Shown: positions 1-64,000 of the stretch, piece after piece
Numbering within the stretch: position 1 is the stretch's first letter
How the letters are laid out: each line of letters opens with the position of its first letter
Source: a virus
Lineage: Duplodnaviria; Caudoviricetes
Strand: one strand, 5' to 3'
Length of the DNA stretch: 64,000 nt
Virus record (IMG/VR): IMGVR_UViG_3300028797_000159
Span: 1 to 64,000 of that record
The notes under the pieces: generated by a model
Seen by the model: the letters and a program-made list of their open reading frames with translations, nothing else
Told to the model about the DNA's origin: nothing
The model's database searches: none
Program-made: the position numbers and the translations under genes

Positions 1-62
1 GTCGTATTTGTATATAAATAATTATTACCATATATGACATATATAGGAGTATATAAACATAT

Positions 63-638
63 ATGACTACACTTACAAATAAAGAAATTGACACAACAGT
101 TTACAACCTTATTCAAGAGTTAATTAATGATGGATTTAAAATTGACTCAACAAAAACACAGTGTCTTTATTTTAATAATAAAGGTGATTATAAAATGACT
201 GTAACTTTGCGTGATAAGTCAAATATTATAGCTGAAGTTATTGAGCAAGTTACAGCTGATAATTATTATACAAATGCATATATTAAATATGACACTGTAA
301 CTATTCACAGTGTATTTAATACATTTTTTCATGCATATGATAATTTTTATTCAGATTCAAAAGATGAAGCTATTAGGCTGAGAAAACAACATAATAAAGA
401 TGTTGGCAATAAATCACTTGATGATATTATTAAAGTACCTAAATATAAATTTACTGATACAAATAATCTTACTAATAAAGTAAACAACGATAATAAAAAT
501 ACTGAAGAGAAAGCTAATTGTAAATCAAAAGAAAATACACCAAAATATGATTCTCTAAACGATTATATTAAGACAGCTACATTTTGTAAGCCTGCTAACT
601 TTAATGACTTTATTAATGCACTATTTGGAGGGAAATAA
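63..638 (+). CDS. hypothetical protein (I/VxDG[FY]xID family)
   Basis: ORF with GGAG RBS; LINDGFKID N-terminus resembles ORFs at 5050, 52716 and 54022. Confidence 0.7.
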   Translation: MTTLTNKEIDTTVYNLIQELINDGFKIDSTKTQCLYFNNKGDYKMTVTLRDKSNIIAEVIEQVTADNYYTNAYIKYDTVTIHSVFNTFFHAYDNFYSDSKDEAIRLRKQHNKDVGNKSLDDIIKVPKYKFTDTNNLTNKVNNDNKNTEEKANCKSKENTPKYDSLNDYIKTATFCKPANFNDFINALFGGK

Positions 639-640
639 TT

Positions 641-1330
641 ATGACAGTAACACTTGCATTTTCTGACCATAAAAATAATACTGCATGGATTGCTGCTGAT
701 TCATGTGCATCAGATTCAATCAATCATTCAATTGTTAAAAATGCAAAAGTATTTCATCCTGTAGGACGCAGAGATATTCTGCTTGGATGTGCTGGAACTT
801 TTAGACTTCCTAATTTGCTGCAATATATTCCTGGTGTATTTCCACTTGAAAGTGAACTTGCAACTGATGATATTAACATGTCGTATTTAATCAATGAGTT
901 CACACCTGTTATGCGTGCACTTACTGAAGACTTCGAAGATGACGATTATTGGGAACTTCTGATTGCAGTTGGTGATAGAATTTACAGAATGCAAATGGAT
1001 CTTTCAATCATTGAGCCTGCTGATGATTGTGACGCGATTGGCGTTGGTGGTCAGGTTGCTTTAGGTGCATTTAAAGTTCTAAATGAACTTGAGCCAGATA
1101 TGCCAATTGAAGATAGAATTAATCATGCACTTAGAATTGCATGTGATTCATGTCAAGGCTGTGCACCCCCATTCCTAATTATGCATACTGATCAAATTCC
1201 TGAAGAAATACTTGCTAATATTAAACCACGTACAGAAAGTCCAGCATATGAAATTATTCGAGAAAGCGATAATGATAATGTAGACCAGGAAGAGGATAGA
1301 CCTAAAAAGCGAAAACGTAAACGTAAATAA
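641..1330 (+). CDS. HslV/proteasome-like Ntn-hydrolase
   Basis: N-terminal M-T, WIAADS motif, IGVGGQVALGA (GSG-like) motif; basic tail RPKKRKRKRK. Confidence 0.65.
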   Translation: MTVTLAFSDHKNNTAWIAADSCASDSINHSIVKNAKVFHPVGRRDILLGCAGTFRLPNLLQYIPGVFPLESELATDDINMSYLINEFTPVMRALTEDFEDDDYWELLIAVGDRIYRMQMDLSIIEPADDCDAIGVGGQVALGAFKVLNELEPDMPIEDRINHALRIACDSCQGCAPPFLIMHTDQIPEEILANIKPRTESPAYEIIRESDNDNVDQEEDRPKKRKRKRK

Positions 1331-1381
1331 AAATTAAGCCATACAGCTATATTTAAAACTGTATGGCTTTCTTATTAATAC

Positions 1382-1476
1382 TGTATCGAAAATCCCTGAT
1401 ACAAAAATTTTGTTTACAAGGCAAATCATCTGCAGTATAATATACTCATAAATTGAATGACAATGGACTCATTCAA
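1382..1476 (+). promoter_or_regulatory. repeat cassette copy 1
   Basis: TGTATC-gaaaatccct-GATACA; -35 TTTACA 1413; -10 TATAAT 1436; hairpin ttgaatga/tcattcaa. Confidence 0.9.
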
Positions 1477-1492
1477 AAGTAAGAGGTTTATT

Positions 1493-2158
1493 ATGACAGA
1501 TAATTTTAATATTATTAAAGTGTTTATTCAATCACAATGGGGTGATTCATTCGATAAGCTTGACGATCTATTTTATACTATTGAAATTATCTACAGAACA
1601 AAAGATGGTGATACTATTGCAGCTATACCACGTAGTGGTGGTAATAGATTACATTGCATTAAAGTTTATTATATCAATAAAATTAGTGACTTTGATAAAT
1701 ATAAATTAGAAATTATAAAACTTTGTGAAGATTTTAATGCACGTGCTTATTTTTCAATAAATGTTAAATCATATGAACATATAACAAAAGCCTGCATGGT
1801 AGAATTTGCAAATAGAATTTCTATAGCTAATTATCATAAACCACAATCTATTTTTGAATCATGCACAGCTAAATATGTTAATAAGTCTAATCAATTATGG
1901 ATTTTAGACGTTGATAAAGAAGACGCAGATCACATGAATATGTCTATTGGTGATCTTGCTGAATTCTATAAAAAGATTGTTGAGGAATGCAGACCTAATA
2001 AACCAGTTGTTACTATTATTCCTACAAAATCTGGTAGACATATTATCTGCCATCCATTTGACACATTGAATTTCTTTGATAGAATTTCTATTAAACAAAA
2101 TAAAGATTCTATTATTAAGAAAAATAACAACACTTTACTTTATGAAAATATAAAGTAA
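1493..2158 (+). CDS. hypothetical phage protein, possibly AEP-like fold
   Basis: Start moved to ATG 1493 after AGAGG; WILDVD and TKSGRH resemble DxD and sxH motifs. Confidence 0.5.
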   Translation: MTDNFNIIKVFIQSQWGDSFDKLDDLFYTIEIIYRTKDGDTIAAIPRSGGNRLHCIKVYYINKISDFDKYKLEIIKLCEDFNARAYFSINVKSYEHITKACMVEFANRISIANYHKPQSIFESCTAKYVNKSNQLWILDVDKEDADHMNMSIGDLAEFYKKIVEECRPNKPVVTIIPTKSGRHIICHPFDTLNFFDRISIKQNKDSIIKKNNNTLLYENIK

Positions 2159-2224
2159 ATATATTCATGTTAAACATTTAGTTATATTATAATCATATAA
2201 TTTCTTAACTTGGAGGTTTTACAA

Positions 2225-2545
2225 ATGATTAATCGTAAATCAACTTTGGAATCACGTATTGCTAATTTAGAAAAAATGCTAAAGAATAACTTTAAATATA
2301 AAGTAAATGAAGAGTTTGACGAAGAAAATGAAGAAATCATAGAGGAAGCCGCAATTTTTGACAAGGCCATTGCTGCTTTAAAGGACGCTAAGGAAAATAT
2401 TGATGAGCTAGCTGAGCGTAACTGGGACCAATACGATACTGAGGATAATAGTTATTATAGCAATATGTCTGCTGAATGTAGTAAAATGATTAAACTTCTT
2501 TCAATGTCAGTACGTAATCTAAGATCAACATTGAAAGAAGTTTAA
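2225..2545 (+). CDS. hypothetical protein with LESRIxxLEK motif
   Basis: GGAGG RBS at 2211; TLESRIANLEKML. Confidence 0.7.
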   Translation: MINRKSTLESRIANLEKMLKNNFKYKVNEEFDEENEEIIEEAAIFDKAIAALKDAKENIDELAERNWDQYDTEDNSYYSNMSAECSKMIKLLSMSVRNLRSTLKEV

Positions 2546-2580
2546 TAAATTTACAATTCATATTCATATTTGTATTAAAT

Positions 2581-2700
2581 TGTGTCGATAGCAATTCGAA
2601 AATCCCTATTGCTATTTGACACAATTTTTTATTTACAAGACAGGTTATTTGTAGTATAATATACCTATAAAATGAATGAGTTAATGGTAGCTCATTCATT
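2581..2700 (+). promoter_or_regulatory. repeat cassette copy 2 (variant half-sites)
   Basis: TGTGTC...GACACA and atagcaat/attgctat inverted repeats; -35 2632; -10 2655; hairpin aatgaatgag/ctcattcatt. Confidence 0.85.
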
Positions 2701-2730
2701 ATAATAACTTCTTTATAGGGAACTTAAATT

Positions 2731-2934
2731 ATGTCAGCTAAAGCTAAGTATAATTATTATAATATTTGTCGTGAAATTCTCGATAACTTTGGTGCAACTA
2801 ATTGGATTGGTAAGAAAGATATTGATGACTATTTAGACATTTATTATAATGAAATGAGTGACGAAGATCGTGAATGGGTCTTTTATAAAATGGAAAAATT
2901 TGCTGACATAGATTATTACCGTTCAGTATTTTAA
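2731..2934 (+). CDS. hypothetical protein
   Basis: ORF directly downstream of cassette 2. Confidence 0.6.
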   Translation: MSAKAKYNYYNICREILDNFGATNWIGKKDIDDYLDIYYNEMSDEDREWVFYKMEKFADIDYYRSVF

Positions 2935-2989
2935 CAATAATACATTAATTGTATTAATATGTTCAACATATTGAATAAGGGTTTATAAA

Positions 2990-3235
2990 ATGAAGCAGGC
3001 TAAAAAGTATTACGAATGGTCAATCGTCTATATGACAAAGAGCGGTAAAACTGAGATTATTCTATGATCTGATAGAAAAGAAGCGAGTGCAGTTCAAAGG
3101 GTCTTTACATTATTAGAAGATAAATCGTTTGCAATTCATGTTCTTGACATTTTCGTATATGCTATGCCTAGTGGAAAGCCTTTCATAAAGATTAATACTA
3201 TTTCAAAAACAGTTGTTAGAAGCAAACTATGTTGA
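2990..3235 (+). pseudogene. small ORF interrupted by in-frame TGA at 3065
   Basis: Frame open on both sides of a single TGA (82 codons in total). Confidence 0.5.
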
Positions 3236-3274
3236 GTATATATAATGAATAAATATTCTTATTATTCATTATAA

Positions 3275-3415
3275 TTTACATGTCGTATATTTATCAGTTT
3301 GTATTGATAATAAATCTAAAATCCCTGATACAAAATGATGAATTTTTTCTGTTTACAAGACCTCAAACCAGTGCTATAATATGTTCATAAATTGAATGAG
3401 AATGGTTCCTGTTCA
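3275..3415 (+). promoter_or_regulatory. repeat cassette copy 3
   Basis: tttacatgtcgta box; aaaatccctgataca; -35 3352; -10 3375. Confidence 0.9.
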
Positions 3416-3435
3416 CATTAAAAGAGGTTGATTAA

Positions 3436-3669
3436 ATGAGCATGAATAAAGCGATAGAGTCAGGAAAGGAACACCGTAAACAGTACAAAGGTTGTCAGGC
3501 ATTTGACCCTAGTTGCAGGTGTCATGGTGGGTGTCCTTGGTGTAGAGATAATCGTATGCATCGAACTGAGAAAAGAATGCCTGTTGACGATAATGGAGAC
3601 ATCGTAGGAAAACGTCCTCAGTATTATGACGAAGACTCTGGAGAAATAGCAAATTCTGCTAATTTTTAG
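3436..3669 (+). CDS. hypothetical Cys/His-rich protein
   Basis: CRCHGGCPWC motif; AGAGG RBS. Confidence 0.65.
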   Translation: MSMNKAIESGKEHRKQYKGCQAFDPSCRCHGGCPWCRDNRMHRTEKRMPVDDNGDIVGKRPQYYDEDSGEIANSANF

Positions 3670-3732
3670 TTGACGAAGTAAAGGAATCGTGATACTATAT
3701 TACCATAATGAATGGAAATGGATTCTATTCAT
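3670..3732 (+). promoter_or_regulatory. minimal cassette: promoter plus leader hairpin only
   Basis: TTGACG 3670, 17 nt, TACTAT 3693; hairpin atgaatggaa-atgga-ttctattcat. Confidence 0.7.
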
Positions 3733-3749
3733 ACTGAAAGAGGTTGATT

Positions 3750-4016
3750 ATGGAAAGCATCGATTTCAGCAAAGTTCCTGTTGAGCCCACGATAGACATC
3801 ATAGACGATAAAGGCAACGTGGTTGTTACAACTAACAGTGATATTGTCTTCCTCTATGCTAGAGTTCAGATCAAACATCTTAAATTAAAAGGGTGGAAAG
3901 TTCGTTGTCATAACGACGGATACATTGCTGAGATTTACAGTAATGGCAAAGTAAGCGACTGTAGTCACGGCATACCTGGTGACGAAGCGGAGAAACTTCT
4001 TATAGAACTCATTTGA
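3750..4016 (+). CDS. hypothetical protein
   Basis: ORF with AGAGG RBS. Confidence 0.6.
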   Translation: MESIDFSKVPVEPTIDIIDDKGNVVVTTNSDIVFLYARVQIKHLKLKGWKVRCHNDGYIAEIYSNGKVSDCSHGIPGDEAEKLLIELI

Positions 4017-4236
4017 GGTTAAAGTAGTGCGAGGTCATATATGAATGAAGACACCAAAGAAATTGCAGCTACATTATGTGATATAATCAGATATCTCGAA
4101 TATCGAGACAGAAGTGCCCGGGCTGAAGACTTGCTATTAAAACTTAAAAGAGTACATCTTCCAAATCTTGTAAAGATTGTAAATAAGGGCCAAAATCAAA
4201 CATCTTAAATTAAAATAATTATATAAGGATTAAATT

Positions 4237-4455
4237 ATGGATAATTTTAAAGAATTTTATATAATTAAGAAAAATGTAAATGGTGAATATCTTCTTTCAC
4301 CAAAAAATGAAATTATTGAAAAGTGTAAAGATGAACATTTATGTTGGAATAAATTCCATAATTTAATTACAAATAAAACATCAAAGTCTGATATTTATGT
4401 AGTATGTAGTAAATATAGCAACGATAAATATATTCATATTTTGTGTGAACGCTAA
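4237..4455 (+). CDS. hypothetical protein, paralog of 53519
   Basis: FYIIKKNVNGEYLLS vs YYLVKQNKDDVYLLS. Confidence 0.6.
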   Translation: MDNFKEFYIIKKNVNGEYLLSPKNEIIEKCKDEHLCWNKFHNLITNKTSKSDIYVVCSKYSNDKYIHILCER

Positions 4456-4507
4456 TATAATAAACTTATTTATATAAATACACTGCAATAACTTGGAGAA
4501 TATAATT

Positions 4508-4819
4508 ATGGCAAATGCATTTAAAACGTTATTCCAAAGTCCTGACTCAAAACATTGTAGTGAAATATTTTCATTTAATAAAAAGAAGTTTAAAATTGAT
4601 GTAGTTCATGAAAATGGTATGCCATGTGGTTTTAACTATAAATGTTGTCTTTCAGTTATGAGAGATGACGGAAGCTTTGAGCATGTTGTTGATAATAAAA
4701 TGATTGGCTTTAAATATAAAAATTATTATTTTTTAGATGATAACGATAAAAGTATTATTGACATTAATAATAATGCAACTAAAGCCTTTAAAGATTTTGT
4801 TAAAAAAGTATATACTTAA
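4508..4819 (+). CDS. hypothetical protein
   Basis: ORF with GGAG RBS. Confidence 0.6.
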   Translation: MANAFKTLFQSPDSKHCSEIFSFNKKKFKIDVVHENGMPCGFNYKCCLSVMRDDGSFEHVVDNKMIGFKYKNYYFLDDNDKSIIDINNNATKAFKDFVKKVYT

Positions 4820-4850
4820 TATATTATAATTTATATATTATATAAAATAT

Positions 4851-5027
4851 AAGTGCATTAAATTGTTTAAGGGTATTTACATGTCGTATGTATCAGGGAT
4901 TTTCACCACTGCATCGACAATGTATCGAAAATCCCTATTACAGTTTGATGCACTTTTTTTGTTTACAACTAAGGCTTTTTGCAGTACAATATACTCATAA
5001 ATTGAATGGCAATGGGTGCTGTTCAAT
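4851..5027 (+). promoter_or_regulatory. repeat cassette copy 4 (long outer stem)
   Basis: aagtgcattaaattgt/acagtttgatgcactt stem; inner tgtatcagggattttc/gaaaatccct; -35 4962; -10 TACAAT 4985. Confidence 0.9.
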
Positions 5028-5049
5028 AGACCTAAAAGGAGATTTGATT

Positions 5050-5343
5050 ATGCAGAAAGCTTATTCCTTCAAAGACATTGTTGTTGAACATGCTAACCTG
5101 TTCGTCGTCGACTGCATTCAGAATGGTTTTACCATTGATAATAGAGTTTGTTCAAATAAACCCAATGTTTACAAAATTGGCCTGACCAAAGATATTGGTG
5201 ACATCACTGTTACGATTATCAATCGTGGTCATGAAATTCAGGTCAAACGTCACTATGACATAAAAAGTGCAGGTCATAAAACTCAAAAATCATTCATCTA
5301 TAAGAAGAATGATAATGGCACTTACACTCTTAAATGCATTTAG
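5050..5343 (+). CDS. hypothetical protein
   Basis: True start ATG 5050 after AAGGAG; the track's N-terminus is cassette sequence. Confidence 0.65.
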   Translation: MQKAYSFKDIVVEHANLFVVDCIQNGFTIDNRVCSNKPNVYKIGLTKDIGDITVTIINRGHEIQVKRHYDIKSAGHKTQKSFIYKKNDNGTYTLKCI

Positions 5344-5362
5344 TCTAGCACAATAGAGTCCA

Positions 5363-5403
5363 TATATTACACTCATAAATTGGATGGAAAGGTTCCATCC
5401 AAT
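5363..5403 (+). promoter_or_regulatory. minimal cassette: -10-like element plus leader hairpin
   Basis: TATTAT-acactcataa-attggatggaa-agg-ttccatccaat; -35 weak. Confidence 0.55.
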
Positions 5404-5423
5404 AAAGCATAGGAGACTTCGAT

Positions 5424-5705
5424 ATGACAGCAACTTTAGATGAACACTTGAAACATGATGTTGAGGATTGGTGCTATAATTACTTCACGCTTGATTACTT
5501 TTATGATATTGATGAACTGATTGATGGCTTATATAACGTTGTTTATTTTAAACGTAATTCTCCTATCTTACGTGCTTGTTATGATACTATGGTTTGTGTT
5601 TATAATTGGGACTCTTCTGTAATTGAAAAGAGTTATGAAGCAATCGCAAATATTGTGTATGATAATGCTGTGTGGAAATTAGGTAGTTATGGAATCAAAG
5701 TATAG
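5424..5705 (+). CDS. hypothetical protein, paralog family with 8541 and 50514
   Basis: DVEDWCYNYFTLDYF vs DVDAWFFNYFTLENF. Confidence 0.65.
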   Translation: MTATLDEHLKHDVEDWCYNYFTLDYFYDIDELIDGLYNVVYFKRNSPILRACYDTMVCVYNWDSSVIEKSYEAIANIVYDNAVWKLGSYGIKV

Positions 5706-5717
5706 GGAGAGCTTAAT

Positions 5718-6065
5718 ATGAACGCAGTTGTTTACAATGCATGTTACGGTGGGTTTTCTCTTTCGCTCAAAGCGGTTGATTGGCTCGAGCAAAATGCTAA
5801 AGATGAGTCACTTGTAAATTACATTAAAGACACTAAACAAACTACTAATAAACTGTTTTGGGGTGATTTAGTTGGTGACCACTTACCGCGGCACCATAAA
5901 GATTTAGTAGCCGTTGTAGAGGCACTTGGTGATGACGCTGACGGCGACTGTTCAGAATTGTGTATTGCTCACATCTCAGGAAATCAATATCGTATTGAGG
6001 AATACGATGGCGCTGAAGAGGTTGTTACTCCGACTGATTCTGATTGGATCTTCATTGAAGATTAA
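5718..6065 (+). CDS. conserved phage protein (NxCYGGFxLS type)
   Basis: VVYNACYGGFSLS...IEEYDGAEEV. Confidence 0.65.
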   Translation: MNAVVYNACYGGFSLSLKAVDWLEQNAKDESLVNYIKDTKQTTNKLFWGDLVGDHLPRHHKDLVAVVEALGDDADGDCSELCIAHISGNQYRIEEYDGAEEVVTPTDSDWIFIED

Positions 6066-6101
6066 TAGTAATTAAATATAATATTATAAGGAATTAAAAT
6101 A

Positions 6102-6770
6102 ATGACAGATAAAAGTACTTCAAATGAAAATGATATTGTTGTTAATACTCAATGTCTAGAACAAGGAATTGAATACCATAATGAAAAACGTGCGATTTCT
6201 AAAGTAATGAATTCAATTGCAAAGCAATGTGCACGTGAAACACATATTAATAAAAAAGCTATAATGAAGGTAAAAGATTACCTTCATTATAGAGGTCGTG
6301 GATGGGGCGAAGATTGTCTTTCAAAATCTGATGAACAAGAAAAATATCCTGATCGTGTTTCACCAACATTTAGGAATCTTGTTGAAATTATTACTAATGC
6401 ATATATTACAGGTAAAGAAGATTTACTTGATGTTTATTTAAATGCTGTTAAAGATAAAGGTATTACAATCACTGTTGATAAGTCAATGTTTACATTGCCA
6501 AATATTGAACAAAAAGAAAAGGTCTCATCTGCAATAAATCAGTTAGATCCACTACAGTGCGATATTTGTGAGAAAAATGATTATATGAATGATGTCTTAG
6601 CAGAAGAAGCTGAAAACACAAATCTTTCACCAAAAAATAAATATAAACAAATTGTACAACTAGCTGCTGCAAGACAAGCTGGTAAAGATATTGATGATAA
6701 AGTCCAAGATGAATATTTGAAAATGGAATTATTTACAAAAGGTCTTGAAGCTGTAAATGATATTCAATAA
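6102..6770 (+). CDS. hypothetical protein
   Basis: 222-aa ORF with AAGGA RBS. Confidence 0.7.
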   Translation: MTDKSTSNENDIVVNTQCLEQGIEYHNEKRAISKVMNSIAKQCARETHINKKAIMKVKDYLHYRGRGWGEDCLSKSDEQEKYPDRVSPTFRNLVEIITNAYITGKEDLLDVYLNAVKDKGITITVDKSMFTLPNIEQKEKVSSAINQLDPLQCDICEKNDYMNDVLAEEAENTNLSPKNKYKQIVQLAAARQAGKDIDDKVQDEYLKMELFTKGLEAVNDIQ

Positions 6771-6892
6771 TATTGAATAATAAAAAATACAAGACATAAT
6801 TATTGATCTAATTATAAATTTACATGTCGTATTTATTATTTATAATAAATAATTTATTTTAATTTATTTAGTTTAATATAAGTATAAAATTT

Positions 6893-7034
6893 AAGTGCAT
6901 CATATTTGTATTCAGATTATGTCGATAATGAATCGAAAATCCCTAATACAATTTGATGCACTTTTTTTGTTTACAAGACAGACAATTCGCAGTACAATAT
7001 ACTCATAAATTGAATGGGAATGGATCCATTCAAT
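6893..7034 (+). promoter_or_regulatory. repeat cassette copy 5
   Basis: aagtgcatca/tgatgcactt stem plus T-run; -35 6970; -10 TACAAT 6993; hairpin ttgaatgg/ccattcaa. Confidence 0.9.
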
Positions 7035-7055
7035 ATCCATAAAGGAGAATCAAAC

Positions 7056-7274
7056 ATGAAAAAGTATCATGTAACTGGCAATCAGAGAGTTAATGGCAAC
7101 TTTGAACTTTACGTTGAGTTTGATGATTCTCGTGGTTGGACTTTGTGGAAAGTCTTTAATGACCTAGAAGATTGTTATTCTGAACGATTTGTAATACCAA
7201 ATTTACATGACAGTAAAATCATTGAAGTAGCAAGCGATGGTTCTAAGGAAGAAGTTTTCTTTTACATGGATTAA
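7056..7274 (+). CDS. hypothetical protein
   Basis: Start at ATG 7056 after AAGGAG. Confidence 0.6.
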   Translation: MKKYHVTGNQRVNGNFELYVEFDDSRGWTLWKVFNDLEDCYSERFVIPNLHDSKIIEVASDGSKEEVFFYMD

Positions 7275-7288
7275 TAAGGAGAGCCAAC

Positions 7289-7477
7289 ATGACAGTAAAA
7301 GAACTTATTGACAGACTTCAGCAAGTAGAAGATAAATCAAAAGAAGCACTCCTATACACTGCATGGGTAGATCCTGAAGGTGACTATATTGGAACTGATT
7401 ATTGTGAAATTGAGTCTGGTGACCTTGAAGAGTCTGCAGATTCTTTTGTGATAAAAGGTTGTATTGTTTCATTTTAA
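7289..7477 (+). CDS. hypothetical protein (MTVxEL type)
   Basis: Similar N-terminus to 7956. Confidence 0.6.
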   Translation: MTVKELIDRLQQVEDKSKEALLYTAWVDPEGDYIGTDYCEIESGDLEESADSFVIKGCIVSF

Positions 7478-7505
7478 AATGTTATTCATACTTGAGGAGA
7501 ATAAT

Positions 7506-7889
7506 ATGGGACTTGACATAAACTTCTATAAAGAAAGCAAACTTGATCCTCGCTATCGTGAAAACATCGGTTATTTTAGAAAAGTCAATTTCATTCTTAC
7601 TTACTTTAATGTAAGCGAAGACTTGAATTGTGAACATGTACATATCACTGAAATGCAGTTTAAACAGTTCATATCCGATCTTGATAATGAGCTCTATAGG
7701 AAATTTCATTATGGTTATAATGTGCCTGTGAACGAAAAGCTTAAAACAAAAGCAGTATTTTTTGGTGGTTCACTTGACTATGATGAATATTATTGGAATG
7801 ATGTACAGTATGTTTGCGACTGGGCTCATAAAGTTATTAAAGACATTGACTGGGATAAGGATGAATTCTATGTAGTAGCATGGTGGTAA
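7506..7889 (+). CDS. conserved phage protein (MGLD type)
   Basis: MGLDINFY...YFRKVN...YVVAWW; related to 17375. Confidence 0.65.
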   Translation: MGLDINFYKESKLDPRYRENIGYFRKVNFILTYFNVSEDLNCEHVHITEMQFKQFISDLDNELYRKFHYGYNVPVNEKLKTKAVFFGGSLDYDEYYWNDVQYVCDWAHKVIKDIDWDKDEFYVVAWW

Positions 7890-7955
7890 ATAATATTATC
7901 ACATTTGCATGTCGTATAATATATAACTATTATATAATTATATACGAGGTTAATT

Positions 7956-8138
7956 ATGACAGTTGCTGAGCTCATGGAAATTTTAAAGAAAACAGATCCT
8001 AATAAAGAAGTTATTTTGCATGCACCTGATATTGACAGTGTACTTGCTAATTCAGATGCGTCAGATTATGCTGAATATACTATTAATAAAAAGAATGTAG
8101 AAATTGATCCATTTGGTGATGTCATAATTGAATTATAA
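7956..8138 (+). CDS. hypothetical protein (MTVxEL type)
   Basis: GAGG RBS. Confidence 0.6.
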   Translation: MTVAELMEILKKTDPNKEVILHAPDIDSVLANSDASDYAEYTINKKNVEIDPFGDVIIEL

Positions 8139-8152
8139 TAAGGTATACTACA

Positions 8153-8539
8153 ATGAAAGCAATTCTTATTAAGACTGATTTTGAAGATATTCCATCATTT
8201 ATTGAATTTAATTCTGATAATGAATTAAATACTTATCATAAATATATTGGGTGCACTTTTACTGATACAACCACATTATGGTATGATGGCGAAAGATATT
8301 CAATTGATTGTGTTGTTGATGATGAAGGAATGCTTAATAATAGTAAAATGAATGAAAGATTTTGGTGGGCTCATAGAAAAGGATATATAAATTATAATCT
8401 ATTCGGAAATGTTATTATTGTAATGACTGATCGTTTTACAGGTGAGACTGTTGATTTAGATACTAATTTTGTAATAAAAATACTTTGCGATAATTGTATT
8501 CTTAATAATGAAGATATTGCTTTAATGAGGATTAAATAA
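8153..8539 (+). CDS. DUF3846-like protein
   Basis: MKAILI...VVDDEGML...FGNVIIV. Confidence 0.5.
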   Translation: MKAILIKTDFEDIPSFIEFNSDNELNTYHKYIGCTFTDTTTLWYDGERYSIDCVVDDEGMLNNSKMNERFWWAHRKGYINYNLFGNVIIVMTDRFTGETVDLDTNFVIKILCDNCILNNEDIALMRIK

Positions 8540-8540
8540 T

Positions 8541-8822
8541 ATGTGTAAATATTTTAGTGATTCATTACAAGGACTTCTTGATGATGTAGATGCATGGTTT
8601 TTTAATTATTTTACATTAGAAAACTTTGATACTGCAAATGATATTGAATGTAAAATTATTAATCTAATTAATGGCCAAGATATTGATTTATTTAATGAAT
8701 GTAAACGTGTACTAATAAATTATTATGAATGGCCATTAGAATATGTTGAACAAAACTATGAAGATATATTAAATCAACTCAAGCAAACTGGGACTAATTT
8801 TCTAACCCATCTTTATCATTAA
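8541..8822 (+). CDS. hypothetical protein, paralog of 5424
   Basis: Shared W..NYFTL motif. Confidence 0.6.
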   Translation: MCKYFSDSLQGLLDDVDAWFFNYFTLENFDTANDIECKIINLINGQDIDLFNECKRVLINYYEWPLEYVEQNYEDILNQLKQTGTNFLTHLYH

Positions 8823-8871
8823 TTTATAAATATCAAATATAATATTTATAATTATTAATTGGAGTAAATGT

Positions 8872-9927
8872 ATGAGCGAAATTAAATTTGATGCAAATAA
8901 TGATAAATTAAAATTATTCTTTTATACAATGTATGAGCGCCAGCAAATTTGGTATAAAAGATTTATTTTACAGCTTCCACAAGAAAAGTGGACTAATAAT
9001 GAGTATTATTCTAAATACCGTTTTACAAATGTTTATCGCGAACTAGATCGTGCATCACAATATTTGCTAAAATACATTATTCTAAATAAAGATAGTTGGC
9101 ATAAATACGATAATAAAGATGACAATTATATAAATTTAATCTGGAAGATTTTATTTTTTAGAATGATAAATAATCCAAGAGTATTAACAAGTGTAGATGC
9201 TATTGCTGATTTTGATAAATATAATCCAGATGAGTTTTATTCATATTTAAAAGAAAATGTAATTGATAGGGACATTCCATTTGCTCATGGTGCTTTTTGT
9301 CAATGGTCAAAGCACGAAATTGATGAGAATGGTAATAAACTTAAGTTTGATAATATGCCTGAATTCTTTGCAAAATATTTACTTGCAAGATTACATTTAC
9401 ATATTAAAGACATATATCAGTGGATGAAAGATTCATTTTCTAATGAAACCACAGCTGATAATTTTATTGATTATATGTATCATACAATCGATGGTTGCGG
9501 TCGTTTTATCGCACATGAATTCTTTCAAGACTTATGTTATATAAAACCATATATTGGTTTAAATTTAATGCGATATACCGTTAACGATGCTACAAATGCA
9601 GGTCCAGGATCAAGCGCTGGTGCAAAGATTATTTTTAATAATGTAAAAACTAAAAAAGATGTGATTAATGCAATTAAATATTTACGTGATATTTCTGAAG
9701 AATGTTTAAAAGAAATTCAGAAAGAACAATTTGCTGATACTGATGGTTTTTATTTTATTGAATGGGATAAAGACAATAACACATATAAGCATACTGGATT
9801 TAACCTTACATTAAATCAAATTGAGATGTGGTTATGTGAGTTTAACAAATACATGAATTATGTGAATTCTACAGGCCGTACAAGATTATATAATAATATT
9901 AAAACGACAGATGATTTAGTTTATTAA
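8872..9927 (+). CDS. aGPT-Pplase / 5-hmdU DNA kinase helical-domain family protein
   Basis: YERQQIW, YRFTNVYRELDR, ILFFRMIN, GPGSSAG, IEMWLCEFNKY motifs. Confidence 0.75.
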   Translation: MSEIKFDANNDKLKLFFYTMYERQQIWYKRFILQLPQEKWTNNEYYSKYRFTNVYRELDRASQYLLKYIILNKDSWHKYDNKDDNYINLIWKILFFRMINNPRVLTSVDAIADFDKYNPDEFYSYLKENVIDRDIPFAHGAFCQWSKHEIDENGNKLKFDNMPEFFAKYLLARLHLHIKDIYQWMKDSFSNETTADNFIDYMYHTIDGCGRFIAHEFFQDLCYIKPYIGLNLMRYTVNDATNAGPGSSAGAKIIFNNVKTKKDVINAIKYLRDISEECLKEIQKEQFADTDGFYFIEWDKDNNTYKHTGFNLTLNQIEMWLCEFNKYMNYVNSTGRTRLYNNIKTTDDLVY

Positions 9928-9947
9928 ATATAATAAAAATAAAATTT

Positions 9948-10090
9948 AAGCGTATTGAGCTTGTGTCAGATTGTATCGATAATGAATCGAGAATCCCTGA
10001 TACAAATTCAATACGCTTTTCTTGTTTACAGATTTTGATTTTTGCAGTATAATATGTCCATAAATTGAATGGGAATGGATCCTATTCTAA
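9948..10090 (+). promoter_or_regulatory. repeat cassette copy 6
   Basis: aagcgtattga/tcaatacgctt stem; -35 10025; -10 10048. Confidence 0.9.
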
Positions 10091-10107
10091 TACACGGAGA
10101 TTATCTT

Positions 10108-10395
10108 ATGATGACTGAACACGATAAATCTTTTTTCATGGATCTTGTCAATCGACTCTGCGAAGACTATGCATTCCACCGCGATGTTGCGAATAAAATC
10201 GCAATGAAAACATGGGAAGATTGTCATGATTGCAGTTATGATGAAGTTACTAGTAGAGCATACGAGCTGTCTTCATTCGTCGAAGAAACTCTTTGGTTAG
10301 AAATGAGTCGTGCAGGCAATCATTGTTTTGACGAATCAAAGTATGAAGACTCATTGTCATACAAGAAATTTGTTAAATCTGAAAATGATACTTAA
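10108..10395 (+). CDS. hypothetical protein
   Basis: Start after GGAG. Confidence 0.6.
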   Translation: MMTEHDKSFFMDLVNRLCEDYAFHRDVANKIAMKTWEDCHDCSYDEVTSRAYELSSFVEETLWLEMSRAGNHCFDESKYEDSLSYKKFVKSENDT

Positions 10396-10444
10396 TAGTC
10401 ATTAGCTTTTATAATAAGCACATTCAGCAAATTGGAGGATAGTT

Positions 10445-10789
10445 ATGGCAACATTTAAAACTAAACAAGAAATTATTAGCAAATTAAAAGCACAAATTCT
10501 AAAGAAAGATTCCACAGCTATCCATACACTATTATTCGTATATGATAACCAGGTTGATGATGAAAAATCAACTGAAGACGTTAAATATCATAATGGTATT
10601 GGATTTAAACGACAAGATGCTAAGAAAGGATCTGCATTTGCTAAATGGTATAAAGAAAAAGGTTTCTTTACTGCTAAGCAATTAAATGTTGTAAAAAGTA
10701 TGGTTGAAAAATATGCAGGTCAGGTTATAAAATTTAAAATAGATTCAGGCGAAATCTATAAACAAGATGGTATTTGGATTTGGAAATAA
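10445..10789 (+). CDS. conserved phage hypothetical protein
   Basis: YDNQVDDEK...NGIGF motif; GGAGG RBS. Confidence 0.65.
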   Translation: MATFKTKQEIISKLKAQILKKDSTAIHTLLFVYDNQVDDEKSTEDVKYHNGIGFKRQDAKKGSAFAKWYKEKGFFTAKQLNVVKSMVEKYAGQVIKFKIDSGEIYKQDGIWIWK

Positions 10790-10819
10790 TTTAATATAAT
10801 AAATATTAAGGATTACAAT

Positions 10820-11122
10820 ATGAGCACATTCGAAGACATATATGCAGAATGCAGTACAGTAGCTGAAATATTAAGTCAGTATACAGGCGAGGATATTGAC
10901 ACTATTATTGAAGCGTTAAAGTATAGTCGTGATGATTTAACAGCTGAATGGGCAGAAACAAATAATCTTACTCAAAATGAAATATTAGAAATTATTGTAC
11001 ATCATTTAAATGATGCACCTGAATATAGATTAAGTTTTCACCGATATGCTGATGGTGACATATATGTAGATTATCGTCTGTATATTGAAAATCTTACACT
11101 TAACCTTTGGTGGTATAGATAA
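10820..11122 (+). CDS. hypothetical protein
   Basis: ORF with AAGGA RBS. Confidence 0.6.
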   Translation: MSTFEDIYAECSTVAEILSQYTGEDIDTIIEALKYSRDDLTAEWAETNNLTQNEILEIIVHHLNDAPEYRLSFHRYADGDIYVDYRLYIENLTLNLWWYR

Positions 11123-11134
11123 TAGGACTTAATA

Positions 11135-11632
11135 ATGACATATCAGAAAACGTGTAAAATTTGCGGGAATGAATTTGAATCCGAATCAAGGAATACACTC
11201 TATTGTTCTGAAAAATGTGCTAAACGTGGTGCAAAGAAAGCCTACCGTTCACGTAAGATGAAACATATAAATGCTGTTAAACGTGGTGATGATAAAGAAA
11301 TTGAAATACTAATTTCAAATGCATATAGACTTTCACGTGAAGTCGCGAAGATGTGTCTTATTAAAAAATGTGCATGTAAAGACCCTAATCATACATGTGA
11401 GGGCGAATTAGTTGTACATCATATAAATCATAACCCATTTGACTGTCACCCATATAATTTAATATGGCTATGTGAAAAAGCACATAAAGAAATTCATAAT
11501 AATGAGGAAGACTGTTCAATTATGGATGAAATTAAAGCTTATATAACAATAAGAAAACAATCAGAGATTAGAGAGCGGAATAAATTAAAACAACAGAATT
11601 CAAATTCAATAAATAGCGCTATTGATTGTTAA
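11135..11632 (+). CDS. HNH endonuclease with N-terminal Zn finger
   Basis: CKICG...YCSEKC; VHHINHNPFDCHPYNLIWLCEKAHKEIH. Confidence 0.8.
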   Translation: MTYQKTCKICGNEFESESRNTLYCSEKCAKRGAKKAYRSRKMKHINAVKRGDDKEIEILISNAYRLSREVAKMCLIKKCACKDPNHTCEGELVVHHINHNPFDCHPYNLIWLCEKAHKEIHNNEEDCSIMDEIKAYITIRKQSEIRERNKLKQQNSNSINSAIDC

Positions 11633-11634
11633 TA

Positions 11635-11734
11635 TAATCATCTTAATAATCATCTTAATAATCATCTTAATAATCATCTTAATAATCATCTTAATAATCA
11701 TCTTAATAATCATCTTAATAATCATCTTAATAAT
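11635..11734. repeat. 12-bp tandem repeat (taatcatcttaa) x8
   Basis: Eight exact units 11635-11730 plus a partial unit. Confidence 0.95.
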
Positions 11735-12040
11735 ATAATTAATTTATTTTATTTATTAATATATTATAATATTATATAATAAATAATACTAAATTCAAAA
11801 CAGTATAATTTAATAACAAATACCAACCTCATATAATTATATAGTATAATTCATTCAGATTGCGATATAATAAAGTTATATGACTTCTATTGATAAATAC
11901 ATACTATAAAAATGAGGTCTCAAATTTTGCAATTTAGACCTCATTTTAAATATAAATATTTACATGTCGTATTTGCTGTATTAAATTATATAATTTCAAT
12001 TTGACAATTTGAGTTTAATTTAAACCAATTTAACTTATCT

Positions 12041-12251
12041 TGTATTTTATACAATTAGTTCTATAGGTATTGTTGTATAAAATACAAAAATAGTATTATA
12101 TCGTTGAATAATATATAAATGTGTTATTATAGTTTGTTATATTAATTATGATTATAATTTAGTCTCTTCTATAATAAATTATATTCAAAATAATTTAATA
12201 TATTCTGTATTTTATACAATTAGTCCTATAGGTAGTATTGTATAAAGTACA
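12041..12251. repeat. two similar ~46-bp hairpin-forming repeats
   Basis: tgtattttatacaattagt(t/c)ctataggt...ttgtataaa(a/g)taca at 12041-12086 and 12206-12251. Confidence 0.8.
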
Positions 12252-12257
12252 AAAAAT

Positions 12258-12279
12258 GGGATATTCAATTGAATATCCC
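12258..12279. terminator. palindromic terminator-like hairpin
   Basis: gggatattcaattgaatatccc, with an A6 run on its left, just past the stop of the minus-strand gene. Confidence 0.65.
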
Positions 12280-12287
12280 GCAAATAA

Positions 12288-12704
12288 TTATTCAAACACC
12301 TTATGAGGCCCATTTGTTGGTGTTTCCTCTTCAGTATTTTCATTTTCAGATACTTCAACTTCAGTACCTTTATTTTGTAATTTCGCAGTAACTTTTATAT
12401 CGCCTTTTTCTGCTGAAACATCAATTACCTTATTACCTAATTTCATTTTTTCTAATGAACGAACAATAACGAATAATCCAACGAGACCTAACCCACCACC
12501 TAGAACGATATTGCGCGAGGATTCAGTTAAATGTGAAAAGTCCAAAACACACCCTAATGCCATTATTAATGATAAAGCAACTAGTGTATATCGTAAACTG
12601 ATATATTGATGAAATTTTTTGGATCCGTCTAATAGTGGAATTAGGATAAGAAGTAATAGCGTTACAGCAATAAGGATTAATGCTGCGATTGTTGGTGTAA
12701 CCAT
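12288..12704 (-). CDS. membrane protein (3 predicted TM segments; holin-like possible)
   Basis: Hydrophobic N-terminal segments, charged C-tail. Confidence 0.6.
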   Translation of the reverse strand: MVTPTIAALILIAVTLLLLILIPLLDGSKKFHQYISLRYTLVALSLIMALGCVLDFSHLTESSRNIVLGGGLGLVGLFVIVRSLEKMKLGNKVIDVSAEKGDIKVTAKLQNKGTEVEVSENENTEEETPTNGPHKVFE

Positions 12705-12918
12705 AAATTGATTTTCCTTTGTTTGTTAGAATAGTTAAAATAGGACCACAACACAATAATTACTTATTTGATATTGAACAGTTAATTTGTTAAATATCTA
12801 TTTGTATATAATCATTATGATTATTAAGATGATTATTAAGATATTAAAATAAAAATAATAAAAATAATGGTTATTAGTTTAGCTAGTATTATAAATAAAT
12901 ATTTTTGGAGAAGATAAA

Positions 12919-13317
12919 ATGATTAGATGTAAAAGAATGCTTGAAAGTCGTAGAAATAGAAGAATGTTTGAAAATGTTGAAGATCCATGTGAACTTCTTG
13001 CTTCACTTGTAGATCTTGGCAGCGTCGATGTTGAGGATGCTTTCCTTGCATGCTTATCAGAAATGTCAGCTGCTGAATGTAAACGTGTTCTTGCAAAATG
13101 TGGTATGGGTTTTGCACCTGCAGAAGGTGAATTCCCAGCAGATGCTGAAGACGGTCTTGAAGATGCTGATGATTTTGAAGAGCCTGAAGTAGAAGATGAT
13201 GGCCTTGATGAAGATGCTGACGATGAAGTTGAGGAAGTAGAAGATGACGTTGAAGATGATGAAGCTGAACTTGAATCACGACTTCGCCGACTTGAACGTA
13301 AACTCTGCAGACGTTAA
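12919..13317 (+). CDS. acidic protein with C-terminal LESRLRRLER motif
   Basis: D/E-rich low-complexity region; GGAG RBS. Confidence 0.7.
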   Translation: MIRCKRMLESRRNRRMFENVEDPCELLASLVDLGSVDVEDAFLACLSEMSAAECKRVLAKCGMGFAPAEGEFPADAEDGLEDADDFEEPEVEDDGLDEDADDEVEEVEDDVEDDEAELESRLRRLERKLCRR

Positions 13318-13363
13318 TATTTAAGTAATTTTGTGAAACAATATAATATATTGAGGTTTAAAT

Positions 13364-13654
13364 ATGGAATTAACAGTTAGTACACTAAGAAGAATTTTGG
13401 AAAATGCACTTGATCAACTTGAAGACTATAATGATTCTGATGTTGTATCAACAAAAACAAATACATATTTTGTTGATATGCCATTTATGGGCACTAGATA
13501 TGGTTATATCGATTTAAACGATATCGAAGTTGAAGAGTCTTGGGATGAAGATGAGGATGAAGACGAGTTTGATGAGTCACGTAAATTTAAATCACTTCGT
13601 GATAAAAAACTTGAGTCAAGAATTAATCGGCTTGAGAAATTACTTCGTAAGTAA
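13364..13654 (+). CDS. acidic protein with C-terminal LESRINRLEK motif
   Basis: GAGG RBS; motif visible. Confidence 0.7.
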   Translation: MELTVSTLRRILENALDQLEDYNDSDVVSTKTNTYFVDMPFMGTRYGYIDLNDIEVEESWDEDEDEDEFDESRKFKSLRDKKLESRINRLEKLLRK

Positions 13655-13744
13655 TATTTAAATTAAAACGGATATATAGTAACTATATATCCGTTATTTT
13701 ATATATAGCTATTATAAATTTAACTTTTTGTTAATAGATTTAGT

Positions 13745-14377
13745 ATGAAAGTAATTCATTCATCTTATGAAATTTTTACGGATCTTTCAAATCCAATTGA
13801 AGCAATTTTAAAACCAATTGAACGAGCTGGTAGGATTTGTTATAAATCTGAAAATAATATAACAAATGATAGTTGTATTCAGTTTTGTAAAAATATTATT
13901 AGTCGTGGACATGAAGCTGTAATTGAGCATTCACAATTATCTGTTAAATTTACAATTGATAGGGCTATTGCAAATGAACTTGTGAGACATAGACTAGCAA
14001 GCTACTGTCAAGAGTCAACAAGATATTGTTCATATAATAAAAATAAATTTGGGAATGAAATTAAAGTTATTATTCCTGAAGATTTAGAAAATGATGTTGT
14101 TAACTATAGTATTTGGTATGAGTCTTGTATGCACGCTGAAAATGCATATATGGCTTTATTGAGTAATAATGTAAAACCTGAATTAGCTCGTAATGTGCTT
14201 CCATTATCAACAGCTACAGAAATTATTATGACTGCAAATATAAGGGAATGGCGTAATGTATTTCGTCTGCGCACATCATCTTTTGCACATCCACAAATGC
14301 GGTCTATAATGAGATCACTTTTAAAAGAATTGCAAAATAAAATTCCAGTATTATTTGACGATATTACATATAATTAA
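13745..14377 (+). CDS. thyX: FAD-dependent thymidylate synthase
   Basis: GHEAVIEH, ELVRHRLASYCQESTRY (RHRx7S), ELARNVLP, AHPQMR. Confidence 0.95.
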   Translation: MKVIHSSYEIFTDLSNPIEAILKPIERAGRICYKSENNITNDSCIQFCKNIISRGHEAVIEHSQLSVKFTIDRAIANELVRHRLASYCQESTRYCSYNKNKFGNEIKVIIPEDLENDVVNYSIWYESCMHAENAYMALLSNNVKPELARNVLPLSTATEIIMTANIREWRNVFRLRTSSFAHPQMRSIMRSLLKELQNKIPVLFDDITYN

Positions 14378-14395
14378 ATAATAAATATAAAATTT

Positions 14396-14537
14396 AAGTG
14401 TATTAGATTTGTATTCAGATTGTATCGAATTTAATTCGAAATCCCTGATACAAATTTAATACACTTTTTTCGTTTACAAGCTGCTTAATCTGCAGTATAA
14501 TATGTCCATAAATTGAGTGATAATAGTGTTGCTCAAT
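14396..14537 (+). promoter_or_regulatory. repeat cassette copy 7
   Basis: aagtgtattagatttgtat/atacaaatttaatacactt stem; -35 14473; -10 14496; hairpin attgag/ctcaat. Confidence 0.9.
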
Positions 14538-14553
14538 AGCAAAGGATTTAAAC

Positions 14554-14790
14554 ATGACAGGTGATAGACTTATTACTCATAATTCCAGTGAGCTTTGGTC
14601 GCTGTTAAGTATCATTAAAAATGATTTTCCCAAACTAAAGAAAATGGGTTATTCATTTGCTTCTGTAGTAGAAGGTCATAATTGTGAATGCTTTGTATAT
14701 GGTTGGAAACAACGTTCACGCGCAGTGAATGAAGCCATTATGAATGATGGTCTTGCATTCGATCTTAAAACTAATAAAAAGTTATTCTAA
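14554..14790 (+). CDS. hypothetical protein
   Basis: ORF downstream of cassette 7. Confidence 0.6.
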   Translation: MTGDRLITHNSSELWSLLSIIKNDFPKLKKMGYSFASVVEGHNCECFVYGWKQRSRAVNEAIMNDGLAFDLKTNKKLF

Positions 14791-14806
14791 CGCTAAGGGG
14801 CTAAAT

Positions 14807-15838
14807 ATGAAACTCGCAAATATTCCATTCGTACAACAGATGATTGATTCTAAATATATTGTTGTTCGTAAACACCATGAGTTTGATTTATATATTTATA
14901 ACTATACTAAACAAGCTGCAGCCGAACATGTTTGGAATGAAGCAACTGAACAGTGCCGTGGAATTATTTGTGATAAAGAAATGAATGTTGTTGCACGTCC
15001 ATTTGCAAAATTCTATAACTATGAAGAGCTTTTACAGCAAGGTAAACAAATTCCTGATCTTCCATTTGAAGTATATGAGAAACTTGATGGTTCATTAGGT
15101 ATCTTGTATTTTTATAACGGAAAACCGTATATTGCAACTCGTGGGTCATTTGATTCTGCACAAGCAAAACATGCAACTGATATTTTATATTCAAAATATT
15201 CAGATAAATTAGATTTATTAGATAAATCAAAAACTTATTTGTTTGAAATTATTTATAAAGACCCAATGACTTCACTTGTTGTGAACTATGGCGATACTGA
15301 TGATATTTTCCTTATTGCTGTAATTGACACTGAAACTGGTTTTGAAGATGATATTTATGATTATAAACACATCTTTAAAACTACTACTAAATATGAATCA
15401 GTAAAAGACTATTTATCATTCCGTAAAGATCAGAGTGGATATAACCGAGAGGGCTTTGTAATTAAATTCTCAAATGGATTTCGTATGAAATTAAAATTTG
15501 AAGAATATTTTAAAGCACATTCAGCTCAATTCCATTTGAGCATTAAATCAGCATATAAAGCTATTTTGGAAAATAAAGTTGATAAAGTCCGTTCATATAT
15601 TGATGAACATTTATCAGAAGAATCAGCTTTATATTTTGATGAATTAGTTAAATCAGTGTATACTAAATACAAAGACATTGAAGATGAGTGTTTATCTAAA
15701 TTTCGTGATGATTTTAAATCACGACAAGAAGCTGCACAATATTTCTTACAATGTAAATATTCAAAAGTCTTATTCCAATTATATGATGGAAAAGATTATT
15801 CGAAATTTATTTGGAAATTAGTTGAAAAAGAATTATAA
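14807..15838 (+). CDS. T4 Rnl1-type RNA ligase
   Basis: IYNYT, CRGII, RPFAKFYN, EKLDGS (motif I), ATRGSF, EGFVIK, RMKLK. Confidence 0.9.
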   Translation: MKLANIPFVQQMIDSKYIVVRKHHEFDLYIYNYTKQAAAEHVWNEATEQCRGIICDKEMNVVARPFAKFYNYEELLQQGKQIPDLPFEVYEKLDGSLGILYFYNGKPYIATRGSFDSAQAKHATDILYSKYSDKLDLLDKSKTYLFEIIYKDPMTSLVVNYGDTDDIFLIAVIDTETGFEDDIYDYKHIFKTTTKYESVKDYLSFRKDQSGYNREGFVIKFSNGFRMKLKFEEYFKAHSAQFHLSIKSAYKAILENKVDKVRSYIDEHLSEESALYFDELVKSVYTKYKDIEDECLSKFRDDFKSRQEAAQYFLQCKYSKVLFQLYDGKDYSKFIWKLVEKEL

Positions 15839-15913
15839 ATTTACATGTCGTAGCTATATAAGTTTATATAGCTACATTATTATATTCCACATTTATAATT
15901 GAGGTAAACAATT

Positions 15914-16390
15914 ATGGAAAATATTAATCACCTTTCTACACAGAAAATTCATAAAATGGGAATTGATTTTGCAATTGAAGCTGCAAAAAATCATAATGAT
16001 ATACTAATTAATAGTCAATCACACCCTGATCAATATTTTGTTGACACTGAATATGGATTAAAAGAAGTTGTGTTTTGTTGTAGCACAAAGCATAAAAATA
16101 AAGACCGTATTAATTGCAATATTTCTAAAAAAGAAAATCAAAATAGAACAACTATGTTAAATGAATTTAGCAATAAATTTTACATCCTTGTTCATATGGA
16201 TTTACAAAATAATGTTAATAGATTTTTCAAAATAAGTCATACAGATCTTTGTATGCTTGTATATAAAAATGATTGTTTTAGAACAAATAATCCAAATATG
16301 ACCATCAAAGAATGGCTTTGCAATGGACATGGTAGAAATAATATATCACTTGAAATTCTTGCACAAAATGGTTATGAGATTTGGAAATAA
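15914..16390 (+). CDS. hypothetical protein
   Basis: GAGG RBS. Confidence 0.6.
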   Translation: MENINHLSTQKIHKMGIDFAIEAAKNHNDILINSQSHPDQYFVDTEYGLKEVVFCCSTKHKNKDRINCNISKKENQNRTTMLNEFSNKFYILVHMDLQNNVNRFFKISHTDLCMLVYKNDCFRTNNPNMTIKEWLCNGHGRNNISLEILAQNGYEIWK

Positions 16391-16426
16391 TTATTAAATT
16401 TTAATTATATAGAAGGATTTATTAAT

Positions 16427-16681
16427 ATGGTTAAAACTTTTAGTTATACATCTAGTAATGGAACAAAAGATCGTAAAGTTCTTGTTATTAAAGAAAATGA
16501 TACTTATATTGCAGGTATTGATTTAAATCTTCTTTCTAGTGAGGAAGCTAAAGCTGTTTATGAAATGTATAAAGATATCATACCAACAAATGATTTTAAA
16601 TCTAAAATTGTATTAGATAATTTTAATCCTGCATGGAATAAAGCATATAGACAATTTAGCAAATCTCATATTAATAAGTAA
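16427..16681 (+). CDS. hypothetical protein (WYL-like possible)
   Basis: FSY...R...IAGID...AYRQF pattern. Confidence 0.4.
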   Translation: MVKTFSYTSSNGTKDRKVLVIKENDTYIAGIDLNLLSSEEAKAVYEMYKDIIPTNDFKSKIVLDNFNPAWNKAYRQFSKSHINK

Positions 16682-16683
16682 AC

Positions 16684-16824
16684 TATGTGTATCAGGGATT
16701 TTTATTTTATATTGAAACTGTGTCGAAAATCCCTGGTACAAAATGACATAATTTTTCTGTTTACAAACAAATTCCTTTGCAGTATAATATACCTACAAAA
16801 TGAATGAGAGTGGACTCATTCAAT
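16684..16824 (+). promoter_or_regulatory. repeat cassette copy 8
   Basis: tgtatcagggattt/aaatccctggtaca inverted repeat; -35 16760; -10 16783; hairpin tgaatgag/ctcattca. Confidence 0.9.
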
Positions 16825-16840
16825 AGACTAAGAGGTTATT

Positions 16841-17101
16841 ATGCATAGATACTTAATTAGATTCAATTTTAATAATGATTGTATAACCTTTAACAAAGGT
16901 TCTAATCATGAATGGGATGGATCACTAATTGACCTTTATGCAGATTCTCTTGAAGATGCCGCATTAAAATCAATATTCGATATTGATGGTATTAATTTGT
17001 CAAAGGTAAGACGATACACAAAATCAATTTGGGAACATATTGGTGAATATTATGCAAAAGTAAATACAGTAACTTTATATGGTATTCATGATAATGCTTA
17101 A
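16841..17101 (+). CDS. hypothetical protein
   Basis: AGAGG RBS. Confidence 0.6.
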   Translation: MHRYLIRFNFNNDCITFNKGSNHEWDGSLIDLYADSLEDAALKSIFDIDGINLSKVRRYTKSIWEHIGEYYAKVNTVTLYGIHDNA

Positions 17102-17345
17102 TGAACAATATGATGACTTACAAGGGTTACTATATAAATGTAAAACAAAAGCTGAATTAAAGGAAACTCTAAGACCTTACGTAAAGAAAATATATCAGAG
17201 TTATATCGACATTATATTTTCACCGCGCACTGTAGATTCCATGAAAAATGAAATTTACACATTTGAGCAGTTCGTACATTGTATATCAGCATTTGACATG
17301 CTTATCATAGATAAGATGGTTAAAGACATCTTACGAGAGCAGTGA
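17079..17345 (+). CDS. hypothetical protein
   Basis: ORF overlapping the previous gene; start uncertain. Confidence 0.55.
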   Translation: MVFMIMLNEQYDDLQGLLYKCKTKAELKETLRPYVKKIYQSYIDIIFSPRTVDSMKNEIYTFEQFVHCISAFDMLIIDKMVKDILREQ

Positions 17346-17374
17346 ACTTTAGTAAATAAGGAGTAATTTATACT

Positions 17375-17722
17375 ATGAGTCTTGACATTACTTTTTATCA
17401 TACAAATGATGTTGAGGATGTATCATATAATATTACTCACAATATGAATGTAATGGCTGAACACGTTCCTCTTCAAAATGGGTATACATTATATAATTTG
17501 TTATGGAGAGGTGATGAGATGTCACCTAAGATTGAGAAAGCATATCAAATGACTGACTTACTAATTGATGCTATTAAATATCTTGCCATTCATAAAAATG
17601 AGCTTCTTCAATATAACCCATCAAATGGATGGGGTGACTTCGACTGTTTATTTGATTTTGTTGGTAGTTGTCTTGTAGCGTCAATTGCATACCCTAATGA
17701 TTGTGTATCTTATAGTAGGTAG
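17375..17722 (+). CDS. conserved phage protein (MSLD type)
   Basis: NITHNM...YNPSNGWGDF. Confidence 0.65.
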   Translation: MSLDITFYHTNDVEDVSYNITHNMNVMAEHVPLQNGYTLYNLLWRGDEMSPKIEKAYQMTDLLIDAIKYLAIHKNELLQYNPSNGWGDFDCLFDFVGSCLVASIAYPNDCVSYSR

Positions 17723-17731
17723 TAAGCTAAT

Positions 17732-18103
17732 ATGAAAGCTAGTAAATTTGCATATAGCAGTGATATTTACACTGGCGTTAAATTAAACGATAACACTTAC
17801 TCTAAACTTTATTGCGAGTATATGGGTAGATGGCCAATTGATATCTACGATGGTTATTCTAACAAATGCTGTAGAGTAACATGCTACAAAGGATATCACA
17901 TACCTGATAAGGAATTATGGTTTTCATCTATAAGCGTAGCGAGATATTGGATATCTAAATATGGTGATCACGAAGTTCAGTTTTACGTTGATGATAATCG
18001 TAACTCATGGCTAATTGTAAAAGAGATTCAATCTTTTGATGATATAAAAGATCTTAGAAAGTTTAAGAAAAAATTAAAAAGAGCTGGTGTTAAAACTACT
18101 TAA
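17732..18103 (+). CDS. hypothetical protein
   Basis: 123-aa ORF. Confidence 0.6.
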   Translation: MKASKFAYSSDIYTGVKLNDNTYSKLYCEYMGRWPIDIYDGYSNKCCRVTCYKGYHIPDKELWFSSISVARYWISKYGDHEVQFYVDDNRNSWLIVKEIQSFDDIKDLRKFKKKLKRAGVKTT

Positions 18104-18259
18104 TTATTTTTATTATATAAGATAATTTAATATTTTAAAATATTTTATGTATATCTATAAATTATAATAAATGTTATTAGACATCATTTACAAATAATAT
18201 TTATTATAATATTTATAATAAATATCATATTAAATTATTTTATACTATGGAGATTTACA

Positions 18260-18607
18260 ATGAGATATTATCGTAAATTTGAAAAAGCTAATAATAAAGC
18301 TGCTGCATTTTTTAGTGATATTAAAGATATTCATGATCTTATGAAATCAAATAAAAAACCAGTTGATATTGATTATGATGGTCCATATGCAGAAGTTAAA
18401 TTACCTGCTGGTTTTCTTTCACGTAAAGACCAGGAGCCATTTGCAACAATTGTTTGGAATATTATGATGGATGATGGCCCACGTTGGAATATGACAGTCT
18501 ATTCAACATCTGACGGCAATCATAAAAAAGTTGGCACATTTAATGATGCTAATGCAGTTGCTGAAAAACTATCTTCACTTTATGATAAAGTTGCATCAAA
18601 AGATTAA
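18260..18607 (+). CDS. hypothetical protein
   Basis: GGAG RBS; MRYYRKFE leader. Confidence 0.65.
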   Translation: MRYYRKFEKANNKAAAFFSDIKDIHDLMKSNKKPVDIDYDGPYAEVKLPAGFLSRKDQEPFATIVWNIMMDDGPRWNMTVYSTSDGNHKKVGTFNDANAVAEKLSSLYDKVASKD

Positions 18608-18655
18608 TTAATAACGTAAAGTTAAATTATATATAATAAGATAAAAATATATAAA

Positions 18656-18804
18656 TTTACAGGTCATATTTCATATTTATCAGTTTGTATCTGACAATAA
18701 ATCAGAATCACTGATACAAAAATAATGCACTTTTTTGGTTTACATTATCGTTATTTTGATGTATAATATATTTATAAATTGAATGAGAATAGACTCGTTC
18801 AATT
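18656..18804 (+). promoter_or_regulatory. repeat cassette copy 9 (upstream of the tRNA cluster)
   Basis: tttacaggtcata box; aatcactgataca; -35 18739; -10 18762. Confidence 0.85.
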
Positions 18805-18967
18805 ACATATAATAAGATTTATATATGTAACAGTGATCTTCAGGCATAAACGTTGATGATATAACGTTCGCCCAATATGGAAGTTCCGATAAATTCCATA
18901 ATATCGTATGATTCCGAAGTACAAGGAATCTTAATATTATGGTAACCTATAGTAATATAGGTAATTT

Positions 18968-19051
18968 GCTCGAATGGCGAAATTGGTAAACGCGACAGAC
19001 TCAAAATCTGTTATCTTCATTGATTTGAGAGTTCGATTCTCTCTTCGAGCA
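18968..19051 (+). tRNA. tRNA-Leu(CAA)
   Basis: gctcgaa/ttcgagc acceptor; acaga-ctCAAaa-tctgt; gttcga T-loop. Confidence 0.92.
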
Positions 19052-19055
19052 TTAT

Positions 19056-19126
19056 TCCGTGATAGTTTAATAGTAGAACAGTGGACTTTGACTCCGCCAG
19101 TATAGGTGCAATTCCTGTTCACGGAA
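19056..19126 (+). tRNA. tRNA-Gln(UUG)
   Basis: tccgtga/tcacgga; gtgga-ctTTGac-tccgc. Confidence 0.85.
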
Positions 19127-19195
19127 TTTCTTTGAAAAATAAATAAAAGAAAGTTAAATATAATGTACATCTTATGTATATTATAATTATAACAT

Positions 19196-19279
19196 GGGTG
19201 GTTTACCTAAGTGATCAACAGGTCGAGGCTGTAAACCTCGCGGCTAACGCCTTCGGTGGTTCGAATCCATCATCGCCCA
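19196..19279 (+). tRNA. tRNA-Tyr(GUA)
   Basis: cgagg-ctGTAaa-cctcg; long variable arm. Confidence 0.9.
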
Positions 19280-19283
19280 TTAT

Positions 19284-19365
19284 GCGAGAATGGTGAAATT
19301 GGTAAACACATAGCACTTAAAATGCTACGCTTTTTAGCTTGAGGGTTCGATTCCCTCTTCTCGCA
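19284..19365 (+). tRNA. tRNA-Leu(UAA)
   Basis: gcgagaa/ttctcgc; tagca-ctTAAaa-tgcta. Confidence 0.92.
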
Positions 19366-19370
19366 CTTAT

Positions 19371-19457
19371 GCTCTTGCAGCGAAATGGGCAAACGCGGCG
19401 GTTTTAATCACCGACTGGTGATAAACACCTTGAGGCTTCGAGAACTCTCCAAGAGCA
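19371..19457 (+). tRNA. atypical tRNA-Leu(UAA)-like / pseudo-tRNA
   Basis: Good acceptor, D and variable arms; loop tttaatc has U37; irregular T-arm. Confidence 0.6.
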
Positions 19458-19462
19458 TTTAT

Positions 19463-19773
19463 AGCGGAGTAGCTCAGCGGTCAGAGCAGTGGTCTTAGAC
19501 AATATGAGTGCCCAATAAGAAATTATTGGAGTAGAACGTCCCTAATTCAAGAAAACCCTAAACAGATAACGCTGTAGGCAATCTTGAGCTAAAACATATA
19601 ATTTAATTATATGTAAATGTGCAGAGACTATATAGGACGGTGCTAAATTCTTTTTAAGAACATGCATAAGAAATAGTCCAGACTACAACAACTATTAATT
19701 ATTATAGTTGGCTATGGAAACATAGAGTAGTAAGATAAACCATTGGTCGTGAGTTCAATTCTCACCTTCGCTA
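19463..19773 (+). tRNA. tRNA-Ile(UAU) split by a group I intron (exons 19463-19496 and 19735-19773)
   Basis: Joined exons give agcggag/cttcgct acceptor, gtggt-ctTATaa-accat anticodon arm and gtgag-ttcaatt-ctcac T-arm. Confidence 0.8.
19497..19734 (+). ncRNA. group I self-splicing intron (238 nt, no ORF)
   Basis: P aattcaagaaaac, Q ggcaatcttgagc, R gtgcagagactata, S aagaaatagtcc; terminal G. Confidence 0.9.
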
Positions 19774-19892
19774 TTTATAAATTTTAGTGGGACAGATGGT
19801 TGCCGCCATTTGATGAGAATCTCCAACTCATCTAACCACTAAGTTTTCTGATACGGCAATATCAGTTTAATAAAGTTAAAACGGAGGTAACT

Positions 19893-20735
19893 ATGTGTTG
19901 CTTTAATAACGAAGAATACGTAAAGCATGATTATGTATGCGAATTCTGTAATAAGAAATTCTTTACATATAAACATGCATTTGCTTACCATGTTAATAGA
20001 TGCAGTTGTAATCCTGAAAGTTCACATTACATAAAAGAACACAGCGTAACCTGCATAAAATGCGGTAATCCGTTTATAGTTAAATGCACTGATTCTCAGT
20101 TTGAAAAGGGCGCTTATCGTAAATATTGCTCTACTAAATGCAGTCAATCCAGAGTACTTACTGAAGAACAAAGAGCTAAAATTTCTAATTCGTTATATAC
20201 TCATTATGGTACTTCTCCACATGAAGTAGCTTATTGTGTCTGTTGTGGAAAATCATTGTCTAATAATAATGAATCTGGTTACTGTATAAACTGTATTCGC
20301 ACACATAACAAAGAATTTAGAGAGCAATACCCATTGTCAGATGAGGTAAAATCAAAGTTGTCTGTAGCTGGCAGAAAAGGTGTGGTTAATCAAGCAGAGA
20401 TAAGACGTTCTAAAAATGAAATTGCTTTTTGCAATTTGTGTGAACAGTACTTTTCCAATGTAGAACATAATGCGCCAATCTTTAATGGGTGGGACGCTGA
20501 CGTTATTATACACGATATTAAATATGCAGTGCTATGGAATGGTAAATGGCATTATGAAAAGATCACCGCCAATCATTCTGTAGAACAAGTACAGAACAGA
20601 GATCGTATTAAAATAAATGAGATCATTAAATATGGTTATACACCATACATTATAAAAGATGTAGGCAAGCACAAAGAATCATTTGTTAGAGAAGAGTTTG
20701 ATAAATTTATCAAGCTAGTTTCTACAAAAGATTAG
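19893..20735 (+). CDS. free-standing endonuclease: Zn fingers plus Vsr/DUF559-like PD-(D/E)xK domain
   Basis: CEFC, CIKC..YCSTKC, CVCC..CINC; WDADVII...VLWNGKWHY. Confidence 0.65.
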   Translation: MCCFNNEEYVKHDYVCEFCNKKFFTYKHAFAYHVNRCSCNPESSHYIKEHSVTCIKCGNPFIVKCTDSQFEKGAYRKYCSTKCSQSRVLTEEQRAKISNSLYTHYGTSPHEVAYCVCCGKSLSNNNESGYCINCIRTHNKEFREQYPLSDEVKSKLSVAGRKGVVNQAEIRRSKNEIAFCNLCEQYFSNVEHNAPIFNGWDADVIIHDIKYAVLWNGKWHYEKITANHSVEQVQNRDRIKINEIIKYGYTPYIIKDVGKHKESFVREEFDKFIKLVSTKD

Positions 20736-20765
20736 CGCAACCTGGGATCAGGACTCCGCTATTTT

Positions 20766-20853
20766 GGAGAAATGCGATAATGGTTATTCGAGCGGATTGC
20801 TAATCCGTCATACAATTTAATTTGTATTGCAGGTTCGAGTCCTGCTTTCTCCG
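20766..20853 (+). tRNA. tRNA-Ser(GCU)
   Basis: ggagaaa/tttctcc; gcgga-ttGCTaa-tccgt; long variable arm. Confidence 0.9.
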
Positions 20854-20924
20854 ATTTATTATTCGTAGGGTATAATTATTATGATTATAACTTACATTTC
20901 CTACTTATATAATTTGGAGGATTT

Positions 20925-21182
20925 ATGGATTCAGCGAAATTTGAGCGTTCAGTTAGTGAAGTTTATCAGAATATTGATTATCTTATGGATTGTCTAGAGC
21001 ATTTGAGAAAGATGTTTAATATTGCATCTAACTGTTATTATGGTGACGATAATAAATTGCATCATACAACAGATTGTAATTTACAGGCATTAACAGATGT
21101 TGAGCAATTTGCAAAGAAAATAAGTTCACGTGCAGACATCCTACAGAATAAGATTTTTGAATATTCAAAATTAGCGAAATAA
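20925..21182 (+). CDS. hypothetical protein
   Basis: GGAGG RBS. Confidence 0.6.
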   Translation: MDSAKFERSVSEVYQNIDYLMDCLEHLRKMFNIASNCYYGDDNKLHHTTDCNLQALTDVEQFAKKISSRADILQNKIFEYSKLAK

Positions 21183-21228
21183 TTTAAAGCAGGGAATTTC
21201 CCTGCTTTATTTTTATAAAGAGAGTTTT

Positions 21229-21696
21229 GTGAGATTAGTTATTGTATTTTTTACTTTTTTATTTTTACAAGTCATATGTAATACTTCATTTGCCGATTCT
21301 AGATTAAACAAATGTCTTCCATATAAAGAACAAATAATATCTATTTTAGAAAGCGAAGGCGTTTCATCGAATTATTTTTATTTAGCTGTTTGTGAAAGCA
21401 GATGTCAGATTAAAGAATCGCATAAAGGTGCAAGAGGCTTCTTTCAATTAATGCCATTTACGTTTAAAAATTATATGGATGAAAGCTGCACTGATATAGA
21501 TGACATTAAATGTAATACAATTGCTGCAGCAAGATATATTAAACATCTTCAGAAGCGATTTAAAAAGATGTCTGTTTTAATAAAGGCATATAATCGTGGT
21601 GGTACAAATCTAATTAAGAAGGGCACTACAAAAGAAGCAGATGGTTTATCTCACTGTGTTATGAAATATATAAAGCATAAAGGATCACAATTATGA
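21229..21696 (+). CDS. lytic transglycosylase (SLT domain)
   Basis: AVCES (catalytic E), GARGFFQLMP, AYNRG; N-terminal signal/anchor. Confidence 0.85.
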   Translation: MRLVIVFFTFLFLQVICNTSFADSRLNKCLPYKEQIISILESEGVSSNYFYLAVCESRCQIKESHKGARGFFQLMPFTFKNYMDESCTDIDDIKCNTIAAARYIKHLQKRFKKMSVLIKAYNRGGTNLIKKGTTKEADGLSHCVMKYIKHKGSQL

Positions 21697-21956
21697 AAAG
21701 AAATTTATTATTTGAATATCAGATTAAAAAATCTGAACGTAAATTTGAGGGGCGTCCTAATTTAAAAGATATTCGTGATATAAGATTAGCAACCAGTAAT
21801 GCATATTATGATATACGTGAAATTATAGATAATCTTAAAAATGATCGATATACTGATATTGTTAAACGTGTATTTGGTGATGATAAGTTAAATGAATATC
21901 TTAATATCATTGATCAACTCGATGATATCGCACATAAGTTAAATGCATCTGTTTAA
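21693..21956 (+). CDS. hypothetical protein
   Basis: MKRNLLFEYQIKKSE leader similar to that of 24116. Confidence 0.6.
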   Translation: MKRNLLFEYQIKKSERKFEGRPNLKDIRDIRLATSNAYYDIREIIDNLKNDRYTDIVKRVFGDDKLNEYLNIIDQLDDIAHKLNASV

Positions 21957-21999
21957 TTATATTATTAATAAAATATCATAAACAATTAGGAATTTAATT

Positions 22000-22212
22000 A
22001 TGAAATATGTAATCACACTTTTTGCTATTATTTTAACAGGCTGTGTTTTTGTGGATAATGATTGTCATTATGAAACAAAGTGTCAGACCTGGTGTGATTA
22101 TTATTCATGTGATAATTACGGTTATTGCATTGATAAAGAATGCTGGGATGAGTGTTGGGATGAATATGTATGTGATGACTATTATGAATATAGCACAGAT
22201 AAGATGGAGTAA
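22000..22212 (+). CDS. small Cys-rich lipoprotein
   Basis: Lipobox-like ILTGC; multiple Cys. Confidence 0.55.
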   Translation: MKYVITLFAIILTGCVFVDNDCHYETKCQTWCDYYSCDNYGYCIDKECWDECWDEYVCDDYYEYSTDKME

Positions 22213-22214
22213 CT

Positions 22215-22469
22215 ATGAACAGTTGGATTTCTGTAAATGATAGGCTACCACCTGATTATGTATGGGTGTTAGTTTCAGTAGTTGATTGCACAAATCCATC
22301 ATTAAGATTCGTTCCTTCAATAGGAATTCATCATAATGGATGCTGGTCAACAAAAGAAAGCGATGAATATTTTAATAATAGTGACCGTGTGTATTCTAAG
22401 AATGACTATGAAGCTACATTCAGAGTAAAAGTTACTCATTGGATGCCATTACCAAGTGCTCCAAGGTAA
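22215..22469 (+). CDS. DUF551 family protein
   Basis: WISVNDRLPP...VTHWMPLPSAP. Confidence 0.85.
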   Translation: MNSWISVNDRLPPDYVWVLVSVVDCTNPSLRFVPSIGIHHNGCWSTKESDEYFNNSDRVYSKNDYEATFRVKVTHWMPLPSAPR

Positions 22470-22518
22470 ATTATATAAATATAATTTAAGCACATTCAAT
22501 TGAATGTGCTTTTCTTTT

Positions 22519-22636
22519 TGTATCGAATTTATTCACAAAATCCCTGATACAAAAATGATACAAAAATTTTATTTACAAACCAGAATACTTGCGGTATAAT
22601 ATACTCATAAATTGAATGGCAATGGTACCATTCAAT
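22519..22636 (+). promoter_or_regulatory. repeat cassette copy 10
   Basis: Two tandem tgatacaaaa; -35 22572; -10 22595; hairpin attgaatgg/ccattcaat. Confidence 0.9.
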
Positions 22637-22732
22637 ATAATAATATCTAACTAATATTATTATATAATATAATAAATAACTATCTATGAATTATAATTTA
22701 TAGATTCTTTTAATTTATGGAGAATAAACAAT

Positions 22733-23071
22733 ATGGATAAGAAATTAGAAGCAAGAATCGCACGTTTAGAAAGAATTATAAATCGTAAGAATGAACAGTA
22801 CGATGAAATGTCTAGCGATGACGCTTGGCAGGCATTTGATAATGAATCTTCAAAATTAGTAGATAATGCTAATGTTGCTATAGAAAAACTTAATGATGTA
22901 AAATCAGCACTTATTTCATTAGATAAAGTTACAGAGTGGGTTGATGCTGACTTATGGCACAATCCACCAGAGATCATGAAAGAAATGGCTGCACTTGTTA
23001 GTCAAATTGAAGATTTAACCGAAAGAATAATGCTTGGTGCTGATAGGCTTGGTTTATTTAGATTGCAATAA
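22733..23071 (+). CDS. hypothetical protein with LEARIARLER motif
   Basis: MDKKLEARIARLERII. Confidence 0.7.
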   Translation: MDKKLEARIARLERIINRKNEQYDEMSSDDAWQAFDNESSKLVDNANVAIEKLNDVKSALISLDKVTEWVDADLWHNPPEIMKEMAALVSQIEDLTERIMLGADRLGLFRLQ

Positions 23072-23092
23072 ATATATACTGTGGAGGTAATT

Positions 23093-23554
23093 ATGGATAA
23101 GAAATTAGAAGCAAGAGTTGCAAGATTAGAAAAATTATTTTTTAACAAATCGTCTAAAAATGAGGCCAGTTTTATTAGACGTATAGATCCGAGTAAATCA
23201 GTTAAATCCAATCAAGATGATTTTGTTAATGTAGACTCAATCACGTTATATGTTGATGGTGATGATGTTGATAGTATATGCACTACTGGTTATGGCACAC
23301 TTGAAGTATTAAAGCGACTTATGACTGAATTATCAGAGTATGCTAAATCAAATATAAAAGGTATTAAAAACTCAGAATGGGATGCTTGGCTTGAGTTTAA
23401 TGATATTAATGAAACTGTAGTTGGTAGATGCGATTTACCTACAATTTATACAGATTCTATGGGACGTATTGAGATTGAGCATATTCCTCGCAGAGGCTTA
23501 AGCAATGTTGATAAAATATGCTTAAATTGTTTTGATAAGTATTGCTTAGTATAA
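23093..23554 (+). CDS. hypothetical protein with LEARVARLEK motif
   Basis: MDKKLEARVARLEKLF; GGAGG RBS. Confidence 0.7.
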   Translation: MDKKLEARVARLEKLFFNKSSKNEASFIRRIDPSKSVKSNQDDFVNVDSITLYVDGDDVDSICTTGYGTLEVLKRLMTELSEYAKSNIKGIKNSEWDAWLEFNDINETVVGRCDLPTIYTDSMGRIEIEHIPRRGLSNVDKICLNCFDKYCLV

Positions 23555-23672
23555 TTTATTATAGTAAAGTAATAATAAGTTATATATATATTATATCTAA
23601 TATAATACTAAACCTTCCCCGCTTAGTCTTCGCGTATATGGGAAGGTATTTTTATATAAGGAGATTATAGTC

Positions 23673-24110
23673 ATGTTGAAATTTAAAAGTAAATTTCTTA
23701 CAATTTTAGTAAATGCATTATTAGCAATATGGATTTTGCCTCAGTGGATTACCGGAATCTTAGGCTGGCTTATATTTAGAAATGGCAAGCTATATTATAA
23801 TGAAGATGCAAAGATCCTTGTGTTAAATGTCAATAAAGGGCATTTATTCGGTAATGCTTGTTGCTCATCAGGTCCAATTATTTTTACAACGCCTGAGTGT
23901 AATGAAAATACAATTAAACATGAGACAGGTCATTCAGTTCAATCTTTAATGTTTGGATGGTTCTTTCATATAATAGTTAGCTTGCCCTCTGTAATATTAT
24001 TTTGGACTAAACGAATTTTAGGAAAAGACCAATCGTGGTATCACAGCAAGTATCCTGAGTCACACGCAGATAAACTTGGGCATGTTGATGTTTCTGTTTA
24101 TGGATTATAG
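23673..24110 (+). CDS. membrane protein with HExxH motif
   Basis: TM segments; KHETGHSVQS...E..AD. Confidence 0.6.
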   Translation: MLKFKSKFLTILVNALLAIWILPQWITGILGWLIFRNGKLYYNEDAKILVLNVNKGHLFGNACCSSGPIIFTTPECNENTIKHETGHSVQSLMFGWFFHIIVSLPSVILFWTKRILGKDQSWYHSKYPESHADKLGHVDVSVYGL

Positions 24111-24115
24111 TAAAT

Positions 24116-25054
24116 ATGAGAAATTTATTACTTGAATATAAAATTTTAAAATTAGAAAAGCTTATAAACGAAAGAGTTATAGAAGGTGATTTACCTAAAT
24201 ATTTTTATCATGGAACTTCTGCAAAATATGCAGATAACATATTAAAAACCGGTTTAGTACGTCGTAAGAATTCGAATCATGCTCTATCTAATCCAAATAA
24301 AGTTTATTTAACTACAGATATAAAATCTGCAAAATCATGGGCAAGAATGTCAAACGATAGTGATGATTATGTAGTTTTAAAAATTGACTCTAGTTATTTA
24401 AACCCAGATTTGTTAACTGGTGATACTAATGCTATAGATCCATTTGCCAATGATAATGAATTAAGTAGCGAATTTGATTATACTTTAGATGATAATGATA
24501 AGCGATTAATTAATGATCTTATTTTTGATGATGGTGAATCAGATATATTTACTGATTTTGAATATGCTGGCGATATTCCTGCAGACGCCATATCAGTTGA
24601 ATTTAAATCAGATCCCAATTTAATTAGTGATTTAAGAAAATATATAGATAAAAAATCTTATCGTAAGTTATTAAAAGTTTGGGATGACTATAAATGGTCA
24701 GATATTGATGGTGTTACTGTTGCTTATTCACTAGCATCTGATTTATCAGATTATAATGATATTAATAAAGTATTAAAAGCACCTGCAAAAATTCTTAATA
24801 CTTTAATAGATGTTGACGATGATGATACTGTATTAACATATACTATTAACTATAAAGATAATATAGTTGATGTATTAGAAGCAGTTTCAAAAGTTGATGG
24901 AATAGATGATAATAATATATCATTAATATGGAAAAAGTTACCTAAAAATAAACAGAGTCAATATATTGAGCAAATGTCAAAATTACCGAAACATATTTTA
25001 GAAATTGGTAAACCGTTTATAGTTAAAAAATATCATAAACAATTAGGTATATAA
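24116..25054 (+). CDS. ADP-ribosyltransferase-fold protein
   Basis: FYHGTS...ILKTGL, VYLTTD...AKSWA, VVLKID, FEY.GDIP. Confidence 0.65.
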   Translation: MRNLLLEYKILKLEKLINERVIEGDLPKYFYHGTSAKYADNILKTGLVRRKNSNHALSNPNKVYLTTDIKSAKSWARMSNDSDDYVVLKIDSSYLNPDLLTGDTNAIDPFANDNELSSEFDYTLDDNDKRLINDLIFDDGESDIFTDFEYAGDIPADAISVEFKSDPNLISDLRKYIDKKSYRKLLKVWDDYKWSDIDGVTVAYSLASDLSDYNDINKVLKAPAKILNTLIDVDDDDTVLTYTINYKDNIVDVLEAVSKVDGIDDNNISLIWKKLPKNKQSQYIEQMSKLPKHILEIGKPFIVKKYHKQLGI

Positions 25055-25131
25055 AGCAAATCCCACTGTATAGTTAAACACAGTGGGATTTTAATGTATA
25101 TATTTATTATAATATTATATTGGAGGATACT

Positions 25132-25899
25132 ATGGGTAATGCTACTGCTAATAAGAATGTATGGATTGAACAACCTTGTCCTTCACAGACAAAAAGAACG
25201 TATTATTATTCAGATGGAACAACACTAACAAAAGAAGGTGGTACTGTTGCGTGGAGGAATAATAATGAAGGTAACCTCCGCCCAGGATCCCTTTCGTCAA
25301 ATCGTATTGGTGTTGATAAAAAGAACTTTGCTGTATTCGCAACACCTGAGGATGGTCATGTCGCAAAGAAATATTTGTTATTCTCTTCAAGCAAATATAA
25401 AGACCTTACATTAAAACAAGCTATCGCAAAATATGCACCTGCTTCAGACAATAATAATCCTACTCAATATGCAAACTACATTATGACTTCAGGTAACATC
25501 GGAGAGAAAGTAATGTCTGCATATTCAGCTGATGAGCAAAATAAAATCATGTCCGCAATGAAAGTTCAGGAAGGATATAGAATAGGAACCGAAACATGGG
25601 GTACTCACGCAAATAGCAAACCTTCTAACAAACAGACTGCAGATAATAAATTCTCTGATATAGGATATAATCAATCTGCTGCAGTTGCATATAATAAAAA
25701 GCTTTCATATTCAACAAGTAAATGGAAAACTATTCAGGATAAATTAAACTCGTATATTACAAACGATGAAAAGTTGAATCCTGACGGTATTCCTGGAAAA
25801 TTAACTGCTGACGCAGTTTATCGCGTACAGGAATCACATAATATGGAAAAGAAGGATGGTAAATTAGGTCCTAAAACGTCAGAGCTTATAGGAATCTAA
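25132..25899 (+). CDS. lysozyme-like cell-wall hydrolase with C-terminal peptidoglycan-binding domain
   Basis: AWRNNNEGNL, FATPEDG, AIAKYAP..DNN.P..Y; DGIPGKLT...VQ...DGKLGPKT. Confidence 0.7.
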   Translation: MGNATANKNVWIEQPCPSQTKRTYYYSDGTTLTKEGGTVAWRNNNEGNLRPGSLSSNRIGVDKKNFAVFATPEDGHVAKKYLLFSSSKYKDLTLKQAIAKYAPASDNNNPTQYANYIMTSGNIGEKVMSAYSADEQNKIMSAMKVQEGYRIGTETWGTHANSKPSNKQTADNKFSDIGYNQSAAVAYNKKLSYSTSKWKTIQDKLNSYITNDEKLNPDGIPGKLTADAVYRVQESHNMEKKDGKLGPKTSELIGI

Positions 25900-25943
25900 T
25901 ATTTTATAATTATATAGCGATAAATTATATTGGGAGCTATTAT

Positions 25944-26252
25944 ATGAACAATACAGAAAACATTGAAATTTCAAAAACATTTTTAATTACTGGTATTATT
26001 TTATCAGTATTATTTGCACCTTTTGCACTTCAACGTGTATTAATTCCTGAACTTGGTAGATTAAAAGTAGTATTTATTATTGATGCTATTATTGCTACAT
26101 TTGCAGTTATTAATTTTATTGCTACAATGACATTTAGTTTAAGTTTAATGAAAGTATGCTCAATTATTGTAGCACTTTCAACAATTGCACTATGCATTGT
26201 AACTTTAATTGACATTGTTAAAATGTATAAGATGTCGCGCGTAAAAATTTAA
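25944..26252 (+). CDS. small membrane protein (3 TM)
   Basis: Hydrophobic, with a basic C-terminus. Confidence 0.55.
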   Translation: MNNTENIEISKTFLITGIILSVLFAPFALQRVLIPELGRLKVVFIIDAIIATFAVINFIATMTFSLSLMKVCSIIVALSTIALCIVTLIDIVKMYKMSRVKI

Positions 26253-26289
26253 ATAATAAAAGCATACCTCATGGTATGCTTTTTCATTT

Positions 26290-26518
26290 TGTATCTGATA
26301 TAATTCAGATACTATATTGATACAAATATGACCTGTAAATTTGGCACAATTTCTGCATTAGAAGATTCCATGCCAGATACAAAATTTTATTGTATCAGAT
26401 AATGTTTGATAATAAATCTAAAATCCCTGATACAGTTTGATGAATTTTTCCTGTTTACAAAGAGAACCGTTTGAGGTATAATATACTCATAAATTGAATG
26501 AGAATGGGCTCATTCAAT
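26290..26518 (+). promoter_or_regulatory. repeat cassette copy 11 with expanded upstream half-site array
   Basis: TGTATC 26290 and 26391; GATACA 26319 and 26376; -35 26454; -10 26477. Confidence 0.85.
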
Positions 26519-26536
26519 AATCCTATAGAGTAAGTT

Positions 26537-26773
26537 ATGCCTACAGAAGCTGAGTCTAATCTTTATAAACAGTCTGCAACCTATAAACATTTTGAAGTAA
26601 TGCATAATCTTCGTGCACTTGCCTCATGGACTGTAAATGAAAAAGCTTATAAGATAGTAACAAAAGCCATTCGTGATTTAGAGGCTCTTGATAATTGGGA
26701 CTTTGGTGAAGACAGCAATGGTAAAATTCATCGTGAGTTGCTTCCGCTGTCAAATCCAGATTGGAAGGAATAA
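26537..26773 (+). CDS. hypothetical protein
   Basis: Single gene between cassettes 11 and 12. Confidence 0.65.
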   Translation: MPTEAESNLYKQSATYKHFEVMHNLRALASWTVNEKAYKIVTKAIRDLEALDNWDFGEDSNGKIHRELLPLSNPDWKE

Positions 26774-26774
26774 A

Positions 26775-26898
26775 TTTGCACGTCGTATCGAATTGTATCG
26801 AAAATCCCTGGTACAATTTGATACGATTTTTTTGTTTACAAGCTAACAGTTTTGACGTATAATATACCCATAAATTGAATGAGAATGGACTCATTCAA
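26775..26898 (+). promoter_or_regulatory. repeat cassette copy 12
   Basis: -35 26835; -10 26858; canonical hairpin. Confidence 0.9.
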
Positions 26899-26922
26899 GC
26901 TTTCCATACAAGGAGAATGCTT

Positions 26923-28149
26923 ATGTCGACTCTCGATAGCAAACAGATTAATGTTAATGGTACAATCTTCTCGTTCGCACAGCTTACAAACAATCCTGAT
27001 AAATATATTCCTTTGTTTAGTTCAATATTTCGTACTAGCACAATGAATCAAAAAGCTGATGAATCTAAAAAGGAATATCTTAAACGTTTGTTCCGATTGG
27101 CATTTTATACAAAACATCTTGCTGTGACAGCTGATACTCAAGTCACTGCTGATAATGCTAACACTGACGAAAATACTACAGTACAGGTTAGCACAGCATC
27201 ACCATTGAAAACTCAAAACTGTGTACTCAATACATTGGGTATTGATGTTGTTAGTCGTGCAAAAGTAACATCAAAGATTATTTTTAAAAATTCAGGTAAT
27301 GATTACAAAATTACAAATGAATATCTTGACAAACTGATTGCTACAGTGAATGATAAATCCAAATATGAACACCCAGATGTTAAAATTAAATTTGGTGTTG
27401 AATTTGAATTTATTGGACTAGCTACTTCTAATGCTCGAGCAAATTTCAGAGATGCAATGTGTGAGCTTGTTGGTGTTGATAATTACAATGAATCTCTTAA
27501 TTACCATCATAATAGTGGTGGTAAATGGGACTTGGGAACAGATGGCTCACTGCATACTACAAGCAGAGGCTTCTGTGGATATGAATTGACAACACCAATT
27601 TTGAGCCTTGATAGTCAAGAAGACCTTAATACACTTAAACGTGTATTAGAGCTTATGTTTATTCACTTTGAAGCCCATCCTAATAAAACATGTGGTACTC
27701 ATGTTCATATGAGCTTTGATGTTCCTAAAGTTACTCGTACACTTATTAAACAGTTTGCCCAAGTATATAAAAATAGTGAATCTACATTGTTTGATAAATT
27801 AGTTCGTTCAGATCGTAGAGGTAGTAGCAATCGTTATTGCCGTTCAGTTAATGTTGATTATACTTCTGAACGATTTTGCAAACTTAACTTTCAAAATGCA
27901 GTAATTGATTCAAATAGTCTTCACCTTGAATTCCGTCAACTTCAGGGAACACTTGATTTTGATAAAGTAGTTGCCTGGGTTAAACTTCAGAAGATGTTTG
28001 TTGAATATACATTGAATGTTATTAAAAATAATGATAGTGTAGACTTCTCATCTTTTGAAGGTTTTGAATTTGAGAAAACTATTTGTGATGATAGTTTTAA
28101 TATTGCTGATATTGAAAGCTTCTTGGTAATGAGTAAGTCTGTTGCATAA
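26923..28149 (+). CDS. putative amidoligase (COOH-NH2 ligase, Amidoligase_2-like)
   Basis: FGVEFEF, GTDGSL, GYELTTPIL, NKTCGTHVH, LEFRQLQGT. Confidence 0.85.
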   Translation: MSTLDSKQINVNGTIFSFAQLTNNPDKYIPLFSSIFRTSTMNQKADESKKEYLKRLFRLAFYTKHLAVTADTQVTADNANTDENTTVQVSTASPLKTQNCVLNTLGIDVVSRAKVTSKIIFKNSGNDYKITNEYLDKLIATVNDKSKYEHPDVKIKFGVEFEFIGLATSNARANFRDAMCELVGVDNYNESLNYHHNSGGKWDLGTDGSLHTTSRGFCGYELTTPILSLDSQEDLNTLKRVLELMFIHFEAHPNKTCGTHVHMSFDVPKVTRTLIKQFAQVYKNSESTLFDKLVRSDRRGSSNRYCRSVNVDYTSERFCKLNFQNAVIDSNSLHLEFRQLQGTLDFDKVVAWVKLQKMFVEYTLNVIKNNDSVDFSSFEGFEFEKTICDDSFNIADIESFLVMSKSVA

Positions 28150-28227
28150 ATAAAGCTGGCATTAAGCCAGCTTTATATAAATTTACATGTCATAGTTATA
28201 TTAAATAGGTAATTAGGATTATTACTT

Positions 28228-29211
28228 ATGAGTATAGAACAGATAAATGAATTATTTTCTAAATATGATTTAACTAATTTTCAAAAATTTAAAAATTACT
28301 ATACATTTAATTCAAATAACAATAACTTGAAAATTTCAAGTCAATTATTTGAAAAAATGTTAAAAGCTGCTAATAATACAGATGATAAATTAGTTGTTAA
28401 TATTCCTAATCTTAAATTTGGAATAGAGTTTGAATTTGTAGGGTCACTTTTATTTGAAGATACACAAGCTTTTAACGAAGCAATGATAGATTTGCTTGGT
28501 GATAACTATATATTTGAATTTCGATACTTACATAATAATGGTGAGAAGTGGATTCTTGGTAAAGATGGATCGATAAAATATAATCAAGACACAGATATAC
28601 CATTATATGGTTATGAACTATCAACACCAACACTTATCTTAAATGATAAAACTATTGAAGTATTAACTAAAGTAATTAGTTATATTAAAACATATTTACA
28701 TGGTGAAGTAAATAGTTCATGTGGAACACATATTCATATTGGGTTTGACAGCAGTAAAATATATAGAGACCATATTGAAACATTACTAGCAATATATTCA
28801 ACAATGGAATCAACTGTATTTGACCCAATTGTTCCAACATCTCGTCGTAGAAATAAATATTGTAGAGCTACTAGTGTACTTATAAATAAAAAATATACTA
28901 AATTAAGTGCAAGATATTGTAGGTTTAATTATAATAGAGAGTGTCATACATTTCATGTTGAATGCAGACAACTTGAAGGAACACTTGATTTAGACACAAT
29001 TATAAATTGGTTAATACTACAATCTACAATAATTTATGATATAATTTCACATATAGATGATTGTCAGTATCTTTATAAACTACGTTATAATAATGCATTT
29101 GACATACTATTTAAATATAAATTTAATAATAGTTTAATTGCATTTTTTATTAAACGTATTATTGACTTTAAATCAAAGACAATACAAACATGTAGTCCAC
29201 CAGCACTTTAA
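28228..29211 (+). CDS. putative amidoligase, second copy
   Basis: FGIEFEF, GKDGSI, YELSTPTL, NSSCGTHIH, VECRQLEGT. Confidence 0.85.
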   Translation: MSIEQINELFSKYDLTNFQKFKNYYTFNSNNNNLKISSQLFEKMLKAANNTDDKLVVNIPNLKFGIEFEFVGSLLFEDTQAFNEAMIDLLGDNYIFEFRYLHNNGEKWILGKDGSIKYNQDTDIPLYGYELSTPTLILNDKTIEVLTKVISYIKTYLHGEVNSSCGTHIHIGFDSSKIYRDHIETLLAIYSTMESTVFDPIVPTSRRRNKYCRATSVLINKKYTKLSARYCRFNYNRECHTFHVECRQLEGTLDLDTIINWLILQSTIIYDIISHIDDCQYLYKLRYNNAFDILFKYKFNNSLIAFFIKRIIDFKSKTIQTCSPPAL

Positions 29212-29283
29212 TAATAAACATTACGTATGTATATTTTTATTATAGATTGTTTTCTATAATAAATAACTATAGGAGATTTAATT

Positions 29284-29985
29284 ATGTGTGAAATATATGG
29301 ATTTTGTGGTTCAAGTCCAACTATTATAAATAAATATACAAATGAATTTTGGATGCATGCTAAAGTTCATAAAGATGGTTTTGGATATTATCTTGCAGAT
29401 AAAGATGAATTATATGTAAATCCTGCTTCAGCTATCGCTTATTTTGATAAGCTATCTAAAAAGAAATTTGAAACTAGTTTGGCGTTATGTCACATTAGGT
29501 TTAAAACACATGGTCCAGCAACAAAAGAAAACTGTCATCCGTTTTCTAAATATGATTGTAGAGGAATTAAATGGACTTTAATTCATAATGGTTATATTTG
29601 TGATAATTGTAACACAGCTGCATTATCTACAATTCAAACTGGTGAAACAGATAGTGAGAGGATGTTGCTTTCAATCGTTGAAGCTATAAATCATTTTTAT
29701 GAACATTCATGTGTAGAAAATCCAAATGAATTTAAAATATTTTTATATGCATGTATTGAACGTGAGATTCAAGATCTATCTCAATTAGGTAAAACTAATT
29801 TTATTTTTACAGATAATGCAACTAATAACATGTATGTTTACATGAATCATGCAAATACTTTGTTTTTGTTGAAAACACCTGATGGTATTCATGTTTCAAC
29901 AACTAAACTTTCCAATGAAAATTGGATGCCTGTAGAGCCACATAAACTACATGTTTTTAATAATGGTGAACGAGTAGATTATTAA
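29284..29985 (+). CDS. class II glutamine amidotransferase
   Basis: M-C start, HKDGFG, HIRFKTHG, NCHPF, HNG, TDSE. Confidence 0.9.
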   Translation: MCEIYGFCGSSPTIINKYTNEFWMHAKVHKDGFGYYLADKDELYVNPASAIAYFDKLSKKKFETSLALCHIRFKTHGPATKENCHPFSKYDCRGIKWTLIHNGYICDNCNTAALSTIQTGETDSERMLLSIVEAINHFYEHSCVENPNEFKIFLYACIEREIQDLSQLGKTNFIFTDNATNNMYVYMNHANTLFLLKTPDGIHVSTTKLSNENWMPVEPHKLHVFNNGERVDY

Positions 29986-29999
29986 TATAGGATTGTGCT

Positions 30000-30395
30000 A
30001 TGGATAAATCACTTATTGAAAAATTTAAAGATTTAAATGACCTTGAATTTGAGATTATTTTCATTGACAGTATTTGTAAGAAAATGAAAACACTAAATAG
30101 TCAAGAAGTGCGCATAGCAACAATGCTATTTATGTATATGTCTATTGTTGAGTCACTTAAGAAATATAGGCAACTTGCTGCAGACAGCAATAGGACAATT
30201 CCACATGGTGAAGCTATTAATATGCTGATTAATAAAGGCGATTTATTTCTTTCATCTGTAGCTGCTGAAGAAGATAGATCATATTATGTTTACAAATCGT
30301 TAAGTGACTTTTATGAATTTTCAAAAGACCTACTTTCACTACTAAAAAGTGAAATGACAGAAGACCCTACATATGCACATCTAATAAAATCGTAA
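30000..30395 (+). CDS. hypothetical protein
   Basis: 131-aa ORF. Confidence 0.6.
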   Translation: MDKSLIEKFKDLNDLEFEIIFIDSICKKMKTLNSQEVRIATMLFMYMSIVESLKKYRQLAADSNRTIPHGEAINMLINKGDLFLSSVAAEEDRSYYVYKSLSDFYEFSKDLLSLLKSEMTEDPTYAHLIKS

Positions 30396-30541
30396 TGAGG
30401 TATCATGGGTTTAACTATTATATTTTTAATAACATTAGCAATAGTATTATTTATATTAATAGCTACTTTGGTTGATATATTTACAAGTCGTAATAAATAA
30501 AATATAAAGCATAGTAAATTAATTACTATGCTTTATTTATT

Positions 30542-30676
30542 TGTAGGGATTTTTATTTTGTATCAGATAATGAATCGAAAATCCCTGATACAATTTGATA
30601 CAATTTTTGTGTTTACAAGCCACTTGATTTGCCGTATAATATACCCATAAATTGAGCATGAATGGTTCAGCTCAAT
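30542..30676 (+). promoter_or_regulatory. repeat cassette copy 13
   Basis: -35 30612; -10 30635; hairpin attgagc/gctcaat. Confidence 0.9.
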
Positions 30677-30694
30677 CACCTAGTGGAGGAAAGT

Positions 30695-31054
30695 ATGTCT
30701 TGGACAGAGAATATGCAATCAATGACTGATGAAGCAATTTCCATTTTCATGGAAAAAGCACCTAAAACAATTAATGTCATTAAGAGATCATTTGGCTATT
30801 TTGAGGCTGAAATTCCATACAATGAAATAGTCATTAATACTGTAATTAAATTTGGTGGGTTTAATATGTGGACTAAACATACACATAAAGAAAACATTGA
30901 TGACAGAATGTATGGTAGAAATATATCTGATTATAGATTCTATAAATCTATATATGATTCACAGCAAATGAAATCACTTAATTTAGACAGAATTCTGTCT
31001 GATATTTATGACCATCGTAATGGTTATATAACTTCTGGTTCACTTGGTGACTAA
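30695..31054 (+). CDS. hypothetical protein
   Basis: Start after GGAGG. Confidence 0.6.
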   Translation: MSWTENMQSMTDEAISIFMEKAPKTINVIKRSFGYFEAEIPYNEIVINTVIKFGGFNMWTKHTHKENIDDRMYGRNISDYRFYKSIYDSQQMKSLNLDRILSDIYDHRNGYITSGSLGD

Positions 31055-31079
31055 TAAAGATTAATCCATGGAGGTAATT

Positions 31080-31256
31080 ATGAAACATTGCAAATGTGAT
31101 TTTTGTTTTAATGATGCTGCTTATGTTTCAGGTGATGGTGAGCTTCATTTATGTGAAGATTGCTATGTCGTTATGGAAGATGAATTTGAGTCTTCATTTG
31201 AAGATGAGGTTGGTGTTCCATTTGATGAATACTATGACTTTGAAGACGTCATTTAA
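31080..31256 (+). CDS. small Zn-finger-like acidic protein
   Basis: CDFC...LCEDC. Confidence 0.55.
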   Translation: MKHCKCDFCFNDAAYVSGDGELHLCEDCYVVMEDEFESSFEDEVGVPFDEYYDFEDVI

Positions 31257-31306
31257 TATTAAATGTAAACTTGGTTCTACACTTAATTCCTATAAGGAGA
31301 CACTAC

Positions 31307-31660
31307 ATGAAATATACAACTAGCACACTTGTTGACGCCGATCTTCTTGATTCATTCTATAATGATTCTTCACTTACACTTGAAGGTCTTGATCTTAATA
31401 GCATTGAAGATTATGCTAATTATCTTAATGAAAATTTTGGTTTGAAAGATAATACTGTGTTTCATATTATTGATGGTAAATATATGAATGATTATTATGA
31501 ATTAACAGGTACAAATTGTTATCCTAATGATCTTCATATTATTATTGTAAAGCTTGATAATATTATAGATTTAAATAAACTCATGACTAAACGATTTACA
31601 TTTGGTGGTCGTTGGTTTGACGATGTAGTTGATAATAATAAACAACGTCAATGTTGTTAA
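31307..31660 (+). CDS. conserved phage protein, paralog of 51445
   Basis: LTLEGLDLNS...FGGRWFDDVVDNN shared. Confidence 0.75.
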   Translation: MKYTTSTLVDADLLDSFYNDSSLTLEGLDLNSIEDYANYLNENFGLKDNTVFHIIDGKYMNDYYELTGTNCYPNDLHIIIVKLDNIIDLNKLMTKRFTFGGRWFDDVVDNNKQRQCC

Positions 31661-31751
31661 AAATATAATACATATCTGTGTATATTTACACGTCGTATAA
31701 ATAACATTAACTATCAGTAATCATGGAGTTGCTGATATAAGGAGAAATAAT

Positions 31752-32300
31752 ATGGATAAGACATTTGAAGCTACTACGAAAAAAGAGCTTATTGATAATA
31801 TTCTTAAAATGATGGTTACACCAAATGTAAAACAACCAGTACATTCAGATAAAGATGAATCTAATTATAAATCATTTATTAAGTCTGTTAATCTAAGTCA
31901 TAAAGCGACAGTTGAATTGCCATTGGATTATGCTATTCGTCATGAAATGTTTAATCTAATTAAAACTGGTAAAGTTTATATTAAAAGTTCTATTAGATTT
32001 ACTACAGTATTCACAACTGAAATGCCTACTGATGTAACAGCATCATCATTTAATGCTACATATACTGGCCATGAGTTTTATTATTCATTTCTTGATAATC
32101 ATCCTGGAATTATCAATGTTGACAAACTAAAAGATATTCCTATTGATTATGAGGGTTTGATGGCTGTTCCATTAACTGTCCTTGAATTTAAGAATTTTAT
32201 TAGATTTAATGTATATAGAGTATTATATACGCCTAAGCATAATGGTAAAATAATTTATCCTAGAGTTGTTGTTTCAAATAAAGTTGCAATCACTGATTAA
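31752..32300 (+). CDS. EcoRI-family adenine methyltransferase C-terminal-like fragment
   Basis: INVDKLKDIPIDYEGLMAVPLT...NGKIIYPRVV; no SAM-binding or NPPF motif seen. Confidence 0.55.
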   Translation: MDKTFEATTKKELIDNILKMMVTPNVKQPVHSDKDESNYKSFIKSVNLSHKATVELPLDYAIRHEMFNLIKTGKVYIKSSIRFTTVFTTEMPTDVTASSFNATYTGHEFYYSFLDNHPGIINVDKLKDIPIDYEGLMAVPLTVLEFKNFIRFNVYRVLYTPKHNGKIIYPRVVVSNKVAITD

Positions 32301-32324
32301 ATGGTTTAATAAGGAGATTTAATT

Positions 32325-32828
32325 ATGACAAAGTATTCCAATTCTATGAATAGATCAGCACTTATTGATGAGCCTATTGTTGAAATGCTTCTTTCTAAGA
32401 AATATGCTTCATCAGGAATTTCTTTTCAGAAGGAATATAAAAATTCTACATTGATGTATTCAGTAAATGGAGTTCATAGAAATCTTTTTATTAAACGCAA
32501 TTCGTCTAAATATTATAATTCAAATAATTTCTTTATCACACTAAATAAAAATCGACTTGATGTATTTAATAATGCAACATATGTCTTTATTGATGAAGTT
32601 TCAAATGCACTTTATTTAGTTGATGGCATGAATTTACTTAAGTTTATTTTGAATCATAAAGACAATATTAATCAAATTGATAATACTGAAAATTATTATA
32701 TCTTAATATCTAAAGCTGACATTATTTCTTTGACTGATAGTAAAAATCAGATTATAAATTATAATAATCAATTTGCTACTTTATTTAAAATGTATAGAGA
32801 CGAATCTAATTTTACGAATCTTATGTGA
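32325..32828 (+). CDS. hypothetical protein
   Basis: AAGGAG RBS. Confidence 0.6.
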   Translation: MTKYSNSMNRSALIDEPIVEMLLSKKYASSGISFQKEYKNSTLMYSVNGVHRNLFIKRNSSKYYNSNNFFITLNKNRLDVFNNATYVFIDEVSNALYLVDGMNLLKFILNHKDNINQIDNTENYYILISKADIISLTDSKNQIINYNNQFATLFKMYRDESNFTNLM

Positions 32829-32862
32829 TTTACTTTAAACAATATAAATATAGGACATTAAT

Positions 32863-33396
32863 ATGGGAAATATTATTTTTAACAAAACACGTAAAGTCAC
32901 ATCGCCAACTTCTGCATATGGTAAACCTGCTGCAGTTGATTTCTATATTCCTGAATACTCGCCAGAATTGTCAACTGATTTGGTAAATAAAAACCCAAAT
33001 AGGTATGATTATAAACTTGACATTTCACCTAAATTGGATTCAATGACAATCACACTTATGCCTAATGGTAGAATCCTAATTCCATCAGGCATTCGTGTCA
33101 TTATTAATGACCCTAATACTTGTTTACTTGCTGTAAATAAATCAGGTATTGCTTCTAAGAAGGGACTAATTATCGGAGCTGCATTAATCGACGAAGATTA
33201 TACAGGTGAAATACATCTTAATCTTATCAATACTACTAGAGACATTGTTCAACTTAAAACTGGTGATAAAGTAGTACAATTTATGCACCTTCCAATTATT
33301 CGTTCAGAATTTCAGGAAGTCTGTTCAGAAGACTTTGATAAACTTAAGCCTGACTCTAAACGTGGCGATAAAGGGTTTGGTAGCTCAGGCACATAA
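32863..33396 (+). CDS. dut: trimeric dUTPase
   Basis: AAVDF, NKSG, IDEDYTGEI, GDKVVQ, RGDKGFGSSG. Confidence 0.92.
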   Translation: MGNIIFNKTRKVTSPTSAYGKPAAVDFYIPEYSPELSTDLVNKNPNRYDYKLDISPKLDSMTITLMPNGRILIPSGIRVIINDPNTCLLAVNKSGIASKKGLIIGAALIDEDYTGEIHLNLINTTRDIVQLKTGDKVVQFMHLPIIRSEFQEVCSEDFDKLKPDSKRGDKGFGSSGT

Positions 33397-33411
33397 TAAA
33401 GGCCATAGTAA

Positions 33412-33780
33412 ATGCCTAATGCTGAATATATTGATGAGAAATTAAAATGTTTACTGCATGAAGCTGAAGGATTTTCACAATTAAATACTTGTCTAGGTGT
33501 TCGTCTTTCAGATCATGCCGCCCAATTATGTGGGTGTAGGTCAACTCGTCAGATAAGTGATAGCGCTGCTGATGACGTTGAACTTACATTTTTTGATTTA
33601 TTAAATCGTTTACATGACAACATTATTGAGTGTCTTTCATATTTGGAAAATGATCATGTATATAATGATAATGTAATGTCATTTAATGATGAAACACTTT
33701 CAAAGTATCTTGAAGATGTTTTATATTATATGACAATAGAAAATTACAGGTCATATTTTTATGAAAGCTTCTTTATATAG
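33412..33780 (+). CDS. hypothetical protein
   Basis: 122-aa ORF. Confidence 0.55.
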   Translation: MPNAEYIDEKLKCLLHEAEGFSQLNTCLGVRLSDHAAQLCGCRSTRQISDSAADDVELTFFDLLNRLHDNIIECLSYLENDHVYNDNVMSFNDETLSKYLEDVLYYMTIENYRSYFYESFFI

Positions 33781-33788
33781 GTGATTAT

Positions 33789-34367
33789 ATGAATTCGCAA
33801 AAGAAAAAGATAATTATTATAGAAGGTCCTGATAATGTTGGGAAGGATACACTTATTAATAAATTAAAAGAAACATTTAAAAATCCAGTAGTGTTTCATG
33901 CAGGTATTCCCGATAATAATAAAAGTTTACATAAGTTTTATTATGAAGGTATTATACATGATACTTTAGACAAATATTATAATTCAGATTGTGATGCTAT
34001 TATTCATAATAGGTCTTTTTATGGTGAATTTGTATATGGCCCAAAATATCGGAATATGTTTCCAGGAACAGCTGCACAATTAGTTTATGCTTTAGAAGCT
34101 GGACAATTAAGAACATTTATTCGAGAAGATGAATTATATCTTATACTTCTAACAAGTGATAATGTTAATTTACTTATTAATAATGAAGATGGAAAATCAT
34201 TATCATTAGCTGATAAGAAAAACATTTCAGACGAAATTGAACTATTTAATACTATATTTAAGCTGTCAGAAATTAAAAATAAAAAGAAGGTATTAGTTAA
34301 TAATGATGCATCTTTTAAAGATAAAAATGAAATTTATAATGAAGTTATAACATTCATTAATAAATAA
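33789..34367 (+). CDS. thymidylate-kinase-like dNMP kinase
   Basis: IIIEGPDNVGKDT P-loop; NRS..GE.VYG. Confidence 0.85.
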   Translation: MNSQKKKIIIIEGPDNVGKDTLINKLKETFKNPVVFHAGIPDNNKSLHKFYYEGIIHDTLDKYYNSDCDAIIHNRSFYGEFVYGPKYRNMFPGTAAQLVYALEAGQLRTFIREDELYLILLTSDNVNLLINNEDGKSLSLADKKNISDEIELFNTIFKLSEIKNKKKVLVNNDASFKDKNEIYNEVITFINK

Positions 34368-34369
34368 CT

Positions 34370-34933
34370 ATGTCAAAAACAATTTCAATTACAGGAAAAC
34401 CTGGGTCAGGTAAATCTACATTAATTCGTAAATTAAAAAATGAATTAAATATAAATACTGAACATCTTGTTAAGCATAATAATCGCAGTTATCATTATTT
34501 TAGTAATGATAATCATGTTTATATACTTGGAAAATATTCAGATGATACACCATTTGGTGGTGTAGATTTTTATAAAAGTAAATTGTTTTCTATAGATTTA
34601 ATTAATCTTATTATTAGCGATGATAAGGACGCAATTATATTTTTAGAAGGTGTTTTCTTTAAAAAATATAATTATGATGTTAAATTATTTTTATCAGTAA
34701 CAGATGATGTTTTAATTAAAAATCTACTAGATAGAGCTGCTGCTAATTATAATATTAAAAGATTTAAATCACCTGAAGAAATAGAAGCTAAATCAAAAAA
34801 GATTTTAGAGACATTTAAATATTTTGAAAATCGATTTAGAAAACAAGGTTATAAATTACTAAATAATAATACGGATGAAGAGCATGCAGCTAATTATCAA
34901 TTACTATTAAATTATGCTAATAATAAAATATAA
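34370..34933 (+). CDS. P-loop kinase
   Basis: ITGKPGSGKST; ILGKY...FGGVD; IFLEG. Confidence 0.75.
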   Translation: MSKTISITGKPGSGKSTLIRKLKNELNINTEHLVKHNNRSYHYFSNDNHVYILGKYSDDTPFGGVDFYKSKLFSIDLINLIISDDKDAIIFLEGVFFKKYNYDVKLFLSVTDDVLIKNLLDRAAANYNIKRFKSPEEIEAKSKKILETFKYFENRFRKQGYKLLNNNTDEEHAANYQLLLNYANNKI

Positions 34934-34942
34934 ATAAAAATT

Positions 34943-35060
34943 AAGTGTATTAAATTTGTAACTGGATTATATCAATAATAAATTAAAAATCCCTGATACA
35001 AATTTAATACACTTTTTCTATTTACAATGAGGCAATTTTATTGTATAATATATTTATAAA
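34943..35060 (+). promoter_or_regulatory. repeat cassette copy 14 (leader hairpin decayed)
   Basis: Perfect 18-bp aagtgtattaaatttgta/tacaaatttaatacactt; -35 35021; -10 35044. Confidence 0.8.
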
Positions 35061-35202
35061 TTAAATAACAATATTATATATTGGATAATATTATGCGTAA
35101 CATCGATTCTGAAGACGAACCGTTTGTATTTATATTTGCAATGATAGTTATTGCAGGATTAGTTATTGGTATTATGAAACTTATTATGGTGTGAGGATTC
35201 AC

Positions 35203-35895
35203 ATGCTCCCAATGGCTACAACAGAAGATATTAGAAATGAATTAAAAGATCTCTATAATAACAAAGTCTTTCGTGAAGGTAAATACGGAAAGACTGTTGA
35301 GATTCAAAATGCACATTTTTTAGCAGATAGTGACTCAATCATTCGTGCGCCTAATTATGATTATGCTAAACGTGAAATTGAATGGTATGAATCTCAATCA
35401 CTATATGTGAAAGACATTCCTGGTGGCGCACCAAAAATTTGGCAAGCTTGTGCAGATAGAGATGGTAAGATCAATAGCAATTACGGATGGTGTATATTTT
35501 CAGACGAGAATTACAGACAATTTTATAATTGTGTAGATCGATTGCTATATGATAAATATACACGAGAAGCTTGCATGATTTACAATCGTCCATCTATGCA
35601 ATACGATTGTACTTATCATGGCATGCATGACTTTATGTGTACTTATGCCACTCAAGTATTTTTAAATGACATAGGTAATAATAAATATAAGCTTGATTAT
35701 ACTGTATTTATGAGAAGTTGCGATGCTGTTTTTGGGTATGATAATGACGTACTATGGGCACAATATGTTCAAAATAAAATGGTTGATGAATTAAAGTATT
35801 ATGATAAAGATGTGATTCCTGGTAGTATTATTTGGAATGCTGGTAGTCTTCATGTTTATGAAAGGCATTTTAAATATTTAATGGAGATTGAATAA
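35203..35895 (+). CDS. T4 gp42-like dCMP hydroxymethylase (thymidylate synthase superfamily)
   Basis: INSNYG, DFMCT, MRSCDAVFGYDND (Asp at the dCMP-specificity position), GSIIWNAGSLHVYERHF. Confidence 0.85.
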   Translation: MLPMATTEDIRNELKDLYNNKVFREGKYGKTVEIQNAHFLADSDSIIRAPNYDYAKREIEWYESQSLYVKDIPGGAPKIWQACADRDGKINSNYGWCIFSDENYRQFYNCVDRLLYDKYTREACMIYNRPSMQYDCTYHGMHDFMCTYATQVFLNDIGNNKYKLDYTVFMRSCDAVFGYDNDVLWAQYVQNKMVDELKYYDKDVIPGSIIWNAGSLHVYERHFKYLMEIE

Positions 35896-36185
35896 TGAAA
35901 AAGTTATTTGTATTTCTATTTGCTATATTAATTTTTACTTTTATTCCAATTGCTTCATTTGCACAACCACGGCATCCATTACCTCCTCCACCTGGAGGAT
36001 ATCGTCCTGCTGTGATTGAACATTGTTATACTGTTCTTATTCCATTCCCACATAGAAAATGCGAGATTCGATATTTATATAATTATACTCCAGCACCGCC
36101 ACCTCCTAGACGACATACTCCAATGCCACCTCCGCCCCCAAAAGGTCATCCATCGCCACATCACCACCATCACACACATAAATAA
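35895..36185 (+). CDS. small secreted Pro/His-rich protein
   Basis: Signal peptide; PPPP runs; HHHHH tail. Confidence 0.6.
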   Translation: MKKLFVFLFAILIFTFIPIASFAQPRHPLPPPPGGYRPAVIEHCYTVLIPFPHRKCEIRYLYNYTPAPPPPRRHTPMPPPPPKGHPSPHHHHHTHK

Positions 36186-36313
36186 ATAAGTTATGCATTA
36201 TAGTTAAATTAACTATAATGCATTTTTTATATATAATGTAATTTAATTAATATCAAATAATAGTAATAATTATATAGTTAATGATTCTATAATTATTTAA
36301 AAGGACAATTACT

Positions 36314-37600
36314 ATGAATAAAGATAAATTTAAAATGTTTGAGTCTAGAATTTCTAAATTAGAAAAACTTATTAACAATCAAAATCGAATTAAAAACGAG
36401 CGTGGACTACACGGCAATTATGATGTAGCAGCTGATGATGAATGGTGGGATTTTGATGACAATGAGTTTGTTGTTAATGATACAAACACAAAAACATCAG
36501 GTAATTTAAATGATAGGCCAATTATTAAAAATGGTGGTGCATCTGCAGAAGCATTTGAAAATGTAATATGTGACGCAATATACTATAAAGGTGAAATGCC
36601 GGATAATTATGGCTATACTAATGTAATTAAAAAAGTATGTCATACTGATGAGCCTGAAAAAGTATTTAATCAATTATATAAAACATTATCAAAAACGCCA
36701 CTAGCTAAAGCAAACTTACAAGCATTACCTGGTCATCAGCCAGTTACTAAAAAATGGATAAAGCTTGGTTTTTATGATGTATATGGTGCTAGACCAAGTG
36801 GCGTTCCAAAGACAGACATTATTGGTGGTAACTTTCATGTTTCTGTAAAAAAGAAAGGTGGCTCACAATTAATGTCAGGTACTGTTTGCGAAACATTAGC
36901 TACTATTAATGCTGCATTTTTAAATAGTGCAAATGATATATCAGCACAGCTTGTTGAATTACAAAATCAAATGAATTCAATATCTGATACTAATAGTAAT
37001 GAGTACAATAAGCTAATGGCTAAATATGACGAGCTCGATGCTAAACGTGAATTACTACTTGATAAAATCAGTGATACTAAAAATGTAATGGATAATATTA
37101 TCAGTAGTGGTGGATCATTTAAACAACGACTAGACAGTGATTCAGCACAAGCAAGAAAAGATTATTATGATTATATTGCTAAGGTAAATAATATTGAGTT
37201 ATCAATGAAAAATCTTAATAAGCAAATTGCGAAATTACAGAAATTTGATGATAGTGCTGAATTTGCTTATGGTAAAATGGAAATTGCAAGAAAGCAATTT
37301 GAAAAGAATATTATTCAGCAGATTGAAAATGAGTCATCAGAGTTACATGACGCTATTTTAAGAGAAGCTATTACTGGTCAAGTTAAATTTGGTTATGGCT
37401 CAAAAGGTTGTGCTAATTATGTATTAGTTTGGGATGAAGATGGTACTTGTGAAGTATTTAATATTGATGAATATATAAATCATATTCAGGGTCATAACAA
37501 GTTTGATTTAAGCTATAAATCAAATAGTGTTAAATTAAAAGGCGGGAAAACTGGTCAATATGACGCTGATATAGCACTACGTATTACAGTTAATAATTAA
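36314..37600 (+). CDS. large protein with FESRISKLEK leader; possible PD-(D/E)xK fold
   Basis: PKTDII...VSVKKKGGSQLMSG. Confidence 0.5.
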   Translation: MNKDKFKMFESRISKLEKLINNQNRIKNERGLHGNYDVAADDEWWDFDDNEFVVNDTNTKTSGNLNDRPIIKNGGASAEAFENVICDAIYYKGEMPDNYGYTNVIKKVCHTDEPEKVFNQLYKTLSKTPLAKANLQALPGHQPVTKKWIKLGFYDVYGARPSGVPKTDIIGGNFHVSVKKKGGSQLMSGTVCETLATINAAFLNSANDISAQLVELQNQMNSISDTNSNEYNKLMAKYDELDAKRELLLDKISDTKNVMDNIISSGGSFKQRLDSDSAQARKDYYDYIAKVNNIELSMKNLNKQIAKLQKFDDSAEFAYGKMEIARKQFEKNIIQQIENESSELHDAILREAITGQVKFGYGSKGCANYVLVWDEDGTCEVFNIDEYINHIQGHNKFDLSYKSNSVKLKGGKTGQYDADIALRITVNN

Positions 37601-37677
37601 ACAATTTTATATAGAATTAAAGCATACTAATATTTTATTATTAGTATGCTTTTCTTTTTATATATGAAATTCAATAA

Positions 37678-37822
37678 CATGATGCGTAAATTTGTATCGA
37701 AATTGTATCGAAGTTATTTCAAAAATCCCTGATACAAAAATGATACAAAAAATTTGTTTACAAATCAGGGGACCTGAGGTATAATATACTCACAAAATGA
37801 ATGAGAATGGATCTTGTTCATT
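37678..37822 (+). promoter_or_regulatory. repeat cassette copy 15
   Basis: TGTATC x2 and GATACA x2 at 11-bp period; -35 37757; -10 37780. Confidence 0.9.
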
Positions 37823-37841
37823 GACCTATAGAGGTAATATT

Positions 37842-38243
37842 ATGGCAGATAAAAAAGAGCTTTGGATTGCAGTAGATTTTGATGGCACCCTCGTATTACC
37901 AAATTGGCCAACAATAGGAAGTGAAAATCCTTATGCTGTAAAAGTTGTTAAAAGATTTCGTCGTGATGGTTTTAAAATTATGTTACACACATGTAGACAG
38001 GGAAGCTGTTTAGAAGAAGCTGTATTATGGATGAAATCTCATAATATAAGCCCAGATGCCATAAATGAGAATCCCTATGCTAGAAAATTATATGGGGCAC
38101 CAGGCCCGAAAATTTTTGCAGACCTTTATATAGATGATCATAACGTCTTTATCAAAAGAACACGTAATAATGCAGTAGATTGGAAATGGATTAATCGTAA
38201 TTACAAAAAAATCGTATTACAAATACATAATACCATATGCTAA
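37842..38243 (+). CDS. HAD-family hydrolase (BT0820-like)
   Basis: IAVDFDGT, HTCR, KIFADLYIDD. Confidence 0.85.
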   Translation: MADKKELWIAVDFDGTLVLPNWPTIGSENPYAVKVVKRFRRDGFKIMLHTCRQGSCLEEAVLWMKSHNISPDAINENPYARKLYGAPGPKIFADLYIDDHNVFIKRTRNNAVDWKWINRNYKKIVLQIHNTIC

Positions 38244-38307
38244 TATGTTAATCTACCTTCAATATCAATATATGATAAATGCTATATTATATCATATTGG
38301 AGGTATT

Positions 38308-39195
38308 ATGAATAGAAATCAATATAAGCTAGCTTGTCTTAATAAAGTTGTAGGAATCCATAAATGGGAATACAAAGTAAAAAGATTACAAAGGTCATTA
38401 AAATATAATAATGATCCTAATGCAAATTGCATTCATCATTTACAAGATACTGAAGAGCAAATAAAGTATAACGATGAACATTATGAGTATTTTGGTTTCA
38501 ATGAAGATGGAACGTTTGAGTATGGAAAATACGTAATATTTGTAACTAAAGAGTGGCATGATAATTATCATCGAAATTCTGCATTAACAAAACAACGTAT
38601 AAGCGATGGATGTAAACAAGTATGGCAACGCGATGGTTATCGTGAATATATGAGTAAAATGCATAGTGATTATTATAAGGATAATCCAGAAGCTATTGAA
38701 AATATGAAAGCTTTTTCAAAAGAATATTGGACAAACAAACGTAGGATTGAGGCTAGTGAACAAAGATCACAATATTATTTAGAGCATCCAGAAACCAAAG
38801 AACTTATTAGTCAAAATAGAAAAGGTAAATGCGTAGGTAAAGATCATCCATTTTATGGAAAACATCATACTGATGAGACTAAAAATAAAATTAGTATTTC
38901 ACAAAAAGCTAATATGACTGATGAGCATAGGAAGGTTATTAGTGAAGCTACTAAAGAAGCGATGAAAGACCCTATTATAAGACAAAAAATTATAGATGCA
39001 AATACAGGTGAAAACAATCCTAATTATGGAAAACCACGAGATGATGAAACACGTTCAAAAATAAGTCAATCTAAAAAATCTTATATGTTAAAATTAGGTG
39101 ATCTATTTAGAGAATATAAAGCAAATGGTGGAACATTGAAATGGAATCAGTTTCAGACATATGCTAAAGATAATCATTTGTTAGATGATAAATAG
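38308..39195 (+). CDS. HNH/NUMOD3 homing-type endonuclease
   Basis: IHH...EWHDNYH; HPFYGKHHTDETK; NPNYGK. Confidence 0.75.
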   Translation: MNRNQYKLACLNKVVGIHKWEYKVKRLQRSLKYNNDPNANCIHHLQDTEEQIKYNDEHYEYFGFNEDGTFEYGKYVIFVTKEWHDNYHRNSALTKQRISDGCKQVWQRDGYREYMSKMHSDYYKDNPEAIENMKAFSKEYWTNKRRIEASEQRSQYYLEHPETKELISQNRKGKCVGKDHPFYGKHHTDETKNKISISQKANMTDEHRKVISEATKEAMKDPIIRQKIIDANTGENNPNYGKPRDDETRSKISQSKKSYMLKLGDLFREYKANGGTLKWNQFQTYAKDNHLLDDK

Positions 39196-39215
39196 TCTCT
39201 AATAAGAGGGAGATT

Positions 39216-39332
39216 TGCATCGATAATAAATCAAAAATCCCTGATACAAATTGATGAATTTTTCTTGTTTACAAACGAGGTCACTTAGTATATAATATCC
39301 TCATAAAATGAATGGAAATGGATCCATTCATT
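39216..39332 (+). promoter_or_regulatory. repeat cassette copy 16
   Basis: -35 39268; -10 39291; hairpin aatgaatgg/ccattcatt. Confidence 0.9.
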
Positions 39333-39352
39333 AGACTATTGGAGATTGAATT

Positions 39353-39685
39353 ATGAATCATAAATATATTGTTTATCCTGTTTATGGCAAAGGTAAAACT
39401 AGTGGATGTTTTCGCAACCAAACAATTATCGATAATGGAAAAGAGTTTAATGATGCAAAATCAATTTGGCTAGCAATAGCAAATAATGAGCTTAAATTTA
39501 AATCAAATGATATTCTAATAGTTGATTGGGCACATTATAAATTTAAAACTATTTATAATGGATTTGAGTCTACGTGGCATAAATTTAAAGCTAGTGAATT
39601 TACACAAAATTATAGATGGATTACTCCATGTGAAGAATGGGAGATTGATTCAAAAGGTTATATAGTTAGTGCAATTGCTGTTTAA
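39353..39685 (+). CDS. hypothetical protein, paralog of 41474
   Basis: VYPVYGK...ESTW.KFK...PCEEWEI.SKGYI. Confidence 0.7.
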   Translation: MNHKYIVYPVYGKGKTSGCFRNQTIIDNGKEFNDAKSIWLAIANNELKFKSNDILIVDWAHYKFKTIYNGFESTWHKFKASEFTQNYRWITPCEEWEIDSKGYIVSAIAV

Positions 39686-39718
39686 ATTAGTATAATAAAT
39701 ATATTAAGGAATACTAAT

Positions 39719-39934
39719 ATGTACACGTTATCATTATATGTTCCAGGCAGTAAAGCTTCTATTAATAAATGGTTGTATTCATCTTTAGAAAAGGCGCTAG
39801 AATTAACTTCATATTGGGAACAACACAAAAATGCAAGTGAATTTGATTGGTCAATTTCGTTTAACGGCGAAGTTATTTACGAGATGATTCATAATCCTGT
39901 TCAATTACCAGAAGACTTATTTAATGGAGACTAA
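39719..39934 (+). CDS. hypothetical protein
   Basis: AAGGA RBS. Confidence 0.55.
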   Translation: MYTLSLYVPGSKASINKWLYSSLEKALELTSYWEQHKNASEFDWSISFNGEVIYEMIHNPVQLPEDLFNGD

Positions 39935-40349
39935 TATGAATAAACAAGATATTGCTGAGAAATTAGAACAATCTATTCTTGAACGTGTTCATAATATAAT
40001 GGTAAATACTCCAAGTAAATTAACAATTAAAAATAAAAATGATTTTGTAGATATTTGTGAAAAAATAGATAAAATTACAACTGATGCATTTACAGAAGCT
40101 GAGAATTTAGGTTGTAGAGACTTCTTTTCTGGTTGGAGACGTATACTTACACCTTGGTGGAAAAATGGATATGATGTTTGGGAATATGCTTATGGTGGAG
40201 GATTTACTTGGGATCAGTTTTTAGATTATATTATAGAAAACAATTGTAATACAATTAATCTTAAAATTGATAATAGAATTCCAACTATTTTCTTTGCTAA
40301 TAAAGAAAATAAAAATCAGTTTTGTATTGAATTAGGTACTGAGGATTAA
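39924..40349 (+). CDS. hypothetical protein
   Basis: ORF; likely start 39936. Confidence 0.6.
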   Translation: METNMNKQDIAEKLEQSILERVHNIMVNTPSKLTIKNKNDFVDICEKIDKITTDAFTEAENLGCRDFFSGWRRILTPWWKNGYDVWEYAYGGGFTWDQFLDYIIENNCNTINLKIDNRIPTIFFANKENKNQFCIELGTED

Positions 40350-40400
40350 ATAAAAATAAACATTATATTCTAGGCTTATTATAAATAATAGCCTAGAATA

Positions 40401-40552
40401 TATGACCCGTAAATTGTATCAAAATTCATCAAGCTTGCATCGAAATTACATCAAAAATCCCTGATACAAAATGATACAGAAATTTTGTTTACAAGACTCT
40501 GAATTTGGGGTATAATATGTCCATAAATTGAGTGAGAATGGACTCATTCAAT
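40401..40552 (+). promoter_or_regulatory. repeat cassette copy 17
   Basis: Reverse-orientation box tatgacccgtaaa; -35 40488; -10 40511. Confidence 0.9.
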
Positions 40553-40571
40553 AGAATACTTGGAGGTTATT

Positions 40572-40802
40572 ATGTGGCAAGTTGAGATTGAAGAGTATAA
40601 TCGTATGACACAGGATTCTTTCCCTGCAGAACGTGAATATTTTAGAGACTTCTATGAGGCACTTAGATTTATTGAAGATATAAAAGCTTCTAATTGTAAT
40701 TGTTCAATTTGGCTCACAGAATTGATTGAAGATCCTGAGAATCCTAGTGATTATATGGACACCGATAATGTCACTTGTTATCAAGAAATCGATTTTGACT
40801 AA
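40572..40802 (+). CDS. hypothetical protein
   Basis: GGAGG RBS. Confidence 0.6.
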   Translation: MWQVEIEEYNRMTQDSFPAEREYFRDFYEALRFIEDIKASNCNCSIWLTELIEDPENPSDYMDTDNVTCYQEIDFD

Positions 40803-40824
40803 TAAATAAATTGGAGGCTATGAT

Positions 40825-41067
40825 ATGAATAAATATAAACTCACTGCTGTATTTATTAACAAAGACGCTGCTCATCCTACTTGGCCATATAATAGCCATT
40901 ATCATCGTGAATATTATAAAACTCTGAAAGAAGCAAAAGATAGGTTTGAGTCTTTTAAATCTTGCAAAGATACTATGCTATTTATAAATAGAGAGTCTGA
41001 CGGTGAATGTTTAAAATCTGGTATGTCAGATAATGTAATTACCAATGGAAAATTTTCTTTTGAATAA
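40825..41067 (+). CDS. hypothetical protein
   Basis: GGAGG RBS. Confidence 0.6.
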   Translation: MNKYKLTAVFINKDAAHPTWPYNSHYHREYYKTLKEAKDRFESFKSCKDTMLFINRESDGECLKSGMSDNVITNGKFSFE

Positions 41068-41076
41068 TTGAATATA

Positions 41077-41209
41077 TTTACACATCATATTTGTATCAGA
41101 AATAAATCGGAAATCCCTGATACAAATATGATACAAAAAAGTTGTTTACAAGCAAAGTATTTTGCAGTATAATATGTTCATAAATTGAATGAGAATGGAC
41201 TCGTTCAAT
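41077..41209 (+). promoter_or_regulatory. repeat cassette copy 18
   Basis: tttacacatcata box; -35 41145; -10 41168. Confidence 0.9.
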
Positions 41210-41226
41210 AATCAAAGGAGTTTATT

Positions 41227-41457
41227 ATGAAAACAGAGTTTATACTTCATGTTGAACATCGTTCAGGCACCAAAGGCTTTATTAATATCTTTGACAATCT
41301 TAGTGATGCTGAGTTTGCAGTTAAACAACTTGAAGATTTAAACACATCACTTTCATATTCAGGTAAATTCTATGGCTTTGTTACTAAGTGGCAAGGTTAT
41401 TCACTTGATGATGGAAGTAAAGTTACTGTTGATGAAATTCCTGTCCTTACTTTTTAA
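41227..41457 (+). CDS. hypothetical protein
   Basis: AAGGAG RBS. Confidence 0.6.
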   Translation: MKTEFILHVEHRSGTKGFINIFDNLSDAEFAVKQLEDLNTSLSYSGKFYGFVTKWQGYSLDDGSKVTVDEIPVLTF

Positions 41458-41473
41458 ATTATAGGGGCTTAAT

Positions 41474-41797
41474 ATGGCTACATATAACGTTTATCCTCTT
41501 TATGGTAAAGATAATAGTTGGCAACATGTTATTGGCATGTCAAATCAATATATTTTAGGTATTTCTAAAACTGTAGATAATATTCGTGACTGTAGACACT
41601 CAATTTGTGAATCTGAATCAAATAACGTAATTATTAATTGGAAATCATATAAGTATAAAATCATTATTCGTGGTCATGAGAGTACATGGATAAAATTTAA
41701 AAGTGGTGACTTTTATAAGCTATTTAGATTTACTTCGCCATGTGAAGATTGGGAAATAAGAAGTAAAGGCTATATAGAAAATGCAATTCAATTATAA
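41474..41797 (+). CDS. hypothetical protein, paralog of 39353
   Basis: See 39353. Confidence 0.7.
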   Translation: MATYNVYPLYGKDNSWQHVIGMSNQYILGISKTVDNIRDCRHSICESESNNVIINWKSYKYKIIIRGHESTWIKFKSGDFYKLFRFTSPCEDWEIRSKGYIENAIQL

Positions 41798-41880
41798 TAT
41801 TTAAGTATTATATGTATATACTATATGTATATACATATAATACATTATTTAAATTATAATATATAGGAGTTTAATATAAT

Positions 41881-43134
41881 ATGTCCATTGAATGCCCACG
41901 TAGAATTGATTATCTTGCAGCACGTTGTAATCAACTTGGTATTAATGTTGTACAAGCTGGTAATAAATTAATGAAAGATGATTATGTAAAAGCTTTACGT
42001 AATTATTTTTTAATAGAACAATATGGGTCAATTGATAATATTCCGTGGGCACTTAAGTTTATGTTGTCTATTGAATGCCCACAATTGTGCAGGCGCATTA
42101 AAGACCTTAAACCTGATAAACAAAAATTGTTGTGGGAATCACCTGATTGGATTGCTGAAGAGAAAGTGGATGGGGTCCGCATGTTGATCTTATATGATTC
42201 TTCTGAAAAGAAGTTTCATTTTTATAGTAGAAACAACTCAGTGACTGATTATCTTCCACAAGATTATAGTGATACAATTCTTGTTTCTATAAAAGATAAT
42301 TTTTATTATCCAGAAAACTTTGTTCTTGATTGTGAAATTATTAGCACTAATCCAGAGACTGAGACTAACACGCAGTGCTTAACACAATTACAATCTACAG
42401 CTGCGTTATTGAATTTAAATGCTGAAGATTCTAAACAAATTCAAAAAGATAATCCACTTAAGTTTATAGTCTTTGACTGTCTATATGATAGTAAAAATCT
42501 TATAGACGAAACATGGAATATTCGTCATAGACATGCTGACAAGCTTGCTTTTATATTGAAGGAAAATGGATTTTTATGTGAGTTAAATAAGGTTGTAGAA
42601 AATACAGCAGATAATCCTTATGCAAAACGTGAATATTTTGAGAAGCTAGTCGCAGATAATAAAGAAGGTGTAGTGCTTAAAAATCGAAATGCGAAATATC
42701 ATGCTTGCTCATCACGAACAATAGATTGTGTTAAAGTTAAACGTTCAACTGATGATACACTTACGCGTGATCTTGACGCCTTTATTACAGATTATGTTGT
42801 TGGGAATGATGATACAAAAAATGAGAATCTTGTTGTAGGATTTGTATTTTCTATTATGATGGAAAAAGATGATGGAAGTACAGTAACTCATCCAATTGCA
42901 GTTTGTTCAAATGTCTCTGACTTTATTAAAGAAGATGCAACTGTTATTGATGCTGATGGTAATGTGACATTGAATAAGAAATATTATGGTAGAGTTGCTA
43001 CATTACAAGGACAAAATATATCAGCACGACAACTTCGACTAACACATTCAATTATTAAGAATTGGCGTCCTGATCGTTCCCCTGAAACAACGGAAATTGT
43101 CAAAGAATCTGTGCTTAAAGCTTTAGTGTTCTAA
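41881..43134 (+). CDS. ATP-dependent DNA ligase
   Basis: EEKVDGVR (I), LDCEI (III), FIVFDCL (IIIa), EGVVLK (IV), VKVK (V). Confidence 0.88.
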   Translation: MSIECPRRIDYLAARCNQLGINVVQAGNKLMKDDYVKALRNYFLIEQYGSIDNIPWALKFMLSIECPQLCRRIKDLKPDKQKLLWESPDWIAEEKVDGVRMLILYDSSEKKFHFYSRNNSVTDYLPQDYSDTILVSIKDNFYYPENFVLDCEIISTNPETETNTQCLTQLQSTAALLNLNAEDSKQIQKDNPLKFIVFDCLYDSKNLIDETWNIRHRHADKLAFILKENGFLCELNKVVENTADNPYAKREYFEKLVADNKEGVVLKNRNAKYHACSSRTIDCVKVKRSTDDTLTRDLDAFITDYVVGNDDTKNENLVVGFVFSIMMEKDDGSTVTHPIAVCSNVSDFIKEDATVIDADGNVTLNKKYYGRVATLQGQNISARQLRLTHSIIKNWRPDRSPETTEIVKESVLKALVF

Positions 43135-43181
43135 AAATAAAACCTACCATAATATTAGCTAATATTATGGTAGGTACTATT

Positions 43182-44132
43182 TTATATAGTATATAGTGAT
43201 AAAGGCATAATAGCGAATGTTATATCACCTGATTTAATTGCTTTTCTAAATAGCGACTTACTTAATTTACCACCACTAGATGCATATATTTCATACAGAA
43301 ATTTATACGCATTATTTGTTTTTCTTTGGCCTTCTATTATCTTTCTTTTTCTTTCTTCAGAGCATGGTTTACCATACATTGGGTTTTTCTCACCCTTTGC
43401 ATTTTCACTTCTTTTCTTTCTTAATTCTTCTGAGGCAGGATGTTCTTTGAAATATGTCTTCCATCTCTCACTTTCAGCCGACCTCATTTCATCAGTCCAT
43501 CTACTTTTATTAGTTTCTATATTTTTAGCTCTATACTCTGGATCAAGCCATTTAGCTTTAGATGCTTCACTCATTTTTTGCTTTGATTCTTCTGTATGAT
43601 GTTTTCCTTTAAATGCACTTTCTTTCCCATACATTGGGTGAAGTTCACCACATCTACCATAGCATGGAGCTAATTCACTCTTTCTACCATACATAGGATT
43701 GTTTTCACCACTGTTTGCTTCACTTAATAAATTTTTAGTTTCAGCTGTATGATGCTTGCCGTACATGCCGTTCTTTTCGCCAGTTAATCTTACATCATAC
43801 ATAGGATTGTTTTCACCATGTCTATCTGGCATACTGTCTCTAATTCTTTGTTTAGTTATTTCAGATAAAGCATGTATTTGGCTATGTTCTTCTTTTGTTA
43901 CAAAGACCATATATTTTCCATATTCAAAAGTACCATCTAAATTATGACCCCACATCTCATAATGATTTGTATTATATTCAATTTGTTCTTGAGTGTCCAT
44001 TAAATGATGTCGAACAGTGGCATTTGGGTTTGGATTATATTTTAATGATTTTTGAATCTTCCTAGATTTTAAATCATATTCACGAACATTAGCACCAGAA
44101 TGAACGGCTTTCCAATATTCTTTCATATTCAT
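43182..44132 (-). CDS. HNH/NUMOD3 homing-type endonuclease, paralog of 38308
   Basis: SLKYN.NPNA..HHL.DT.EQI...DGTFEYGKY..FVTKE shared; NPMYG repeats. Confidence 0.8.
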   Translation of the reverse strand: MNMKEYWKAVHSGANVREYDLKSRKIQKSLKYNPNPNATVRHHLMDTQEQIEYNTNHYEMWGHNLDGTFEYGKYMVFVTKEEHSQIHALSEITKQRIRDSMPDRHGENNPMYDVRLTGEKNGMYGKHHTAETKNLLSEANSGENNPMYGRKSELAPCYGRCGELHPMYGKESAFKGKHHTEESKQKMSEASKAKWLDPEYRAKNIETNKSRWTDEMRSAESERWKTYFKEHPASEELRKKRSENAKGEKNPMYGKPCSEERKRKIIEGQRKTNNAYKFLYEIYASSGGKLSKSLFRKAIKSGDITFAIMPLSLYTI

Positions 44133-44349
44133 ATATACCTCGCATACAACAATAGTTTTAACAGTTTTATTATTTGATATAAAGTATAAAGGTGCTGATG
44201 GTTGTGAAAAAATTAAAGAATCAGAATTGAGGTCATTAATATTTTAATAATTTATGTTTATAGGTAATATCAAAATATTATATTTGCAATAATTTACAAG
44301 TCATAATAATATTGAATTACTTATAAACATATAAAATAGGTGAATAACA

Positions 44350-45129
44350 ATGGCACTAAATATTAAAAATGGATTAGTCCAAATTAATGAAACTTCTGAA
44401 GAACGTATTATTAATGTCCATCTTAAAAATGGATTTGCAATGTTAACTGCATTTAGAAGTGAGTTTTCATTTTCTGAAAATAGATCTAGAAATAGACAGC
44501 TAGCAAATGATTTAAAAAATTTAGGTTATAGCTATATAAAAATAACTGGCGGTTATATTGAAACAATTACACCTGATAATCCAAATTGGGATGATGCTGA
44601 TATCATATATGGTAGGGATGATATTAGACAACTTCCTATTATGGAAGAATCATTTTTAGTTACCATGTTTAATTATAAAACAGGTGAATCTACTGATTTT
44701 AAATCATTTAGAAATGATATGATTAAACTTGGTATTAAGTATGAACAGGATTCAATACTTATTGCACCGCCAAAAGATACAGGTAAACCTGCATATATTA
44801 TTACCAATAGTAGATCAGGCGATGTTGGAAGCATTGATTGTGAATTTAGTAATTTGTCTGTAGCAAATGTAGCTAATACATATTTTTCAATGAAAGAAAA
44901 GACGATAAATAAAGCTCGAGCAAAACGTCGAGAAGGTGTAGGTGGTATTAAATTTGAATCAGCATGGCTAGATGAGCCAGCGCATACTGTCTCAGGCGTT
45001 AGAATTCGTGATAATAGAAATGAGATACCACCATTTGGTAGTCATTACTATAATATGAGCAATCTCAATAAAGATTCTATGCTAGAAGCACGAATTCGTA
45101 AACTTGAAAAGATGCTTAATATTAAATAA
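44350..45129 (+). CDS. DUF3293-like phage protein with C-terminal LEARIRKLEK
   Basis: AMLTAFRS, NRQLANDL..LGY, EESFLV, YEQDSIL. Confidence 0.55.
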   Translation: MALNIKNGLVQINETSEERIINVHLKNGFAMLTAFRSEFSFSENRSRNRQLANDLKNLGYSYIKITGGYIETITPDNPNWDDADIIYGRDDIRQLPIMEESFLVTMFNYKTGESTDFKSFRNDMIKLGIKYEQDSILIAPPKDTGKPAYIITNSRSGDVGSIDCEFSNLSVANVANTYFSMKEKTINKARAKRREGVGGIKFESAWLDEPAHTVSGVRIRDNRNEIPPFGSHYYNMSNLNKDSMLEARIRKLEKMLNIK

Positions 45130-45162
45130 ATTAGTTTGAAACCTGTTGATTAGGGATTATAT

Positions 45163-46836
45163 ATGAAAAAGCCACGGTTACTGCTAATAATGTTGTTGTT
45201 TTTAAGCTGTGTGATTAATATAGCTTGTTCAGATGAAATTTCATCTCAAAAAGATGATATAGTATTACCTACAGCACTGACTATGAATACACACGCTATG
45301 ATCAATGGCACAAAGGATAGAACAGAGGCACACAAAGCTGTTGTTAGTTTATATCTGAGTGGTGCTCGTGGCTATGCTGATCAAAGCATCTGCACAGGTA
45401 CATTAATACATCCACAGTGGGTTATTACAGCTGCACATTGTGTAACTGAAGATGGCTATAATGGACCAGTTGTAAGTTCTTTAAAGCCATATATTAAAAT
45501 AGGCGTAGGAAATACGGAAGCTCAAATTGCAAAAAATTTACATGATATTGCAATAATATATTTCCATGAGAATTATGGTGATGTTAACATTAATAGTAAA
45601 TATGGCACAATTCGCGATGATATTGCACTAATTAAACTGAGAACACCAATTTCAGAAAATGTTGTAAAACCTATACTTCCACTTCCAAGTTGGTTAGGTA
45701 TTAATCGTGCAGCTATCCGAAATGGCGTAAATATGGAATTCGTCGGATTCGGTTATGATGAAAAAGGCAACGCAGGCACAAAAATAAGTTTTACTGCGCC
45801 AATCACATCTTATTGTGGTACCGCTGATGGTGATGCTGCAAAAGGCTGTGAATATGGATCTGTTCTTGTTAATGGTTGTCATCCAGACAAGGATATGTGC
45901 AACAGCTGGTCATATTACAGATATTGCACAAATGGCTATTTCTGCCTGAGTAATTATACTGAATATGTTTGGCTTTCACATGGTAGTATTTATTATGAAC
46001 AAGATGATGGTGGTCCATGTCAAGGTGATTCAGGTGGACCGGCATTTTATACATACGGTGGTGTAGAATATGTTGCAGGCTTAACAAGCTATGGTGATCC
46101 TGCATGCGCGAAAACTGGTATTTCAACAGCTGTTCAGGATTATACAGATTGGATTTTGAGTAAGGTACCAGAAGTTGCATTTGGTTATGTAGAAGTATGC
46201 GATAATGGTATTGATGATAATAATAATGGTCTTGCTGATTGTGCTGACTTTGCTTGTGCTTCCAAACCTAACTGTGGTGCAGTTAATCCTGATCCTGTAA
46301 TTCCAGATGAACCTATCATTCCTGATAATATAGATGATCCTATAATTCCTGATGAACCTATCATTCCTGATGAATCAATCGACACAGACCCTGTAATTCC
46401 AGAAATATCACCAATGTATGTTGAAGATTTTTCTGGCATCAGCAACGGTTGGCCCAATACGTGGTACACGACGAACTCATTTGAAAGCCTCAGCACCGGT
46501 GTGAAATGGTCATACTATGGCCGTACCGACCTCGATAATTATGCAATTGATGGTGAAGGTTTGATGATCAAGGGTAGCGGCTATATTTTTGGAACTGTAA
46601 GCGGTGGTATTAGTTCAGTCTCAGTTGATGTTAAGAAAGCTTTTACAAGTAAGAAAAAACGTGAAGTTGCATTATATGTTAATGGTATTATTTGTGCAAC
46701 AGCTAATATTGATTCCTCGGATGTCGTTAAGCTTTCATGCGATGATATCAACCGTCCAGGAGATGTGAAGATTATGGTCGATGAAATTGGTCAACAAGTT
46801 GTCATTGATAACCTGACTTGGACATCATTCAAATAA
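45163..46836 (+). CDS. trypsin-like (S1) serine protease lipoprotein
   Basis: Signal peptide with IACS; CTGTLI..WVITAAHC, DDIALIKL, CQGDSGGP; Cys-rich CDNGIDDNNNGLADC; PxIPD repeats. Confidence 0.9.
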   Translation: MKKPRLLLIMLLFLSCVINIACSDEISSQKDDIVLPTALTMNTHAMINGTKDRTEAHKAVVSLYLSGARGYADQSICTGTLIHPQWVITAAHCVTEDGYNGPVVSSLKPYIKIGVGNTEAQIAKNLHDIAIIYFHENYGDVNINSKYGTIRDDIALIKLRTPISENVVKPILPLPSWLGINRAAIRNGVNMEFVGFGYDEKGNAGTKISFTAPITSYCGTADGDAAKGCEYGSVLVNGCHPDKDMCNSWSYYRYCTNGYFCLSNYTEYVWLSHGSIYYEQDDGGPCQGDSGGPAFYTYGGVEYVAGLTSYGDPACAKTGISTAVQDYTDWILSKVPEVAFGYVEVCDNGIDDNNNGLADCADFACASKPNCGAVNPDPVIPDEPIIPDNIDDPIIPDEPIIPDESIDTDPVIPEISPMYVEDFSGISNGWPNTWYTTNSFESLSTGVKWSYYGRTDLDNYAIDGEGLMIKGSGYIFGTVSGGISSVSVDVKKAFTSKKKREVALYVNGIICATANIDSSDVVKLSCDDINRPGDVKIMVDEIGQQVVIDNLTWTSFK

Positions 46837-46900
46837 TATATTATAATTAATATTATTAATCCCTAATATAGTATTTATTCTATATTAGGGATTTTTATTT

Positions 46901-47019
46901 TGTATCAAGCAATAAATCGAAAATCCCTGATACAAAAATGATACAAAAAATTTGTTTACAAACAAATTACTTTGCAGTATAATATGCCTACAAAATGAAT
47001 GAGAATGGACTCATTCAAT
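46901..47019 (+). promoter_or_regulatory. repeat cassette copy 19
   Basis: -35 46955; -10 46978; canonical hairpin. Confidence 0.9.
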
Positions 47020-47179
47020 ATTGCAAATAAGGAACATACAAATGTTGACAATGCTTGAATTGACTATTATTGCTATTGCTTTCTTTGCATTTTATGGTTT
47101 AATTGGTAAATGGATTAAACTGACTGAAGAAAATATTTATAAAGTAAATCATATTTAATATTTTAAATATAGGTGTTTT

Positions 47180-49501
47180 ATGACAAATAAATTTTATGAA
47201 TCAATTAAATATGCAACACAAGAATCACAAGTGCAAGAAGCATATAATAATGTATTTAAGTCATATTTCAATATTTCTTTAATTGAAAGAAAACATCAGT
47301 GCGATGGTTATTTTAAAACTGTCACACAAAATGGTAAAGATATATCAGTGCTTATTGAATATAAATACGATATTCATATGAAAGATAGGGTACAACGTAG
47401 TAAGGTTATTGCACAATGTTTAGGTTATATTAAAAAATTTGAAGAATCTGGTGAAAACATTCCTAAACTTATTTTCATTGGTGATATTAATGAATGCACT
47501 TTAATTCATACAAATGATATTATTAATCTACTAGACACTGAAGGTGTTGATTGGTCTATACCACCATCAAATATGAGTGATGCTAACCCAAATCTAGTAT
47601 TAGCAATAGCTAATACAGTAAATCCATGGGTTTATGATGTAAATGATGATTTTAATATTAAAGATGTAGTTGATAAGATAGTTGACCTATGCAGCAACAT
47701 AAGTAGAAAATTACATATCACAGAAAAGAATATTGAAAAAGTGTATAATCTATTTTGTGACAGGGTTATTAAAGATAAGAAAAAGATTCCAGCAAATGAT
47801 TTGGTTGGAACATTTATTGGTGTGATGCTTGACGCCGAACATTATTATCAACACCCAAAGAAAAAGAATATTCTTATTGCTAATGATAAACAAGTAGCTA
47901 TTAATGGTGATCAGTTTGAATTGTTTATGCAAATGCACTCAACTGAATACTCACCAAAAGAAAAACGAATTATGACTGCTATTAGTGATCGTCTTATTGA
48001 AGATACTAATAGACGTAATAAAGGTGAATTTTATACACCTACATTATTCGTAGATTATGCACATGGCATGATTGAAAAAGAATTAGGCTCTCATTGGAAA
48101 GAGAATTATGTAGTATGGGATCCAGCTGCTGGAACGCTTAATTTGACTAGGGATTATAAATTTAAAGAGCTATATTGCAGCACATTAGAACAAGCTGAAT
48201 TAGATATTAGTAAAAATTATAATAAAGAAGCAACAAAGTTTCAATTTGATTTTTTAAATGATAGTCTTGATGATTTAAAAGTAAAAGCACCTGGATTATT
48301 AGAAGCATTTGAATTAAATAAACCTATTTGCTTCTTCATTAATCCTCCTTATGGTAGTGTTGGAAAAAGTGAAGGTGGTAAGGGTGACAAAGGATTGACA
48401 GCTGGTGAGGCAAACTCTAGAGTAAAAGAACGAGCTATTTGTCAAGTACGTGATTTACTAGTTCAATTCATTTACAGAATAACTGAAATTAAAGAAAATT
48501 ATAAATTAACTAACTGTTATCTGGCTTGTTTTACAAAACCTACATGGTTAACAGCAAATATTTATAAACCATTTAGAAAATTATTTATGAGTAATTTTGA
48601 ATACAGGTCTGGCATACTATTTAATGCTGGTGAGTTTGCTAATGTGAGTGCCAAGTGGGGAATTACATTTAATATTTGGAAAACTGGTAAGTACGAATCA
48701 TCAGAATATATTCATAGTTTAGTTAAATCAGTTGATTCAGAAGTTAAAGTTGTAGGTGTCAAATGTTTATACAATAAAGATGACACAACTCACAATATCA
48801 GTAAATTATTAACTAAACATGGGAATAGTCTTAATTTAAGATGTTCTCACAGGGAAGATGTACAACACTTTAATTATAATGGTATTTACACTCATGGTGG
48901 TGAAAAAGATATAAACGGTATAAATTTTGAAGATGCTATTATTTACACATCAGCAAGAACACTAACAGTTTCATCATGGATTAATGATAAAGATAGACTT
49001 TTAGAGCCAAACAAAAGGCACCATCAATATAAACAATTTTACTTAGACTCTATTATATTAAATATTTTTAGTTATCAACAGTCTTACAGATTTAATGACA
49101 GACCTGATGAGATAAATAATTATTTCTGGATGTCAAAACAAGAAATACTTGATCTTGCAGAAGAGTATAATAATGACTATACATATGAAGATGCTTTAAA
49201 TTCAGATGAAAGATTTGTATATACAAAACTACAAGAGATTAAAGATGATTTATCACCTGAAGCAAAAGCTGTATTAGACAAAGCGACAGAGCTTGTTAAG
49301 AAGTCTTTTAAATATCGCGAATTATTTAATGACTCTCATCCTGAATATCAAATCAATAATTGGGATTGCGGATGGTATCAGCTTAAAGCTTTATTAAAAG
49401 AATTCATGTCAAATGAATTAAAAGAATTTAGGGCATTATATAAACAACTAGCTGATAAAATGCGGCCTATGATTTATGAATTAGGTTTCTTAAGAAAATA
49501 G
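47180..49501 (+). CDS. type IIG-like restriction-modification fusion (PD-ExK nuclease plus N6-adenine MTase)
   Basis: CDGYF...LIEYK; GEFYTP; VWDPAAGT; FFINPPY. Confidence 0.8.
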   Translation: MTNKFYESIKYATQESQVQEAYNNVFKSYFNISLIERKHQCDGYFKTVTQNGKDISVLIEYKYDIHMKDRVQRSKVIAQCLGYIKKFEESGENIPKLIFIGDINECTLIHTNDIINLLDTEGVDWSIPPSNMSDANPNLVLAIANTVNPWVYDVNDDFNIKDVVDKIVDLCSNISRKLHITEKNIEKVYNLFCDRVIKDKKKIPANDLVGTFIGVMLDAEHYYQHPKKKNILIANDKQVAINGDQFELFMQMHSTEYSPKEKRIMTAISDRLIEDTNRRNKGEFYTPTLFVDYAHGMIEKELGSHWKENYVVWDPAAGTLNLTRDYKFKELYCSTLEQAELDISKNYNKEATKFQFDFLNDSLDDLKVKAPGLLEAFELNKPICFFINPPYGSVGKSEGGKGDKGLTAGEANSRVKERAICQVRDLLVQFIYRITEIKENYKLTNCYLACFTKPTWLTANIYKPFRKLFMSNFEYRSGILFNAGEFANVSAKWGITFNIWKTGKYESSEYIHSLVKSVDSEVKVVGVKCLYNKDDTTHNISKLLTKHGNSLNLRCSHREDVQHFNYNGIYTHGGEKDINGINFEDAIIYTSARTLTVSSWINDKDRLLEPNKRHHQYKQFYLDSIILNIFSYQQSYRFNDRPDEINNYFWMSKQEILDLAEEYNNDYTYEDALNSDERFVYTKLQEIKDDLSPEAKAVLDKATELVKKSFKYRELFNDSHPEYQINNWDCGWYQLKALLKEFMSNELKEFRALYKQLADKMRPMIYELGFLRK

Positions 49502-49516
49502 TTATAAGGTAATAAT

Positions 49517-49982
49517 ATGATTAGAAGAAAATATATACTAGAATCAACAGACGCAACATCGATTAATTCTACAAGAAGTGCTGCTAGTTTATTAAAAAAG
49601 ATTAGGTTTTAGAAAAGGTAAAAGTTTTAAAGGTGTAAGTGGTGCGAACTATTATATTGGTGATAACTGTGGTGTAATATTACATAGTAGTGGTATTTAT
49701 TTTCCTAAAAAGTATGATGTTTCAGACAATATTGTTGAAACTGATTATACATTAAAAAATACATTACCAATGCTTGGACTAAGTATACAGCATGGTGCAG
49801 ATGTTAGTGAAAGCACAATGGAAGACCTTATTGCTTATACCTTATTAAATAAAGGTAGGGATGTAACATTATCTTTTCCAACTACTATAGATGAAATAAA
49901 AGAAAACATTGAAATTGTGCAAGAAGATGGCGATGCTATTAGGTATATAATTGAATCTTACTTAGAAAACCTAAATAATTAA
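49517..49982 (+). pseudogene. frameshifted hypothetical gene
   Basis: Removing one A from A6 at 49594-49599 joins MIRRKYILES... to the open frame ending at 49982. Confidence 0.6.
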
Positions 49983-49989
49983 TATAAAT

Positions 49990-50020
49990 AAATCCCATAT
50001 AGTTAACTATATGGGATTTT
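49990..50020 (+). terminator. intrinsic terminator, identical to 59298-59328
   Basis: aaatcccatatagttaactatatgggatttt. Confidence 0.8.
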
Positions 50021-50025
50021 CTATT

Positions 50026-50155
50026 TGTATCTGAAGTATTTCAAAATAGTATTCAAAATCCCTGATACAAAATTATGCAAAAATTTTGTTTACAAGGCAG
50101 TAGTCCTGTGGTATAATTATCCCATAATCGTTAAGGCAAAGAGCCTTACGCGATT
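50026..50155 (+). promoter_or_regulatory. repeat cassette copy 20 (unrelated leader hairpin)
   Basis: -35 50089; -10 50112; hairpin aatcg-taaggc/gcctta-cgatt. Confidence 0.85.
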
Positions 50156-50301
50156 CTTCTTTGACTGTATTTGGGGAATACTATGAGAAATGAAATTGAG
50201 GCTTTAATCCTTTTGGTCGTCGTTGTCTTTGGCTGCTTCTATGTCAATGAACTCACTGATCTTCTTGGCACTTTCATTTCTATGATTATGGGGTAAGACA
50301 T

Positions 50302-50520
50302 ATGTTTAAACTTTATTATCTTTTCGATTCCGATAATGCTGCAACTTCTGTTTACTCTGATCCCGAATTGATTAATTGCATTAATTATATGGAGGATAGT
50401 GGCTTTAATAAAGCTAGATGTTTGATTGTTTCGCCAAATGGTACTAGAATTACATTTGAGTCTAATGATATTGTGTTTCATAGCACTCAAACTTATCGTA
50501 CAGCACTTCATGCATGTTAG
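50302..50520 (+). CDS. hypothetical protein
   Basis: 72-aa ORF. Confidence 0.55.
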   Translation: MFKLYYLFDSDNAATSVYSDPELINCINYMEDSGFNKARCLIVSPNGTRITFESNDIVFHSTQTYRTALHAC

Positions 50521-50819
50521 TGAGGATAATTATTATGCCATGCCAATATTATGAAACAATAGCAGATACTTTACTTGACGAAATAGAAATGTGGTTTATA
50601 GCTAATTGTTCACCTGATAGCTATGCTACTATAGAACAATATATAGAAGATATGGATTCATTTATAGATTGTATAAATGATACTGGATTAAATGATTGTA
50701 TTAATTATCTTATCACTGAATATGGCTATTCACCTGAATATATAGAAAATCACATTAACGAAATTGCAGCTTATATTGTTTATTGTGCTGAGAATTCTTT
50801 AAAAGAAAATATTAAATAG
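50514..50819 (+). CDS. hypothetical protein, distant paralog of 5424/8541
   Basis: LLDEIEMWFIAN...LITEYGYSPEYIE. Confidence 0.55.
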   Translation: MLVRIIIMPCQYYETIADTLLDEIEMWFIANCSPDSYATIEQYIEDMDSFIDCINDTGLNDCINYLITEYGYSPEYIENHINEIAAYIVYCAENSLKENIK

Positions 50820-50829
50820 GAGCTTTACT

Positions 50830-51228
50830 ATGGCAGACACTGAAAACAAAATTAACCTTCGTGACCTTGATGATGTTGATTGTGCGAACATTGTTGTAGC
50901 TAGACAGATTAAAAAGTTTATTCGTAAATTTCAATCATTTAAAACAACGCCAATCGATTGTTGGATTAGTCGCGGGCACTTTATCACATTTAAATATAGT
51001 AATGATAAATTCATCTGGGAATCGGCACCAGATAAGTATGGCTGTAAAACATTTATCACATCATTGAGTGAAAATCTTAGTAGATTCGACTTGAACAAGC
51101 TTCTTGTATTTACATTTAACACAATGTGTGATATGAATAATAGTGAAGATATTTCAGATACTGCTGAAGACCTTCTTGCATATGCTGAATCTAAATTGCG
51201 TGAAATGCTTGCTGATGAAGCTGTATAA
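50830..51228 (+). CDS. hypothetical protein
   Basis: AGGAG RBS. Confidence 0.6.
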   Translation: MADTENKINLRDLDDVDCANIVVARQIKKFIRKFQSFKTTPIDCWISRGHFITFKYSNDKFIWESAPDKYGCKTFITSLSENLSRFDLNKLLVFTFNTMCDMNNSEDISDTAEDLLAYAESKLREMLADEAV

Positions 51229-51298
51229 TCTCATATAAGTTAAAAACCCTCTAATTTAAATTAGAGGGTTTTTATTTTATTATTTATTATGTAAAAAC

Positions 51299-51426
51299 TA
51301 CGACCTGTAAATCGAAATATTTCGAAGAATCCCTGATACAATTTGATACACTTTTTATGTTTACAGACTTTAATTTTTATAGTATAATATGTCTATAAAT
51401 TGAATGGATGGAATGGGTCCTTCCAG
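51299..51426 (+). promoter_or_regulatory. repeat cassette copy 21
   Basis: Reverse box tacgacctgtaaa; -35 51360; -10 51383. Confidence 0.88.
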
Positions 51427-51444
51427 TAAACAAAGGAGTATAAT

Positions 51445-51798
51445 ATGAAGAAATATACAGTTAATACTAATATTACAATGAATCTCTGTGACGAGTTTTA
51501 TGGAGAACCAGCTCTAACGCTTGAAGGTTTAGATCTTAATAGCCTTGATGATTATGCAAATTACCTTGACAATGAATGTGTTTTAAAAGATAATGCAGTC
51601 TTTCATGTTATTCATGGAAGTGAGATGAATGATTTCTATACGTTATCTGGAAAAAATGCTTATCCAGATGATTTAAATATTGTTGTTATTAAGTTAAGCA
51701 ACCTTGTTAATCCAAATAAACTTATTACAAAGAGGTTTGAATTCGGTGGAAGGTGGTTTGACGATGTTGTTGATAACAATGCTCACAGAGAATGCTAA
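51445..51798 (+). CDS. conserved phage protein, paralog of 31307
   Basis: See 31307. Confidence 0.75.
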   Translation: MKKYTVNTNITMNLCDEFYGEPALTLEGLDLNSLDDYANYLDNECVLKDNAVFHVIHGSEMNDFYTLSGKNAYPDDLNIVVIKLSNLVNPNKLITKRFEFGGRWFDDVVDNNAHREC

Positions 51799-51803
51799 TT
51801 TAA

Positions 51804-52214
51804 TTGGGAACAGCTATGTCGCTTTATACATTAAAAGAACTTAACAACAAACCAGCGGAAATTATAAGTGCACTTATACTAGAAGAATACAAGATAATTC
51901 CTACAGAACAGTCTAGTAATAAAAAAGAATTTGTGGCTGTACTTACTAAGGGTAACTATACAGTTGAAGTTATAACGCGGTATAATTACGATTATTTTGT
52001 TATAATCTTTACTGCTAAACATAGTACAGATCATAAATTTGACATTGAAGAATCACGCATATATTATAAGTCGTATAGCGACAAATATGATGAAGTTTAT
52101 TCAGACTCTAAAAAAGAGGCTGAAGATGAGCGTCTTAAATATCTCACAAAGTGTTATGAAGATATGTATTTAACAGGAAAATTTCCAGAAGTCTATAAGG
52201 AGTTTCCAAGATGA
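51804..52214 (+). CDS. hypothetical protein
   Basis: ORF; start uncertain. Confidence 0.6.
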   Translation: MGTAMSLYTLKELNNKPAEIISALILEEYKIIPTEQSSNKKEFVAVLTKGNYTVEVITRYNYDYFVIIFTAKHSTDHKFDIEESRIYYKSYSDKYDEVYSDSKKEAEDERLKYLTKCYEDMYLTGKFPEVYKEFPR

Positions 52215-52489
52215 GTGGTGGTGCATTTGACTACAGAGATAATATCCTTTTTGATTTAAAGGACATGGTTGCCCGTGAAATCGGACTACTTGAATATGGT
52301 GGTAATAACGAAGATTGGAGAAGCGATAATCCTAAAGTCATTGAATATATGAAAACTATTTGCAAAGACTTGGGTAAACTTGGCAACATACTTCATTCAC
52401 TAGATTGGTATTTGTCTGGTGATACTAGTGAAGATAAATTTATTTCAGATTATGAAAATTTATATATGGAGAAGCATGATGGCGACTAG
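52211..52489 (+). CDS. conserved phage protein (MSGGxFDY type)
   Basis: MSGGAFDY...LDWYLSGDTSED. Confidence 0.65.
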   Translation: MSGGAFDYRDNILFDLKDMVAREIGLLEYGGNNEDWRSDNPKVIEYMKTICKDLGKLGNILHSLDWYLSGDTSEDKFISDYENLYMEKHDGD

Positions 52490-52709
52490 TGAAAGTTGTA
52501 TGCTTAATTTAACAATTGGTCAAATAAGAGTATTACATCATACTTTGGAGAAATATATTCGCAGTCATGATATAATCTTACATAACAGTAGATTTAACAT
52601 AAACGAAATGAGACTTATATTTGCCGATATGTCAAGATATTGTGAATTATGCAATACGCTTAATGATATTCTAATTAAACATGATAGCCAAACATATAAG
52701 AGTGAGTAA
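52479..52709 (+). CDS. hypothetical protein
   Basis: ORF; start uncertain. Confidence 0.5.
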   Translation: MATSESCMLNLTIGQIRVLHHTLEKYIRSHDIILHNSRFNINEMRLIFADMSRYCELCNTLNDILIKHDSQTYKSE

Positions 52710-52715
52710 ATAATT

Positions 52716-53075
52716 ATGCTTACAAAATTTAATAATATGGATGCTGTTGTGTCTGATGTTGTTCATTCATGTATTAACGACGGTTATAAGATTGATGTAG
52801 AAGAATCAATAATTGATTATGAAGAAGATAAGAACTGTGTATTTAAAACTGTTCTGAAAAAAGATGTTGATGGAATTGAATGTAAAACTGTTATTACACT
52901 CAATAGCAATGAAGATGATAAAACTAAATATTGCACTTATCACAAAGTAGAGATTGTTGGTGATACTAAATGGAGTGAAGAAACTTATACATATAATTAT
53001 ACAACTAACAAGTATAAACTAAATAACACTGTTAAAGATAATTCTCTAAATAAAACAAATAATAATATTATATAA
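52716..53075 (+). CDS. hypothetical protein, related to 63..638
   Basis: CINDGYKID. Confidence 0.6.
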   Translation: MLTKFNNMDAVVSDVVHSCINDGYKIDVEESIIDYEEDKNCVFKTVLKKDVDGIECKTVITLNSNEDDKTKYCTYHKVEIVGDTKWSEETYTYNYTTNKYKLNNTVKDNSLNKTNNNII

Positions 53076-53124
53076 ATAATTCCTGATATTATGATAATGT
53101 CATAGTGTTAGGAATTATTTATTT

Positions 53125-53239
53125 TTATCGAATCTGTATCAAAAATCCCTGATACAAATTGATGAATTTTTCTTGTTTACAAATCAGTGATCTTGAAGTA
53201 TAATATACCTATAAATTGAATGAGAATGGACTCATTCAG
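53125..53239 (+). promoter_or_regulatory. repeat cassette copy 22
   Basis: -35 53176; -10 53199. Confidence 0.9.
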
Positions 53240-53258
53240 TGAACTATGGAGACTCACA

Positions 53259-53498
53259 ATGATAAACCCATTTATTGGAATGCAAGAAATTCAGGAACTC
53301 AAAGATTCTGATCAATTCAATTATATAGTTGTTTATCCTGTGTTAAATAACAAACTTGAAATTATTCCATTTGTTGATAGATCTAGAGCTTTTAAAGAGA
53401 CTGTTAAAGTTTCAGAAAGTGGACAGTGGGTTTATATGATTGAACTCAAAGATGGTCACATCCTTGCATATCTTACTGGTTATTGTTCTAAACGATAA
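53259..53498 (+). CDS. hypothetical protein
   Basis: Start after GGAG. Confidence 0.6.
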   Translation: MINPFIGMQEIQELKDSDQFNYIVVYPVLNNKLEIIPFVDRSRAFKETVKVSESGQWVYMIELKDGHILAYLTGYCSKR

Positions 53499-53518
53499 TT
53501 TACTTGGAGAGCATAAAC

Positions 53519-53767
53519 ATGACTGAAATGTATTATCTTGTAAAACAAAATAAAGACGATGTTTATCTTCTGAGTGAACCGAATAAAATATTATTCTCAA
53601 CAAAAGATCGTAAAGAAGCTGAGCTTGCATATAAGAAAGTTGCCGGTGATAAAAAAGTATTTCCTGATGAATTTGATAAAGGAATTTATGTATTAGTATC
53701 AATGGGTCATTATCCACTTCATCCAAAAACACTCTATGAGATTAATTCGAATACTTACCCAGTGTAA
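53519..53767 (+). CDS. hypothetical protein, paralog of 4237
   Basis: See 4237. Confidence 0.6.
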   Translation: MTEMYYLVKQNKDDVYLLSEPNKILFSTKDRKEAELAYKKVAGDKKVFPDEFDKGIYVLVSMGHYPLHPKTLYEINSNTYPV

Positions 53768-53864
53768 ATAATATTATAGGAATAAGTTATGTTCGATATA
53801 TTATTAATTATAAGTGGAACACTTTTGTTTATTTCTGTAATTATGTATGCTGAACATATTTAAA

Positions 53865-54003
53865 TTTACATGTCATAGTTTCAGTCTGTATCGAAATAAA
53901 GTCAAAAATCCATGATACAAAATGATGAATCTTTTTTGTTTACAAGGATAGACTTTTGGACTATAATATGTCCATAAATTGAATGAGTCCATTCTCATTC
54001 AAT
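53865..54003 (+). promoter_or_regulatory. repeat cassette copy 23 (inverted leader hairpin)
   Basis: -35 53939; -10 53962; hairpin attgaatgagTCCATTctcattcaat. Confidence 0.9.
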
Positions 54004-54021
54004 AACCTAATGAGGTACCAA

Positions 54022-54330
54022 ATGGCATTTTACACATTGGAAGAGTTGGAATTGAATATTGCTGATCAGATTAATAAACTCGTCCAGAATGGCTATCATA
54101 TTGATGGTGAGGCTTCTACCTCAACAGGTAAGCGATTTAAAGCTGTGCTTAAAAAAGATTTCCCTCAACAAATGACTGTGATTTTTAGAAGTATTATCAT
54201 TTGTGATAAATATGCATCAGGTTTTGAAGTCTCGTGCAAAAAGCTTCCTGAACTCAATCATTCAAAGTATAATACTTATTATAAAGTACATGACAATATT
54301 TATACTGATTCTAAAACTGCAACTTACTAA
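54022..54330 (+). CDS. hypothetical protein, related to 63..638
   Basis: LVQNGYHID; GAGG RBS. Confidence 0.6.
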   Translation: MAFYTLEELELNIADQINKLVQNGYHIDGEASTSTGKRFKAVLKKDFPQQMTVIFRSIIICDKYASGFEVSCKKLPELNHSKYNTYYKVHDNIYTDSKTATY

Positions 54331-54347
54331 TAATGGAGGTACATACT

Positions 54348-54653
54348 ATGAGTACTTGGGAAAGCTTGGATTATGCACCTTTTAACGGTGATGAGATTAT
54401 TTGCACACATTTTTATTGGAATCCAGTTGTTACTAACAAAGACCCTCATTATAGAGTATTTTTAAAACATAAAGATGGCACTATTAATAGTGTAAGAAAA
54501 TACACAATTGACATTATGAATTCATATATTAAAAGTGTAATGAACTCTAATGATGTTGTTGATTACATGCTGTGTGAATGGGTAAATAACGAATACCGTG
54601 AATGTAGACATTCTAAAGGTTGGAATATTAAAATTAAAGACCTTAAATATTAA
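54348..54653 (+). CDS. hypothetical protein
   Basis: GGAGG RBS. Confidence 0.6.
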   Translation: MSTWESLDYAPFNGDEIICTHFYWNPVVTNKDPHYRVFLKHKDGTINSVRKYTIDIMNSYIKSVMNSNDVVDYMLCEWVNNEYRECRHSKGWNIKIKDLKY

Positions 54654-54658
54654 GTATA

Positions 54659-54790
54659 TTTACACATCATATTTGTATTAGAAATAAATCGAAAATCCCT
54701 GATACAAAATGATGAATTTTTTCTGTTTACAAGGGCAAGTAGTTGTAGTATAATATACTCATAAATTGAATGGGAATGGTTCCTGTTCAT
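54659..54790 (+). promoter_or_regulatory. repeat cassette copy 24
   Basis: -35 54726; -10 54749. Confidence 0.9.
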
Positions 54791-54807
54791 AGACTGGAGG
54801 AATTATT

Positions 54808-56121
54808 ATGATGGAAATAAAAGGGAAATATTGTACTGCAAAAATATATGCTGGCACTATAGAAGATGGTGTAGTTGAACAGTTAAAAGAAATTGTAAAC
54901 TGTCCAGCTTTTAAAGATCAGCAGGTTCGATGTATGCCGGACGTTCATGTTGGTGCGGCAGGTCCATGCGGGTTAGTAGCAACTATTGGTGAATGGGTAA
55001 ACCCGCAACACGTTGGTGTAGACATTGGCTGTGAAGTTTCAATGGTTTTTCTTAATAAGAAAATACCTGAATTTATTTATAAAGAATTTGAGGCAAAAGT
55101 AAAAGAGCAAGTTAAATTTGGACAGACTATACACTCAGAATGTAAAGTTGACAAATTAGAATTTGTTAAATTTATTCAGGAAGGCTTTGATACGTATCGT
55201 GGCATTTGGCCTGATAAGTTATATGAACTTCCGAAAGTAGTAACTATTGAATACATTAACTCTGTTATTAGTAGAGTTGGCATAAATGAAGAACACTTTT
55301 GGCGTTCATTAGGAACTGTCGGTGGTGGAAATCACTATTGGGAATACGGTGAAGGTTCTGAAGGTAATACTTGTCATTACGCATATTCAGTTCATTGTGG
55401 ATCTCGTAACTTTGGTTTAAAAGTATGTCATTATTGGACTAAGTTGGCAGAGTGCGGTTTATCTAAAAGCGAAATTAAAAGCATTACTGATGCTTTAAAA
55501 GTAGAGTATTCAAATACTTACTCATCAATGGAAGGTTTTTCTGAAGCGTTAAAAGAAAAATTAGATATTGAAAAATCTAAAAAGATACCTGGCTATTTAA
55601 CAGGTGACTTACTTAGAGGATATCTTTGTGATATGTGTTTTGCTCAATTATATGCAAAATTTAATCATATTACTATAGAAAAAATTGTGAACGAGATATT
55701 AGGTCAATATGGTATACATCAAATAGACAGAATTTCATGTACGCATAATTTTATAGACTTAGAAGATCATACTCTGCGAAAGTCAGCTATTCGTTCATAT
55801 AAAGGAGAGCGACTTTTGCTTCCATTCAATATGAAAAGCGGAACTGCAGTGTGTGAAGGCAAGTCAAATACAGAATGGTTAAATGGTTGTGCTCATGGGG
55901 CTGGTAGAAAGATGTCACGTACTATGGCAAAGTCTAAAATTTCTTTAGAAGAGTTTAAACTTTCAATGGAAGGCGTTTATTCTACTACTGTTTGTGAGTC
56001 GACTATAGACGAGTCACCTATGGCTTATAAAGATACTGATGAGATTAAAAGACTAATATCTGAAACTGCAGATATTAAATTTATGATGTTACCTAAGATA
56101 AACATTAAAGCAACTGAATAA
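54808..56121 (+). CDS. rtcB: RtcB 3'-phosphate/cyclic-phosphate RNA ligase
   Basis: MPDVHVG, VGVDIGC, LGTVGGGNHYWE, VHCGSR, HNF, HGAGRKMSR, DESPMAYKD. Confidence 0.95.
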   Translation: MMEIKGKYCTAKIYAGTIEDGVVEQLKEIVNCPAFKDQQVRCMPDVHVGAAGPCGLVATIGEWVNPQHVGVDIGCEVSMVFLNKKIPEFIYKEFEAKVKEQVKFGQTIHSECKVDKLEFVKFIQEGFDTYRGIWPDKLYELPKVVTIEYINSVISRVGINEEHFWRSLGTVGGGNHYWEYGEGSEGNTCHYAYSVHCGSRNFGLKVCHYWTKLAECGLSKSEIKSITDALKVEYSNTYSSMEGFSEALKEKLDIEKSKKIPGYLTGDLLRGYLCDMCFAQLYAKFNHITIEKIVNEILGQYGIHQIDRISCTHNFIDLEDHTLRKSAIRSYKGERLLLPFNMKSGTAVCEGKSNTEWLNGCAHGAGRKMSRTMAKSKISLEEFKLSMEGVYSTTVCESTIDESPMAYKDTDEIKRLISETADIKFMMLPKINIKATE

Positions 56122-56155
56122 AAATACCGGACAATTAATAATTGTCCGGCACGGC

Positions 56156-57004
56156 TTAACAATTTGATCTTCCTGGGTAATATCCTTCTGGACAGACTGT
56201 TGATAAAATATCTTCTTTTCCATTTGTGTACCAATGCTTTTTATTTTTAGCTCTACTGCATTTTATTTTATTAGCAGTTTCTTGTGATACAGACTTACCA
56301 GGTCTAAATCCTTCAGGACATTCAAATGCTAAAGTATTTTCTTTTCCGTTAGTATACCAGTGTTTACCAAACGAGCCATTTTCTTTTCCAACAGTTTTAC
56401 CTTTATGTGCTTCACTTTGCTTTCTACGATGTTCTTCTGTTATTAGTGGTCTATTTTTTGCAGCGATACTCATATTAGAACGATGTTCATTTGAAAATAA
56501 TCTACCTTTAACAAACCCTTCAGGACATTCATAAGTAAATATATTTGTTTTCCCATTATTAAACCAATGTTTATTTTTACTATAGCAGCCGACAGATTTC
56601 ATTGATCCGTTGCTAATTCTTTCTTTCAATAGATTTGAATAATCTTCTCTTAATTTAGCATATTCTTCTGCAGATATTTTGTAATCTGAATTTGGGCGAC
56701 TCCAAAACGCGTGTAAAGCGAATCTCATGCTATTGCCAGGAAATATATTTACTAATAACTTATGACACTCATAGTGTTCGGTTGCAGTTAGCAACACCAA
56801 ATTAAATTTACATCTTTTAAATTCTGTAAAGATTGATCTAGGTAAGATATGATGACATTCATAATAGCTACCATTTCCCTTTTTACGTAAGCCTAACTTA
56901 CATTCTTGCTTTGCGCGAGAAATAATCTCAATATACTTTTTACATGAGTCAATAATTAAATTAACGCCGATAATACTTCTTACTAAACTTTTGTTATATT
57001 CCAT
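56156..57004 (-). CDS. HNH homing endonuclease with NUMOD3 and W(F/Y)xNG...CPEG repeats
   Basis: ECHHILPRS...NLVLLTATEHYECHKLL; three HW.TNGK..CPEG repeats. Confidence 0.85.
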   Translation of the reverse strand: MEYNKSLVRSIIGVNLIIDSCKKYIEIISRAKQECKLGLRKKGNGSYYECHHILPRSIFTEFKRCKFNLVLLTATEHYECHKLLVNIFPGNSMRFALHAFWSRPNSDYKISAEEYAKLREDYSNLLKERISNGSMKSVGCYSKNKHWFNNGKTNIFTYECPEGFVKGRLFSNEHRSNMSIAAKNRPLITEEHRRKQSEAHKGKTVGKENGSFGKHWYTNGKENTLAFECPEGFRPGKSVSQETANKIKCSRAKNKKHWYTNGKEDILSTVCPEGYYPGRSNC

Positions 57005-57092
57005 AATTATTCCTACAAATAAATAGTTAATACAACTTAACTTAGCTGTTTATGTATATAGATATTTATTGGAATAATAACTATTAAGATCA

Positions 57093-57371
57093 ATACTAGC
57101 AATAGGAAAAGGCAATGAAGATTGGAACTGTTCAGGTCCTCATGGTGCTGGTCGGTTAATGTCGCGTAAAGAAGCTAAACAGTCGATTTCAATGAAAGAC
57201 TTCATTAACTCAATGGACGGTATTTATACCACTTCCGTCAATGAAGGAACTTTGGATGAGTCACCGATGGCATATAAAAATGCGCAGGAAATTATTGACT
57301 GTGTGAAAGACACCGTTGATATTGTTACCGTAATTAAACCGATTTACAACTTCAAAGCATCTGATGTTTGA
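57093..57371 (+). pseudogene. rtcB: orphan 3' fragment of a second rtcB allele
   Basis: ILAIGKGNEDWNCSGPHGAGRLMSRKEAK...DESPMAYKN...KPIYNFKA; stop upstream, no start. Confidence 0.88.
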
Positions 57372-57784
57372 TAAATAAAATGCGACATATTAAATATGTC
57401 GCATTTTAACAGGAGATCTTAACATGGCATACATAGGCAATAGTATGAATAATATAAATGTGAAGTTTTCCTATAATGAATTTGGATTATTGCTTAACGA
57501 AAAGAATTCTTTTATTGGAATCAACTTAATGACGACGAAAAGAATAAATTAATTCAAGATTTGAAAAAGAATTTGAAAGTATTGGAACTGTTCTGTCAGT
57601 AACAGAATTAAACATAGCATTAAGATTTTTGCTTACGCTTAATTTAGGATTTGCTCTCTAACCAACCTCTATGTGTCTTATCTTAAATAAGAATTCAATA
57701 GTGGATTAAAATTTAGCCTCTAGTCGTGTATATTTTCAATACATTGCTAGAGGTTTTATTTTACTTTCATTTCTGGAGTTTAGT

Positions 57785-58474
57785 ATGGGCGTATATGATG
57801 ATGTAATATCTGAATTTTACGAAGACAAGAAACCTGGATATTGTTATAGATGCATGAGCTATTGCTGTATTCATAACAATGAAGAACTAAAAAGAGAAGC
57901 AGAAGAAAACGAAAGAAAGTGGCGAGAAGAAATTAAAAAGCGTAATGAAGTGTTTTCGCAGAAGTGTGCTGAAGATGCGCGTAATGAAGCGACGGGAAAA
58001 GAAATTGTAAGAAGTGTTCTAGATTTCTACAATGTAAAGCGAGATAAAGATTGGCCAACAAAAGTAATATGTGATAACAATGACACTTTCTACATATCTT
58101 ACTTGTTTGGGTTAGATAATGAACGTGATTTTTATATTTCAGTTGGCTCAGGTAAAATATCAGCAGATGATCTAGTAAAGAAATTAAAACAGCGAATTGG
58201 TGATTTTAATATGAAACATAATAGCAAACTTACTAAATTCAACGACATGTTTGCAAAGACTGTAAGCATCGTAAATAATGCAGCTGATGTAAACAAAGAG
58301 CGTCACATGTTAGAAGACTTGCTTGAGTTTAATAGAACAATGAAAAAGATTGAAAGCGATAGCGAGTATAACAAATGCGTTGCTGACATGTATGAATTAT
58401 GGGAAGCATTTTTAGCAGCTTATGACAAATGTAATACAGCATTAAAAACCGCGCTTAACAAATCAAGGTCTTGA
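57785..58474 (+). CDS. hypothetical protein
   Basis: 229 aa; CYRC/YCC; coiled-coil. Confidence 0.6.
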   Translation: MGVYDDVISEFYEDKKPGYCYRCMSYCCIHNNEELKREAEENERKWREEIKKRNEVFSQKCAEDARNEATGKEIVRSVLDFYNVKRDKDWPTKVICDNNDTFYISYLFGLDNERDFYISVGSGKISADDLVKKLKQRIGDFNMKHNSKLTKFNDMFAKTVSIVNNAADVNKERHMLEDLLEFNRTMKKIESDSEYNKCVADMYELWEAFLAAYDKCNTALKTALNKSRS

Positions 58475-58525
58475 TATGAATAAAATATCTTTGGCTCGTC
58501 TGTGCAAGGAGGGTAAGTAATAATT

Positions 58526-59293
58526 ATGAATCTAGGTGACCGCATGAAACAATATGAGTCAGTTAGTAAAACAGGTCTTATTCATAGAATGCCTGTTATT
58601 ATTAGATTAGACGGCTGCCATTTTCATACATTCACTAAAGGATTTGAAAAGCCATTTGATGAAATTTTAATGTCTTCAATGATGAAGACAATGAAATGTT
58701 TGTGCTCAAATATTCAAGGCTGTGTGTTTGGATATACTGAGTCTGATGAAATTTCATTGGTCCTTATTGATTATAAGAAGCTTAATTCATCAGCGTGGTA
58801 TGATAATGAAGTTCAGAAAATATGCTCAGTTGCAGCTTCGCTATGTACTTTAGCATTTAACCGTATATTTAGAGCAGAAGTTCATAGCCATGTTCCTGAG
58901 TATTTTAACGATAAAGAAAAAGGAAAGTGCCTATCAGCATATAACAAAGCATTAGAGTGTGGCGCGACATTTGACTGTAGAGCCTTCAATCTCCCTAAAG
59001 AAGAGGTATGTAATTATTTCATTTGGAGACAGCAGGACGCTACAAGAAACTCTATACAATCATTAGCGCAGTCTAAATTTTCGCATAAAGAGCTTCAAGG
59101 TTTATCATGTGATAAATTGCAGGACAAACTATTTAATGAATGTGGAATTAATTGGAATGATTTAGAAACTTTCAAAAAGCGTGGCACATCTTGTTTTAAT
59201 ACAGGTAGTGATTGGACTGTTGATTTGAATATGCCAATTCTAACTCAAGATAGAGATTACATTAATAAACACATATTTATTGAGTGCGAATAA
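58526..59293 (+). CDS. thg1: tRNA(His) guanylyltransferase / Thg1-like protein
   Basis: RMKQYE, IIRLDGCHFHTFT, YTESDEIS, FDCR, WRQQDATRNSI. Confidence 0.92.
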   Translation: MNLGDRMKQYESVSKTGLIHRMPVIIRLDGCHFHTFTKGFEKPFDEILMSSMMKTMKCLCSNIQGCVFGYTESDEISLVLIDYKKLNSSAWYDNEVQKICSVAASLCTLAFNRIFRAEVHSHVPEYFNDKEKGKCLSAYNKALECGATFDCRAFNLPKEEVCNYFIWRQQDATRNSIQSLAQSKFSHKELQGLSCDKLQDKLFNECGINWNDLETFKKRGTSCFNTGSDWTVDLNMPILTQDRDYINKHIFIECE

Positions 59294-59297
59294 TATT

Positions 59298-59328
59298 AAA
59301 TCCCATATAGTTAACTATATGGGATTTT
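59298..59328 (+). terminator. intrinsic terminator, identical to 49990-50020
   Basis: aaatcccatatagttaactatatgggatttt. Confidence 0.8.
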
Positions 59329-59332
59329 TATT

Positions 59333-59451
59333 TTGTATCAGATAATGAATCGAAAATCCCTGATACAAAATGATGAATTTTTTCTATTTACAAACCACTT
59401 GACTTGTAGTATAATATACTTACAAAATAAATGGGAATGGGTCTCATTCAG
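59333..59451 (+). promoter_or_regulatory. repeat cassette copy 25
   Basis: -35 59387; -10 59410. Confidence 0.88.
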
Positions 59452-59468
59452 TGACTAGGAGATATGTT

Positions 59469-59921
59469 ATGCTTAATATTTATTTTGGTGATATTCCTGA
59501 GTCCTTAAAAGATAAATACATTTTTGACACTAAAACTTATTTTAATAATACTTATATGGATGAATAGATTATTGAACAAACATCAAAAGAAATTATTAAA
59601 GCTATTGATAAATCAGATGTTATTGATTCACGTGCTATAAAAAGTTCTGTATTTGGAATTATAGACCCTAAAAAATTATCTACTGGAACAAAGACAGTAT
59701 TGCTTATTATGCATGATAATAGCAAAATATTTAATGCATCTATGTGTGGTGATAATTGTGCAAAATGGATATTAGAATTTGCAAGTCATAATGGTGTTAC
59801 TATTAGTCTTCATCATTTAATGGACTTTGGTAAAGGCGAATTTAAAATTAACATTTTAAATGTTAATAAAATTGTAACAAATATGGGCGACCTTGTTTGG
59901 GAAGCTGGTGAGTTTGTATAA
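59469..59921 (+). pseudogene. DUF4869-like gene with in-frame TAG at 59565
   Basis: MLNIYFGD...YMDE*I...LSTGTKT...FNASMCGDNCAKWILE. Confidence 0.7.
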
Positions 59922-60046
59922 TAAAGCTATCATGTTAAGCAATATATTGCTTAACATGATTAATTTAAAATTATTAGTTGTTAAGATAAAATAAATATTA
60001 TTGAATAGAATTTACACATCATATTTATATAATCATAATAGTTATT

Positions 60047-60484
60047 ATGACAAGGATTAATTTATCTATACCAGTTAATAATTTAACTGATGAACATCTT
60101 TTAGCGGAACATCGTGAAATTAAACGTTTACCTTCCTGTTTACAAAAAGCAATATTATCTGGTAGTATAAATAATATTCCTAGTAAATTTTGTTTAGGTA
60201 AAGGACATGTTTTATTTTTCTTAAATAAAATGTCATTTGTCTTTAACAGATATAAAGAAATTCATAATGAATGTTTAAATAGACATTTTAATGTAAGTGA
60301 TTATTCATCTAATTTTCTAAATATAGATGTATGCTATAATAATGATTATATTCCTAATTCTGATGATAAACAATTATTGCAACAACGTATAATTGACAGA
60401 GTACTTAATGGTAAATGTAATAATTATCATTATTATGGTAAATCTATAACAAAAGAACAAGCATGCAGTTTATTATTTAAATAA
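60047..60484 (+). CDS. denV: pyrimidine dimer glycosylase (T4 endonuclease V)
   Basis: MTRIN...LTDEHLLAEHREIKR...FCLGKGHVLFF. Confidence 0.93.
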   Translation: MTRINLSIPVNNLTDEHLLAEHREIKRLPSCLQKAILSGSINNIPSKFCLGKGHVLFFLNKMSFVFNRYKEIHNECLNRHFNVSDYSSNFLNIDVCYNNDYIPNSDDKQLLQQRIIDRVLNGKCNNYHYYGKSITKEQACSLLFK

Positions 60485-60554
60485 TGTTATATTTCAATGT
60501 ATATAATAATTATTTATTAGTATCAAATATTTATTTTACATTTATAGGTTTATT

Positions 60555-60965
60555 ATGCATCAAAATTATTATGAATTATCAAATGGTAAACAGGCTGTAG
60601 ACTACATTTATTTAGGTTGTCTTGGGTTTTCATATGGGAATGCTTTTAAGTATCTTGTACGTGCATCAAGAAAACCAGGAAATTCAGCAGAATCTGATTT
60701 AAATAAAGCACTTACGTATATTACATCGTCAGACAGGGAATACTCATTTATTATTAGACTGTTATTACGAATCCGTAATTGGTTTGTATTTAATCATGCA
60801 TATTCGTTTAATGAACATCATATTAAGCATATTTTAAAAGCTATTATCAATTTTGAAAAACCTACTAAAATAGCAACTATGATTGTTAAATATATGCAAG
60901 ATAGGGGAATTATAGTAAATGATGAATTCAAACAATACGCACCCAGCACCAAAAATATTCCCTAA
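60555..60965 (+). CDS. DUF3310-like protein
   Basis: HQNYY...QAVDYI...FSYGNAFKYLVRA..K...DLNKA. Confidence 0.7.
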   Translation: MHQNYYELSNGKQAVDYIYLGCLGFSYGNAFKYLVRASRKPGNSAESDLNKALTYITSSDREYSFIIRLLLRIRNWFVFNHAYSFNEHHIKHILKAIINFEKPTKIATMIVKYMQDRGIIVNDEFKQYAPSTKNIP

Positions 60966-61485
60966 GTTATTTATAGGAAGTGCTGCAAAAGCGTTTACAC
61001 AGTTTATAAAACGCAATAGTTTTGAATATACAATTAATTATATTCAATCACGTGAAGATTTAATTTCTTTAATAGACACATATAGCCAGTATAAAAATTA
61101 TAATTTACCAATTATAATTAGTGACATTTCATATTTAAGTCATGCTGATCAATCTTTACTTTTGAAATTCATGGAAGATACTAATTTAAAAATTATTTTA
61201 CTCGCAAGTCGAGATAATATATTAAATACAATAATTTCAAGGGTAAAGGAATTTAGAAAATATTATGCCGATTTTCGTGACATTAATTTTATGTCTATTT
61301 CAAAAGCGCGTGAAGAATGTAAGAATGTATTAAATACATTAGATGCTGATTCTTCTATTGAAGATAAACTTATTGTATATAATAAATTTAACCCAGTATT
61401 AGGATATATGAATTCATTAGTTAGTAAAAGATCATTTAATGATAGGGAAAAATTATTAAACTTGTTGGAATTTAATAATGAATGA
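60919..61485 (+). CDS. possible clamp-loader/AAA+ small subunit-like protein
   Basis: ALLKFMED-like LLLKFMED...IILLAS..NILNTIISR (sensor/SRC-like). Confidence 0.5.
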   Translation: MMNSNNTHPAPKIFPKLFIGSAAKAFTQFIKRNSFEYTINYIQSREDLISLIDTYSQYKNYNLPIIISDISYLSHADQSLLLKFMEDTNLKIILLASRDNILNTIISRVKEFRKYYADFRDINFMSISKAREECKNVLNTLDADSSIEDKLIVYNKFNPVLGYMNSLVSKRSFNDREKLLNLLEFNNE

Positions 61486-62182
61486 TAAATTATTATTAAA
61501 GAAAAGCGTAAATATTTCTAATATTGAATTTTTACAATTTTTACATCCTAATTTTGATCTTGTTAAAGACATTAATGAATATGATAATCCATTTCCTAAT
61601 GGCATTATTTATGTTGGTCCTAGTATAAATAATTTGCATGATAAATTAAATTCATTTACACCAAACTGGATTATTGTTAATAATCATATATTTGATGTTG
61701 ATTTATCAACCAATGATGGTTTATTAAAAAATATACTACCTTTACAATATGCAAAACTAAATAAATTGTCAAAGGATAATAATCCAGCGTATAAACGTAT
61801 TGCTTATGATCTTTTAATTGAGAAGATTAAAATTTGTTTAATTGATGGGTCCCAACTCACATTTTGTGAAGATGAACGACAGTCAATGTTTAATTTATTT
61901 AAAGCAATATTATTACCACCAAGTAACTTTGAATCAGTCTTTTTTACAACTGTTAATAAAGATAATATAAATATTGCAACATCTTCAATGTTAACATATT
62001 TAAATAATGTACAATATAAAATTTTACCAAAAGATAATATATACTATGCTAATCTGATTTTAGAATCAAATAGACGATATGGTAAACATATAAAATCAGG
62101 TATACGTAAATATGTTACTTCAAAAGCAAATAGTGAAATAGCTTTGTTTCAGTTACTTTCTTATTTAAATAGGACAAGATAA
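61478..62182 (+). CDS. hypothetical protein
   Basis: Translationally coupled ORF. Confidence 0.65.
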   Translation: MNDKLLLKKSVNISNIEFLQFLHPNFDLVKDINEYDNPFPNGIIYVGPSINNLHDKLNSFTPNWIIVNNHIFDVDLSTNDGLLKNILPLQYAKLNKLSKDNNPAYKRIAYDLLIEKIKICLIDGSQLTFCEDERQSMFNLFKAILLPPSNFESVFFTTVNKDNINIATSSMLTYLNNVQYKILPKDNIYYANLILESNRRYGKHIKSGIRKYVTSKANSEIALFQLLSYLNRTR

Positions 62183-62625
62183 TGGCTACACAATCAGGAC
62201 AAAGTCAACTACCTAAATTATATAATTATATTAAATCATTAATTGAATCAATGGAAGTTATACCTACAGCTGAATCACTGCCATCGTATGCACAATTAAA
62301 AGAATCACCAAATAAATTCTTTGAATTATTTTCTGAAGCTGTATATAAATATAATGTTATTTGTGATACACTACAAAAGCTTCAACATGCAAATGCAATG
62401 ATAGTTAAAATATTAAATGATCTTATGTCACCTGATTGTAGGGAATCATTTAATGTTAAAAATTTATATTTGAAAAATTTTCAACAAGTTAAATCTGAAT
62501 GTGTTGCACTTATTGCATGTTATGAAACTGCAAAATCTTCATCTGAAACAATTGTAAAATTCTTCAATTCAGCACAATACACAATTACATCTGGAAAATT
62601 TGACAGTACTTCAGCTAATTATTAA
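62182..62625 (+). CDS. hypothetical protein
   Basis: TAATG stop-start overlap. Confidence 0.65.
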   Translation: MATQSGQSQLPKLYNYIKSLIESMEVIPTAESLPSYAQLKESPNKFFELFSEAVYKYNVICDTLQKLQHANAMIVKILNDLMSPDCRESFNVKNLYLKNFQQVKSECVALIACYETAKSSSETIVKFFNSAQYTITSGKFDSTSANY

Positions 62626-62637
62626 TAGGTTACTATT

Positions 62638-62886
62638 ATGCATTGGAATATATTAAAAAATGTGCTTCCACAAAATGGACAATCTTGTATTGTGAAAAGA
62701 TTTAAAAATAATTCTTTACATTATGCAATTTGTACATTTATGCATTTTGGTACAGAATATATTTGGATTACATCAAAACATTCAAAGATAACTTGTGATT
62801 TTAGTGATAAATGGTATGCTGTTGATAGCATGATTGATAATATTGAACAACGATTAGCTGCTGAAATTCAATCAGCTTTTGATTGA
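62638..62886 (+). CDS. hypothetical protein (DUF551-like)
   Basis: MHW....LPQNGQ. Confidence 0.45.
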   Translation: MHWNILKNVLPQNGQSCIVKRFKNNSLHYAICTFMHFGTEYIWITSKHSKITCDFSDKWYAVDSMIDNIEQRLAAEIQSAFD

Positions 62887-62994
62887 AAATATCTAATTAT
62901 AGTTAATAATTAATAGTTATTAATGTATATTATATTTATCGACCAGGATCACGTATCCATTGTCTAACAACTAAATTTATAAAGGAAAAAAATT

Positions 62995-63699
62995 ATGGCA
63001 AATGAACTCGACGTTATGAACACTAATTCTGCACTTGCTACTGGTAAACCTTCATTCTCACTTAAATCGTTGAACCTTGCTGCAAAATGTCCAGCAGTTG
63101 TTGTTGCATCAACAGGTGCAAAGCTTTCAAAATATGCATTTCCAAAAATTAAATTTGAAGAAGGTCGACGTTGCAGACTATCAATTTTAACTGAAGATGT
63201 TATTATGATTCGTCTTCATTATCATCCTGAAATTGGTAGCATTATTTGTGATGGAACAGCATGTTGTAAATACTGTGATAAAGTAAGTATTAAATATTGC
63301 TATCCTTGTGTTGTGTATGAAACTGATAATGCAGGGCGCCCAACGTCAACAAAAGTAGAAATTAAGCTACTAACACTTGGTGGTGAAATGTATGATCAGA
63401 TTTCACTACTTTCAGAGATTGGCGGATCAATCACAAATATGGATCTTCTGTTCTCATGTACGTCTACGCAATATCAAAAATGCCAGGTAACTCAAGCGGG
63501 ACCTGCACAGTGGATGAATAATCCTGATATTGTAAAATATGTAACTGATTATATGTCAACAAACAGTGAAAAGATTTTAGACTCACTTGGTAAGACCTAT
63601 ACAGCTGAAGAATTCAATGCTAAGCTGGGTGATCCAAATGCTTCTACTGAACAGCATTGTATATCAGCAGCAGACCTTGCGTCAGTATATAATGTATAA
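62995..63699 (+). CDS. possible Zn-binding ssDNA-binding protein
   Basis: HYH...C....CC..C cluster; follows replication-like genes; weak inference. Confidence 0.4.
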   Translation: MANELDVMNTNSALATGKPSFSLKSLNLAAKCPAVVVASTGAKLSKYAFPKIKFEEGRRCRLSILTEDVIMIRLHYHPEIGSIICDGTACCKYCDKVSIKYCYPCVVYETDNAGRPTSTKVEIKLLTLGGEMYDQISLLSEIGGSITNMDLLFSCTSTQYQKCQVTQAGPAQWMNNPDIVKYVTDYMSTNSEKILDSLGKTYTAEEFNAKLGDPNASTEQHCISAADLASVYNV

Positions 63700-63797
63700 T
63701 TAAATTAATGGGAATGAATTAATTCATTCCCATTTTTTGTATATGCTTATGAATAAGTTAAAATCTTTAAAAGAAATAATATATTAATACATTTACT

Positions 63798-64000
63798 ATG
63801 GCAAAACATTATTATAAAAATCCAAAACATCAAGAAAAAGCAGCATCAAAAATTTTTGATGCTGAGTCTACAGATTTATCATATATTTCAAATGATAAAC
63901 ATTTGCTGTATAGACATGTGATATTTATTAATAAATGCAGATATCATACATGTATTAATTATAAACGATTTACTGTACCTGAAGGTAGATTAGCTGGCCA
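63798..64000 (+). CDS. partial hypothetical protein
   Basis: Frame open to the window end. Confidence 0.5.
   Translation, partial: MAKHYYKNPKHQEKAASKIFDAESTDLSYISNDKHLLYRHVIFINKCRYHTCINYKRFTVPEGRLAG

Follow-up and report, generated by a model that had tools for sequence, protein, structure and literature searches.

A repeated early-promoter cassette in an uncultured giant phage is a richer relative of T4-type PeSLs and a predicted seam for gene exchange

The 64,000-nt stretch of phage DNA analyzed here (the window) raises the question of whether a promoter cassette repeated along its length is a regulatory motif alone or also a place at which genes are exchanged. The window contains 25 matches to TTTACA-N17-TAYAAT, all on the plus strand and at exactly the 25 loci listed in a first-pass annotation, whereas shuffled sequences average 0.34 matches and never exceed 2. 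The two minimal copies reported at 3670 and 5363 exist as well (Table 1). Two further full cassettes lie beyond the window on the same 72.6-kb contig (-35 at contig positions 68306 and 70056), giving 27 full cassettes with a median spacing of ~2 kb. The genes located 3' of them are mostly small and unannotated. Judged by their predicted promoters, the cassettes open at least 27 early gene units of an uncultured giant phage, which probably belongs to the T4 superfamily. T4 hallmark genes are absent among the annotated proteins of the contig; a Gp23-family capsid protein is encoded on the contig of one distant relative, and the contigs of two other relatives have no match.

Each full copy is ~150 bases in size and consists, from 5' to 3', of a terminator, a AAAATCCCT-GATACA box, a promoter, a 10-bp hairpin, and a ribosome site, with fixed spacing between all parts. 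A/T runs lie upstream of the promoter, whose TTTACA-N17-TAYAAT core is present in 25/25 window copies, and the start codon is located 53–57 nt 3' of the -10. We consider it probable (roughly 0.78) that each copy forms, on its own, the boundary of an early transcription unit and also serves as a substrate for homologous recombination. With promoter and terminator activity and the transcription start site predicted from consensus matches, and with the function of the hairpin and the binding of a protein to the box likewise inferred, a copy would operate as follows. An intrinsic terminator, formed by a separate hairpin or by the long arms of the cassette palindrome with a T-run abutting the -35, would stop the upstream unit. 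The box would be a protein-binding DNA site that tunes the promoter, and the near-consensus host sigma-70/sigma-A promoter would start transcription. Because the stem-loop begins ~4 nt past the predicted transcription start, every early RNA would carry the same 5'-terminal hairpin, which would guard the 5' end and perhaps serve as a recognition site for a phage factor. A Shine-Dalgarno site, at constant spacing, would complete the cassette. Homologous recombination between cassettes would delete, insert, replace, and re-head gene units.

Table 1. Cassettes and associated features of the window. L004 and L017 are relatives of the phage.
Feature	Position	Strand	-35	Remarks
Cassette 1	1338..1478	+	1413	box 24 nt 5' of -35, one helical turn nearer than elsewhere
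Separate terminator of cassette 1	1336-1369
Cassette 2	2557..2700	+	2632	variant palindrome arms, T-run abutting -35
Leader hairpin of cassette 2	within 2557..2700	+		13 bp, longer
Cassette 3	3277..3417	+	3352
Minimal copy	3670..3733	+		weaker promoter TTGACG-N17-TACTAT and leader hairpin; no upstream box
Hairpin of this minimal copy	3707-3733	+		weak covariance-model match, E 0.28
Cassette 4	4887..5027	+	4962	-10 TACAAT; long-arm hairpin terminator around box
Minimal copy	5340..5408 (approximate)	+		degenerate promoter (weak -35, -10 TATATT); leader hairpin 36.8 bits
Cassette 5	6895..7035	+	6970	long-arm terminator type; best likeness to the cassette that supplanted the cassette 15 ortholog in L004
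Cassette 6	9950..10090	+	10025	long-arm terminator type
Cassette 7	14398..14538	+	14473	long-arm terminator type; compensatory changes in hairpin stem; followed by a small gene, then RNA ligase 1
Cassette 8	16685..16825	+	16760	inverted box copy ~33 nt upstream
Cassette 9	18664..18804	+	18739	heads five-tRNA cluster 18967-20854
Cassette 10	22497..22637	+	22572	separate terminator 22488-22511
Cassette 11	26379..26519	+	26454	same-position L017 cassette precedes other genes
Cassette 12	26760..26900	+	26835	19-bp hairpin terminator 26782-26827 around box; heads amidoligase genes
Cassette 13	30537..30677	+	30612	terminator 30504-30536; hairpin stem fully compensated
Cassette 14	34946..35086	+	35021	leader hairpin degenerate, likewise in L004 ortholog
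Cassette 15	37682..37822	+	37757	terminator 37619-37652; other cassette type at L004 orthologous position
Cassette 16	39193..39333	+	39268	within 1.6-kb segment missing from L004
Cassette 17	40413..40553	+	40488	left parent of chimeric L004 cassette; heads 657-bp unit missing from L004
Cassette 18	41070..41210	+	41145	right parent of chimeric L004 cassette
Cassette 19	46880..47020	+	46955	terminator 46858-46893; heads conserved 773-aa gene
Cassette 20	50014..50154	+	50089	terminator 49990-50019; different leader hairpin, kept in L004 ortholog
Cassette 21	51285..51428	+	51360	terminator 51241-51274; adjoining downstream genes replaced in L004
Cassette 22	53101..53241	+	53176	terminator 53074-53120; upstream part found in chimeric L004 cassette 15035
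Cassette 23	53864..54004	+	53939	hairpin loop reverse-complemented (model match on minus strand, 53975-54003)
Cassette 24	54651..54791	+	54726	heads RtcB; L004 gene replacement begins at 3' edge
Cassette 25	59312..59452	+	59387	terminator 59298-59327

The case for gene exchange comes from the comparison with relatives. We checked for relatives that lack indel breakpoints at the cassettes; breakpoints were present, which leaves standing the proposal that the cassettes are seams of exchange. L004 is the closest relative, and three of its nine cassettes have been replaced or are chimeras, precisely at the points where gene content differs. L004 cassette 6804 is chimeric, joining the window cassettes with -35 at 40488 and 41145 (copies are designated below by this position), with the switch located within the shared core and accompanied by the indel of a 657-bp unit; L004 cassette 5506 is a whole-cassette swap, and 15035 is a second chimera. 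A fourth difference is the replacement of RtcB by a xenolog, which starts from the cassette edge; farther downstream, a remnant of the former gene persists at 93% identity. In L017, different genes follow the cassette at the same position. Six pairs of cassettes have 40–70 nt of exact identity inside unrelated flanks, and a 70-nt identical tract is common to cassette 25 and the copy at contig position 68306. Because the copies have such identical tracts, they are expected to be substrates for ordinary homologous recombination. As read from these sequence comparisons, related phages gained, lost, and swapped genes by recombination between cassettes. The base-level chimeras and swaps thus bear out the earlier suggestion of exchangeable modules, whereas an enrichment of breakpoints did not emerge from junction counts: 7 of 11 junctions touch a cassette, against an expectation of ~0.43 per junction (p 0.09–0.20, not significant). 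The other four do not depend on a cassette, and homing-endonuclease genes are involved in at least two.

The junction count would suit a simpler account, in which the cassettes amount to no more than jointly regulated early promoters that carry a leader hairpin, and nearby rearrangements are incidental because whole-gene indels must fall in intergenic DNA. Six of the nine L004 cassettes are indeed plain positional orthologs, and several indels have nothing to do with cassettes, being insertions of homing endonucleases. Nevertheless, we judge this account quite unlikely, since it leaves aside the base-level chimera with its switch within the shared core, the whole-cassette swap and second chimera, the RtcB replacement anchored at a cassette, and the identical tracts between cassettes with unrelated flanks. 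The opposite extreme is far less probable still, namely that the units are captured site-specifically in the manner of an integron, or belong to a mobile element of the MITE or homing type. The units, each a cassette plus gene, are unidirectional and exchangeable, and they had prompted an analogy to an integron without an integrase. That analogy found no support. No integrase or recombinase occurs among the annotated proteins of the contig or in the flanks of relatives, no attC-like site was found, and terminal inverted repeats accompanied by target duplications are absent. The crossovers fall inside long identical tracts, as homologous recombination predicts. Integron gene cassettes, which depend on a tyrosine integrase, attI, and attC, are promoterless, whereas each unit here has its own promoter.

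A unit boundary that doubles as a recombination substrate has a precedent in the promoter-early stem-loops (PeSLs) of the T4-type phages RB49/phi1, PST/T4, and nt-1/KVP40, whose mechanism has been described (Arbiol 2010, PMC2839356; Comeau 2014, PMC4122927). The cassette promoter fits the T4/PST PeSL consensus, TTTACW-N17-TAYWAT, exactly. As in PeSLs, a sigma-70-type promoter with an AT-rich upstream region is joined to a terminator-like stem-loop in a composite unit of ~100–150 bp with a Shine-Dalgarno site at its 3' end; tens of repeats are dispersed in plastic early regions; and breakpoints, chimeric cassettes, and unit indels occur among close relatives. The architecture here is fixed, in contrast to the five positional subclasses of PeSLs, and it includes a near-invariant, lineage-specific 15-nt box and a second, non-terminator hairpin that lies inside the predicted transcript, shows RNA-type covariation, and persists across lineages. 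The carrier also differs, being an uncultured giant phage whose probable T4 affiliation is supported indirectly, through one distant relative. By these sequence features the cassette belongs with the known T4-type PeSL cassettes as a richer variant and is not a new kind of system, in agreement with the first-pass annotation, which had considered it PeSL-like and more elaborate.

The box has its center near -62 (inferred numbering). AAAATCCCT is exact in 19 of the 25 window copies, has one mismatch in five, and has two mismatches in one (18739); copy 2632 retains the CCCT box without GATACA. The distance from the start of the box to the -35 is 33–35 nt in 24 copies and 24 nt in copy 1413, and this sole variant differs by 10–11 bp, or about one helical turn. 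A second GATACA-like repeat usually lies 11 bp 3' of the box. The box is surrounded by a palindrome, TGTATC ... GATACA, that is often lengthened into, or preceded by, a terminator, and most cassettes have a terminator-like hairpin with a T-run, as recognized from sequence, just 5' of the cassette or merged with it. We conclude that the box most likely acts at the DNA level, being bound by a protein that modulates promoter activity. Its role as an operator is plausible, with part of the same region being a predicted terminator hairpin. Of the operator array claimed earlier, the conserved element stood, in the form of the box, but the array itself proved to be the palindrome and its terminator extensions.

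Some of this evidence might instead suit a box and palindrome that act as RNA, as part of a hairpin that terminates or attenuates the upstream transcript. In ~10 of 44 copies the palindrome reaches 19–29 bp, with a T-run at its end that abuts the -35, one copy (26782-26827) was picked up by a terminator scan, and G-U pairs in the palindrome slightly exceed A-C mismatches (30 versus 18), although this ratio is ambiguous for RNA versus DNA. We regard such an RNA role as unlikely. The best-conserved bases are unpaired and in the loop, with the box at least 90% conserved even where it is unpaired in long-arm hairpins, and its distance to the -35 is fixed even where the terminator is separate and the T-run absent. 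The single spacing variant is shifted by a helical turn, and the box is lineage-specific: relatives have direct repeats there instead, with a phasing of 11 or 21 bp and unable to fold into a hairpin. These observations argue for the DNA site.

For the leader hairpin, by contrast, G-U pairs far outnumber A-C mismatches (58 versus 11), and it is therefore constrained as plus-sense RNA. The stem-loop that had been described after the -10 folds in 23 of the 25 window copies, with RNA-type covariation; it is degenerate in copy 35021, and copy 50089 has a different hairpin. A covariance model from which copy 50089 was purposely excluded recovers every other window copy. In the hairpin alignment, 87.6% of cells are paired and 8 of 10 pairs have double changes, values matched by 0 of 500 shuffles and collapsing in slid controls. 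The hairpin lacks terminator-like character and also occurs 5' of the tRNA cluster. It is kept in relatives whose hexamers and upstream boxes differ. In an Rfam search of the window, five tRNAs alone reached gathering scores, and the leader hairpin matched no curated family.

The hairpin most likely shields the 5' end from decay, and a phage factor may recognize it as well. Stem-loops at the 5' terminus stabilize mRNA in the E. coli ompA 5' UTR and in Bacillus phage SP82 and ermC-type leaders. The hairpin here likewise lies within a few nucleotides of the point where many transcripts are predicted to begin, whatever gene follows. To our knowledge, however, such stabilizers are single-gene features without a conserved loop, whereas here one hairpin family stands at the head of ~25 units, including a tRNA operon. 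The conserved loop is more than a pure 5' stabilizer would need; yet the loop is flipped in one copy, and another copy has a different hairpin.

It is possible, if doubtful, that the hairpin works mainly as a cis-acting site for a dedicated RNA-binding factor of the phage, in nut/boxB-like antitermination or in processing, and not as a passive stabilizer. In the loop (AATGG) and the 5' arm, the sequence itself and not merely the pairing is conserved across lineages with differing hexamers and boxes; a predicted terminator follows every unit, which such a factor could override; and the tRNA transcript is likewise headed by the hairpin. Conversion between copies could account in part for the sequence conservation, however, and the loop is reversed in 53939, replaced in 50089, and altered in L006-type relatives. 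No candidate binder was found. The leader RNA elements of lambda-type nut/boxB and HK022 put offer an analogy only: they too are small conserved hairpins in early leaders of units with terminators after them, but here no boxA-like partner and no N-like gene were identified, and there are many copies instead of two. Protection of the 5' end remains our preferred reading of the hairpin. More speculative, and in our estimate improbable as a whole, is a two-key address, in which the clade-wide 5' hairpin is the site of a phage RNA-binding factor and the lineage-specific box is that of a co-evolving phage DNA-binding regulator. The hairpin factor might then function in antitermination, processing, or selective stabilization of phage early RNAs, for example during host RNA degradation, and cassette swaps would re-address genes between regulons.

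Matches to the promoter core of the cassette, TTTACA-N17-TAYAAT, number 25 in the window, all on the plus strand and each at a locus named in the first-pass annotation, whose claim of 25 plus-strand copies thus holds (mean of 0.34 in dinucleotide-preserving shuffles). The virus contig is 72,562 bp long, of which the window covers the first 64 kb; a relaxed scan of the contig identified two further full copies past the window and essentially none on the minus strand. The AAAATCCCT box, located 5' of the −35, has no mismatch in 19 copies and is near-exact in the remaining ones. In 24 copies it starts 33–35 nt from the −35; in copy 1413 the distance is 24 nt (cassettes are named by the position of their −35, or numbered 1–25 in the window). 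The two ‘minimal’ copies reported previously were found to have promoter and hairpin; their promoters are weaker and lack the box.

Anchored alignments extended this consensus. A second GATACA-like repeat occurs 11 bp 3' of the first and is followed by a T- or A-run and then the −35; TTTG-n-AG is conserved immediately 5' of the −10; and beyond the −10, a conserved stretch leads into a 10-bp stem with an AATGG-type loop. Start codons are located 53–57 nt past the −10, each with a Shine-Dalgarno site. Assuming a transcription start ~7 nt past the −10, the RNA would have ~4 unpaired nucleotides ahead of the stem.

With the −10 and leader as its basis, a covariance model recovered all copies used to build it, along with the minimal copies. 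Because MAFFT alone misaligned the 3' arm, the copies were realigned by the covariance model. In this alignment, 87.6% of cells in the hairpin are paired, and both-sided changes occur in eight of the ten pairs (50 cells). The observed pairing and covariation values were reached by none of 500 shuffles, and all measures collapsed when the 3' partner was slid as a control. Non-Watson-Crick cells are 58 G-U/U-G versus 11 A-C/C-A, an asymmetry expected only if the folding molecule is plus-sense RNA.

Several roles for this leader were weighed. The hairpin also heads a cluster of five tRNA genes and is therefore not a translational operator. CsrA-type binding to a GGA loop was dropped, as GGA is missing from several copies and from L006-type relatives. 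A leader peptide within the hairpin was rejected, as frames differ among copies and stop-codon frequency does not exceed the expectation for 30% GC DNA. The ATAAAT stretch directly 3' of the −10 was considered as a T4 late promoter, a reading rejected because covariation links the adjacent position to its pairing partner (9 A-U versus 35 U-A) and because the motif is broken in four copies.

Three cassettes depart from the common leader. The hairpin of copy 35021 is degenerate. Cassette 20 (copy 50089) has a different, GC-richer hairpin that is 95% conserved in its ortholog in L004, the closest relative, and is therefore not a decayed copy but a second, stable leader type. In cassette 23 (copy 53939), the loop is reverse-complemented, such that the covariance model also matches the minus strand there, while stem, promoter, and gene orientation are normal. 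As the loop of the L004 ortholog is in normal orientation, the flip is a recent micro-inversion.

Upstream of the promoter, the box is flanked by inverted TGTATC and GATACA arms that form a palindrome around it. The upstream region takes three forms. Among 44 copies from the window and relatives, about 10 have arms lengthened to 19–29 bp with a T-run abutting the −35; elsewhere a separate canonical terminator lies just 5' of the cassette, or an extra TTTACA-containing motif occurs ~70–80 nt 5' of the promoter's −35. Three terminator hairpins of 30 nt, located 5' of three different cassettes, are identical, and their 5' arm begins with the same bases as the box (AAATCCC). A palindrome test of the box region for RNA versus DNA gave an ambiguous outcome. 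We infer that the box is a DNA site, because the bases most conserved in it stay unpaired in the long hairpins, the spacing to the −35 is equal with or without the T-run, the single spacing variant is off by a helical turn, and relatives have phased direct repeats in its place. A resemblance of the box to an IHF site was dropped, as it has one or two mismatches whichever strand is read. No candidate regulator emerged from Pfam and PHROG scans of 40 proteins.

Deposited phages gave no match by megablast of 20 kb or by tblastn of a 773-aa protein, which has thousands of uncultured homologs, and only distant matches to RtcB. No match to two cassette patterns was found in IMG/VR, and a metagenome pattern scan returned 18 loci, of which only six are true relatives, the others being chance matches in higher-GC contigs. 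L004 (85% amino acid identity, 65-kb contig) has nine copies of the same three-part cassette, and the metagenome fragments L009, L010, L011, L017, L022, and L025 also carry the cassette of the window. More distant relatives keep parts of it. L006 and L028 (~25% GC) have the promoter and a related leader hairpin, with TTTACTGGAT repeats phased at 21 bp in place of the box; L007 and L030 have GATACA repeats at 11 bp; L031 has the hexamers TTGACA/TAGAAT and a differently arranged GATACA/TGTATC palindrome; and L027 (36% GC) has a weaker −10. The leader hairpin is retained in all of these relatives and is thus the deepest-conserved part of the cassette. Among these sequences GATACA repeats recur widely, and the AAAATCCCT box is specific to its lineage. 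In L006 and L031, tandem promoter-plus-hairpin units ~130 nt apart have no intervening gene, and could be ‘empty’ cassettes after unit loss or deliberate double promoters. The cassette is absent from relatives at 44–47% protein identity (IMG/VR contigs of 255–380 kb, found by protein). A Gp23-family capsid protein encoded by one of these is the one item here that may suggest a T4-superfamily affiliation; Pfam and PHROG scans of 40 proteins detected no T4 hallmark.

Locations of features in the window and in relatives
Feature	Position	Strand	Remarks
Full cassettes past the window	contig 68306 and 70056 (−35)
tRNA cluster	18967-20854		Leu-CAA, Gln, Tyr, Leu-TAA, Ser-GCT; 3' of cassette 9
Second-type leader hairpin	50118-50150		cassette 20
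Reverse-complemented loop	53975-54003		cassette 23
Separate terminators, examples	46858-46893; 49990-50019; 59298-59327
Identical 30-nt terminators	49990-50019; 59298-59327; contig 68210-68239
RtcB region	54808-57371		behind cassette 54726
ORF between RtcB xenolog and remnant	56156-57004	minus	no family match
RtcB remnant	57090-57371		last 92 residues
Homing-endonuclease-like gene	38245-39195		NUMOD3, HNH
Homing-endonuclease-like gene	43182-44132	minus	NUMOD3, HNH
Homing-endonuclease-like genes	L026 53-775 and 1736-2749		NUMOD3, HNH
557-aa protein	45163-46836		trypsin-like protease domain
773-aa protein	47180-49501
Hypermodification-type genes	8872-9927; 26875-29985; 35191-35895
Tandem units	L006 3439-3640, 6329-6530, 8972-9175; L031 6610-6815

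Comparison of L004 with the window shows 12 collinear blocks. Of the nine cassettes in L004, six have a window cassette as positional ortholog (86–90% identity), and the other three coincide with differences in gene content. L004 cassette 6804 matches window cassette 40488 in its flank and upstream arm and 41145 in its spacer, leader, and gene, with the switch point within the core common to both; the window thus has one additional 657-bp unit, consisting of a cassette and two genes. The same signature is seen in the RB49 ORF192 example of Arbiol et al. (PMC2839356). At L004 5506, the entire cassette is replaced, with terminator, promoter, and hairpin resembling window cassette 6970 and the gene behind it orthologous to that behind 37757. 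L004 15035 is a composite of 53176 (upstream terminator arm) and 53939 (core). The RtcB behind cassette 54726 (cassette 24) is a xenolog with 34% identity to L004 RtcB, and is followed by a 93% identical remnant of the L004-type gene, which places the start of the replacement at the edge of the cassette. The locus has the appearance of a gene replacement in which the old 3' end stayed behind. L017 has a cassette at the place of window cassette 26454, followed by other genes, and within the contig six cassette pairs share 40–70 nt of exact identity in a patchwork pattern with unrelated flanks.

Only 7 of 11 junctions touch a cassette, versus ~0.43 expected per junction (p about 0.09–0.20). Four are cassette-independent, and homing-endonuclease genes are involved in at least two of these; two homing-endonuclease-like genes explain indels relative to L004 that are unrelated to cassettes. 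The analogy to an integron proposed in the first-pass annotation fails, because no recombinase was found on the contig or in the flanks of relatives, each unit is headed by a promoter of its own, and the crossovers fall within homologous tracts.

By all sequence-level criteria, the window cassette fits the concept of the promoter-early stem-loop (PeSL) cassettes of T4-type phages (PMC2839356, PMC4122927), and it is an extension of the PeSL concept rather than a new kind of system. It brings a large clade of giant phages, uncultured and low in GC, under the idea of portable promoter/terminator units doubling as recombination seams. Two features are missing from published PeSLs: a covarying RNA hairpin at the predicted 5' end of the transcript, clearly under selection for structure and conserved between lineages, and a box that is lineage-specific and whose fixed position is activator-like. 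The two provide a concrete handle on the marking and control of early transcripts in such phages, and the cassette provides a ready search model for early regions of metagenomic phage contigs.

Genes of the region have early-type functions, including RNA repair (Rnl1, RtcB, and a Thg1-like gene), DNA ligase, DenV, a SAM-lyase-like gene, dUTPase, a thymidylate-synthase-like gene, and amidoligases. The 557-aa protein, encoded between the SAM-lyase-like gene and cassette 19, is absent from L004. Two amidoligases, a GATase-like gene, an HMUDK-like kinase, and the thymidylate-synthase-like gene form a set that is typical of DNA base hypermodification; TAGT and HMUDK_hel domains also occur in L006, L007, L027, and L030.

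Follow-up and report, generated by a model that had tools for sequence, protein, structure and literature searches.

A large AT-rich phage carries what is likely, to judge from its sequence, a functional tRNA-Ile(UAU) gene split by a compact, ORF-less group I ribozyme of the bacterial tRNA-intron kind; the intron is most simply regarded as selfish. The 64,000 nt of DNA analysed, referred to here as the window, are positions 1–64,000 of IMG/VR record IMGVR_UViG_3300028797_000159 (Duplodnaviria; Caudoviricetes), a 72.5 kb, 34 %-complete fragment.

The split gene and its predicted splice junction

The split gene occupies 19463–19773 of the window on the plus strand. With introns allowed, ARAGORN calls a tRNA-Ile(tat) with a 238 nt intron at 19497–19734 ('gtctt-Intron-ataaa') in the window and likewise in the whole record; standard tRNA finders, and Rfam at its default threshold, miss the gene. 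Its parts are as follows.

19463–19496, plus strand: 5′ exon (ARAGORN), with the acceptor 5′ strand, D arm, stem strand GUGGU and loop nucleotides C32, U33 and U34
19497–19734, plus strand: 238 nt group I intron without an internal ORF (RF00028, MFE fold, covariation)
19735–19773, plus strand: 3′ exon, with A35, U36, A37 and A38, stem strand ACCAU, variable loop, T arm and acceptor 3′ strand

The 3′ exon ends at the discriminator A73 (19773), and CCA is not encoded. Both the joined exons and the unspliced gene are folded by ARAGORN into a canonical cloverleaf with a 7 nt anticodon loop reading UAU; in the joined exons the loop is CU-UAU-AA on a 5 bp stem, GUGGU/ACCAU. The UAU anticodon of the spliced product, claimed in an earlier note on this DNA, is what a tRNA finder returns. 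An uninterrupted tRNA-Ile(tat) on viral contig L070 (RF00005, 71.3 bits) is approximately 90 % identical to the joined exons by BLAST, with an identical anticodon stem-loop and compensatory changes in the T stem.

The insertion point of the intron is between U34 and A35 (CUU|AUAA). U19496|A19497…G19734|A19735 is the sole placement that combines a U at position −1, a G at the omega position and a 7 nt loop. A splice junction elsewhere, giving for example GAU or UAA, or removal of the intron by proteins (an endonuclease plus RtcB) is scarcely credible. The DNA gap relative to the intron-less homologue can be shifted one base rightward (CTTA|…|TAA), and RtcB is encoded within the window. However, no other placement has both the U at −1 and the omega G, a CU|GAUAA junction would require an intron ending in A, leucine is excluded by the class I tRNA body, the complete ribozyme core makes protein splicing unnecessary, and the same U−1/omega-G rule yields normal tRNAs in seven other split genes. 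The earlier placement of a group I intron after U34, with a U·G wobble at the 5′ splice site, omega-G at 19734, an AUA/UAU P10 pairing and a spliced UAU anticodon, is therefore retained, backed by the L070 homologue and by the two further split tRNA-Ile(UAU) genes and the P10 covariation described below.

Structure of the intron

A search with Infernal, which the earlier note had named as a check, matches RF00028 to 19486–19698 over the full length of the model (1–253) at 49.1 bits, with E values of 1.4e-11 (local search) and 4.9e-13 (72.5 kb record). The gathering score of the model is 50; the window intron falls 0.9 bit under it and goes unreported at the default threshold. The MFE fold alone recovers P2, P3, P4, P5, P6, P8, P9, P9a and P9b (z = −3.79), and none of 200 shuffles folds as well. 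A manual structure that includes the P3/P7 pseudoknot is 80.7 % paired across alignments with relatives, versus 32–41 % when slid; 26 of its pairs have changed on both sides, a number reached by 0 of 500 shuffles. The elements of the intron are listed below.

19494–19508, plus strand: P1, exon C19494-U19495-U19496 with guide G19506-A19507-G19508 (C19494–G19508, U19495–A19507 and the U19496·G19506 wobble at the 5′ splice site)
19503–19505, plus strand: P10 guide UAU, complementary to AUA of the 3′ exon (19735–19737)
19512–19529, plus strand: P2 hairpin, 7 bp, GAAA tetraloop at 19519–19522
19537–19541 (CGUCC) and 19635–19639 (GGACG), plus strand: P3, 4 of 5 pairs compensatory, 100 % paired
19546–19613, plus strand: P4–P6 domain (P4 19546–19551/19583–19588; P5 19557–19565/19572–19578; P6 19595–19603/19605–19613), recovered by the MFE fold
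19626–19630, plus strand: P7 5′ strand GACUA, pairing with UAGUC at 19674–19678; guanosine-binding helix, pseudoknotted with P3
19641–19666, plus strand: P8 hairpin (19641–19643/19664–19666 and 19648–19651/19657–19660), 100 % and 84 % paired, with compensatory changes
19667–19678, plus strand: J8/7 (UAAGAAA) and P7 3′ strand UAGUC, fitting the RF00028 consensus UgAAGAUAUAGUC
19683–19734, plus strand: P9 three-way junction (P9 19683–19686/19727–19730; P9a 19689–19695/19704–19710; P9b 19712–19716/19721–19725, with a GAAA loop)

All core helices from P2 to P9 are present, and for most of them relatives carry compensatory changes, with covariation seen in P2, P3, P4, P5 and P8. All 7 pairs of P2 have changed on both sides in alignment A1, where the helix is 100 % paired (85.7 % in alignment A2), and in an alignment of phage tRNA introns P4 reaches 94 % pairing, with compensatory changes in 2 pairs. 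In 8 sequences P7 shows no variation and pairs throughout (100 %), and it fits the RF00028 consensus AGACUA…AUAGUC. P9 is likewise invariant and 100 % paired, and its tail UAAG ends in the omega-G; the sequence AGAGUAGUAxG at the P9 tail also occurs in Bacteroidales Leu introns. No convincing P4 was found in Bacteroidales and Lak introns (A1, 43.8 % paired), in which P4–P6 is divergent or misaligned, whereas P4 of the window intron is canonical. The length of 238 nt, simple P5, GAAA loops on P2 and P9b and position in a tRNA anticodon loop are IC3-type features, and there is clear homology to introns that, according to Williams 2020, are called IC3 in a curated database.

Loop L1 (19497–19505) holds the P10 guide. 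The guide GAG that follows is invariant in the lineage, and 5′ exons of the lineage all end in YUU. The earlier note had paired ggtctt with gagtgcc. Its CUU/GAG exon part with the U·G at 19496 stands, while the longer pairing does not: throughout the lineage GAG is followed by a conserved UGC, irrespective of the exon, and for this reason the exon part of P1 is probably most safely taken as CUU/GAG alone. A longer variant of P1 that contains a bulged U (GGUCUU/GAGUGCC) was dropped on the same ground. tRNA introns commonly have just 3 bp in the exon part of P1, as with CAU/GUG in Azoarcus.

The exact window allele is so far unique to its own record, since a metagenome search for the split pattern AGTGGTCTTA-N220-250-GATAAACCATTG gave one chance match that is not a tRNA. 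The P7–P3′ core of the window intron, used as an exact pattern, had no match in viral contigs. This absence of an identical allele from the metagenome collection, together with the RF00028 score slightly below the curated cut-off, would fit a decayed intron in a pseudogene from which tRNA-Ile(UAU) is not made. Such decay is very improbable given that all helices of the window copy are fully Watson–Crick or G·U paired, J8/7, P7 and both GAAA tetraloops are intact, the P10 guide fits this particular exon and the exons retain a perfect cloverleaf.

We infer that the intron self-splices. The precursor tRNA can form P1 (CUU/GAG with the U·G wobble), the full P2–P9 core, P10 (AUA/UAU) and the terminal G. 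The intron-bearing gene would be transcribed together with the tRNA cluster; free guanosine would attack after U19496, and the 3′-OH of U34 would then attack after G19734, joining the exons into a 73 nt tRNA with the loop CUUAUAA. Trimming and CCA addition by host enzymes would presumably follow, and the spliced tRNA would be charged with isoleucine and read AUA.

P10 covariation and related split genes

In genes for Ile, Leu, Thr and Lys tRNAs, the P10 guide changes with the 3′ exon: it is TAT opposite ATA in 3 of 3 cases, TTT opposite AAA in 50 of 69, TAC opposite GTA in 2 of 2 and TAG opposite TTA in 3 of 3. The guide is thus UAU for Ile, UUU for Leu and UAC for Thr. On two viral contigs, L105 and L151, tRNA-Ile(UAU) is split at the same CUU|AUAA position by related introns of 204–205 nt. 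A single 33.7 kb scan listed no RF00028 match for these two or for L079, L077 and the Lak-B1 intron L001; for L105 this is a filter effect, as a focused scan scores its intron at 68.6 bits. A 955 nt scan found no RF00028 match in L001.

Decoding of AUA and isoleucine identity

AUA accounts for 313 of the 1247 Ile codons in the phage record (25 %; 20.5 per 1000 codons). ARAGORN finds no other tRNA-Ile in the 72.5 kb record, and no TilS-family gene is present in the 72.5 kb fragment. Decoding of AUA without TilS is plausible on this codon usage and gene content. The spliced tRNA carries A73, A37, A38 and U12–A23, with G–C rather than C–G at 4–69 and 29–41, as compared with an E. coli identity set that is host-specific and may not be that of the host of this phage. 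That set, said to go back to Nureki in 1994, reportedly consists of A73, A37, A38, U12–A23, C4–G69 and C29–G41. Among 1164 phage tRNAs, the nearest tRNA bodies are those of Ile(UAU), Thr, Met and Ile(GAU). The UAU anticodon is poorly charged by IleRS of the E. coli type (PMC3575796), and isoleucine charging of the spliced tRNA is for this reason not assured.

The description of tRNA-Ile(UAU) as rare in the earlier note holds for bacteria (PMC3575796, PMC8007984) but not for phages: 22 viral contigs carry an identical anticodon stem-loop, and uninterrupted copies of the gene are found in 5 of the related jumbo-phage loci. Mycoplasma mobile and a few other bacteria likewise use a UAU anticodon, unmodified or of the U34 type, in place of lysidine-CAU to read AUA; their tRNA-Ile2(UAU) genes are uninterrupted, unlike that of the window, and their IleRS (Arg for Trp at the wobble-reading site) and ribosome are co-adapted (PMC3575796).

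Possible benefit of the intron to the phage

The window encodes RNA-repair enzymes of the kind used by phages against anticodon nucleases, an Rnl1-like ligase (14744–15838) and RtcB (54808–56121), which therefore make attack on tRNAs a plausible pressure; the Rnl1-like protein, used as a query, had no relatives among viral contigs. Additionally, the split gene recurs in three contigs. Both observations would suit an intron kept for its benefit to the phage, either through control of the AUA decoder by timing or GTP sensing or through masking of the anticodon loop, in gene or precursor, against host anticodon nucleases or other defences. We nevertheless consider such a benefit unlikely. The sequence holds no pointer to regulation, the mature tRNA would be as exposed as any other, close intron-less alleles exist, and none of the other five tRNA genes in the cluster is split. 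The same intron lineage occurs in many different tRNAs of bacteria and phages, a distribution that suits a mobile element. The earlier proposal that splicing serves for control or conceals the anticodon drew no support from any test run; the intron has the look of an ordinary mobile intron from the tRNA-Leu(UAA) lineage, redirected to a loop with a single base difference. The simplest reading is a selfish mobile intron, and a regulatory function is not needed to explain it.

Lineage of the intron and comparison with known systems

The module GAGUGC-P2(GAAA)-RAGUAGAAC is found by motif search in at least 119 viral contigs, and in 58 of 80 module contigs, among the matches listed, a tRNA-Leu(UAA) gene is split at CTT|AAAA. 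The lineage also occurs in Bacteroidales tRNA-Leu(UAA) genes (at least 9 genes), and some of these relatives have an HNH ORF in L1. By these sequence features the window intron appears to belong to the tRNA-Leu(UAA) '3Ug' lineage, with which it shares insertion between U34 and A35 (CUU|A…), P1 of CUU/GAG followed by UGC, GAAA on P2, compactness and the lack of an ORF. This P1–P2 layout is also seen in the Williams 2020 seed alignment, in which Ile.3Ug does not appear, and in Leu genes of viruses (at least 58) and Bacteroidales (at least 9). Unlike the '3Ug' Leu introns, that of the window lies in a phage genome and in a class I tRNA-Ile(UAU) rather than a class II tRNA-Leu gene, and its P10 guide is UAU versus UUU. 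Its P4–P6 domain is closer to that of jumbo-phage tRNA(CAU) introns than to those of Bacteroidales or Lak Leu-type introns.

A selfish '3Ug' intron may have colonised tRNA-Ile(UAU) because only one base sets the loop of this tRNA, CUU|AUAA, apart from the Leu loop CUU|AAAA, with the P10 guide adapting from UUU to UAU. Since the window intron is just 59–61 % identical overall to the aligned Leu-lineage introns, the direction and date of a Leu-to-Ile move are matters of inference. A recent transfer from Bacteroidales was considered and softened in view of this identity and because the Bacteroidales relatives were found through a motif-limited search.

The Azoarcus intron is likewise a small bacterial-type intron in an AUA-reading tRNA, with a 3 bp exon part of P1. 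Its structure has tetraloops on P2 and P9, as in the window intron. It differs in lying after position 36 (CAU|), in its guide GUG and in needing lysidine at C34 for AUA, whereas the window tRNA has the anticodon UAU and its intron lies after position 34. Introns of the Azoarcus type (CAU|…, internal guide sequence GUG) are carried by the related jumbo-phage contigs L040 and L041.

Introns of Lak megaphages also interrupt phage tRNA genes in the anticodon region. The Lak-B1 intron is 74 % identical to the window intron over 153 nt (BLAST) and shares P2, P3, P7, P8 and P9 with compensatory changes; it differs in P4–P6, in lacking an RF00028 score and in its anticodon, which is CUA by the U−1/omega-G rule and not Ile. 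The Lak introns were reported in 2018/19 as 'enigmatic', mapped with eukaryotic tRNAscan settings and left unclassified by their authors (Devoto et al., 10.1101/356790). The four classes of bacterial tRNA group I introns listed in the earlier note are out of date in view of these introns and of the 21 classes given in Williams 2020 (bioRxiv 10.1101/2020.01.27.920355).

Neighbouring genes and a putative homing endonuclease

The intron-split gene is flanked by the following.

18967–19366, plus strand: uninterrupted tRNAs Leu-CAA, Gln-UUG, Tyr-GUA and Leu-UAA (the last at 19284–19366), upstream (ARAGORN, RF00005)
19893–20735, plus strand: gene for a 280 aa protein in which a Vsr-like nuclease domain at the C-terminus follows zinc fingers and a NUMOD3 motif; separate from the ribozyme

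An AF2 model of the 280 aa protein has a pLDDT of 81. Residues 171–280 of the model match 3hrl (Z 10.2, rmsd 2.3, 90 residues), Vsr (1cw0, Z 9.8) and I-Bth0305I (3r3p, Z 9.5, 97 residues); Foldseek gives a probability of 0.98–0.99 but an E value of only 0.04, and sequence identity to the solved relatives is 12–19 %. E176, D201, D203, N216, K218 and H220 are invariant in the family alignment, and 6 of the 19 members of the family have Pfam NUMOD3. The model suggests that the protein is probably a free-standing Vsr-like homing endonuclease. In its C-terminal fold it resembles I-Bth0305I and other Vsr-like (EDxHD) endonucleases, here with a free-standing gene adjoining an ORF-less intron; it differs from I-Bth0305I in its N-terminal zinc fingers and in being encoded outside the intron.

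It is possible that this protein helps the intron to move. 'Collaborative homing' of a free-standing endonuclease and an ORF-less intron is known from cyanophage psbA. A comparable unit here would pair the intron with the nuclease gene 119 nt downstream: the nuclease would cut intron-less tRNA alleles of co-infecting relatives, repair would copy the intron, and perhaps the nuclease gene too, into them, and the intron, by interrupting the target, would shield the genome that carries it. Such homing bears on spread and persistence and is compatible with self-splicing. Apart from the Vsr/homing-endonuclease fold of residues 171–280, the N-terminal zinc fingers and the NUMOD3 motifs, gene order is suggestive. 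In L013 and L021, as in the window, an intron-split tRNA gene is followed immediately downstream by a homologue (34 and 27 nt away, respectively), and in 13 of 20 loci a tRNA(CAU) gene is no more than about 120 nt from the homologue; in L009 an uninterrupted tRNA-Ile(UAU) overlaps the 3′ end of the homologue's gene. The HNH ORF in L1 of some Bacteroidales relatives indicates, in turn, that the lineage does associate with nucleases. However, the loci were retrieved via the 280 aa protein, so the adjacency counts are biased, and most homologues adjoin uninterrupted tRNA genes. No homologue is present within 6.5 and 14 kb of the split tRNA-Ile(UAU) genes of L105 and L151, respectively. The aligned candidate catalytic motif is D-x-D…N-G-K rather than the textbook (D/E)xK, and the protein may act in tRNA metabolism and not in DNA cleavage. 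A collaborative homing unit is on balance doubtful, though appreciably less so than a benefit of the intron to the phage.

Implications for phage tRNA genes

The biology of the locus is otherwise ordinary: an AT-rich phage brings its own AUA decoder, with a selfish intron inside. Group I introns in phage tRNA genes are common, yet barely described in print. The literature on such introns consists of the tRNA introns of Lak phages, left unclassified, and a survey of bacteria that gives 21 classes (10.1101/356790, 10.1101/2020.01.27.920355). The statement in a 2014 review of bacterial group I introns placing all phage introns in protein genes (PMC3984707) is outdated, as one motif alone brings up at least 119 viral contigs whose tRNA genes are intron-split. 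Because standard finders and the default Rfam threshold miss the gene described here, phage tRNA repertoires are undercounted, and likewise the codon-supply and stop-codon-recoding arguments built on them are affected. The Ile/Leu/Thr/Lys series, each with a matching 3 nt guide, is a natural specificity series that shows how a ribozyme changes exon specificity.

Tentatively, a single intron lineage may hop among the tRNA genes of large phages (Leu-UAA, Ile-UAU, Thr-UGU, Lys-UUU and the Lak CUA suppressor) by re-tuning its 3 nt P10 guide, driven in some jumbo phages by previously unrecognised free-standing zinc-finger Vsr-like homing endonucleases beside tRNA(CAU) and tRNA-Ile(UAU) genes. If so, this hopping lineage would explain the 'enigmatic' Lak tRNA introns, and tRNA anticodon loops would be a major overlooked arena of phage intron and endonuclease traffic.

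The phage fragment and its tRNA cluster

The window covers positions 1–64,000 of an IMG/VR virus record of 72.5 kb, with a G+C content of ~30%. As CheckV puts the record at 34% complete, the full genome is probably that of a jumbo phage. An Rnl1-like RNA ligase, RtcB, a DNA ligase and amidoligases are encoded in the window. Together, the first two make up a set of RNA-repair enzymes such as is used to counter anticodon nucleases of the host.

Features of the window
14744–15838: Rnl1-like RNA ligase
18967–20854: tRNA gene cluster
19371–19457: tRNA-like element
19463–19773 (+): split tRNA-Ile(UAU) gene; exons 19463–19496 and 19735–19773, intron 19497–19734
19893–20735: gene for a 280-aa protein
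54808–56121: RtcB

At default settings, ARAGORN and Rfam recover five tRNAs in the cluster (Leu-CAA, Gln-UUG, Tyr-GUA, Leu-UAA and Ser-GCU) and make no call at 19463–19773. The phage's own tRNA-Leu(UAA), 97 nt upstream of the split gene, is uninterrupted. The tRNA-like element between the two has a perfect 7-bp acceptor stem and a fold z of -2.3. It is called tRNA-Leu(taa) by ARAGORN solely at a relaxed threshold (-ps80) and receives no Rfam score; it may represent a second tRNA-Leu(UAA), either degenerate or atypical.

Detection and structure of the intron

With introns allowed, ARAGORN reports a tRNA-Ile(tat) with a 238-nt interruption and the junction 'gtctt-Intron-ataaa', identical to the boundaries (19496|19497 and 19734|19735) drawn in an earlier note from the sequence alone. 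That note had also claimed a group I intron and proposed a search with RF00028, the Rfam group I model. A focused scan gave a full-length match of 49.1 bits, just under the curated cut-off of 50 (E=1.4e-11 in a local search, 4.9e-13 against the whole record). Group I introns of tRNA genes are lost at the gathering threshold and by cmscan filters in multi-kb searches, yet the same introns score 49–69 bits when a ~400-nt region is searched alone. For such introns, the lack of an RF00028 match in a long sequence is not to be relied on.

Intron elements read from the sequence
P1: C19494-U19495-U19496 with G19506-A19507-G19508; U19496.G19506 wobble
P2: 19512–18/19523–29, GAAA closure
P3: 19537–41/19635–39
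P4: 19546–51/19583–88
P5, P6, P8: present
P7: 19626–30/19674–78
P9: three-way junction, last hairpin GAAA-closed, then UAAG to G19734

All pairs of this manual model are standard in the window copy, and an unconstrained minimum free energy fold recovers every nested helix (z=-3.79; 0 of 200 shuffles as good). One alignment joined the intron to that of a Lak-B1 phage and to six from Bacteroidales. Over it, the model with its P3/P7 pseudoknot reaches 80.7% pairing, compared with 32–41% when partners are slid. Twenty-six pairs are altered on both sides, a number reached by 0 of 500 shuffles. Compensatory change affects 7/7 pairs of P2 and 4/5 of P3; P7 and P9 are invariant. A second alignment brought in tRNA introns from contigs of related jumbo phages; in it, pairing of P4 is 94%, and G-C and A-U pairs replace each other. 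The observation and the core elements described in the earlier note are confirmed, and its structural interpretation is right: judged by sequence and fold, what interrupts the anticodon loop of this tRNA gene is a group I intron of the bacterial type.

Splice junction and guide pairing

Just one placement leaves a U ahead of the 5′ splice site, ends the intron in G and yields an anticodon loop of 7 nt. For the junction giving GAU, named in the earlier note as a refuting case, the intron would have to end in A. An uninterrupted tRNA-Ile(tat) is present in L070, a viral contig of different composition (40% G+C; tRNA model RF00005, 71.3 bits). Its identity to the joined exons is ~90%; pair 5-68 and the T stem differ by compensatory changes, and the anticodon stem-loop GUGGU-CUUAUAA-ACCAU, which contains the predicted spliced loop CU-UAU-AA, is identical. 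This empty site provides independent comparative evidence for the predicted junction. In two other viral contigs, L105 and L151, related introns of 204–205 nt break distinct tRNA-Ile(UAU) genes, again at CUU|AUAA; that of L105 scores 68.6 bits with RF00028, above the Rfam cut-off. L105 also contains a full-length tmRNA gene (2862–3216; RF00023, 71.7 bits).

The P10 guide, the three bases directly 5′ of the guide GAG, covaries across the lineage with the opening triplet of the 3′ exon, which bears out the ata/tat pairing first proposed.

P10 guide and 3′ exon
UAU with AUA: 3/3 Ile genes
UUU with AAA: 50/69 Leu genes
UAC with GUA: Thr genes
UAG with UUA: Lys genes

Such covariation is hard to explain without selection for splicing at these sites; the window intron is predicted to splice.

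Probable AUA decoding and tRNA identity

AUA accounts for 313 of 1247 Ile codons in 85 plus-strand ORFs (20.5 per 1000), a frequency like that of AUG. Neither another tRNA-Ile nor a TilS-family gene was found in the 72.5-kb record, a 34% complete fragment. The tRNA was initially regarded as rare. This holds for bacteria, in which UAU anticodons are rare and are poorly charged by E. coli IleRS (PMC3575796, PMC8007984), but not for phages, where UAU is common; the exact anticodon stem-loop occurs in 22 viral contigs, with uninterrupted copies in five related loci. The tRNA carries A73, A37, A38 and U12-A23, with G-C instead of C-G at 4-69 and 29-41. As identity rules depend on the host, charging of the predicted tRNA with isoleucine is likely, though inferred.

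Lineage and origin of the intron

The only BLAST matches among phage genomes were to Lak megaphages and to intron cores of Staphylococcus phages. A P7-J8/7 motif search led to Bacteroidales MAGs in which tRNA-Leu(UAA) is interrupted at CUU|AAAA by introns that have the IGS module, J2/3, P7–P9 and 3′ tail in common with the window intron. These introns (e.g. OZ007033.1) are 244–276 nt long and belong to Rikenellaceae, Cryptobacteroides and others; no convincing P4 helix was found in them. Longer versions of ~750 nt have a P1 loop with an ORF for an HNH endonuclease.

The P1′-P2-J2/3 motif (GAGUGC-P2(GAAA)-RAGUAGAAC) occurs in at least 119 viral contigs. Among the 80 listed, 58 have it in tRNA-Leu(UAA) (CTT|AAAA), 4 in Thr(UGU), 2 in Ile(UAU) (L105 and L151), and single genes are apparently Lys(UUU) and Gln(UUG). 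By these sequence matches, group I introns look common in phage tRNA genes. The window setting is '3Ug' in Williams' nomenclature, and the Leu.3Ug and Thr.3Ug seeds have the same CUU...GAG-UGC-P2(GAAA) layout (bioRxiv 10.1101/2020.01.27.920355). The P4–P6 domain is nearer to CAU-type introns of related jumbo phages, with AAUUCAAGAAAACC...GGCAAUCUUGAGC common to the related contig L041, and overall identity to Leu-type introns is no more than 59–61%. We therefore infer, without assigning a date, a move from tRNA-Leu(UAA) to tRNA-Ile(UAU); the two loops differ by one base. The earlier suggestion that splicing acts as a control point or hides the anticodon finds no support; all observations are accounted for by a selfish, mobile intron that sits in a gene useful for decoding AUA.

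Split tRNAs and the neighbouring probable nuclease gene

Immediately downstream of the split gene lies that of the 280-aa protein. Homologues of this protein (~250–320 aa; L004–L036) are found in at least 34 large viral contigs, every one inside tRNA arrays. These contigs contain further split tRNAs on which ARAGORN and RF00028 agree: Asn(GUU) (96 bits), two CAU genes with an Azoarcus-like CAU|/GUG arrangement (80.8 and 73.6 bits) and Thr(UGU) (67 bits). All are normal tRNAs once joined by the U-1/omega-G rule. Contig L042 has two adjacent tRNAs (482–553 and 563–634; Rfam tRNA 48.8 and 52.2 bits) with a four-base anticodon (cacc) and no amino acid assignment by ARAGORN.

Zinc fingers and NUMOD3 motifs lie at the N-terminus of these proteins, which fall in no Pfam or PHROG family. 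Residues 171–280 take a Vsr fold in an AlphaFold model (pLDDT 81; 3hrl Z 10.2, Vsr Z 9.8), and these residues match the homing endonuclease I-Bth0305I at Z 9.5. This is probably an undescribed family of free-standing homing endonucleases. The reading frame of the L003 homologue (5992–6885) contains two TAG codons, suggesting that this phage recodes TAG. Of 20 loci examined, 13 have the family gene ~120 nt or less from one for tRNA(CAU), usually its immediate neighbour; in L013, L021 and the window it directly follows a split tRNA. An attractive reading is that the protein, as a free-standing homing endonuclease, would cooperate with the ORF-less intron. However, the loci were found via this protein family, which biases adjacency counts, and the other two split Ile loci (L105, L151) show no homologue of it within 6.5 and 14 kb.

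Relation to known phage and bacterial introns

According to a 2014 review, the phage group I introns known at that date lay without exception in protein genes (PMC3984707). Devoto et al. described Lak megaphage tRNA introns as 'enigmatic' and knew of no earlier case in phage tRNAs (10.1101/356790). Our literature searches found no paper that presents phage tRNA genes explicitly as carriers of group I introns. Williams extended the bacterial split-tRNA classes from four, the number listed at the outset, to 21 (10.1101/2020.01.27.920355); Ile(UAU) is absent from that seed set. The locus adds a further member to a known kind, a bacterial-type group I intron in a tRNA, here in an isoacceptor and a genome type with little documentation.

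The Lak-B1 tRNA gene (L001 263–580; MK250020.1 ~412033–412350) contains a 245-nt intron with homology to that of the window, and the locus is identical in L048–L050. Joined by the U-1/omega-G rule (CUCU|AAA, guide GGAG), the exons give a tRNA with anticodon CUA and a Gln-like acceptor with U1-A72. It would be an amber suppressor, as expected for a TAG-recoded phage, and this reading may account for one 'enigmatic' Lak tRNA intron.

Follow-up and report, generated by a model that had tools for sequence, protein, structure and literature searches.

A predicted gp42-type dCMP hydroxymethylase locus in a phage genome fragment and its possible link to a non-sugar derivative of 5-hydroxymethylcytosine

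The locus lying at positions 32863-35895 of the phage record IMGVR_UViG_3300028797_000159 raises the question of which pyrimidine is modified in the DNA of this phage and what the modified base finally becomes. This record, a 72.5-kb fragment representing about 34% of the genome of a large phage, apparently comes from a bovine (cattle) gut metagenome; the window that we analysed comprises its first 64,000 nucleotides. An earlier note, made from the sequence alone, had described a gene resembling T4 gp42 accompanied by two kinases and a dUTPase, and had proposed that cytosine is replaced by a modified base whose final form may be new. All the genes named there were found in place and on the + strand.

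The gene at 35191-35895 (+) is the sole member of the thymidylate synthase (TS) family within the record. Its product matches Pfam Thymidylat_synt (PF00303, 1.8e-10) and phrog_160 (4e-46), and its residues 9-230 align with residues 6-224 of the T4 dCMP hydroxymethylase (PDB 1b49/1b5d/1b5e/6a9b, E 2.9e-59); the identity to T4 gp42 is about 50%, and the length of 230-234 aa is also gp42-like. The true start is probably ATG 35203 and not GTG 35191, since GAGGA is placed 7 nt upstream of the former and the relatives start with a matching MLP. Residue positions were taken from alignments with E. coli ThyA, T4 gp42 and SP10 gp188 and refer to ThyA numbering, the key residues of the present protein being E62, D147, C150, D178 and D186. 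The catalytic Cys (C150) corresponds to ThyA C146 and T4 C148, and the position of ThyA L143 is acidic (D147); ThyA D169 is still Asp (D178, in RSCD), as it is in T4 gp42 and in all 13 related metagenomic homologues. The protein carries RSCDAVFGYDND at residues 175-186, and the alignment places D186 (in FGYDND, codon 35746-35748; D179 in T4) at ThyA Asn177, which bears out the idea that Asp replaces the dUMP-specifying Asn, as in T4 gp42. The determinants of a 5hm-dCMP synthase are Cys146, Asp177 (which specifies dCMP), an acidic side chain at 143 (which gives access to water and hence a hydroxymethyl product) and Asp, not Asn, at 169 (PMC13326640). The present protein fits a T4-type 5hm-dCMP synthase at all four diagnostic positions, and this prediction is strongly supported.

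The initial gp42-like reading is further sustained by a dNMP kinase gene upstream and by the presence of ThyX. Pfam/PHROG matches confirmed that the neighbours code for a dUTPase, a dNMP kinase and another P-loop kinase. The dNMP kinase-like P-loop protein (33789-34367, +; phrog_761, 6e-15; nothing significant among PDB sequences) is encoded about 0.8 kb upstream of the hydroxymethylase, the second kinase being the only intervening gene, and its conservation extends to G001, G004, G005, L007, L008 and L141, where it adjoins the hydroxymethylase gene or is close to it. T4 and RB69 depend on an equivalent dNMP kinase (PMC13326640), and the predicted conversion of 5hm-dCMP into its diphosphate by the present one is strongly supported. 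The canonical trimeric dUTPase (32863-33396, +; PF00692, 4e-15) matches PDB dUTPases (1.5e-16), and the match extends to the GFGSSG motif at the C terminus; its predicted role, also strongly supported, is to furnish dUMP for ThyX and to keep U out of DNA. The separate supply of dTMP proposed earlier finds its gene in that of the flavin-dependent dTMP synthase ThyX (13745-14377, +; Pfam Thy1, 1.1e-43).

The comparison with the T4 pathway (gp42, the gp1 dNMP kinase, the gp56 dCTPase and the alpha- and beta-glucosyltransferases) revealed that the catalytic and specificity residues are common to both, and that both have a dedicated dNMP kinase, the hydroxymethyl nucleotide being predicted to be made before replication. 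Unlike T4, the present phage relies on ThyX instead of the ThyA-type Td for dTMP, and neither a gp56-type dCTPase nor a glucosyltransferase was found in its 72.5-kb fragment. The lack of a glucosyltransferase in the window, pointed out in the earlier note, holds for the entire record: out of 132 listed ORFs, the 111 that were scanned against Pfam (all those of at least 100 aa and most of those of 70-99 aa) showed no glycosyltransferase family, and tblastn with the T4 beta-glucosyltransferase gave no match. The note had also indicated the rest of the genome as the place where glycosyltransferases and a dCTPase should be sought, and neither emerged from the 72.5 kb, about 34% of the genome, because of which the lack of a glycosyltransferase carries little weight. 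PF09198 and PF11440 were not found in the present record (G000), in its closest near-complete relative G001 (95% complete), or in G003, G004 and G005, but the PF09198 search also missed T4 itself, so that these negative results carry no weight. Beyond what T4 has, the present phage possesses the second P-loop kinase, amidoligases, an amidotransferase and a protein of the HMUDK_hel family.

The last of these (8872-9927, +) is a stand-alone HMUDK_hel protein (aGPT-Pplase clade 1; PF18723, 3.7e-29, above the family cut-off). It is a homologue of the C-terminal domain of the fusion protein SP10 gp186, which is proven to be a 5-hmdU DNA kinase and with whose residues 316-599 it aligns; the candidate kinase and the helical protein are split here as in the Bacillus phage Nachito. 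Its structural model (pLDDT 87.8) has a helix-hairpin-helix (HhH) glycosylase-like fold which, when compared with VIA-align, resembles the PaMx11 5-PmdU glycinyltransferase (PUGT, 8z2m; Z 9.2 over 218 residues), a queuine salvage enzyme (Z 10.4) and HhH glycosylases (Z 6-8.6); Foldseek against the PDB returned no match at E <= 0.001, and the search of PDB sequences nothing significant. The mechanism of the PaMx11 enzyme involves a Cys nucleophile (PMC11472151), and Cys322 of the present protein is invariant across 23 homologues. This protein is a candidate group transferase acting on the activated hydroxymethyl base in DNA. Two observations speak against such a role: the distance of 25 kb between its gene and the hydroxymethylase cluster, and the fact that the characterised aGPT-Pplase biochemistry concerns clade 2 only.

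The second P-loop kinase (34370-34933, +; AAA_18) is a weakly assigned candidate DNA hydroxymethyl-base kinase. Its best PHROG is the N-terminal part of phrog_800 (5.6e-10); in a second search it matched positions 29-190 of the 511 of this family (4e-12), which ranked above phrog_761. The Nachito P-loop kinase, encoded beside an HMUDK_hel protein, matches phrog_800 at 3e-47, and the two kinases share 23% identity over 165 aa (E 0.011) and the motif GKY..GGxDxxK. With hhalign, the alignment to the SP10/Nachito kinase domain is full-length but weak (E 0.003, probability 11%), and that to the neighbouring dNMP kinases is limited to the P-loop. Four clusters of homologues are known, and in the one examined (P0122) the gene likewise lies between the dNMP kinase and the hydroxymethylase, a place which in relatives holds other DNA-modification genes. 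PDB sequences gave nothing significant, the AlphaFold model (pLDDT 54.8) was left out of the fold search, and a search for longer homologues revealed no fused forms, which is weak evidence. The protein is thus a weak candidate for the phosphorylation of the 5-hydroxymethyl group; it could alternatively act on nucleotides or polynucleotides, given the RNA-repair genes of the phage (Rnl1-like, RtcB and Thg1-like). A phrog_800-type kinase is not clear in G004, G005 and G006 despite their HMUDK_hel, and this counts against a hypermodification role. In favour of such a role, G001 has lost or never had both genes together, neither this kinase nor HMUDK_hel being present there.

Two Amidoligase_2 genes (26875-28149, +, 2.9e-24; 28228-29211, +, 9.3e-21) precede a gene for a class-II glutamine amidotransferase/EgtC-like amidohydrolase (29284-29985, +; Pfam, 2.6e-20), whose EgtC-like match (4.6e-6) is near full length and below the family cut-off; a search of the ESM Atlas with the first 170 aa of the long amidoligase gave no usable match. 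In G001 and G005 the three genes keep their synteny with the nucleotide block. A co-occurrence of amidoligases and amidotransferases with hypermodification genes has been noted in metaviromes, and Lee et al. reported these families in 5-HMUDK clusters, without an assigned function (PMC8989533). They are candidate tailoring enzymes, which may nevertheless serve another pathway, because G001 keeps them in the absence of HMUDK_hel.

On the whole, we suggest that the locus supplies the nucleotide-level steps of a pathway for the replacement of cytosine, and that 5hmC is then probably derivatised on the DNA by a non-sugar route; to this reading as a whole we assign an even chance. The nucleotide-level steps are predicted with strong support from sequence. 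The gp42-type enzyme would convert dCMP and methylene-tetrahydrofolate into 5-hydroxymethyl-dCMP by the mechanism of the T4 enzyme, in which the Cys attacks C6 and the exocyclic methylene is quenched by water. From this product the dNMP kinase and a host NDP kinase would yield the diphosphate and the triphosphate, from which the phage polymerase would incorporate 5hmC, while dUTPase and ThyX would let thymidine stay canonical. After replication, 5hmC might be derivatised along lines taken over from the hypermodification of thymidine: the second P-loop kinase would place a phosphate on the 5-hydroxymethyl group in DNA, HMUDK_hel would flip the base out and exchange the phosphate for an amine or amino-acid nucleophile, probably through attack of a Cys at C6, and a side chain in amide linkage may be assembled or trimmed by the pair of amidoligases together with the EgtC-like amidotransferase. 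The suggestion that the base finally formed may be new is favoured indirectly by the presence of HMUDK_hel, of a kinase weakly similar to 5-hmdU DNA kinases and of the amidoligases. The precise sequence of products, from 5hmC to 5-phosphomethylcytosine and to a 5-(aminoacyl-/aminoalkyl-)methylcytosine with an extended or amidated side chain, is possible but rather doubtful; both this base and the corresponding enzyme specificity, that of a 5hmC DNA kinase/transferase, would be previously undescribed.

The pathway might also stop at what is known from T4, with 5hmC left plain in the DNA, or glycosylated by a transferase whose gene would lie in the two thirds of the genome that are missing, and with HMUDK_hel, kinase and amidoligases serving nucleotide or tRNA-repair metabolism or the modification of metabolites or proteins. 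To this possibility we attribute a substantial minority share of the probability. The low completeness of the record favours it, as do the unclustered position of the HMUDK_hel gene, the marginal likeness of the second kinase to 5-HMUDK and the RNA-repair gene set, which could employ a P-loop kinase. It also agrees with the gene content of G001, which has the hydroxymethylase, the dNMP kinase, the dUTPase and the amidoligases and lacks both HMUDK_hel and a kinase of the 34370-34933 type. Besides the missing glycosyltransferase matches, it is opposed by the distribution of HMUDK_hel: 20 of the 21 phage records at least 90% complete that encode this protein also carry a hydroxymethylase-type TS gene, on the basis of which a hydroxymethyl base is argued to be its substrate.

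Which hydroxymethyl base this would be in the present phage is suggested by the comparison with the other HMUDK_hel phages (the related-loci search with a single HMUDK_hel sequence found no loci, and the one with an alignment query did). The 22 associated TS genes that were recovered, i.e., 20 from the complete records and two from less complete ones, all combine N177 with D143, and none of the 22 genomes pairing HMUDK_hel with this Asn177 dUMP hydroxymethylase contains ThyX, which was found in four Asp177-type genomes. The present record, G004 and G005 instead couple HMUDK_hel with ThyX and an Asp177 enzyme, and neither the present record nor G004 yielded a dUMP hydroxymethylase. In the HMUDK_hel tree the present lineage forms its own branch and the G004 protein is placed elsewhere, so the pairing with a C-type enzyme appears to have arisen at least two times.

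An ordinary thymidine hypermodifier, in which dUMP is hydroxymethylated despite Asp177, or a hydroxymethylated C nucleotide is deaminated, so that 5hmU is the starting base, therefore appears improbable. Such phages (SP10 with gp186, Nachito, M6, ViI, PaMx11 and PhiW-14) combine a dUMP hydroxymethylase, a 5-HMUDK and an aGPT-Pplase, and it is true that 5hmU is the substrate in all characterised HMUDK/aGPT-Pplase systems (PMC5889632, PMC8989533) and that amidoligase/amidotransferase genes are known from their clusters (PMC8989533). However, the sole hydroxymethylase here is of the dCMP type, with about 50% identity to T4 gp42, and the enzymes of SP10, Nachito and the 22 genomes have Asn177; the gene codes for about 230 aa, against about 400 aa for dUMP hydroxymethylases (open frames of 382-429 aa in the same set), and no deaminase was detected in the contig. 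In the comparison with these systems the likeness of the kinase is marginal, no flavin tailoring enzyme was found in the fragment, and scanned ORFs of this record, about 34% complete, yielded no clade 2 aGPT-Pplase, PLP or radical-SAM enzyme (Pfam); the weak kinase assignment and the lack of these three kinds of enzyme also count against the proposed derivatisation of 5hmC. Since the only hydroxymethylase is of the Asp177 type and ThyX is kept, the predicted substrate base is 5hmC and not 5hmU, and 5hmC is the only hydroxymethyl base predicted for this phage.

A flavin-dependent 5-hydroxy-dCMP synthase of the RB69 gp48/DLP3 gp80 type, feeding arabinosyl or other glycosyl 5-hydroxycytosine, is the least probable reading, very unlikely in our view: that family is likewise gp42-like, with Asp177, an acidic residue at 143 and a dNMP kinase partner, and among the top tblastn matches of our enzyme are Straboviridae of Acinetobacter and Klebsiella, with about 50% identity, but the diagnostic residue of the family is Asn169 (PMC13326640), in contrast with the Asp169 of the present protein and 13 of 13 related homologues, and the contig has no arabinose, NDP-sugar or arabinosyltransferase genes. 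The earlier note was thus right that some gp42 homologues make 5-hydroxy-dCMP, which is correct for the RB69 type, and this product does not apply here.

To our knowledge, all kinase/aGPT-Pplase hypermodifications begin from 5-hydroxymethyluracil, and nucleotide-derived 5hmC or 5hoC is in every case elaborated with sugars. A precedent for the tailoring of a cytosine C5 side chain by amide ligases that use ATP, and of which some possess a glutamine-hydrolysing domain, is offered by CmoX/CmoY of Synechococcus phage S-B43, where 5-carboxymethylcytosine is formed and glycine is then ligated to it on DNA through an ATP-dependent amide bond. CmoY is an asparagine-synthetase homologue, whereas the present phage has Amidoligase_2, and the CmoX/CmoY handle derives from a C5-methyltransferase-like enzyme and Cx-SAM; a route of this kind was discarded, the contig lacking a C5-methyltransferase-like gene, which G001 and G005 do carry. 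If the proposed derivatisation of 5hmC were correct, aGPT-Pplase chemistry would extend to cytosine with thymidine left canonical, and new DNA bases resistant to restriction enzymes and CRISPR nucleases would be predicted, together with a 5hmC-specific DNA kinase and transferase of practical use for tagging 5hmC. The contrast between Asp177 with ThyX and Asn177 without ThyX provides a sequence rule to pick out such phages in metagenomes.

Three other genes of the module are conserved in relatives. NCBIfam gave nothing above its family cut-offs. The ORF at 33412-33780 (+) encodes a conserved 122-aa protein for which Pfam, PHROG, NCBIfam and the ESM Atlas provided no family or fold match, the sub-0.9 cytokine-like matches of the latter being taken as chance. 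We considered a MazG-like dCTPase and dropped it, as there is no family match and D..AQ..G.RS.RQ, the invariant pattern of its homologues, is unlike MazG; in G001, G005 and L141 these homologues, with 36-83% identity, are found at the equivalent place. Two further module genes, at 31752-32300 (+; Pfam EcoRI_methylase, matched over a short stretch of its C-terminal part, 7e-8) and 32325-32828 (+), are syntenic in the same three relatives, with 50-63% identity.

The product of 35191-35895 matched the crystal structures of T4 dCMP hydroxymethylase over nearly its full length (E 2.9e-59, ~50% identity), and a tblastn search with it retrieved about 1000 phage records, the top ones being Straboviridae gp42 homologues at ~50% identity. 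In an alignment with E. coli ThyA, T4 gp42 and the dUMP hydroxymethylases of phages SP10 and Nachito, its catalytic Cys (C150) corresponds to ThyA C146, and Asp residues occupy the positions of ThyA L143 (D147), D169 (D178) and N177 (D186, codon 35746-35748). The last of these bears out the earlier note, which had reported an Asp in place of the dUMP-specifying Asn, as in T4 gp42. It is known that N177D leads to a preference for dCMP and that an acidic residue at position 143 accompanies hydroxymethyl, not methyl, products (PMC13326640, 2026). D169N is the hallmark of flavin-dependent enzymes that make 5-hydroxy-dCMP, such as those of RB69 and DLP3 (PMC13326640), whereas the window enzyme has kept Asp at this position. 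By every published determinant, read from the alignment, the enzyme is of the T4 type and not of the RB69 type, and a gp42-type 5hm-dCMP pathway is very probably encoded here. The probable start codon of the gene is the ATG at 35203, because GAGGA lies 7 nt upstream and the start of the relatives' proteins matches. The stop codon is overlapped (ATGA) by the start of a 96-aa ORF (35895-36185) with a signal-peptide-like N-terminus and a Pro/His-rich tail ending in HHHHHTHK, of which weak homologues occur at the equivalent place in two relatives (G001 and G005).

The window makes up the first 64 kb of an IMG/VR virus record, linear and 72,562 bp long, whose completeness according to CheckV is 34%, which implies a phage genome of ~200 kb. 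The GC content is ~29% and the plus strand carries almost every gene. The complete window stretch is present only in bovine gut metagenome runs, and the bovine gut may be the source of the phage. The nearest relatives are all metagenomic, namely G001 (204 kb, 95% complete), G005 (91 kb), G006 and G007; G003 and G004 are more remote.

The genes that the earlier note placed beside the hydroxymethylase are indeed there, that is, a canonical dUTPase (32863-33396), a dNMP-kinase-like protein of phrog_761 (33789-34367) and a second P-loop kinase (34370-34933), and ThyX is found where it was described, at 13745-14377, separate from this locus. One gene order recurs in G001, G005 and the close strain L141: amidoligase, class-II amidotransferase, 131-aa ORF, 182-aa ORF (with a short EcoRI-methylase-like stretch), 167-aa ORF, dUTPase, 122-aa ORF and dNMP kinase, with the gp42-like gene near this module in all three. 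The conserved 122-aa ORF (33412-33780 in the window) gave no recognisable family match, and no dCTPase was identified. The dNMP kinase adjoins the hydroxymethylase also in remoter loci (L006, L007 and L008), and this conservation fits the requirement of a modified monophosphate for a dedicated kinase (PMC13326640).

A further candidate component is encoded at 8872-9927, whose product matches Pfam HMUDK_hel (PF18723, 3.7e-29) over the full length. This domain forms the C-terminal half (residues 316-599 in the SP10 record) of SP10 gp186, the N-terminal half of which is by itself an active 5-hmdU DNA kinase (PMC8989533); in Bacillus phage Nachito each half has its own gene, with the annotations "P-loop nucleotide kinase" and "aGPT-pyrophosphorylase clade 1". 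The predicted model of the window protein (pLDDT 87.8) has a helix-hairpin-helix glycosylase-like fold. Its top structural neighbour is a queuine salvage enzyme (Z 10.4), followed by the PaMx11 5-phosphomethyl-dU glycinyltransferase 8z2m (Z 9.2, 218 residues, rmsd 4.3) and HhH DNA glycosylases (Z 6-8.6); these values are middling by the standards of helical proteins, and the top hits all belong to one superfamily and span the whole protein. In the PaMx11 enzyme C6 is attacked by Cys247 (PMC11472151), and Cys322, which lies in the C-terminal helix of HMUDK_hel proteins, is conserved without exception in 23 homologues. One variant strain, with an HMUDK_hel 97% identical to that of the window, has an additional 411-aa ORF directly downstream of this gene (L144:11064-12299) that gave no Pfam match and is absent from the window.

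We then compared HMUDK_hel with the type of hydroxymethylase, gathering 80 viral loci with HMUDK_hel and searching 30 parent records for thymidylate synthase (TS)-family genes. Such a gene was present in 20 of the 21 HMUDK_hel records at least 90% complete. All 22 TS genes recovered from ~100-kb phages (20 complete records and two less complete) encode Asn177 and Asp143 (ThyA numbering) in frames of 387-429 aa, the signature of dUMP hydroxymethylases, which SP10 gp188 also shows, and ThyX is absent from all 22 genomes. The window record, G004 and G005 each combine HMUDK_hel with a gp42-like Asp177 enzyme (~230 aa) and ThyX; a single TS-family gene was found in each of the window record, G001, G003 and G004. 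The three genomes that combine HMUDK_hel with an Asp177 enzyme are 34-42% complete, so a second hydroxymethylase could lie in their missing parts. This co-occurrence indicates that HMUDK_hel tracks the producer of a hydroxymethyl-pyrimidine, which in the window lineage would be cytosine-specific, with thymidylate made normally. In the HMUDK_hel protein tree the window lineage forms its own long branch and the G004 protein falls among uracil-associated ones, so HMUDK_hel appears to have become paired with a C-type enzyme on more than one occasion.

The Asn177-type phages, which seem to be common in metagenomes, are predicted to base their DNA modification on 5hmU. Their 22 genomes (loci L113-L134 and L038-L111, within G008-G030) measure 85-124 kb, many with terminal repeats, and carry a stand-alone HMUDK_hel and a TS homologue of ~400 aa; a clear phrog_800-type kinase was not seen in most of them. 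In one, the complete 86.6-kb phage G008, the HMUDK_hel and kinase-like frames (G008:C1:7236-8081 and 70935-71453) contain one and two in-frame TGA codons, respectively, which suggests TGA recoding. Directly downstream of HMUDK_hel in three uracil-type phage fragments, stretches weakly resembling T4 beta-glucosyltransferase (30% identity over 89 aa, E ~1e-4) were observed (L048:4580-4837, L049:4580-4837 and L058:4577-4834).

The second P-loop kinase might supply the other half of a gp186-like pair. It matches phrog_800 (511 positions) in the N-terminal part, at positions 29-190 (5.6e-10, and 4e-12 in another search), and this match outranks the one to phrog_761 (1e-6). The Nachito kinase matches the same part (3e-47) and HMUDK_hel proteins, including that of the window, the C-terminal part; since phrog_800 is labelled "terminase small subunit" in PHROGs, exactly as SP10 gp186 is in RefSeq, we read it as the gp186-like fusion family. 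Compared directly, the protein shows weak likeness to the Nachito kinase (23% identity across 165 residues, E 0.011, with GKY..GGxDxxK in common); hhalign aligned it over its full length with the kinase domain of SP10/Nachito, at a probability of just 11%, and with the neighbouring dNMP kinases over the P-loop alone. The protein is rare, with four homologue clusters among 5.8 billion proteins, and in the one cluster whose contigs were examined (P0122, 78% identical) it occupies the same slot between dNMP kinase and hydroxymethylase. The content of this slot varies: the P-loop kinase in the window phage and close strains; in G001 (L003:5305-9929) an unknown 416-aa protein, an NTP-transferase/APH-like fusion (NTP_transf_3+APH), a HAD phosphatase and a C5-DNA-methyltransferase-like protein; and in G005 (L136:891-2201, minus strand) a C5-DNA-methyltransferase-like protein. 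The slot looks like a place where DNA-modification genes are exchanged, and this context lends weak support to such a role for the kinase; a DNA-kinase function is possible. The C5-methyltransferase-like genes of relatives (PF00145, 3e-20 and 1e-21; catalytic-loop motif PVCSG) adjoin the gp42-like gene or lie within 10 kb of it in G001, G005, L004, L011 and L014, and their products may act on 5hmC or residual C.

Both HMUDK_hel and the phrog_800-type kinase are absent from the near-complete G001, whose hydroxymethylase is 71% identical to that of the window; the pair is therefore an accessory add-on outside the core hmC pathway, and that they are missing together is consistent with cooperation between the two proteins. 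No convincing phrog_800-type kinase was found in G004, G005 and G006, all of which have HMUDK_hel, the additional kinase of G005 and G006 being of the phrog_761 type. The amidoligases (26875-28149 and 28228-29211) and the amidotransferase (29284-29985), which resembles EgtC-type gamma-glutamyl amidohydrolases over most of its length, under the family cut-off, are kept in both G001 and G005 and so are not tied to HMUDK_hel. Amidoligase and glutamine-amidotransferase genes have been reported in 5-HMUDK (5-hmdU DNA kinase) clusters (Lee et al., PMC8989533). In the literature searched, the known hypermodifications of cytosine are sugars attached to 5hmC or 5hoC, glycans on TET-derived 5hmC, and 5-carboxymethylcytosine bearing a glycine amide; neither 5-phosphomethylcytosine, nor a kinase for 5hmC in DNA, nor an aGPT-Pplase system acting on cytosine turned up in full-text searches. 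We consider it an even chance that 5hmC is derivatised post-replicatively, in a non-glycosyl manner, through the HMUDK_hel protein, while a specific scheme of kinase, transferase and amidoligase acting on 5hmC is only a tentative proposal.

The window also carries a set of RNA-repair and tRNA genes, namely a T4 Rnl1-like RNA ligase (14744-15838), RtcB (54808-56121), a Thg1-like tRNA-His guanylyltransferase homologue (58526-59293) and five tRNA genes (Leu x2, Gln, Tyr and Ser; 18967-20854). Three NUMOD3-motif homing-endonuclease-like paralogues are scattered over the record (38245-39195; 43182-44132, minus strand; 65736-66749 of the whole record), the minus-strand one adjoining a DNA ligase gene (41881-43134). 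An S-adenosylmethionine-lyase-like protein (44350-45129; PF23780, 2.6e-7), with a 67% identical counterpart in G005, likely has an anti-restriction function. Among 61 small ORFs of the window and the whole record, Pfam matches were obtained to Pyr_excise (3e-10), the family of pyrimidine-dimer glycosylases like T4 endonuclease V, and to LysC (6e-12), a family of Rz1-like spanins; the LysC match suggests a Gram-negative host.

Follow-up and report, generated by a model that had tools for sequence, protein, structure and literature searches.

Architecture of the cassette and its neighborhood

The window analyzed here is a 64,000-nucleotide stretch of phage DNA, namely, the opening 64 kb of an IMG/VR record that is 72.5 kb long (CheckV completeness estimate, 34%). 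A second contig of 212 kb (ENA ERZ27257207) encodes an identical protein downstream of the hairpin described below and has collinear neighbors; the phage genome is therefore ~212 kb. The following features make up the locus and the stretch immediately before it.

53074-53120: terminator-like stem-loop with a T-run, preceding the neighboring cassette (c53176)
53176-53240, + strand: neighboring canonical cassette, with its promoter at 53176-53204 and a forward hairpin at 53215-53240
53247-53857, + strand: two-ORF module (53259-53498 and 53504-53767) between both cassettes
53905-53920, + strand: upstream conserved box AAAATCCATGATACAA (consensus AAAATCCCTGATACAA), with a C-to-A change at 53912
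53939-53967, + strand: early sigma-70-type promoter of cassette c53939, consisting of TTTACA (53939-53944), 17 nt, and TATAAT (53962-53967), with 11 of 12 consensus matches
53978-54003, + strand: leader hairpin with arms ATTGAATGAG and CTCATTCAAT (10 bp), a perfect 26-nt palindrome except for the loop
53988-53993, + strand: inverted loop TCCATT (canonical AATGGA), the sole changed bases
54012-54016, + strand: Shine-Dalgarno sequence GAGGT
54022-54330, + strand: downstream ORFan gene of 102 aa, with homologues P0002-P0008 at 77 to 94% identity

Judging from promoter geometry, transcription probably starts at ~53974, with the hairpin then lying 3 to 5 nt from the 5′ end. The 102-aa ORFan encoded at 54022-54330 belongs to no Pfam family.

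In the 72.5-kb record, 26 cassettes carry the box and a TTTACA-17-TA(T/C)AAT promoter, all on the + strand; the number rises to ~27 once leader-hairpin variants are counted. A cassette begins with an optional terminator-like stem-loop, followed by the box AAAATCCCTGATACAA, an A/T-rich stretch, the promoter, a conserved stretch at the start of the transcript (AT-RYYYAY-AAAWTGAATG), the hairpin, a Shine-Dalgarno sequence, and the start codon. From copy to copy, the 17-nt spacers of the promoters show essentially no relationship. In one relative, two back-to-back (divergent) cassettes are found at L147:1772-2120, one of them on the minus strand (1772-1805); cassettes in this phage group therefore occur on either strand.

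Some copies depart from the common hairpin. At 50041-50160, the usual box and promoter are followed by a wholly different leader hairpin (AATCGTTAAGGC...GCCTTACGCGATT), which is retained, with loop and stem changes, in two relatives (L141:6714-6790 and L144:7804-7880). A 5′ hairpin as such, beyond the AATGG type, seems to be required in the cassettes. At 5377-5409, a variant hairpin (ATTGGATGGAA-AGG-TTCCATCCAAT, after ...ACTCATAA) stands behind a degenerate promoter and looks like a decayed or divergent cassette.

Two details set the cassette at 53939 apart. In the two cassettes where the upstream terminator-like stem-loop was looked at, it is present before c53176 and degraded before c53939. 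In addition, the C-to-A change turns CCCT into CCAT within the box, and CCCT is kept in the orthologous cassette of relatives. Both changes fit relaxed constraint on the cassette with the inverted hairpin. The two-ORF module upstream (53247-53857) is missing in L141 (9700-10010) and L144 (9780-10010), where a single cassette precedes the orthologue of the gene at 54022, and it precedes different genes in L146, L147, and L149. This is cassette-bounded module shuffling of the PeSL (promoter-early stem-loop) type. The inverted hairpin sits at the 3′ joint of this module, and the loop inversion might be linked to the recombination that inserted it.

An exact inversion of the leader hairpin

The + strand at 53978-54003 reads ATTGAATGAG-TCCATT-CTCATTCAAT. 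A search of the window with the consensus 26-mer (ATTGAATGAGAATGGACTCATTCAAT) returned 11 matches, of which 10 lie on the + strand with 1 to 3 mismatches; the copy at 53978-54003 matches on the − strand with 0 mismatches. Shuffled sequences gave 0 matches. When the loop of the consensus was masked, 53978-54003 matched on the + strand, again with 0 mismatches. The exact consensus 26-mer is absent from the + strand across the whole window and is present in three relatives at the orthologous site. Because the 10-bp arms are perfectly complementary to each other, taking the reverse complement of the hairpin amounts to inverting the 6-nt loop alone. For a random hexamer, the probability of matching the reverse complement exactly is 1/4096 (~0.006 across 26 copies), and a chance origin is excluded.

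An earlier note on this DNA had described the hairpin as an exact reverse complement of the canonical one, with a promoter and a downstream gene that keep their orientation. Both statements hold: the − strand match to the consensus is free of mismatches, and the promoter, the Shine-Dalgarno sequence, and the gene all lie on the + strand, like those of the other cassettes. The same note proposed a micro-inversion bounded by the 10-bp arms, and here the relatives provide the confirmation, as L141/L132/L133, L139, and L140 share the arms and the 3′ flank with the window and carry the loop AATGGA.

Orthologous loci in related lineages

Homologues of the ORFan were retrieved at 94%, 93%, 88%, 86%, 79%, and 77% protein identity. 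The orthologous DNA was compared for four lineages (94%, 93%, 88%, and 77%), represented by assembled consensus sequences. The sites in these lineages read as follows.

94% lineage (L132, L133, L141): attgaatgag AATGGA ctcattcaat aacctaatgagg, forward
88% lineage (L139): attgaatgag AATGGA ctcattcaat aacctaatgagg, forward
77% lineage (L140): attgaatgag AATGGA ctcattcaat aacctaatgagg, forward
93% lineage (L134-L138, L144): attgagtgag AGCGGA ctcattcaat aatctaatgagg, forward

The comparison of orthologous loci suggested in the earlier note therefore gives a uniform answer, with the loop forward at the same site in 4/4 related lineages. Judged by the refutation that the note itself proposed, the relatives point to a one-off event. 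Over the 46 nt that precede the start codon, the window and L139 differ at the six loop bases and nowhere else; in the coding sequence, 30 of the 309 positions differ. Upstream of the gene, the window differs from L141 at the six loop positions and at three bases beside the start codon, and from L140 at the six loop positions and one more. Since the relatives carry the forward loop between identical arms, the forward orientation is ancestral, and the loop in the window is derived through a single multinucleotide event.

Wider searches returned no further members of the family. The canonical 20-mer is absent from IMG/VR, a scan with the 15-mer box gave single chance matches only, INPHARED yielded no match by megablast or blastn, and a pattern scan of GTDB genomes found none. 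The nearest IMG/VR relatives, identified via a 773-aa protein, are jumbo phages at 44 to 47% identity and lack the cassettes. A scan of JGI metagenomes for TTGAATGAG-N6-CTCATTCAA retrieved 32 loci, all unrelated and mostly TGAGTCATGACTCA palindrome arrays or chance matches. The arrays are found on contigs full of tandem or nested TGAGTCATGACTCA palindromes flanked by TTGAATGAG or CTCATTCAA (L096, L099, L102, L104, L106, L107, L109, L110, L118, L119, L122, L123, and L127).

Frequency of inverted loops

For a census of the family, a covariance model (R1) was built from the 23 canonical copies and run on both strands of the window, the remainder of the record, and seven loci from relatives (126.5 kb in all). 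This search retrieved 46 hairpins. In 44 of them the loop runs forward with respect to the promoter, in 1 it is inverted, and 1 carries another loop. The top matches are the orthologues in L139, L140, and L141 (50.1 bits, + strand); the orthologue in L144, whose loop is AGCGGA, reaches 35.1 bits. The copy at 53978 fits the model better on the − strand (33.9 bits) than on the + strand (30.1 bits). The remaining strong matches all lie on the strand of their own promoter, including the divergent cassette in L147.

Point substitutions in the loop (AGCGGA in L144, AATGGG, AGTGGA, and AATAGA) are at least as frequent in the same set as inversions. With 1 inverted copy among 46 hairpins and several point-substituted loops, inversion is therefore not a frequent event here. 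The proposal in the earlier note that the hairpin is recombinogenic at the DNA level is not supported by this count (1 inverted versus 44 forward), which amounts to one event.

Origin of the inverted loop

The explanation that we favor is that the DNA polymerase switched templates between the two perfect 10-bp arms while the phage DNA was being replicated. The nascent strand would jump to the complementary arm, copy the loop off the other strand, and return; in this way the ancestral AATGGA loop would have been inverted once, on the lineage of the window phage itself. We consider it quite probable that the locus records such a single template-switch inversion, giving a one-off loop-swap allele that is probably neutral or mildly deleterious and no programmed switch. 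Template switching is the most likely cause as judged from the product sequence, a product that other possible routes would share.

In published work, intermolecular template switching during replication is what turns a spacer between perfect arms into its exact reverse complement and leaves the flanks as they were (PMC8604942, PMC8794818), and “loop inversion only” events have been described at perfectly paired rRNA and microRNA hairpins, where they are rare since loops are functionally constrained (PMC8794818). The locus shows the sequence features of a spacer inversion: an exact reverse complement, perfect arms of at least 9 bp (here, 10 bp) in both states, a 6-nt spacer, and, in comparison with one lineage (L139), 0 other differences in the 46 nt upstream. 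It resembles other inverted-repeat spacer inversions, such as quasipalindrome mutagenesis, the spacer inversions of yeast (PMC8604942), and the minute hairpin inversions of chloroplast DNA, in its perfect arms, exact spacer flip, untouched flanks, and cluster of adjacent substitutions on one terminal lineage. Compared with the cases in PMC8604942 and PMC8794818, however, the inverted hairpin is one member of a multicopy phage hairpin family whose loop is otherwise near-invariant, and a 6-nt loop with all six bases changed falls at the long end of the reported range.

The earlier note had left the choice between template switching and cruciform resolution; the signature of the former is present, and the latter route is unlikely. 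Cruciform resolution produces hairpin-capped breaks and no inversion, and with a spacer of 6 bp, classical reciprocal recombination is implausible on steric grounds. A different kind of exchange, in which a cassette of opposite orientation would have been the partner for ectopic gene conversion or recombination, perhaps during insertion of the two-ORF module, has more to recommend it, and yet we regard it as unlikely. The palindromic arms would allow a minus-strand hairpin to align with a plus-strand one and donate its loop in inverted form. Relatives do have cassettes on the minus strand (L147:1772-1805), the 3′ joint of the module that L141 and L144 lack (53247-53857) falls precisely at the inverted hairpin, and PeSL crossovers have been mapped inside the loops of stem-loops in RB49 (PMC2839356). 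Against such an exchange, the cassettes of the 72.5-kb record lie without exception on the + strand, the homology would be only 10 bp per side, and local template switching gives the same product with no second partner.

An artefact of sequencing or assembly, for example, through amplification fold-back chimeras in a low-coverage consensus, is very unlikely. Hairpins promote polymerase template switching in vitro as well, and the contig is metagenome derived. For an assembler to flip 6 nt between 10-bp arms, however, the flip must already be present in the reads; moreover, the locus is otherwise clean and collinear with that of relatives, and the effect is seen in none of the other 45 hairpins. 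The notion that six independent point substitutions happened to yield the reverse complement can practically be dismissed. Loops do gain single substitutions, as the four variants listed above illustrate, but the chance per copy and over 26 copies is as low as calculated above, and the 40 flanking leader positions show no other change relative to L139.

The leader hairpin as a sense-strand RNA

Pairing and covariation statistics were computed from the 23 canonical copies (alignment A3). Across these copies, 82% of cells are paired, 6 of the 10 pairs show double changes, none of 500 shuffles reached the observed pairing or covariation, and sliding the 3′ arm collapses the pairing. For folding of both strands, a set of 26 copies was used, comprising the canonical copies, the inverted copy, and two copies with longer loops. 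In this set, the sense strand has 21 G·U pairs and the antisense strand 5, and the sense strand is the more stable in 19 of the 26 copies (mean difference, −2.1 kcal/mol; Wilcoxon p = 0.0007). Selection acts on the hairpin family as a sense-strand RNA.

Nearly all copies have the motif AATGG at a constant distance from the −10 element, including those of a subfamily with a shifted stem register in which the motif is partly paired. Because the promoter spacers have diverged while the motif stays fixed, the AATGG loop is under selection and not merely young. Conservation is stronger in the 5′ arm than in the 3′ arm, and there may be an additional constraint on the linear sequence of the hairpin. 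We infer that the hairpin acts as a 5′-terminal stabilizing stem-loop whose conserved loop is read by a putative factor.

Three other roles were considered for the hairpin and set aside. A symmetric double-stranded DNA operator for a dimeric repressor was rejected as the main constraint, given the strand bias of the G·U pairs. To serve as a small upstream ORF or an N-terminal extension, the hairpin would need the ATG in the arm to be in frame, which is the case in about one-third of the copies, as expected by chance (hand count). As an intrinsic terminator, it has no T-run after the stem, and the terminator scan raised no flag. A search of Rfam retrieved no family at the gathering threshold or at E values up to 1.

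Consequence of the flip and the question of a switch

The flip replaces the near-invariant AAUGG(A) loop by UCCAUU and leaves the stem, the promoter, and the ribosome-binding site intact. Over a 34-nt stretch that spans the hairpin, the RNA fold of the inverted copy has 10 bp and −11.8 kcal/mol, compared to −11.3 to −11.4 kcal/mol for the canonical form; over the whole leader, the predicted folds have identical structures before and after the loop swap (−17.6 versus −17.1 kcal/mol). Pairing between the loop and the start codon, which the inversion would make possible (CCAUU with AAUGG), is absent from the minimum-free-energy fold. Neutrality of the flip is an assumption on our part; a conserved loop implies a functional consequence. 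If the hairpin merely protects the 5′ end, the change of loop would be neutral. If the loop is read, the downstream gene would have escaped such control.

The earlier note also saw the hairpin as a possible switchable element. That idea is not sustained by the data: one copy is inverted, the relatives are fixed in the forward orientation, and no serine or tyrosine recombinase (PF00239 or PF00589) was matched in the 72.5-kb record, which covers 34% of the genome. A 6-bp segment is, in addition, far too short for site-specific enzymatic inversion. The arrangement is reminiscent of programmed inversion switches (Hin/Gin/Cin and fimS) in that a sequence between inverted repeats is found in the opposite orientation beside a promoter. 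In those systems, however, inversion requires a dedicated recombinase and involves segments of hundreds of base pairs, whereas here the segment is 6 bp, no recombinase is found in the record, and relatives are fixed one way.

A reversible flip without a recombinase, in which AATGGA and TCCATT versions of the loop interconvert within the population and thereby alter regulation of the downstream ORFan, strikes us as highly improbable, more so even than an artefact. Spacer inversions at perfect inverted repeats in yeast can recur and revert over evolutionary time (PMC8604942), and with a loop so strongly conserved, flipping should alter whatever reads it. The counts nevertheless speak against toggling, with inversion seen in 1 of 46 hairpins and, at the orthologous site, in 0 of 4 related lineages; furthermore, the record contains no detected invertase, and both the predicted leader structure and the accessibility of the ribosome-binding site are unchanged.

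More speculatively, the AAUGG loop could be the recognition site of a putative RNA-binding factor, of phage or host origin, that coregulates ~45 early transcripts, with rare reversible template-switch flips uncoupling and recoupling single accessory genes and the copy at 53978 caught in the uncoupled state. Such a regulon might operate through stability, antitermination, or timed decay. As a whole, we judge this scheme to be improbable, a little more so than an exchange with an opposite cassette. The inverted copy offers a natural loop-swap control, in which stem, stability, and context are kept and the loop is complementary. A comparison of the TCCATT and AATGGA versions for expression, mRNA half-life, and factor binding would show whether the loop is read and by what.

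Relation to known stem-loop systems

PeSL cassettes have been described in the T4-type phages RB49/phi1, PST/T4, and nt-1/KVP40 (PMC2839356, PMC4122927). In PST/T4, the PeSL promoter consensus is TTTACW-N17-TAYWAT, and the stem-loop lies upstream of the promoter (PMC4122927). The cassettes of the window share with PeSL a repeated unit of ~100 to 150 bp consisting of an AT-rich region, a strong sigma-70-type early promoter (TTTACA-17-TATAAT, similar to the PST/T4 consensus), a Shine-Dalgarno sequence, and a start codon; a terminator-like stem-loop precedes some copies. Their promoter, Shine-Dalgarno sequence, start codon, and variable region agree with the published description; likewise, the copies precede small ORFans, and cassettes bound the indels of gene modules between close relatives. 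Unlike PeSL, for which the published stem-loop is upstream of the promoter, the cassettes here also have the conserved box AAAATCCCTGATACAA, and they carry a second, transcribed hairpin with an AAUGG loop right after the start site, which is not described in PMC2839356 or PMC4122927. The accessory genes include T4-like ones: an RnlA-type RNA ligase and, in relatives, an endonuclease V-type Pyr_excise gene.

RNA signals downstream of early promoters provide a second point of comparison. Stem-loops of the ompA type act as 5′-terminal stabilizers on bacterial mRNAs. Like these and like lambda boxB and HK022 put, the leader is a stable hairpin near the predicted 5′ end, and, as in signals of the boxB/put type, its loop is conserved across many transcripts, as expected for an RNA recognized by a protein. 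It differs from ompA-type stem-loops, boxB, and put in having no sequence or Rfam similarity to them and no boxA-like element that we could see. The loop flip itself belongs to a documented class of mutation; the conserved leader hairpin of the cassette family is previously undescribed. The locus also provides a clean, polarized case of PeSL-type module shuffling in a phage lineage where such shuffling was previously undescribed.

Two minor observations concern other parts of the window. At 11610-11753 lies a noncoding tandem array of about ten 12-nt units (ATAATCATCTTA). Downstream of the ORFan, rtcB (437 aa) and a reverse-strand gene of 282 aa (56156-57004) have no nucleotide match in relatives, where rtcB encodes 405 aa (window 54808-57436 compared with L141:10808-12092). 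Positions 57088-57436 alone match the 3′ end of the relatives' rtcB, a pattern that fits a putative replacement of the allele, with the 3′ end of the former one retained.
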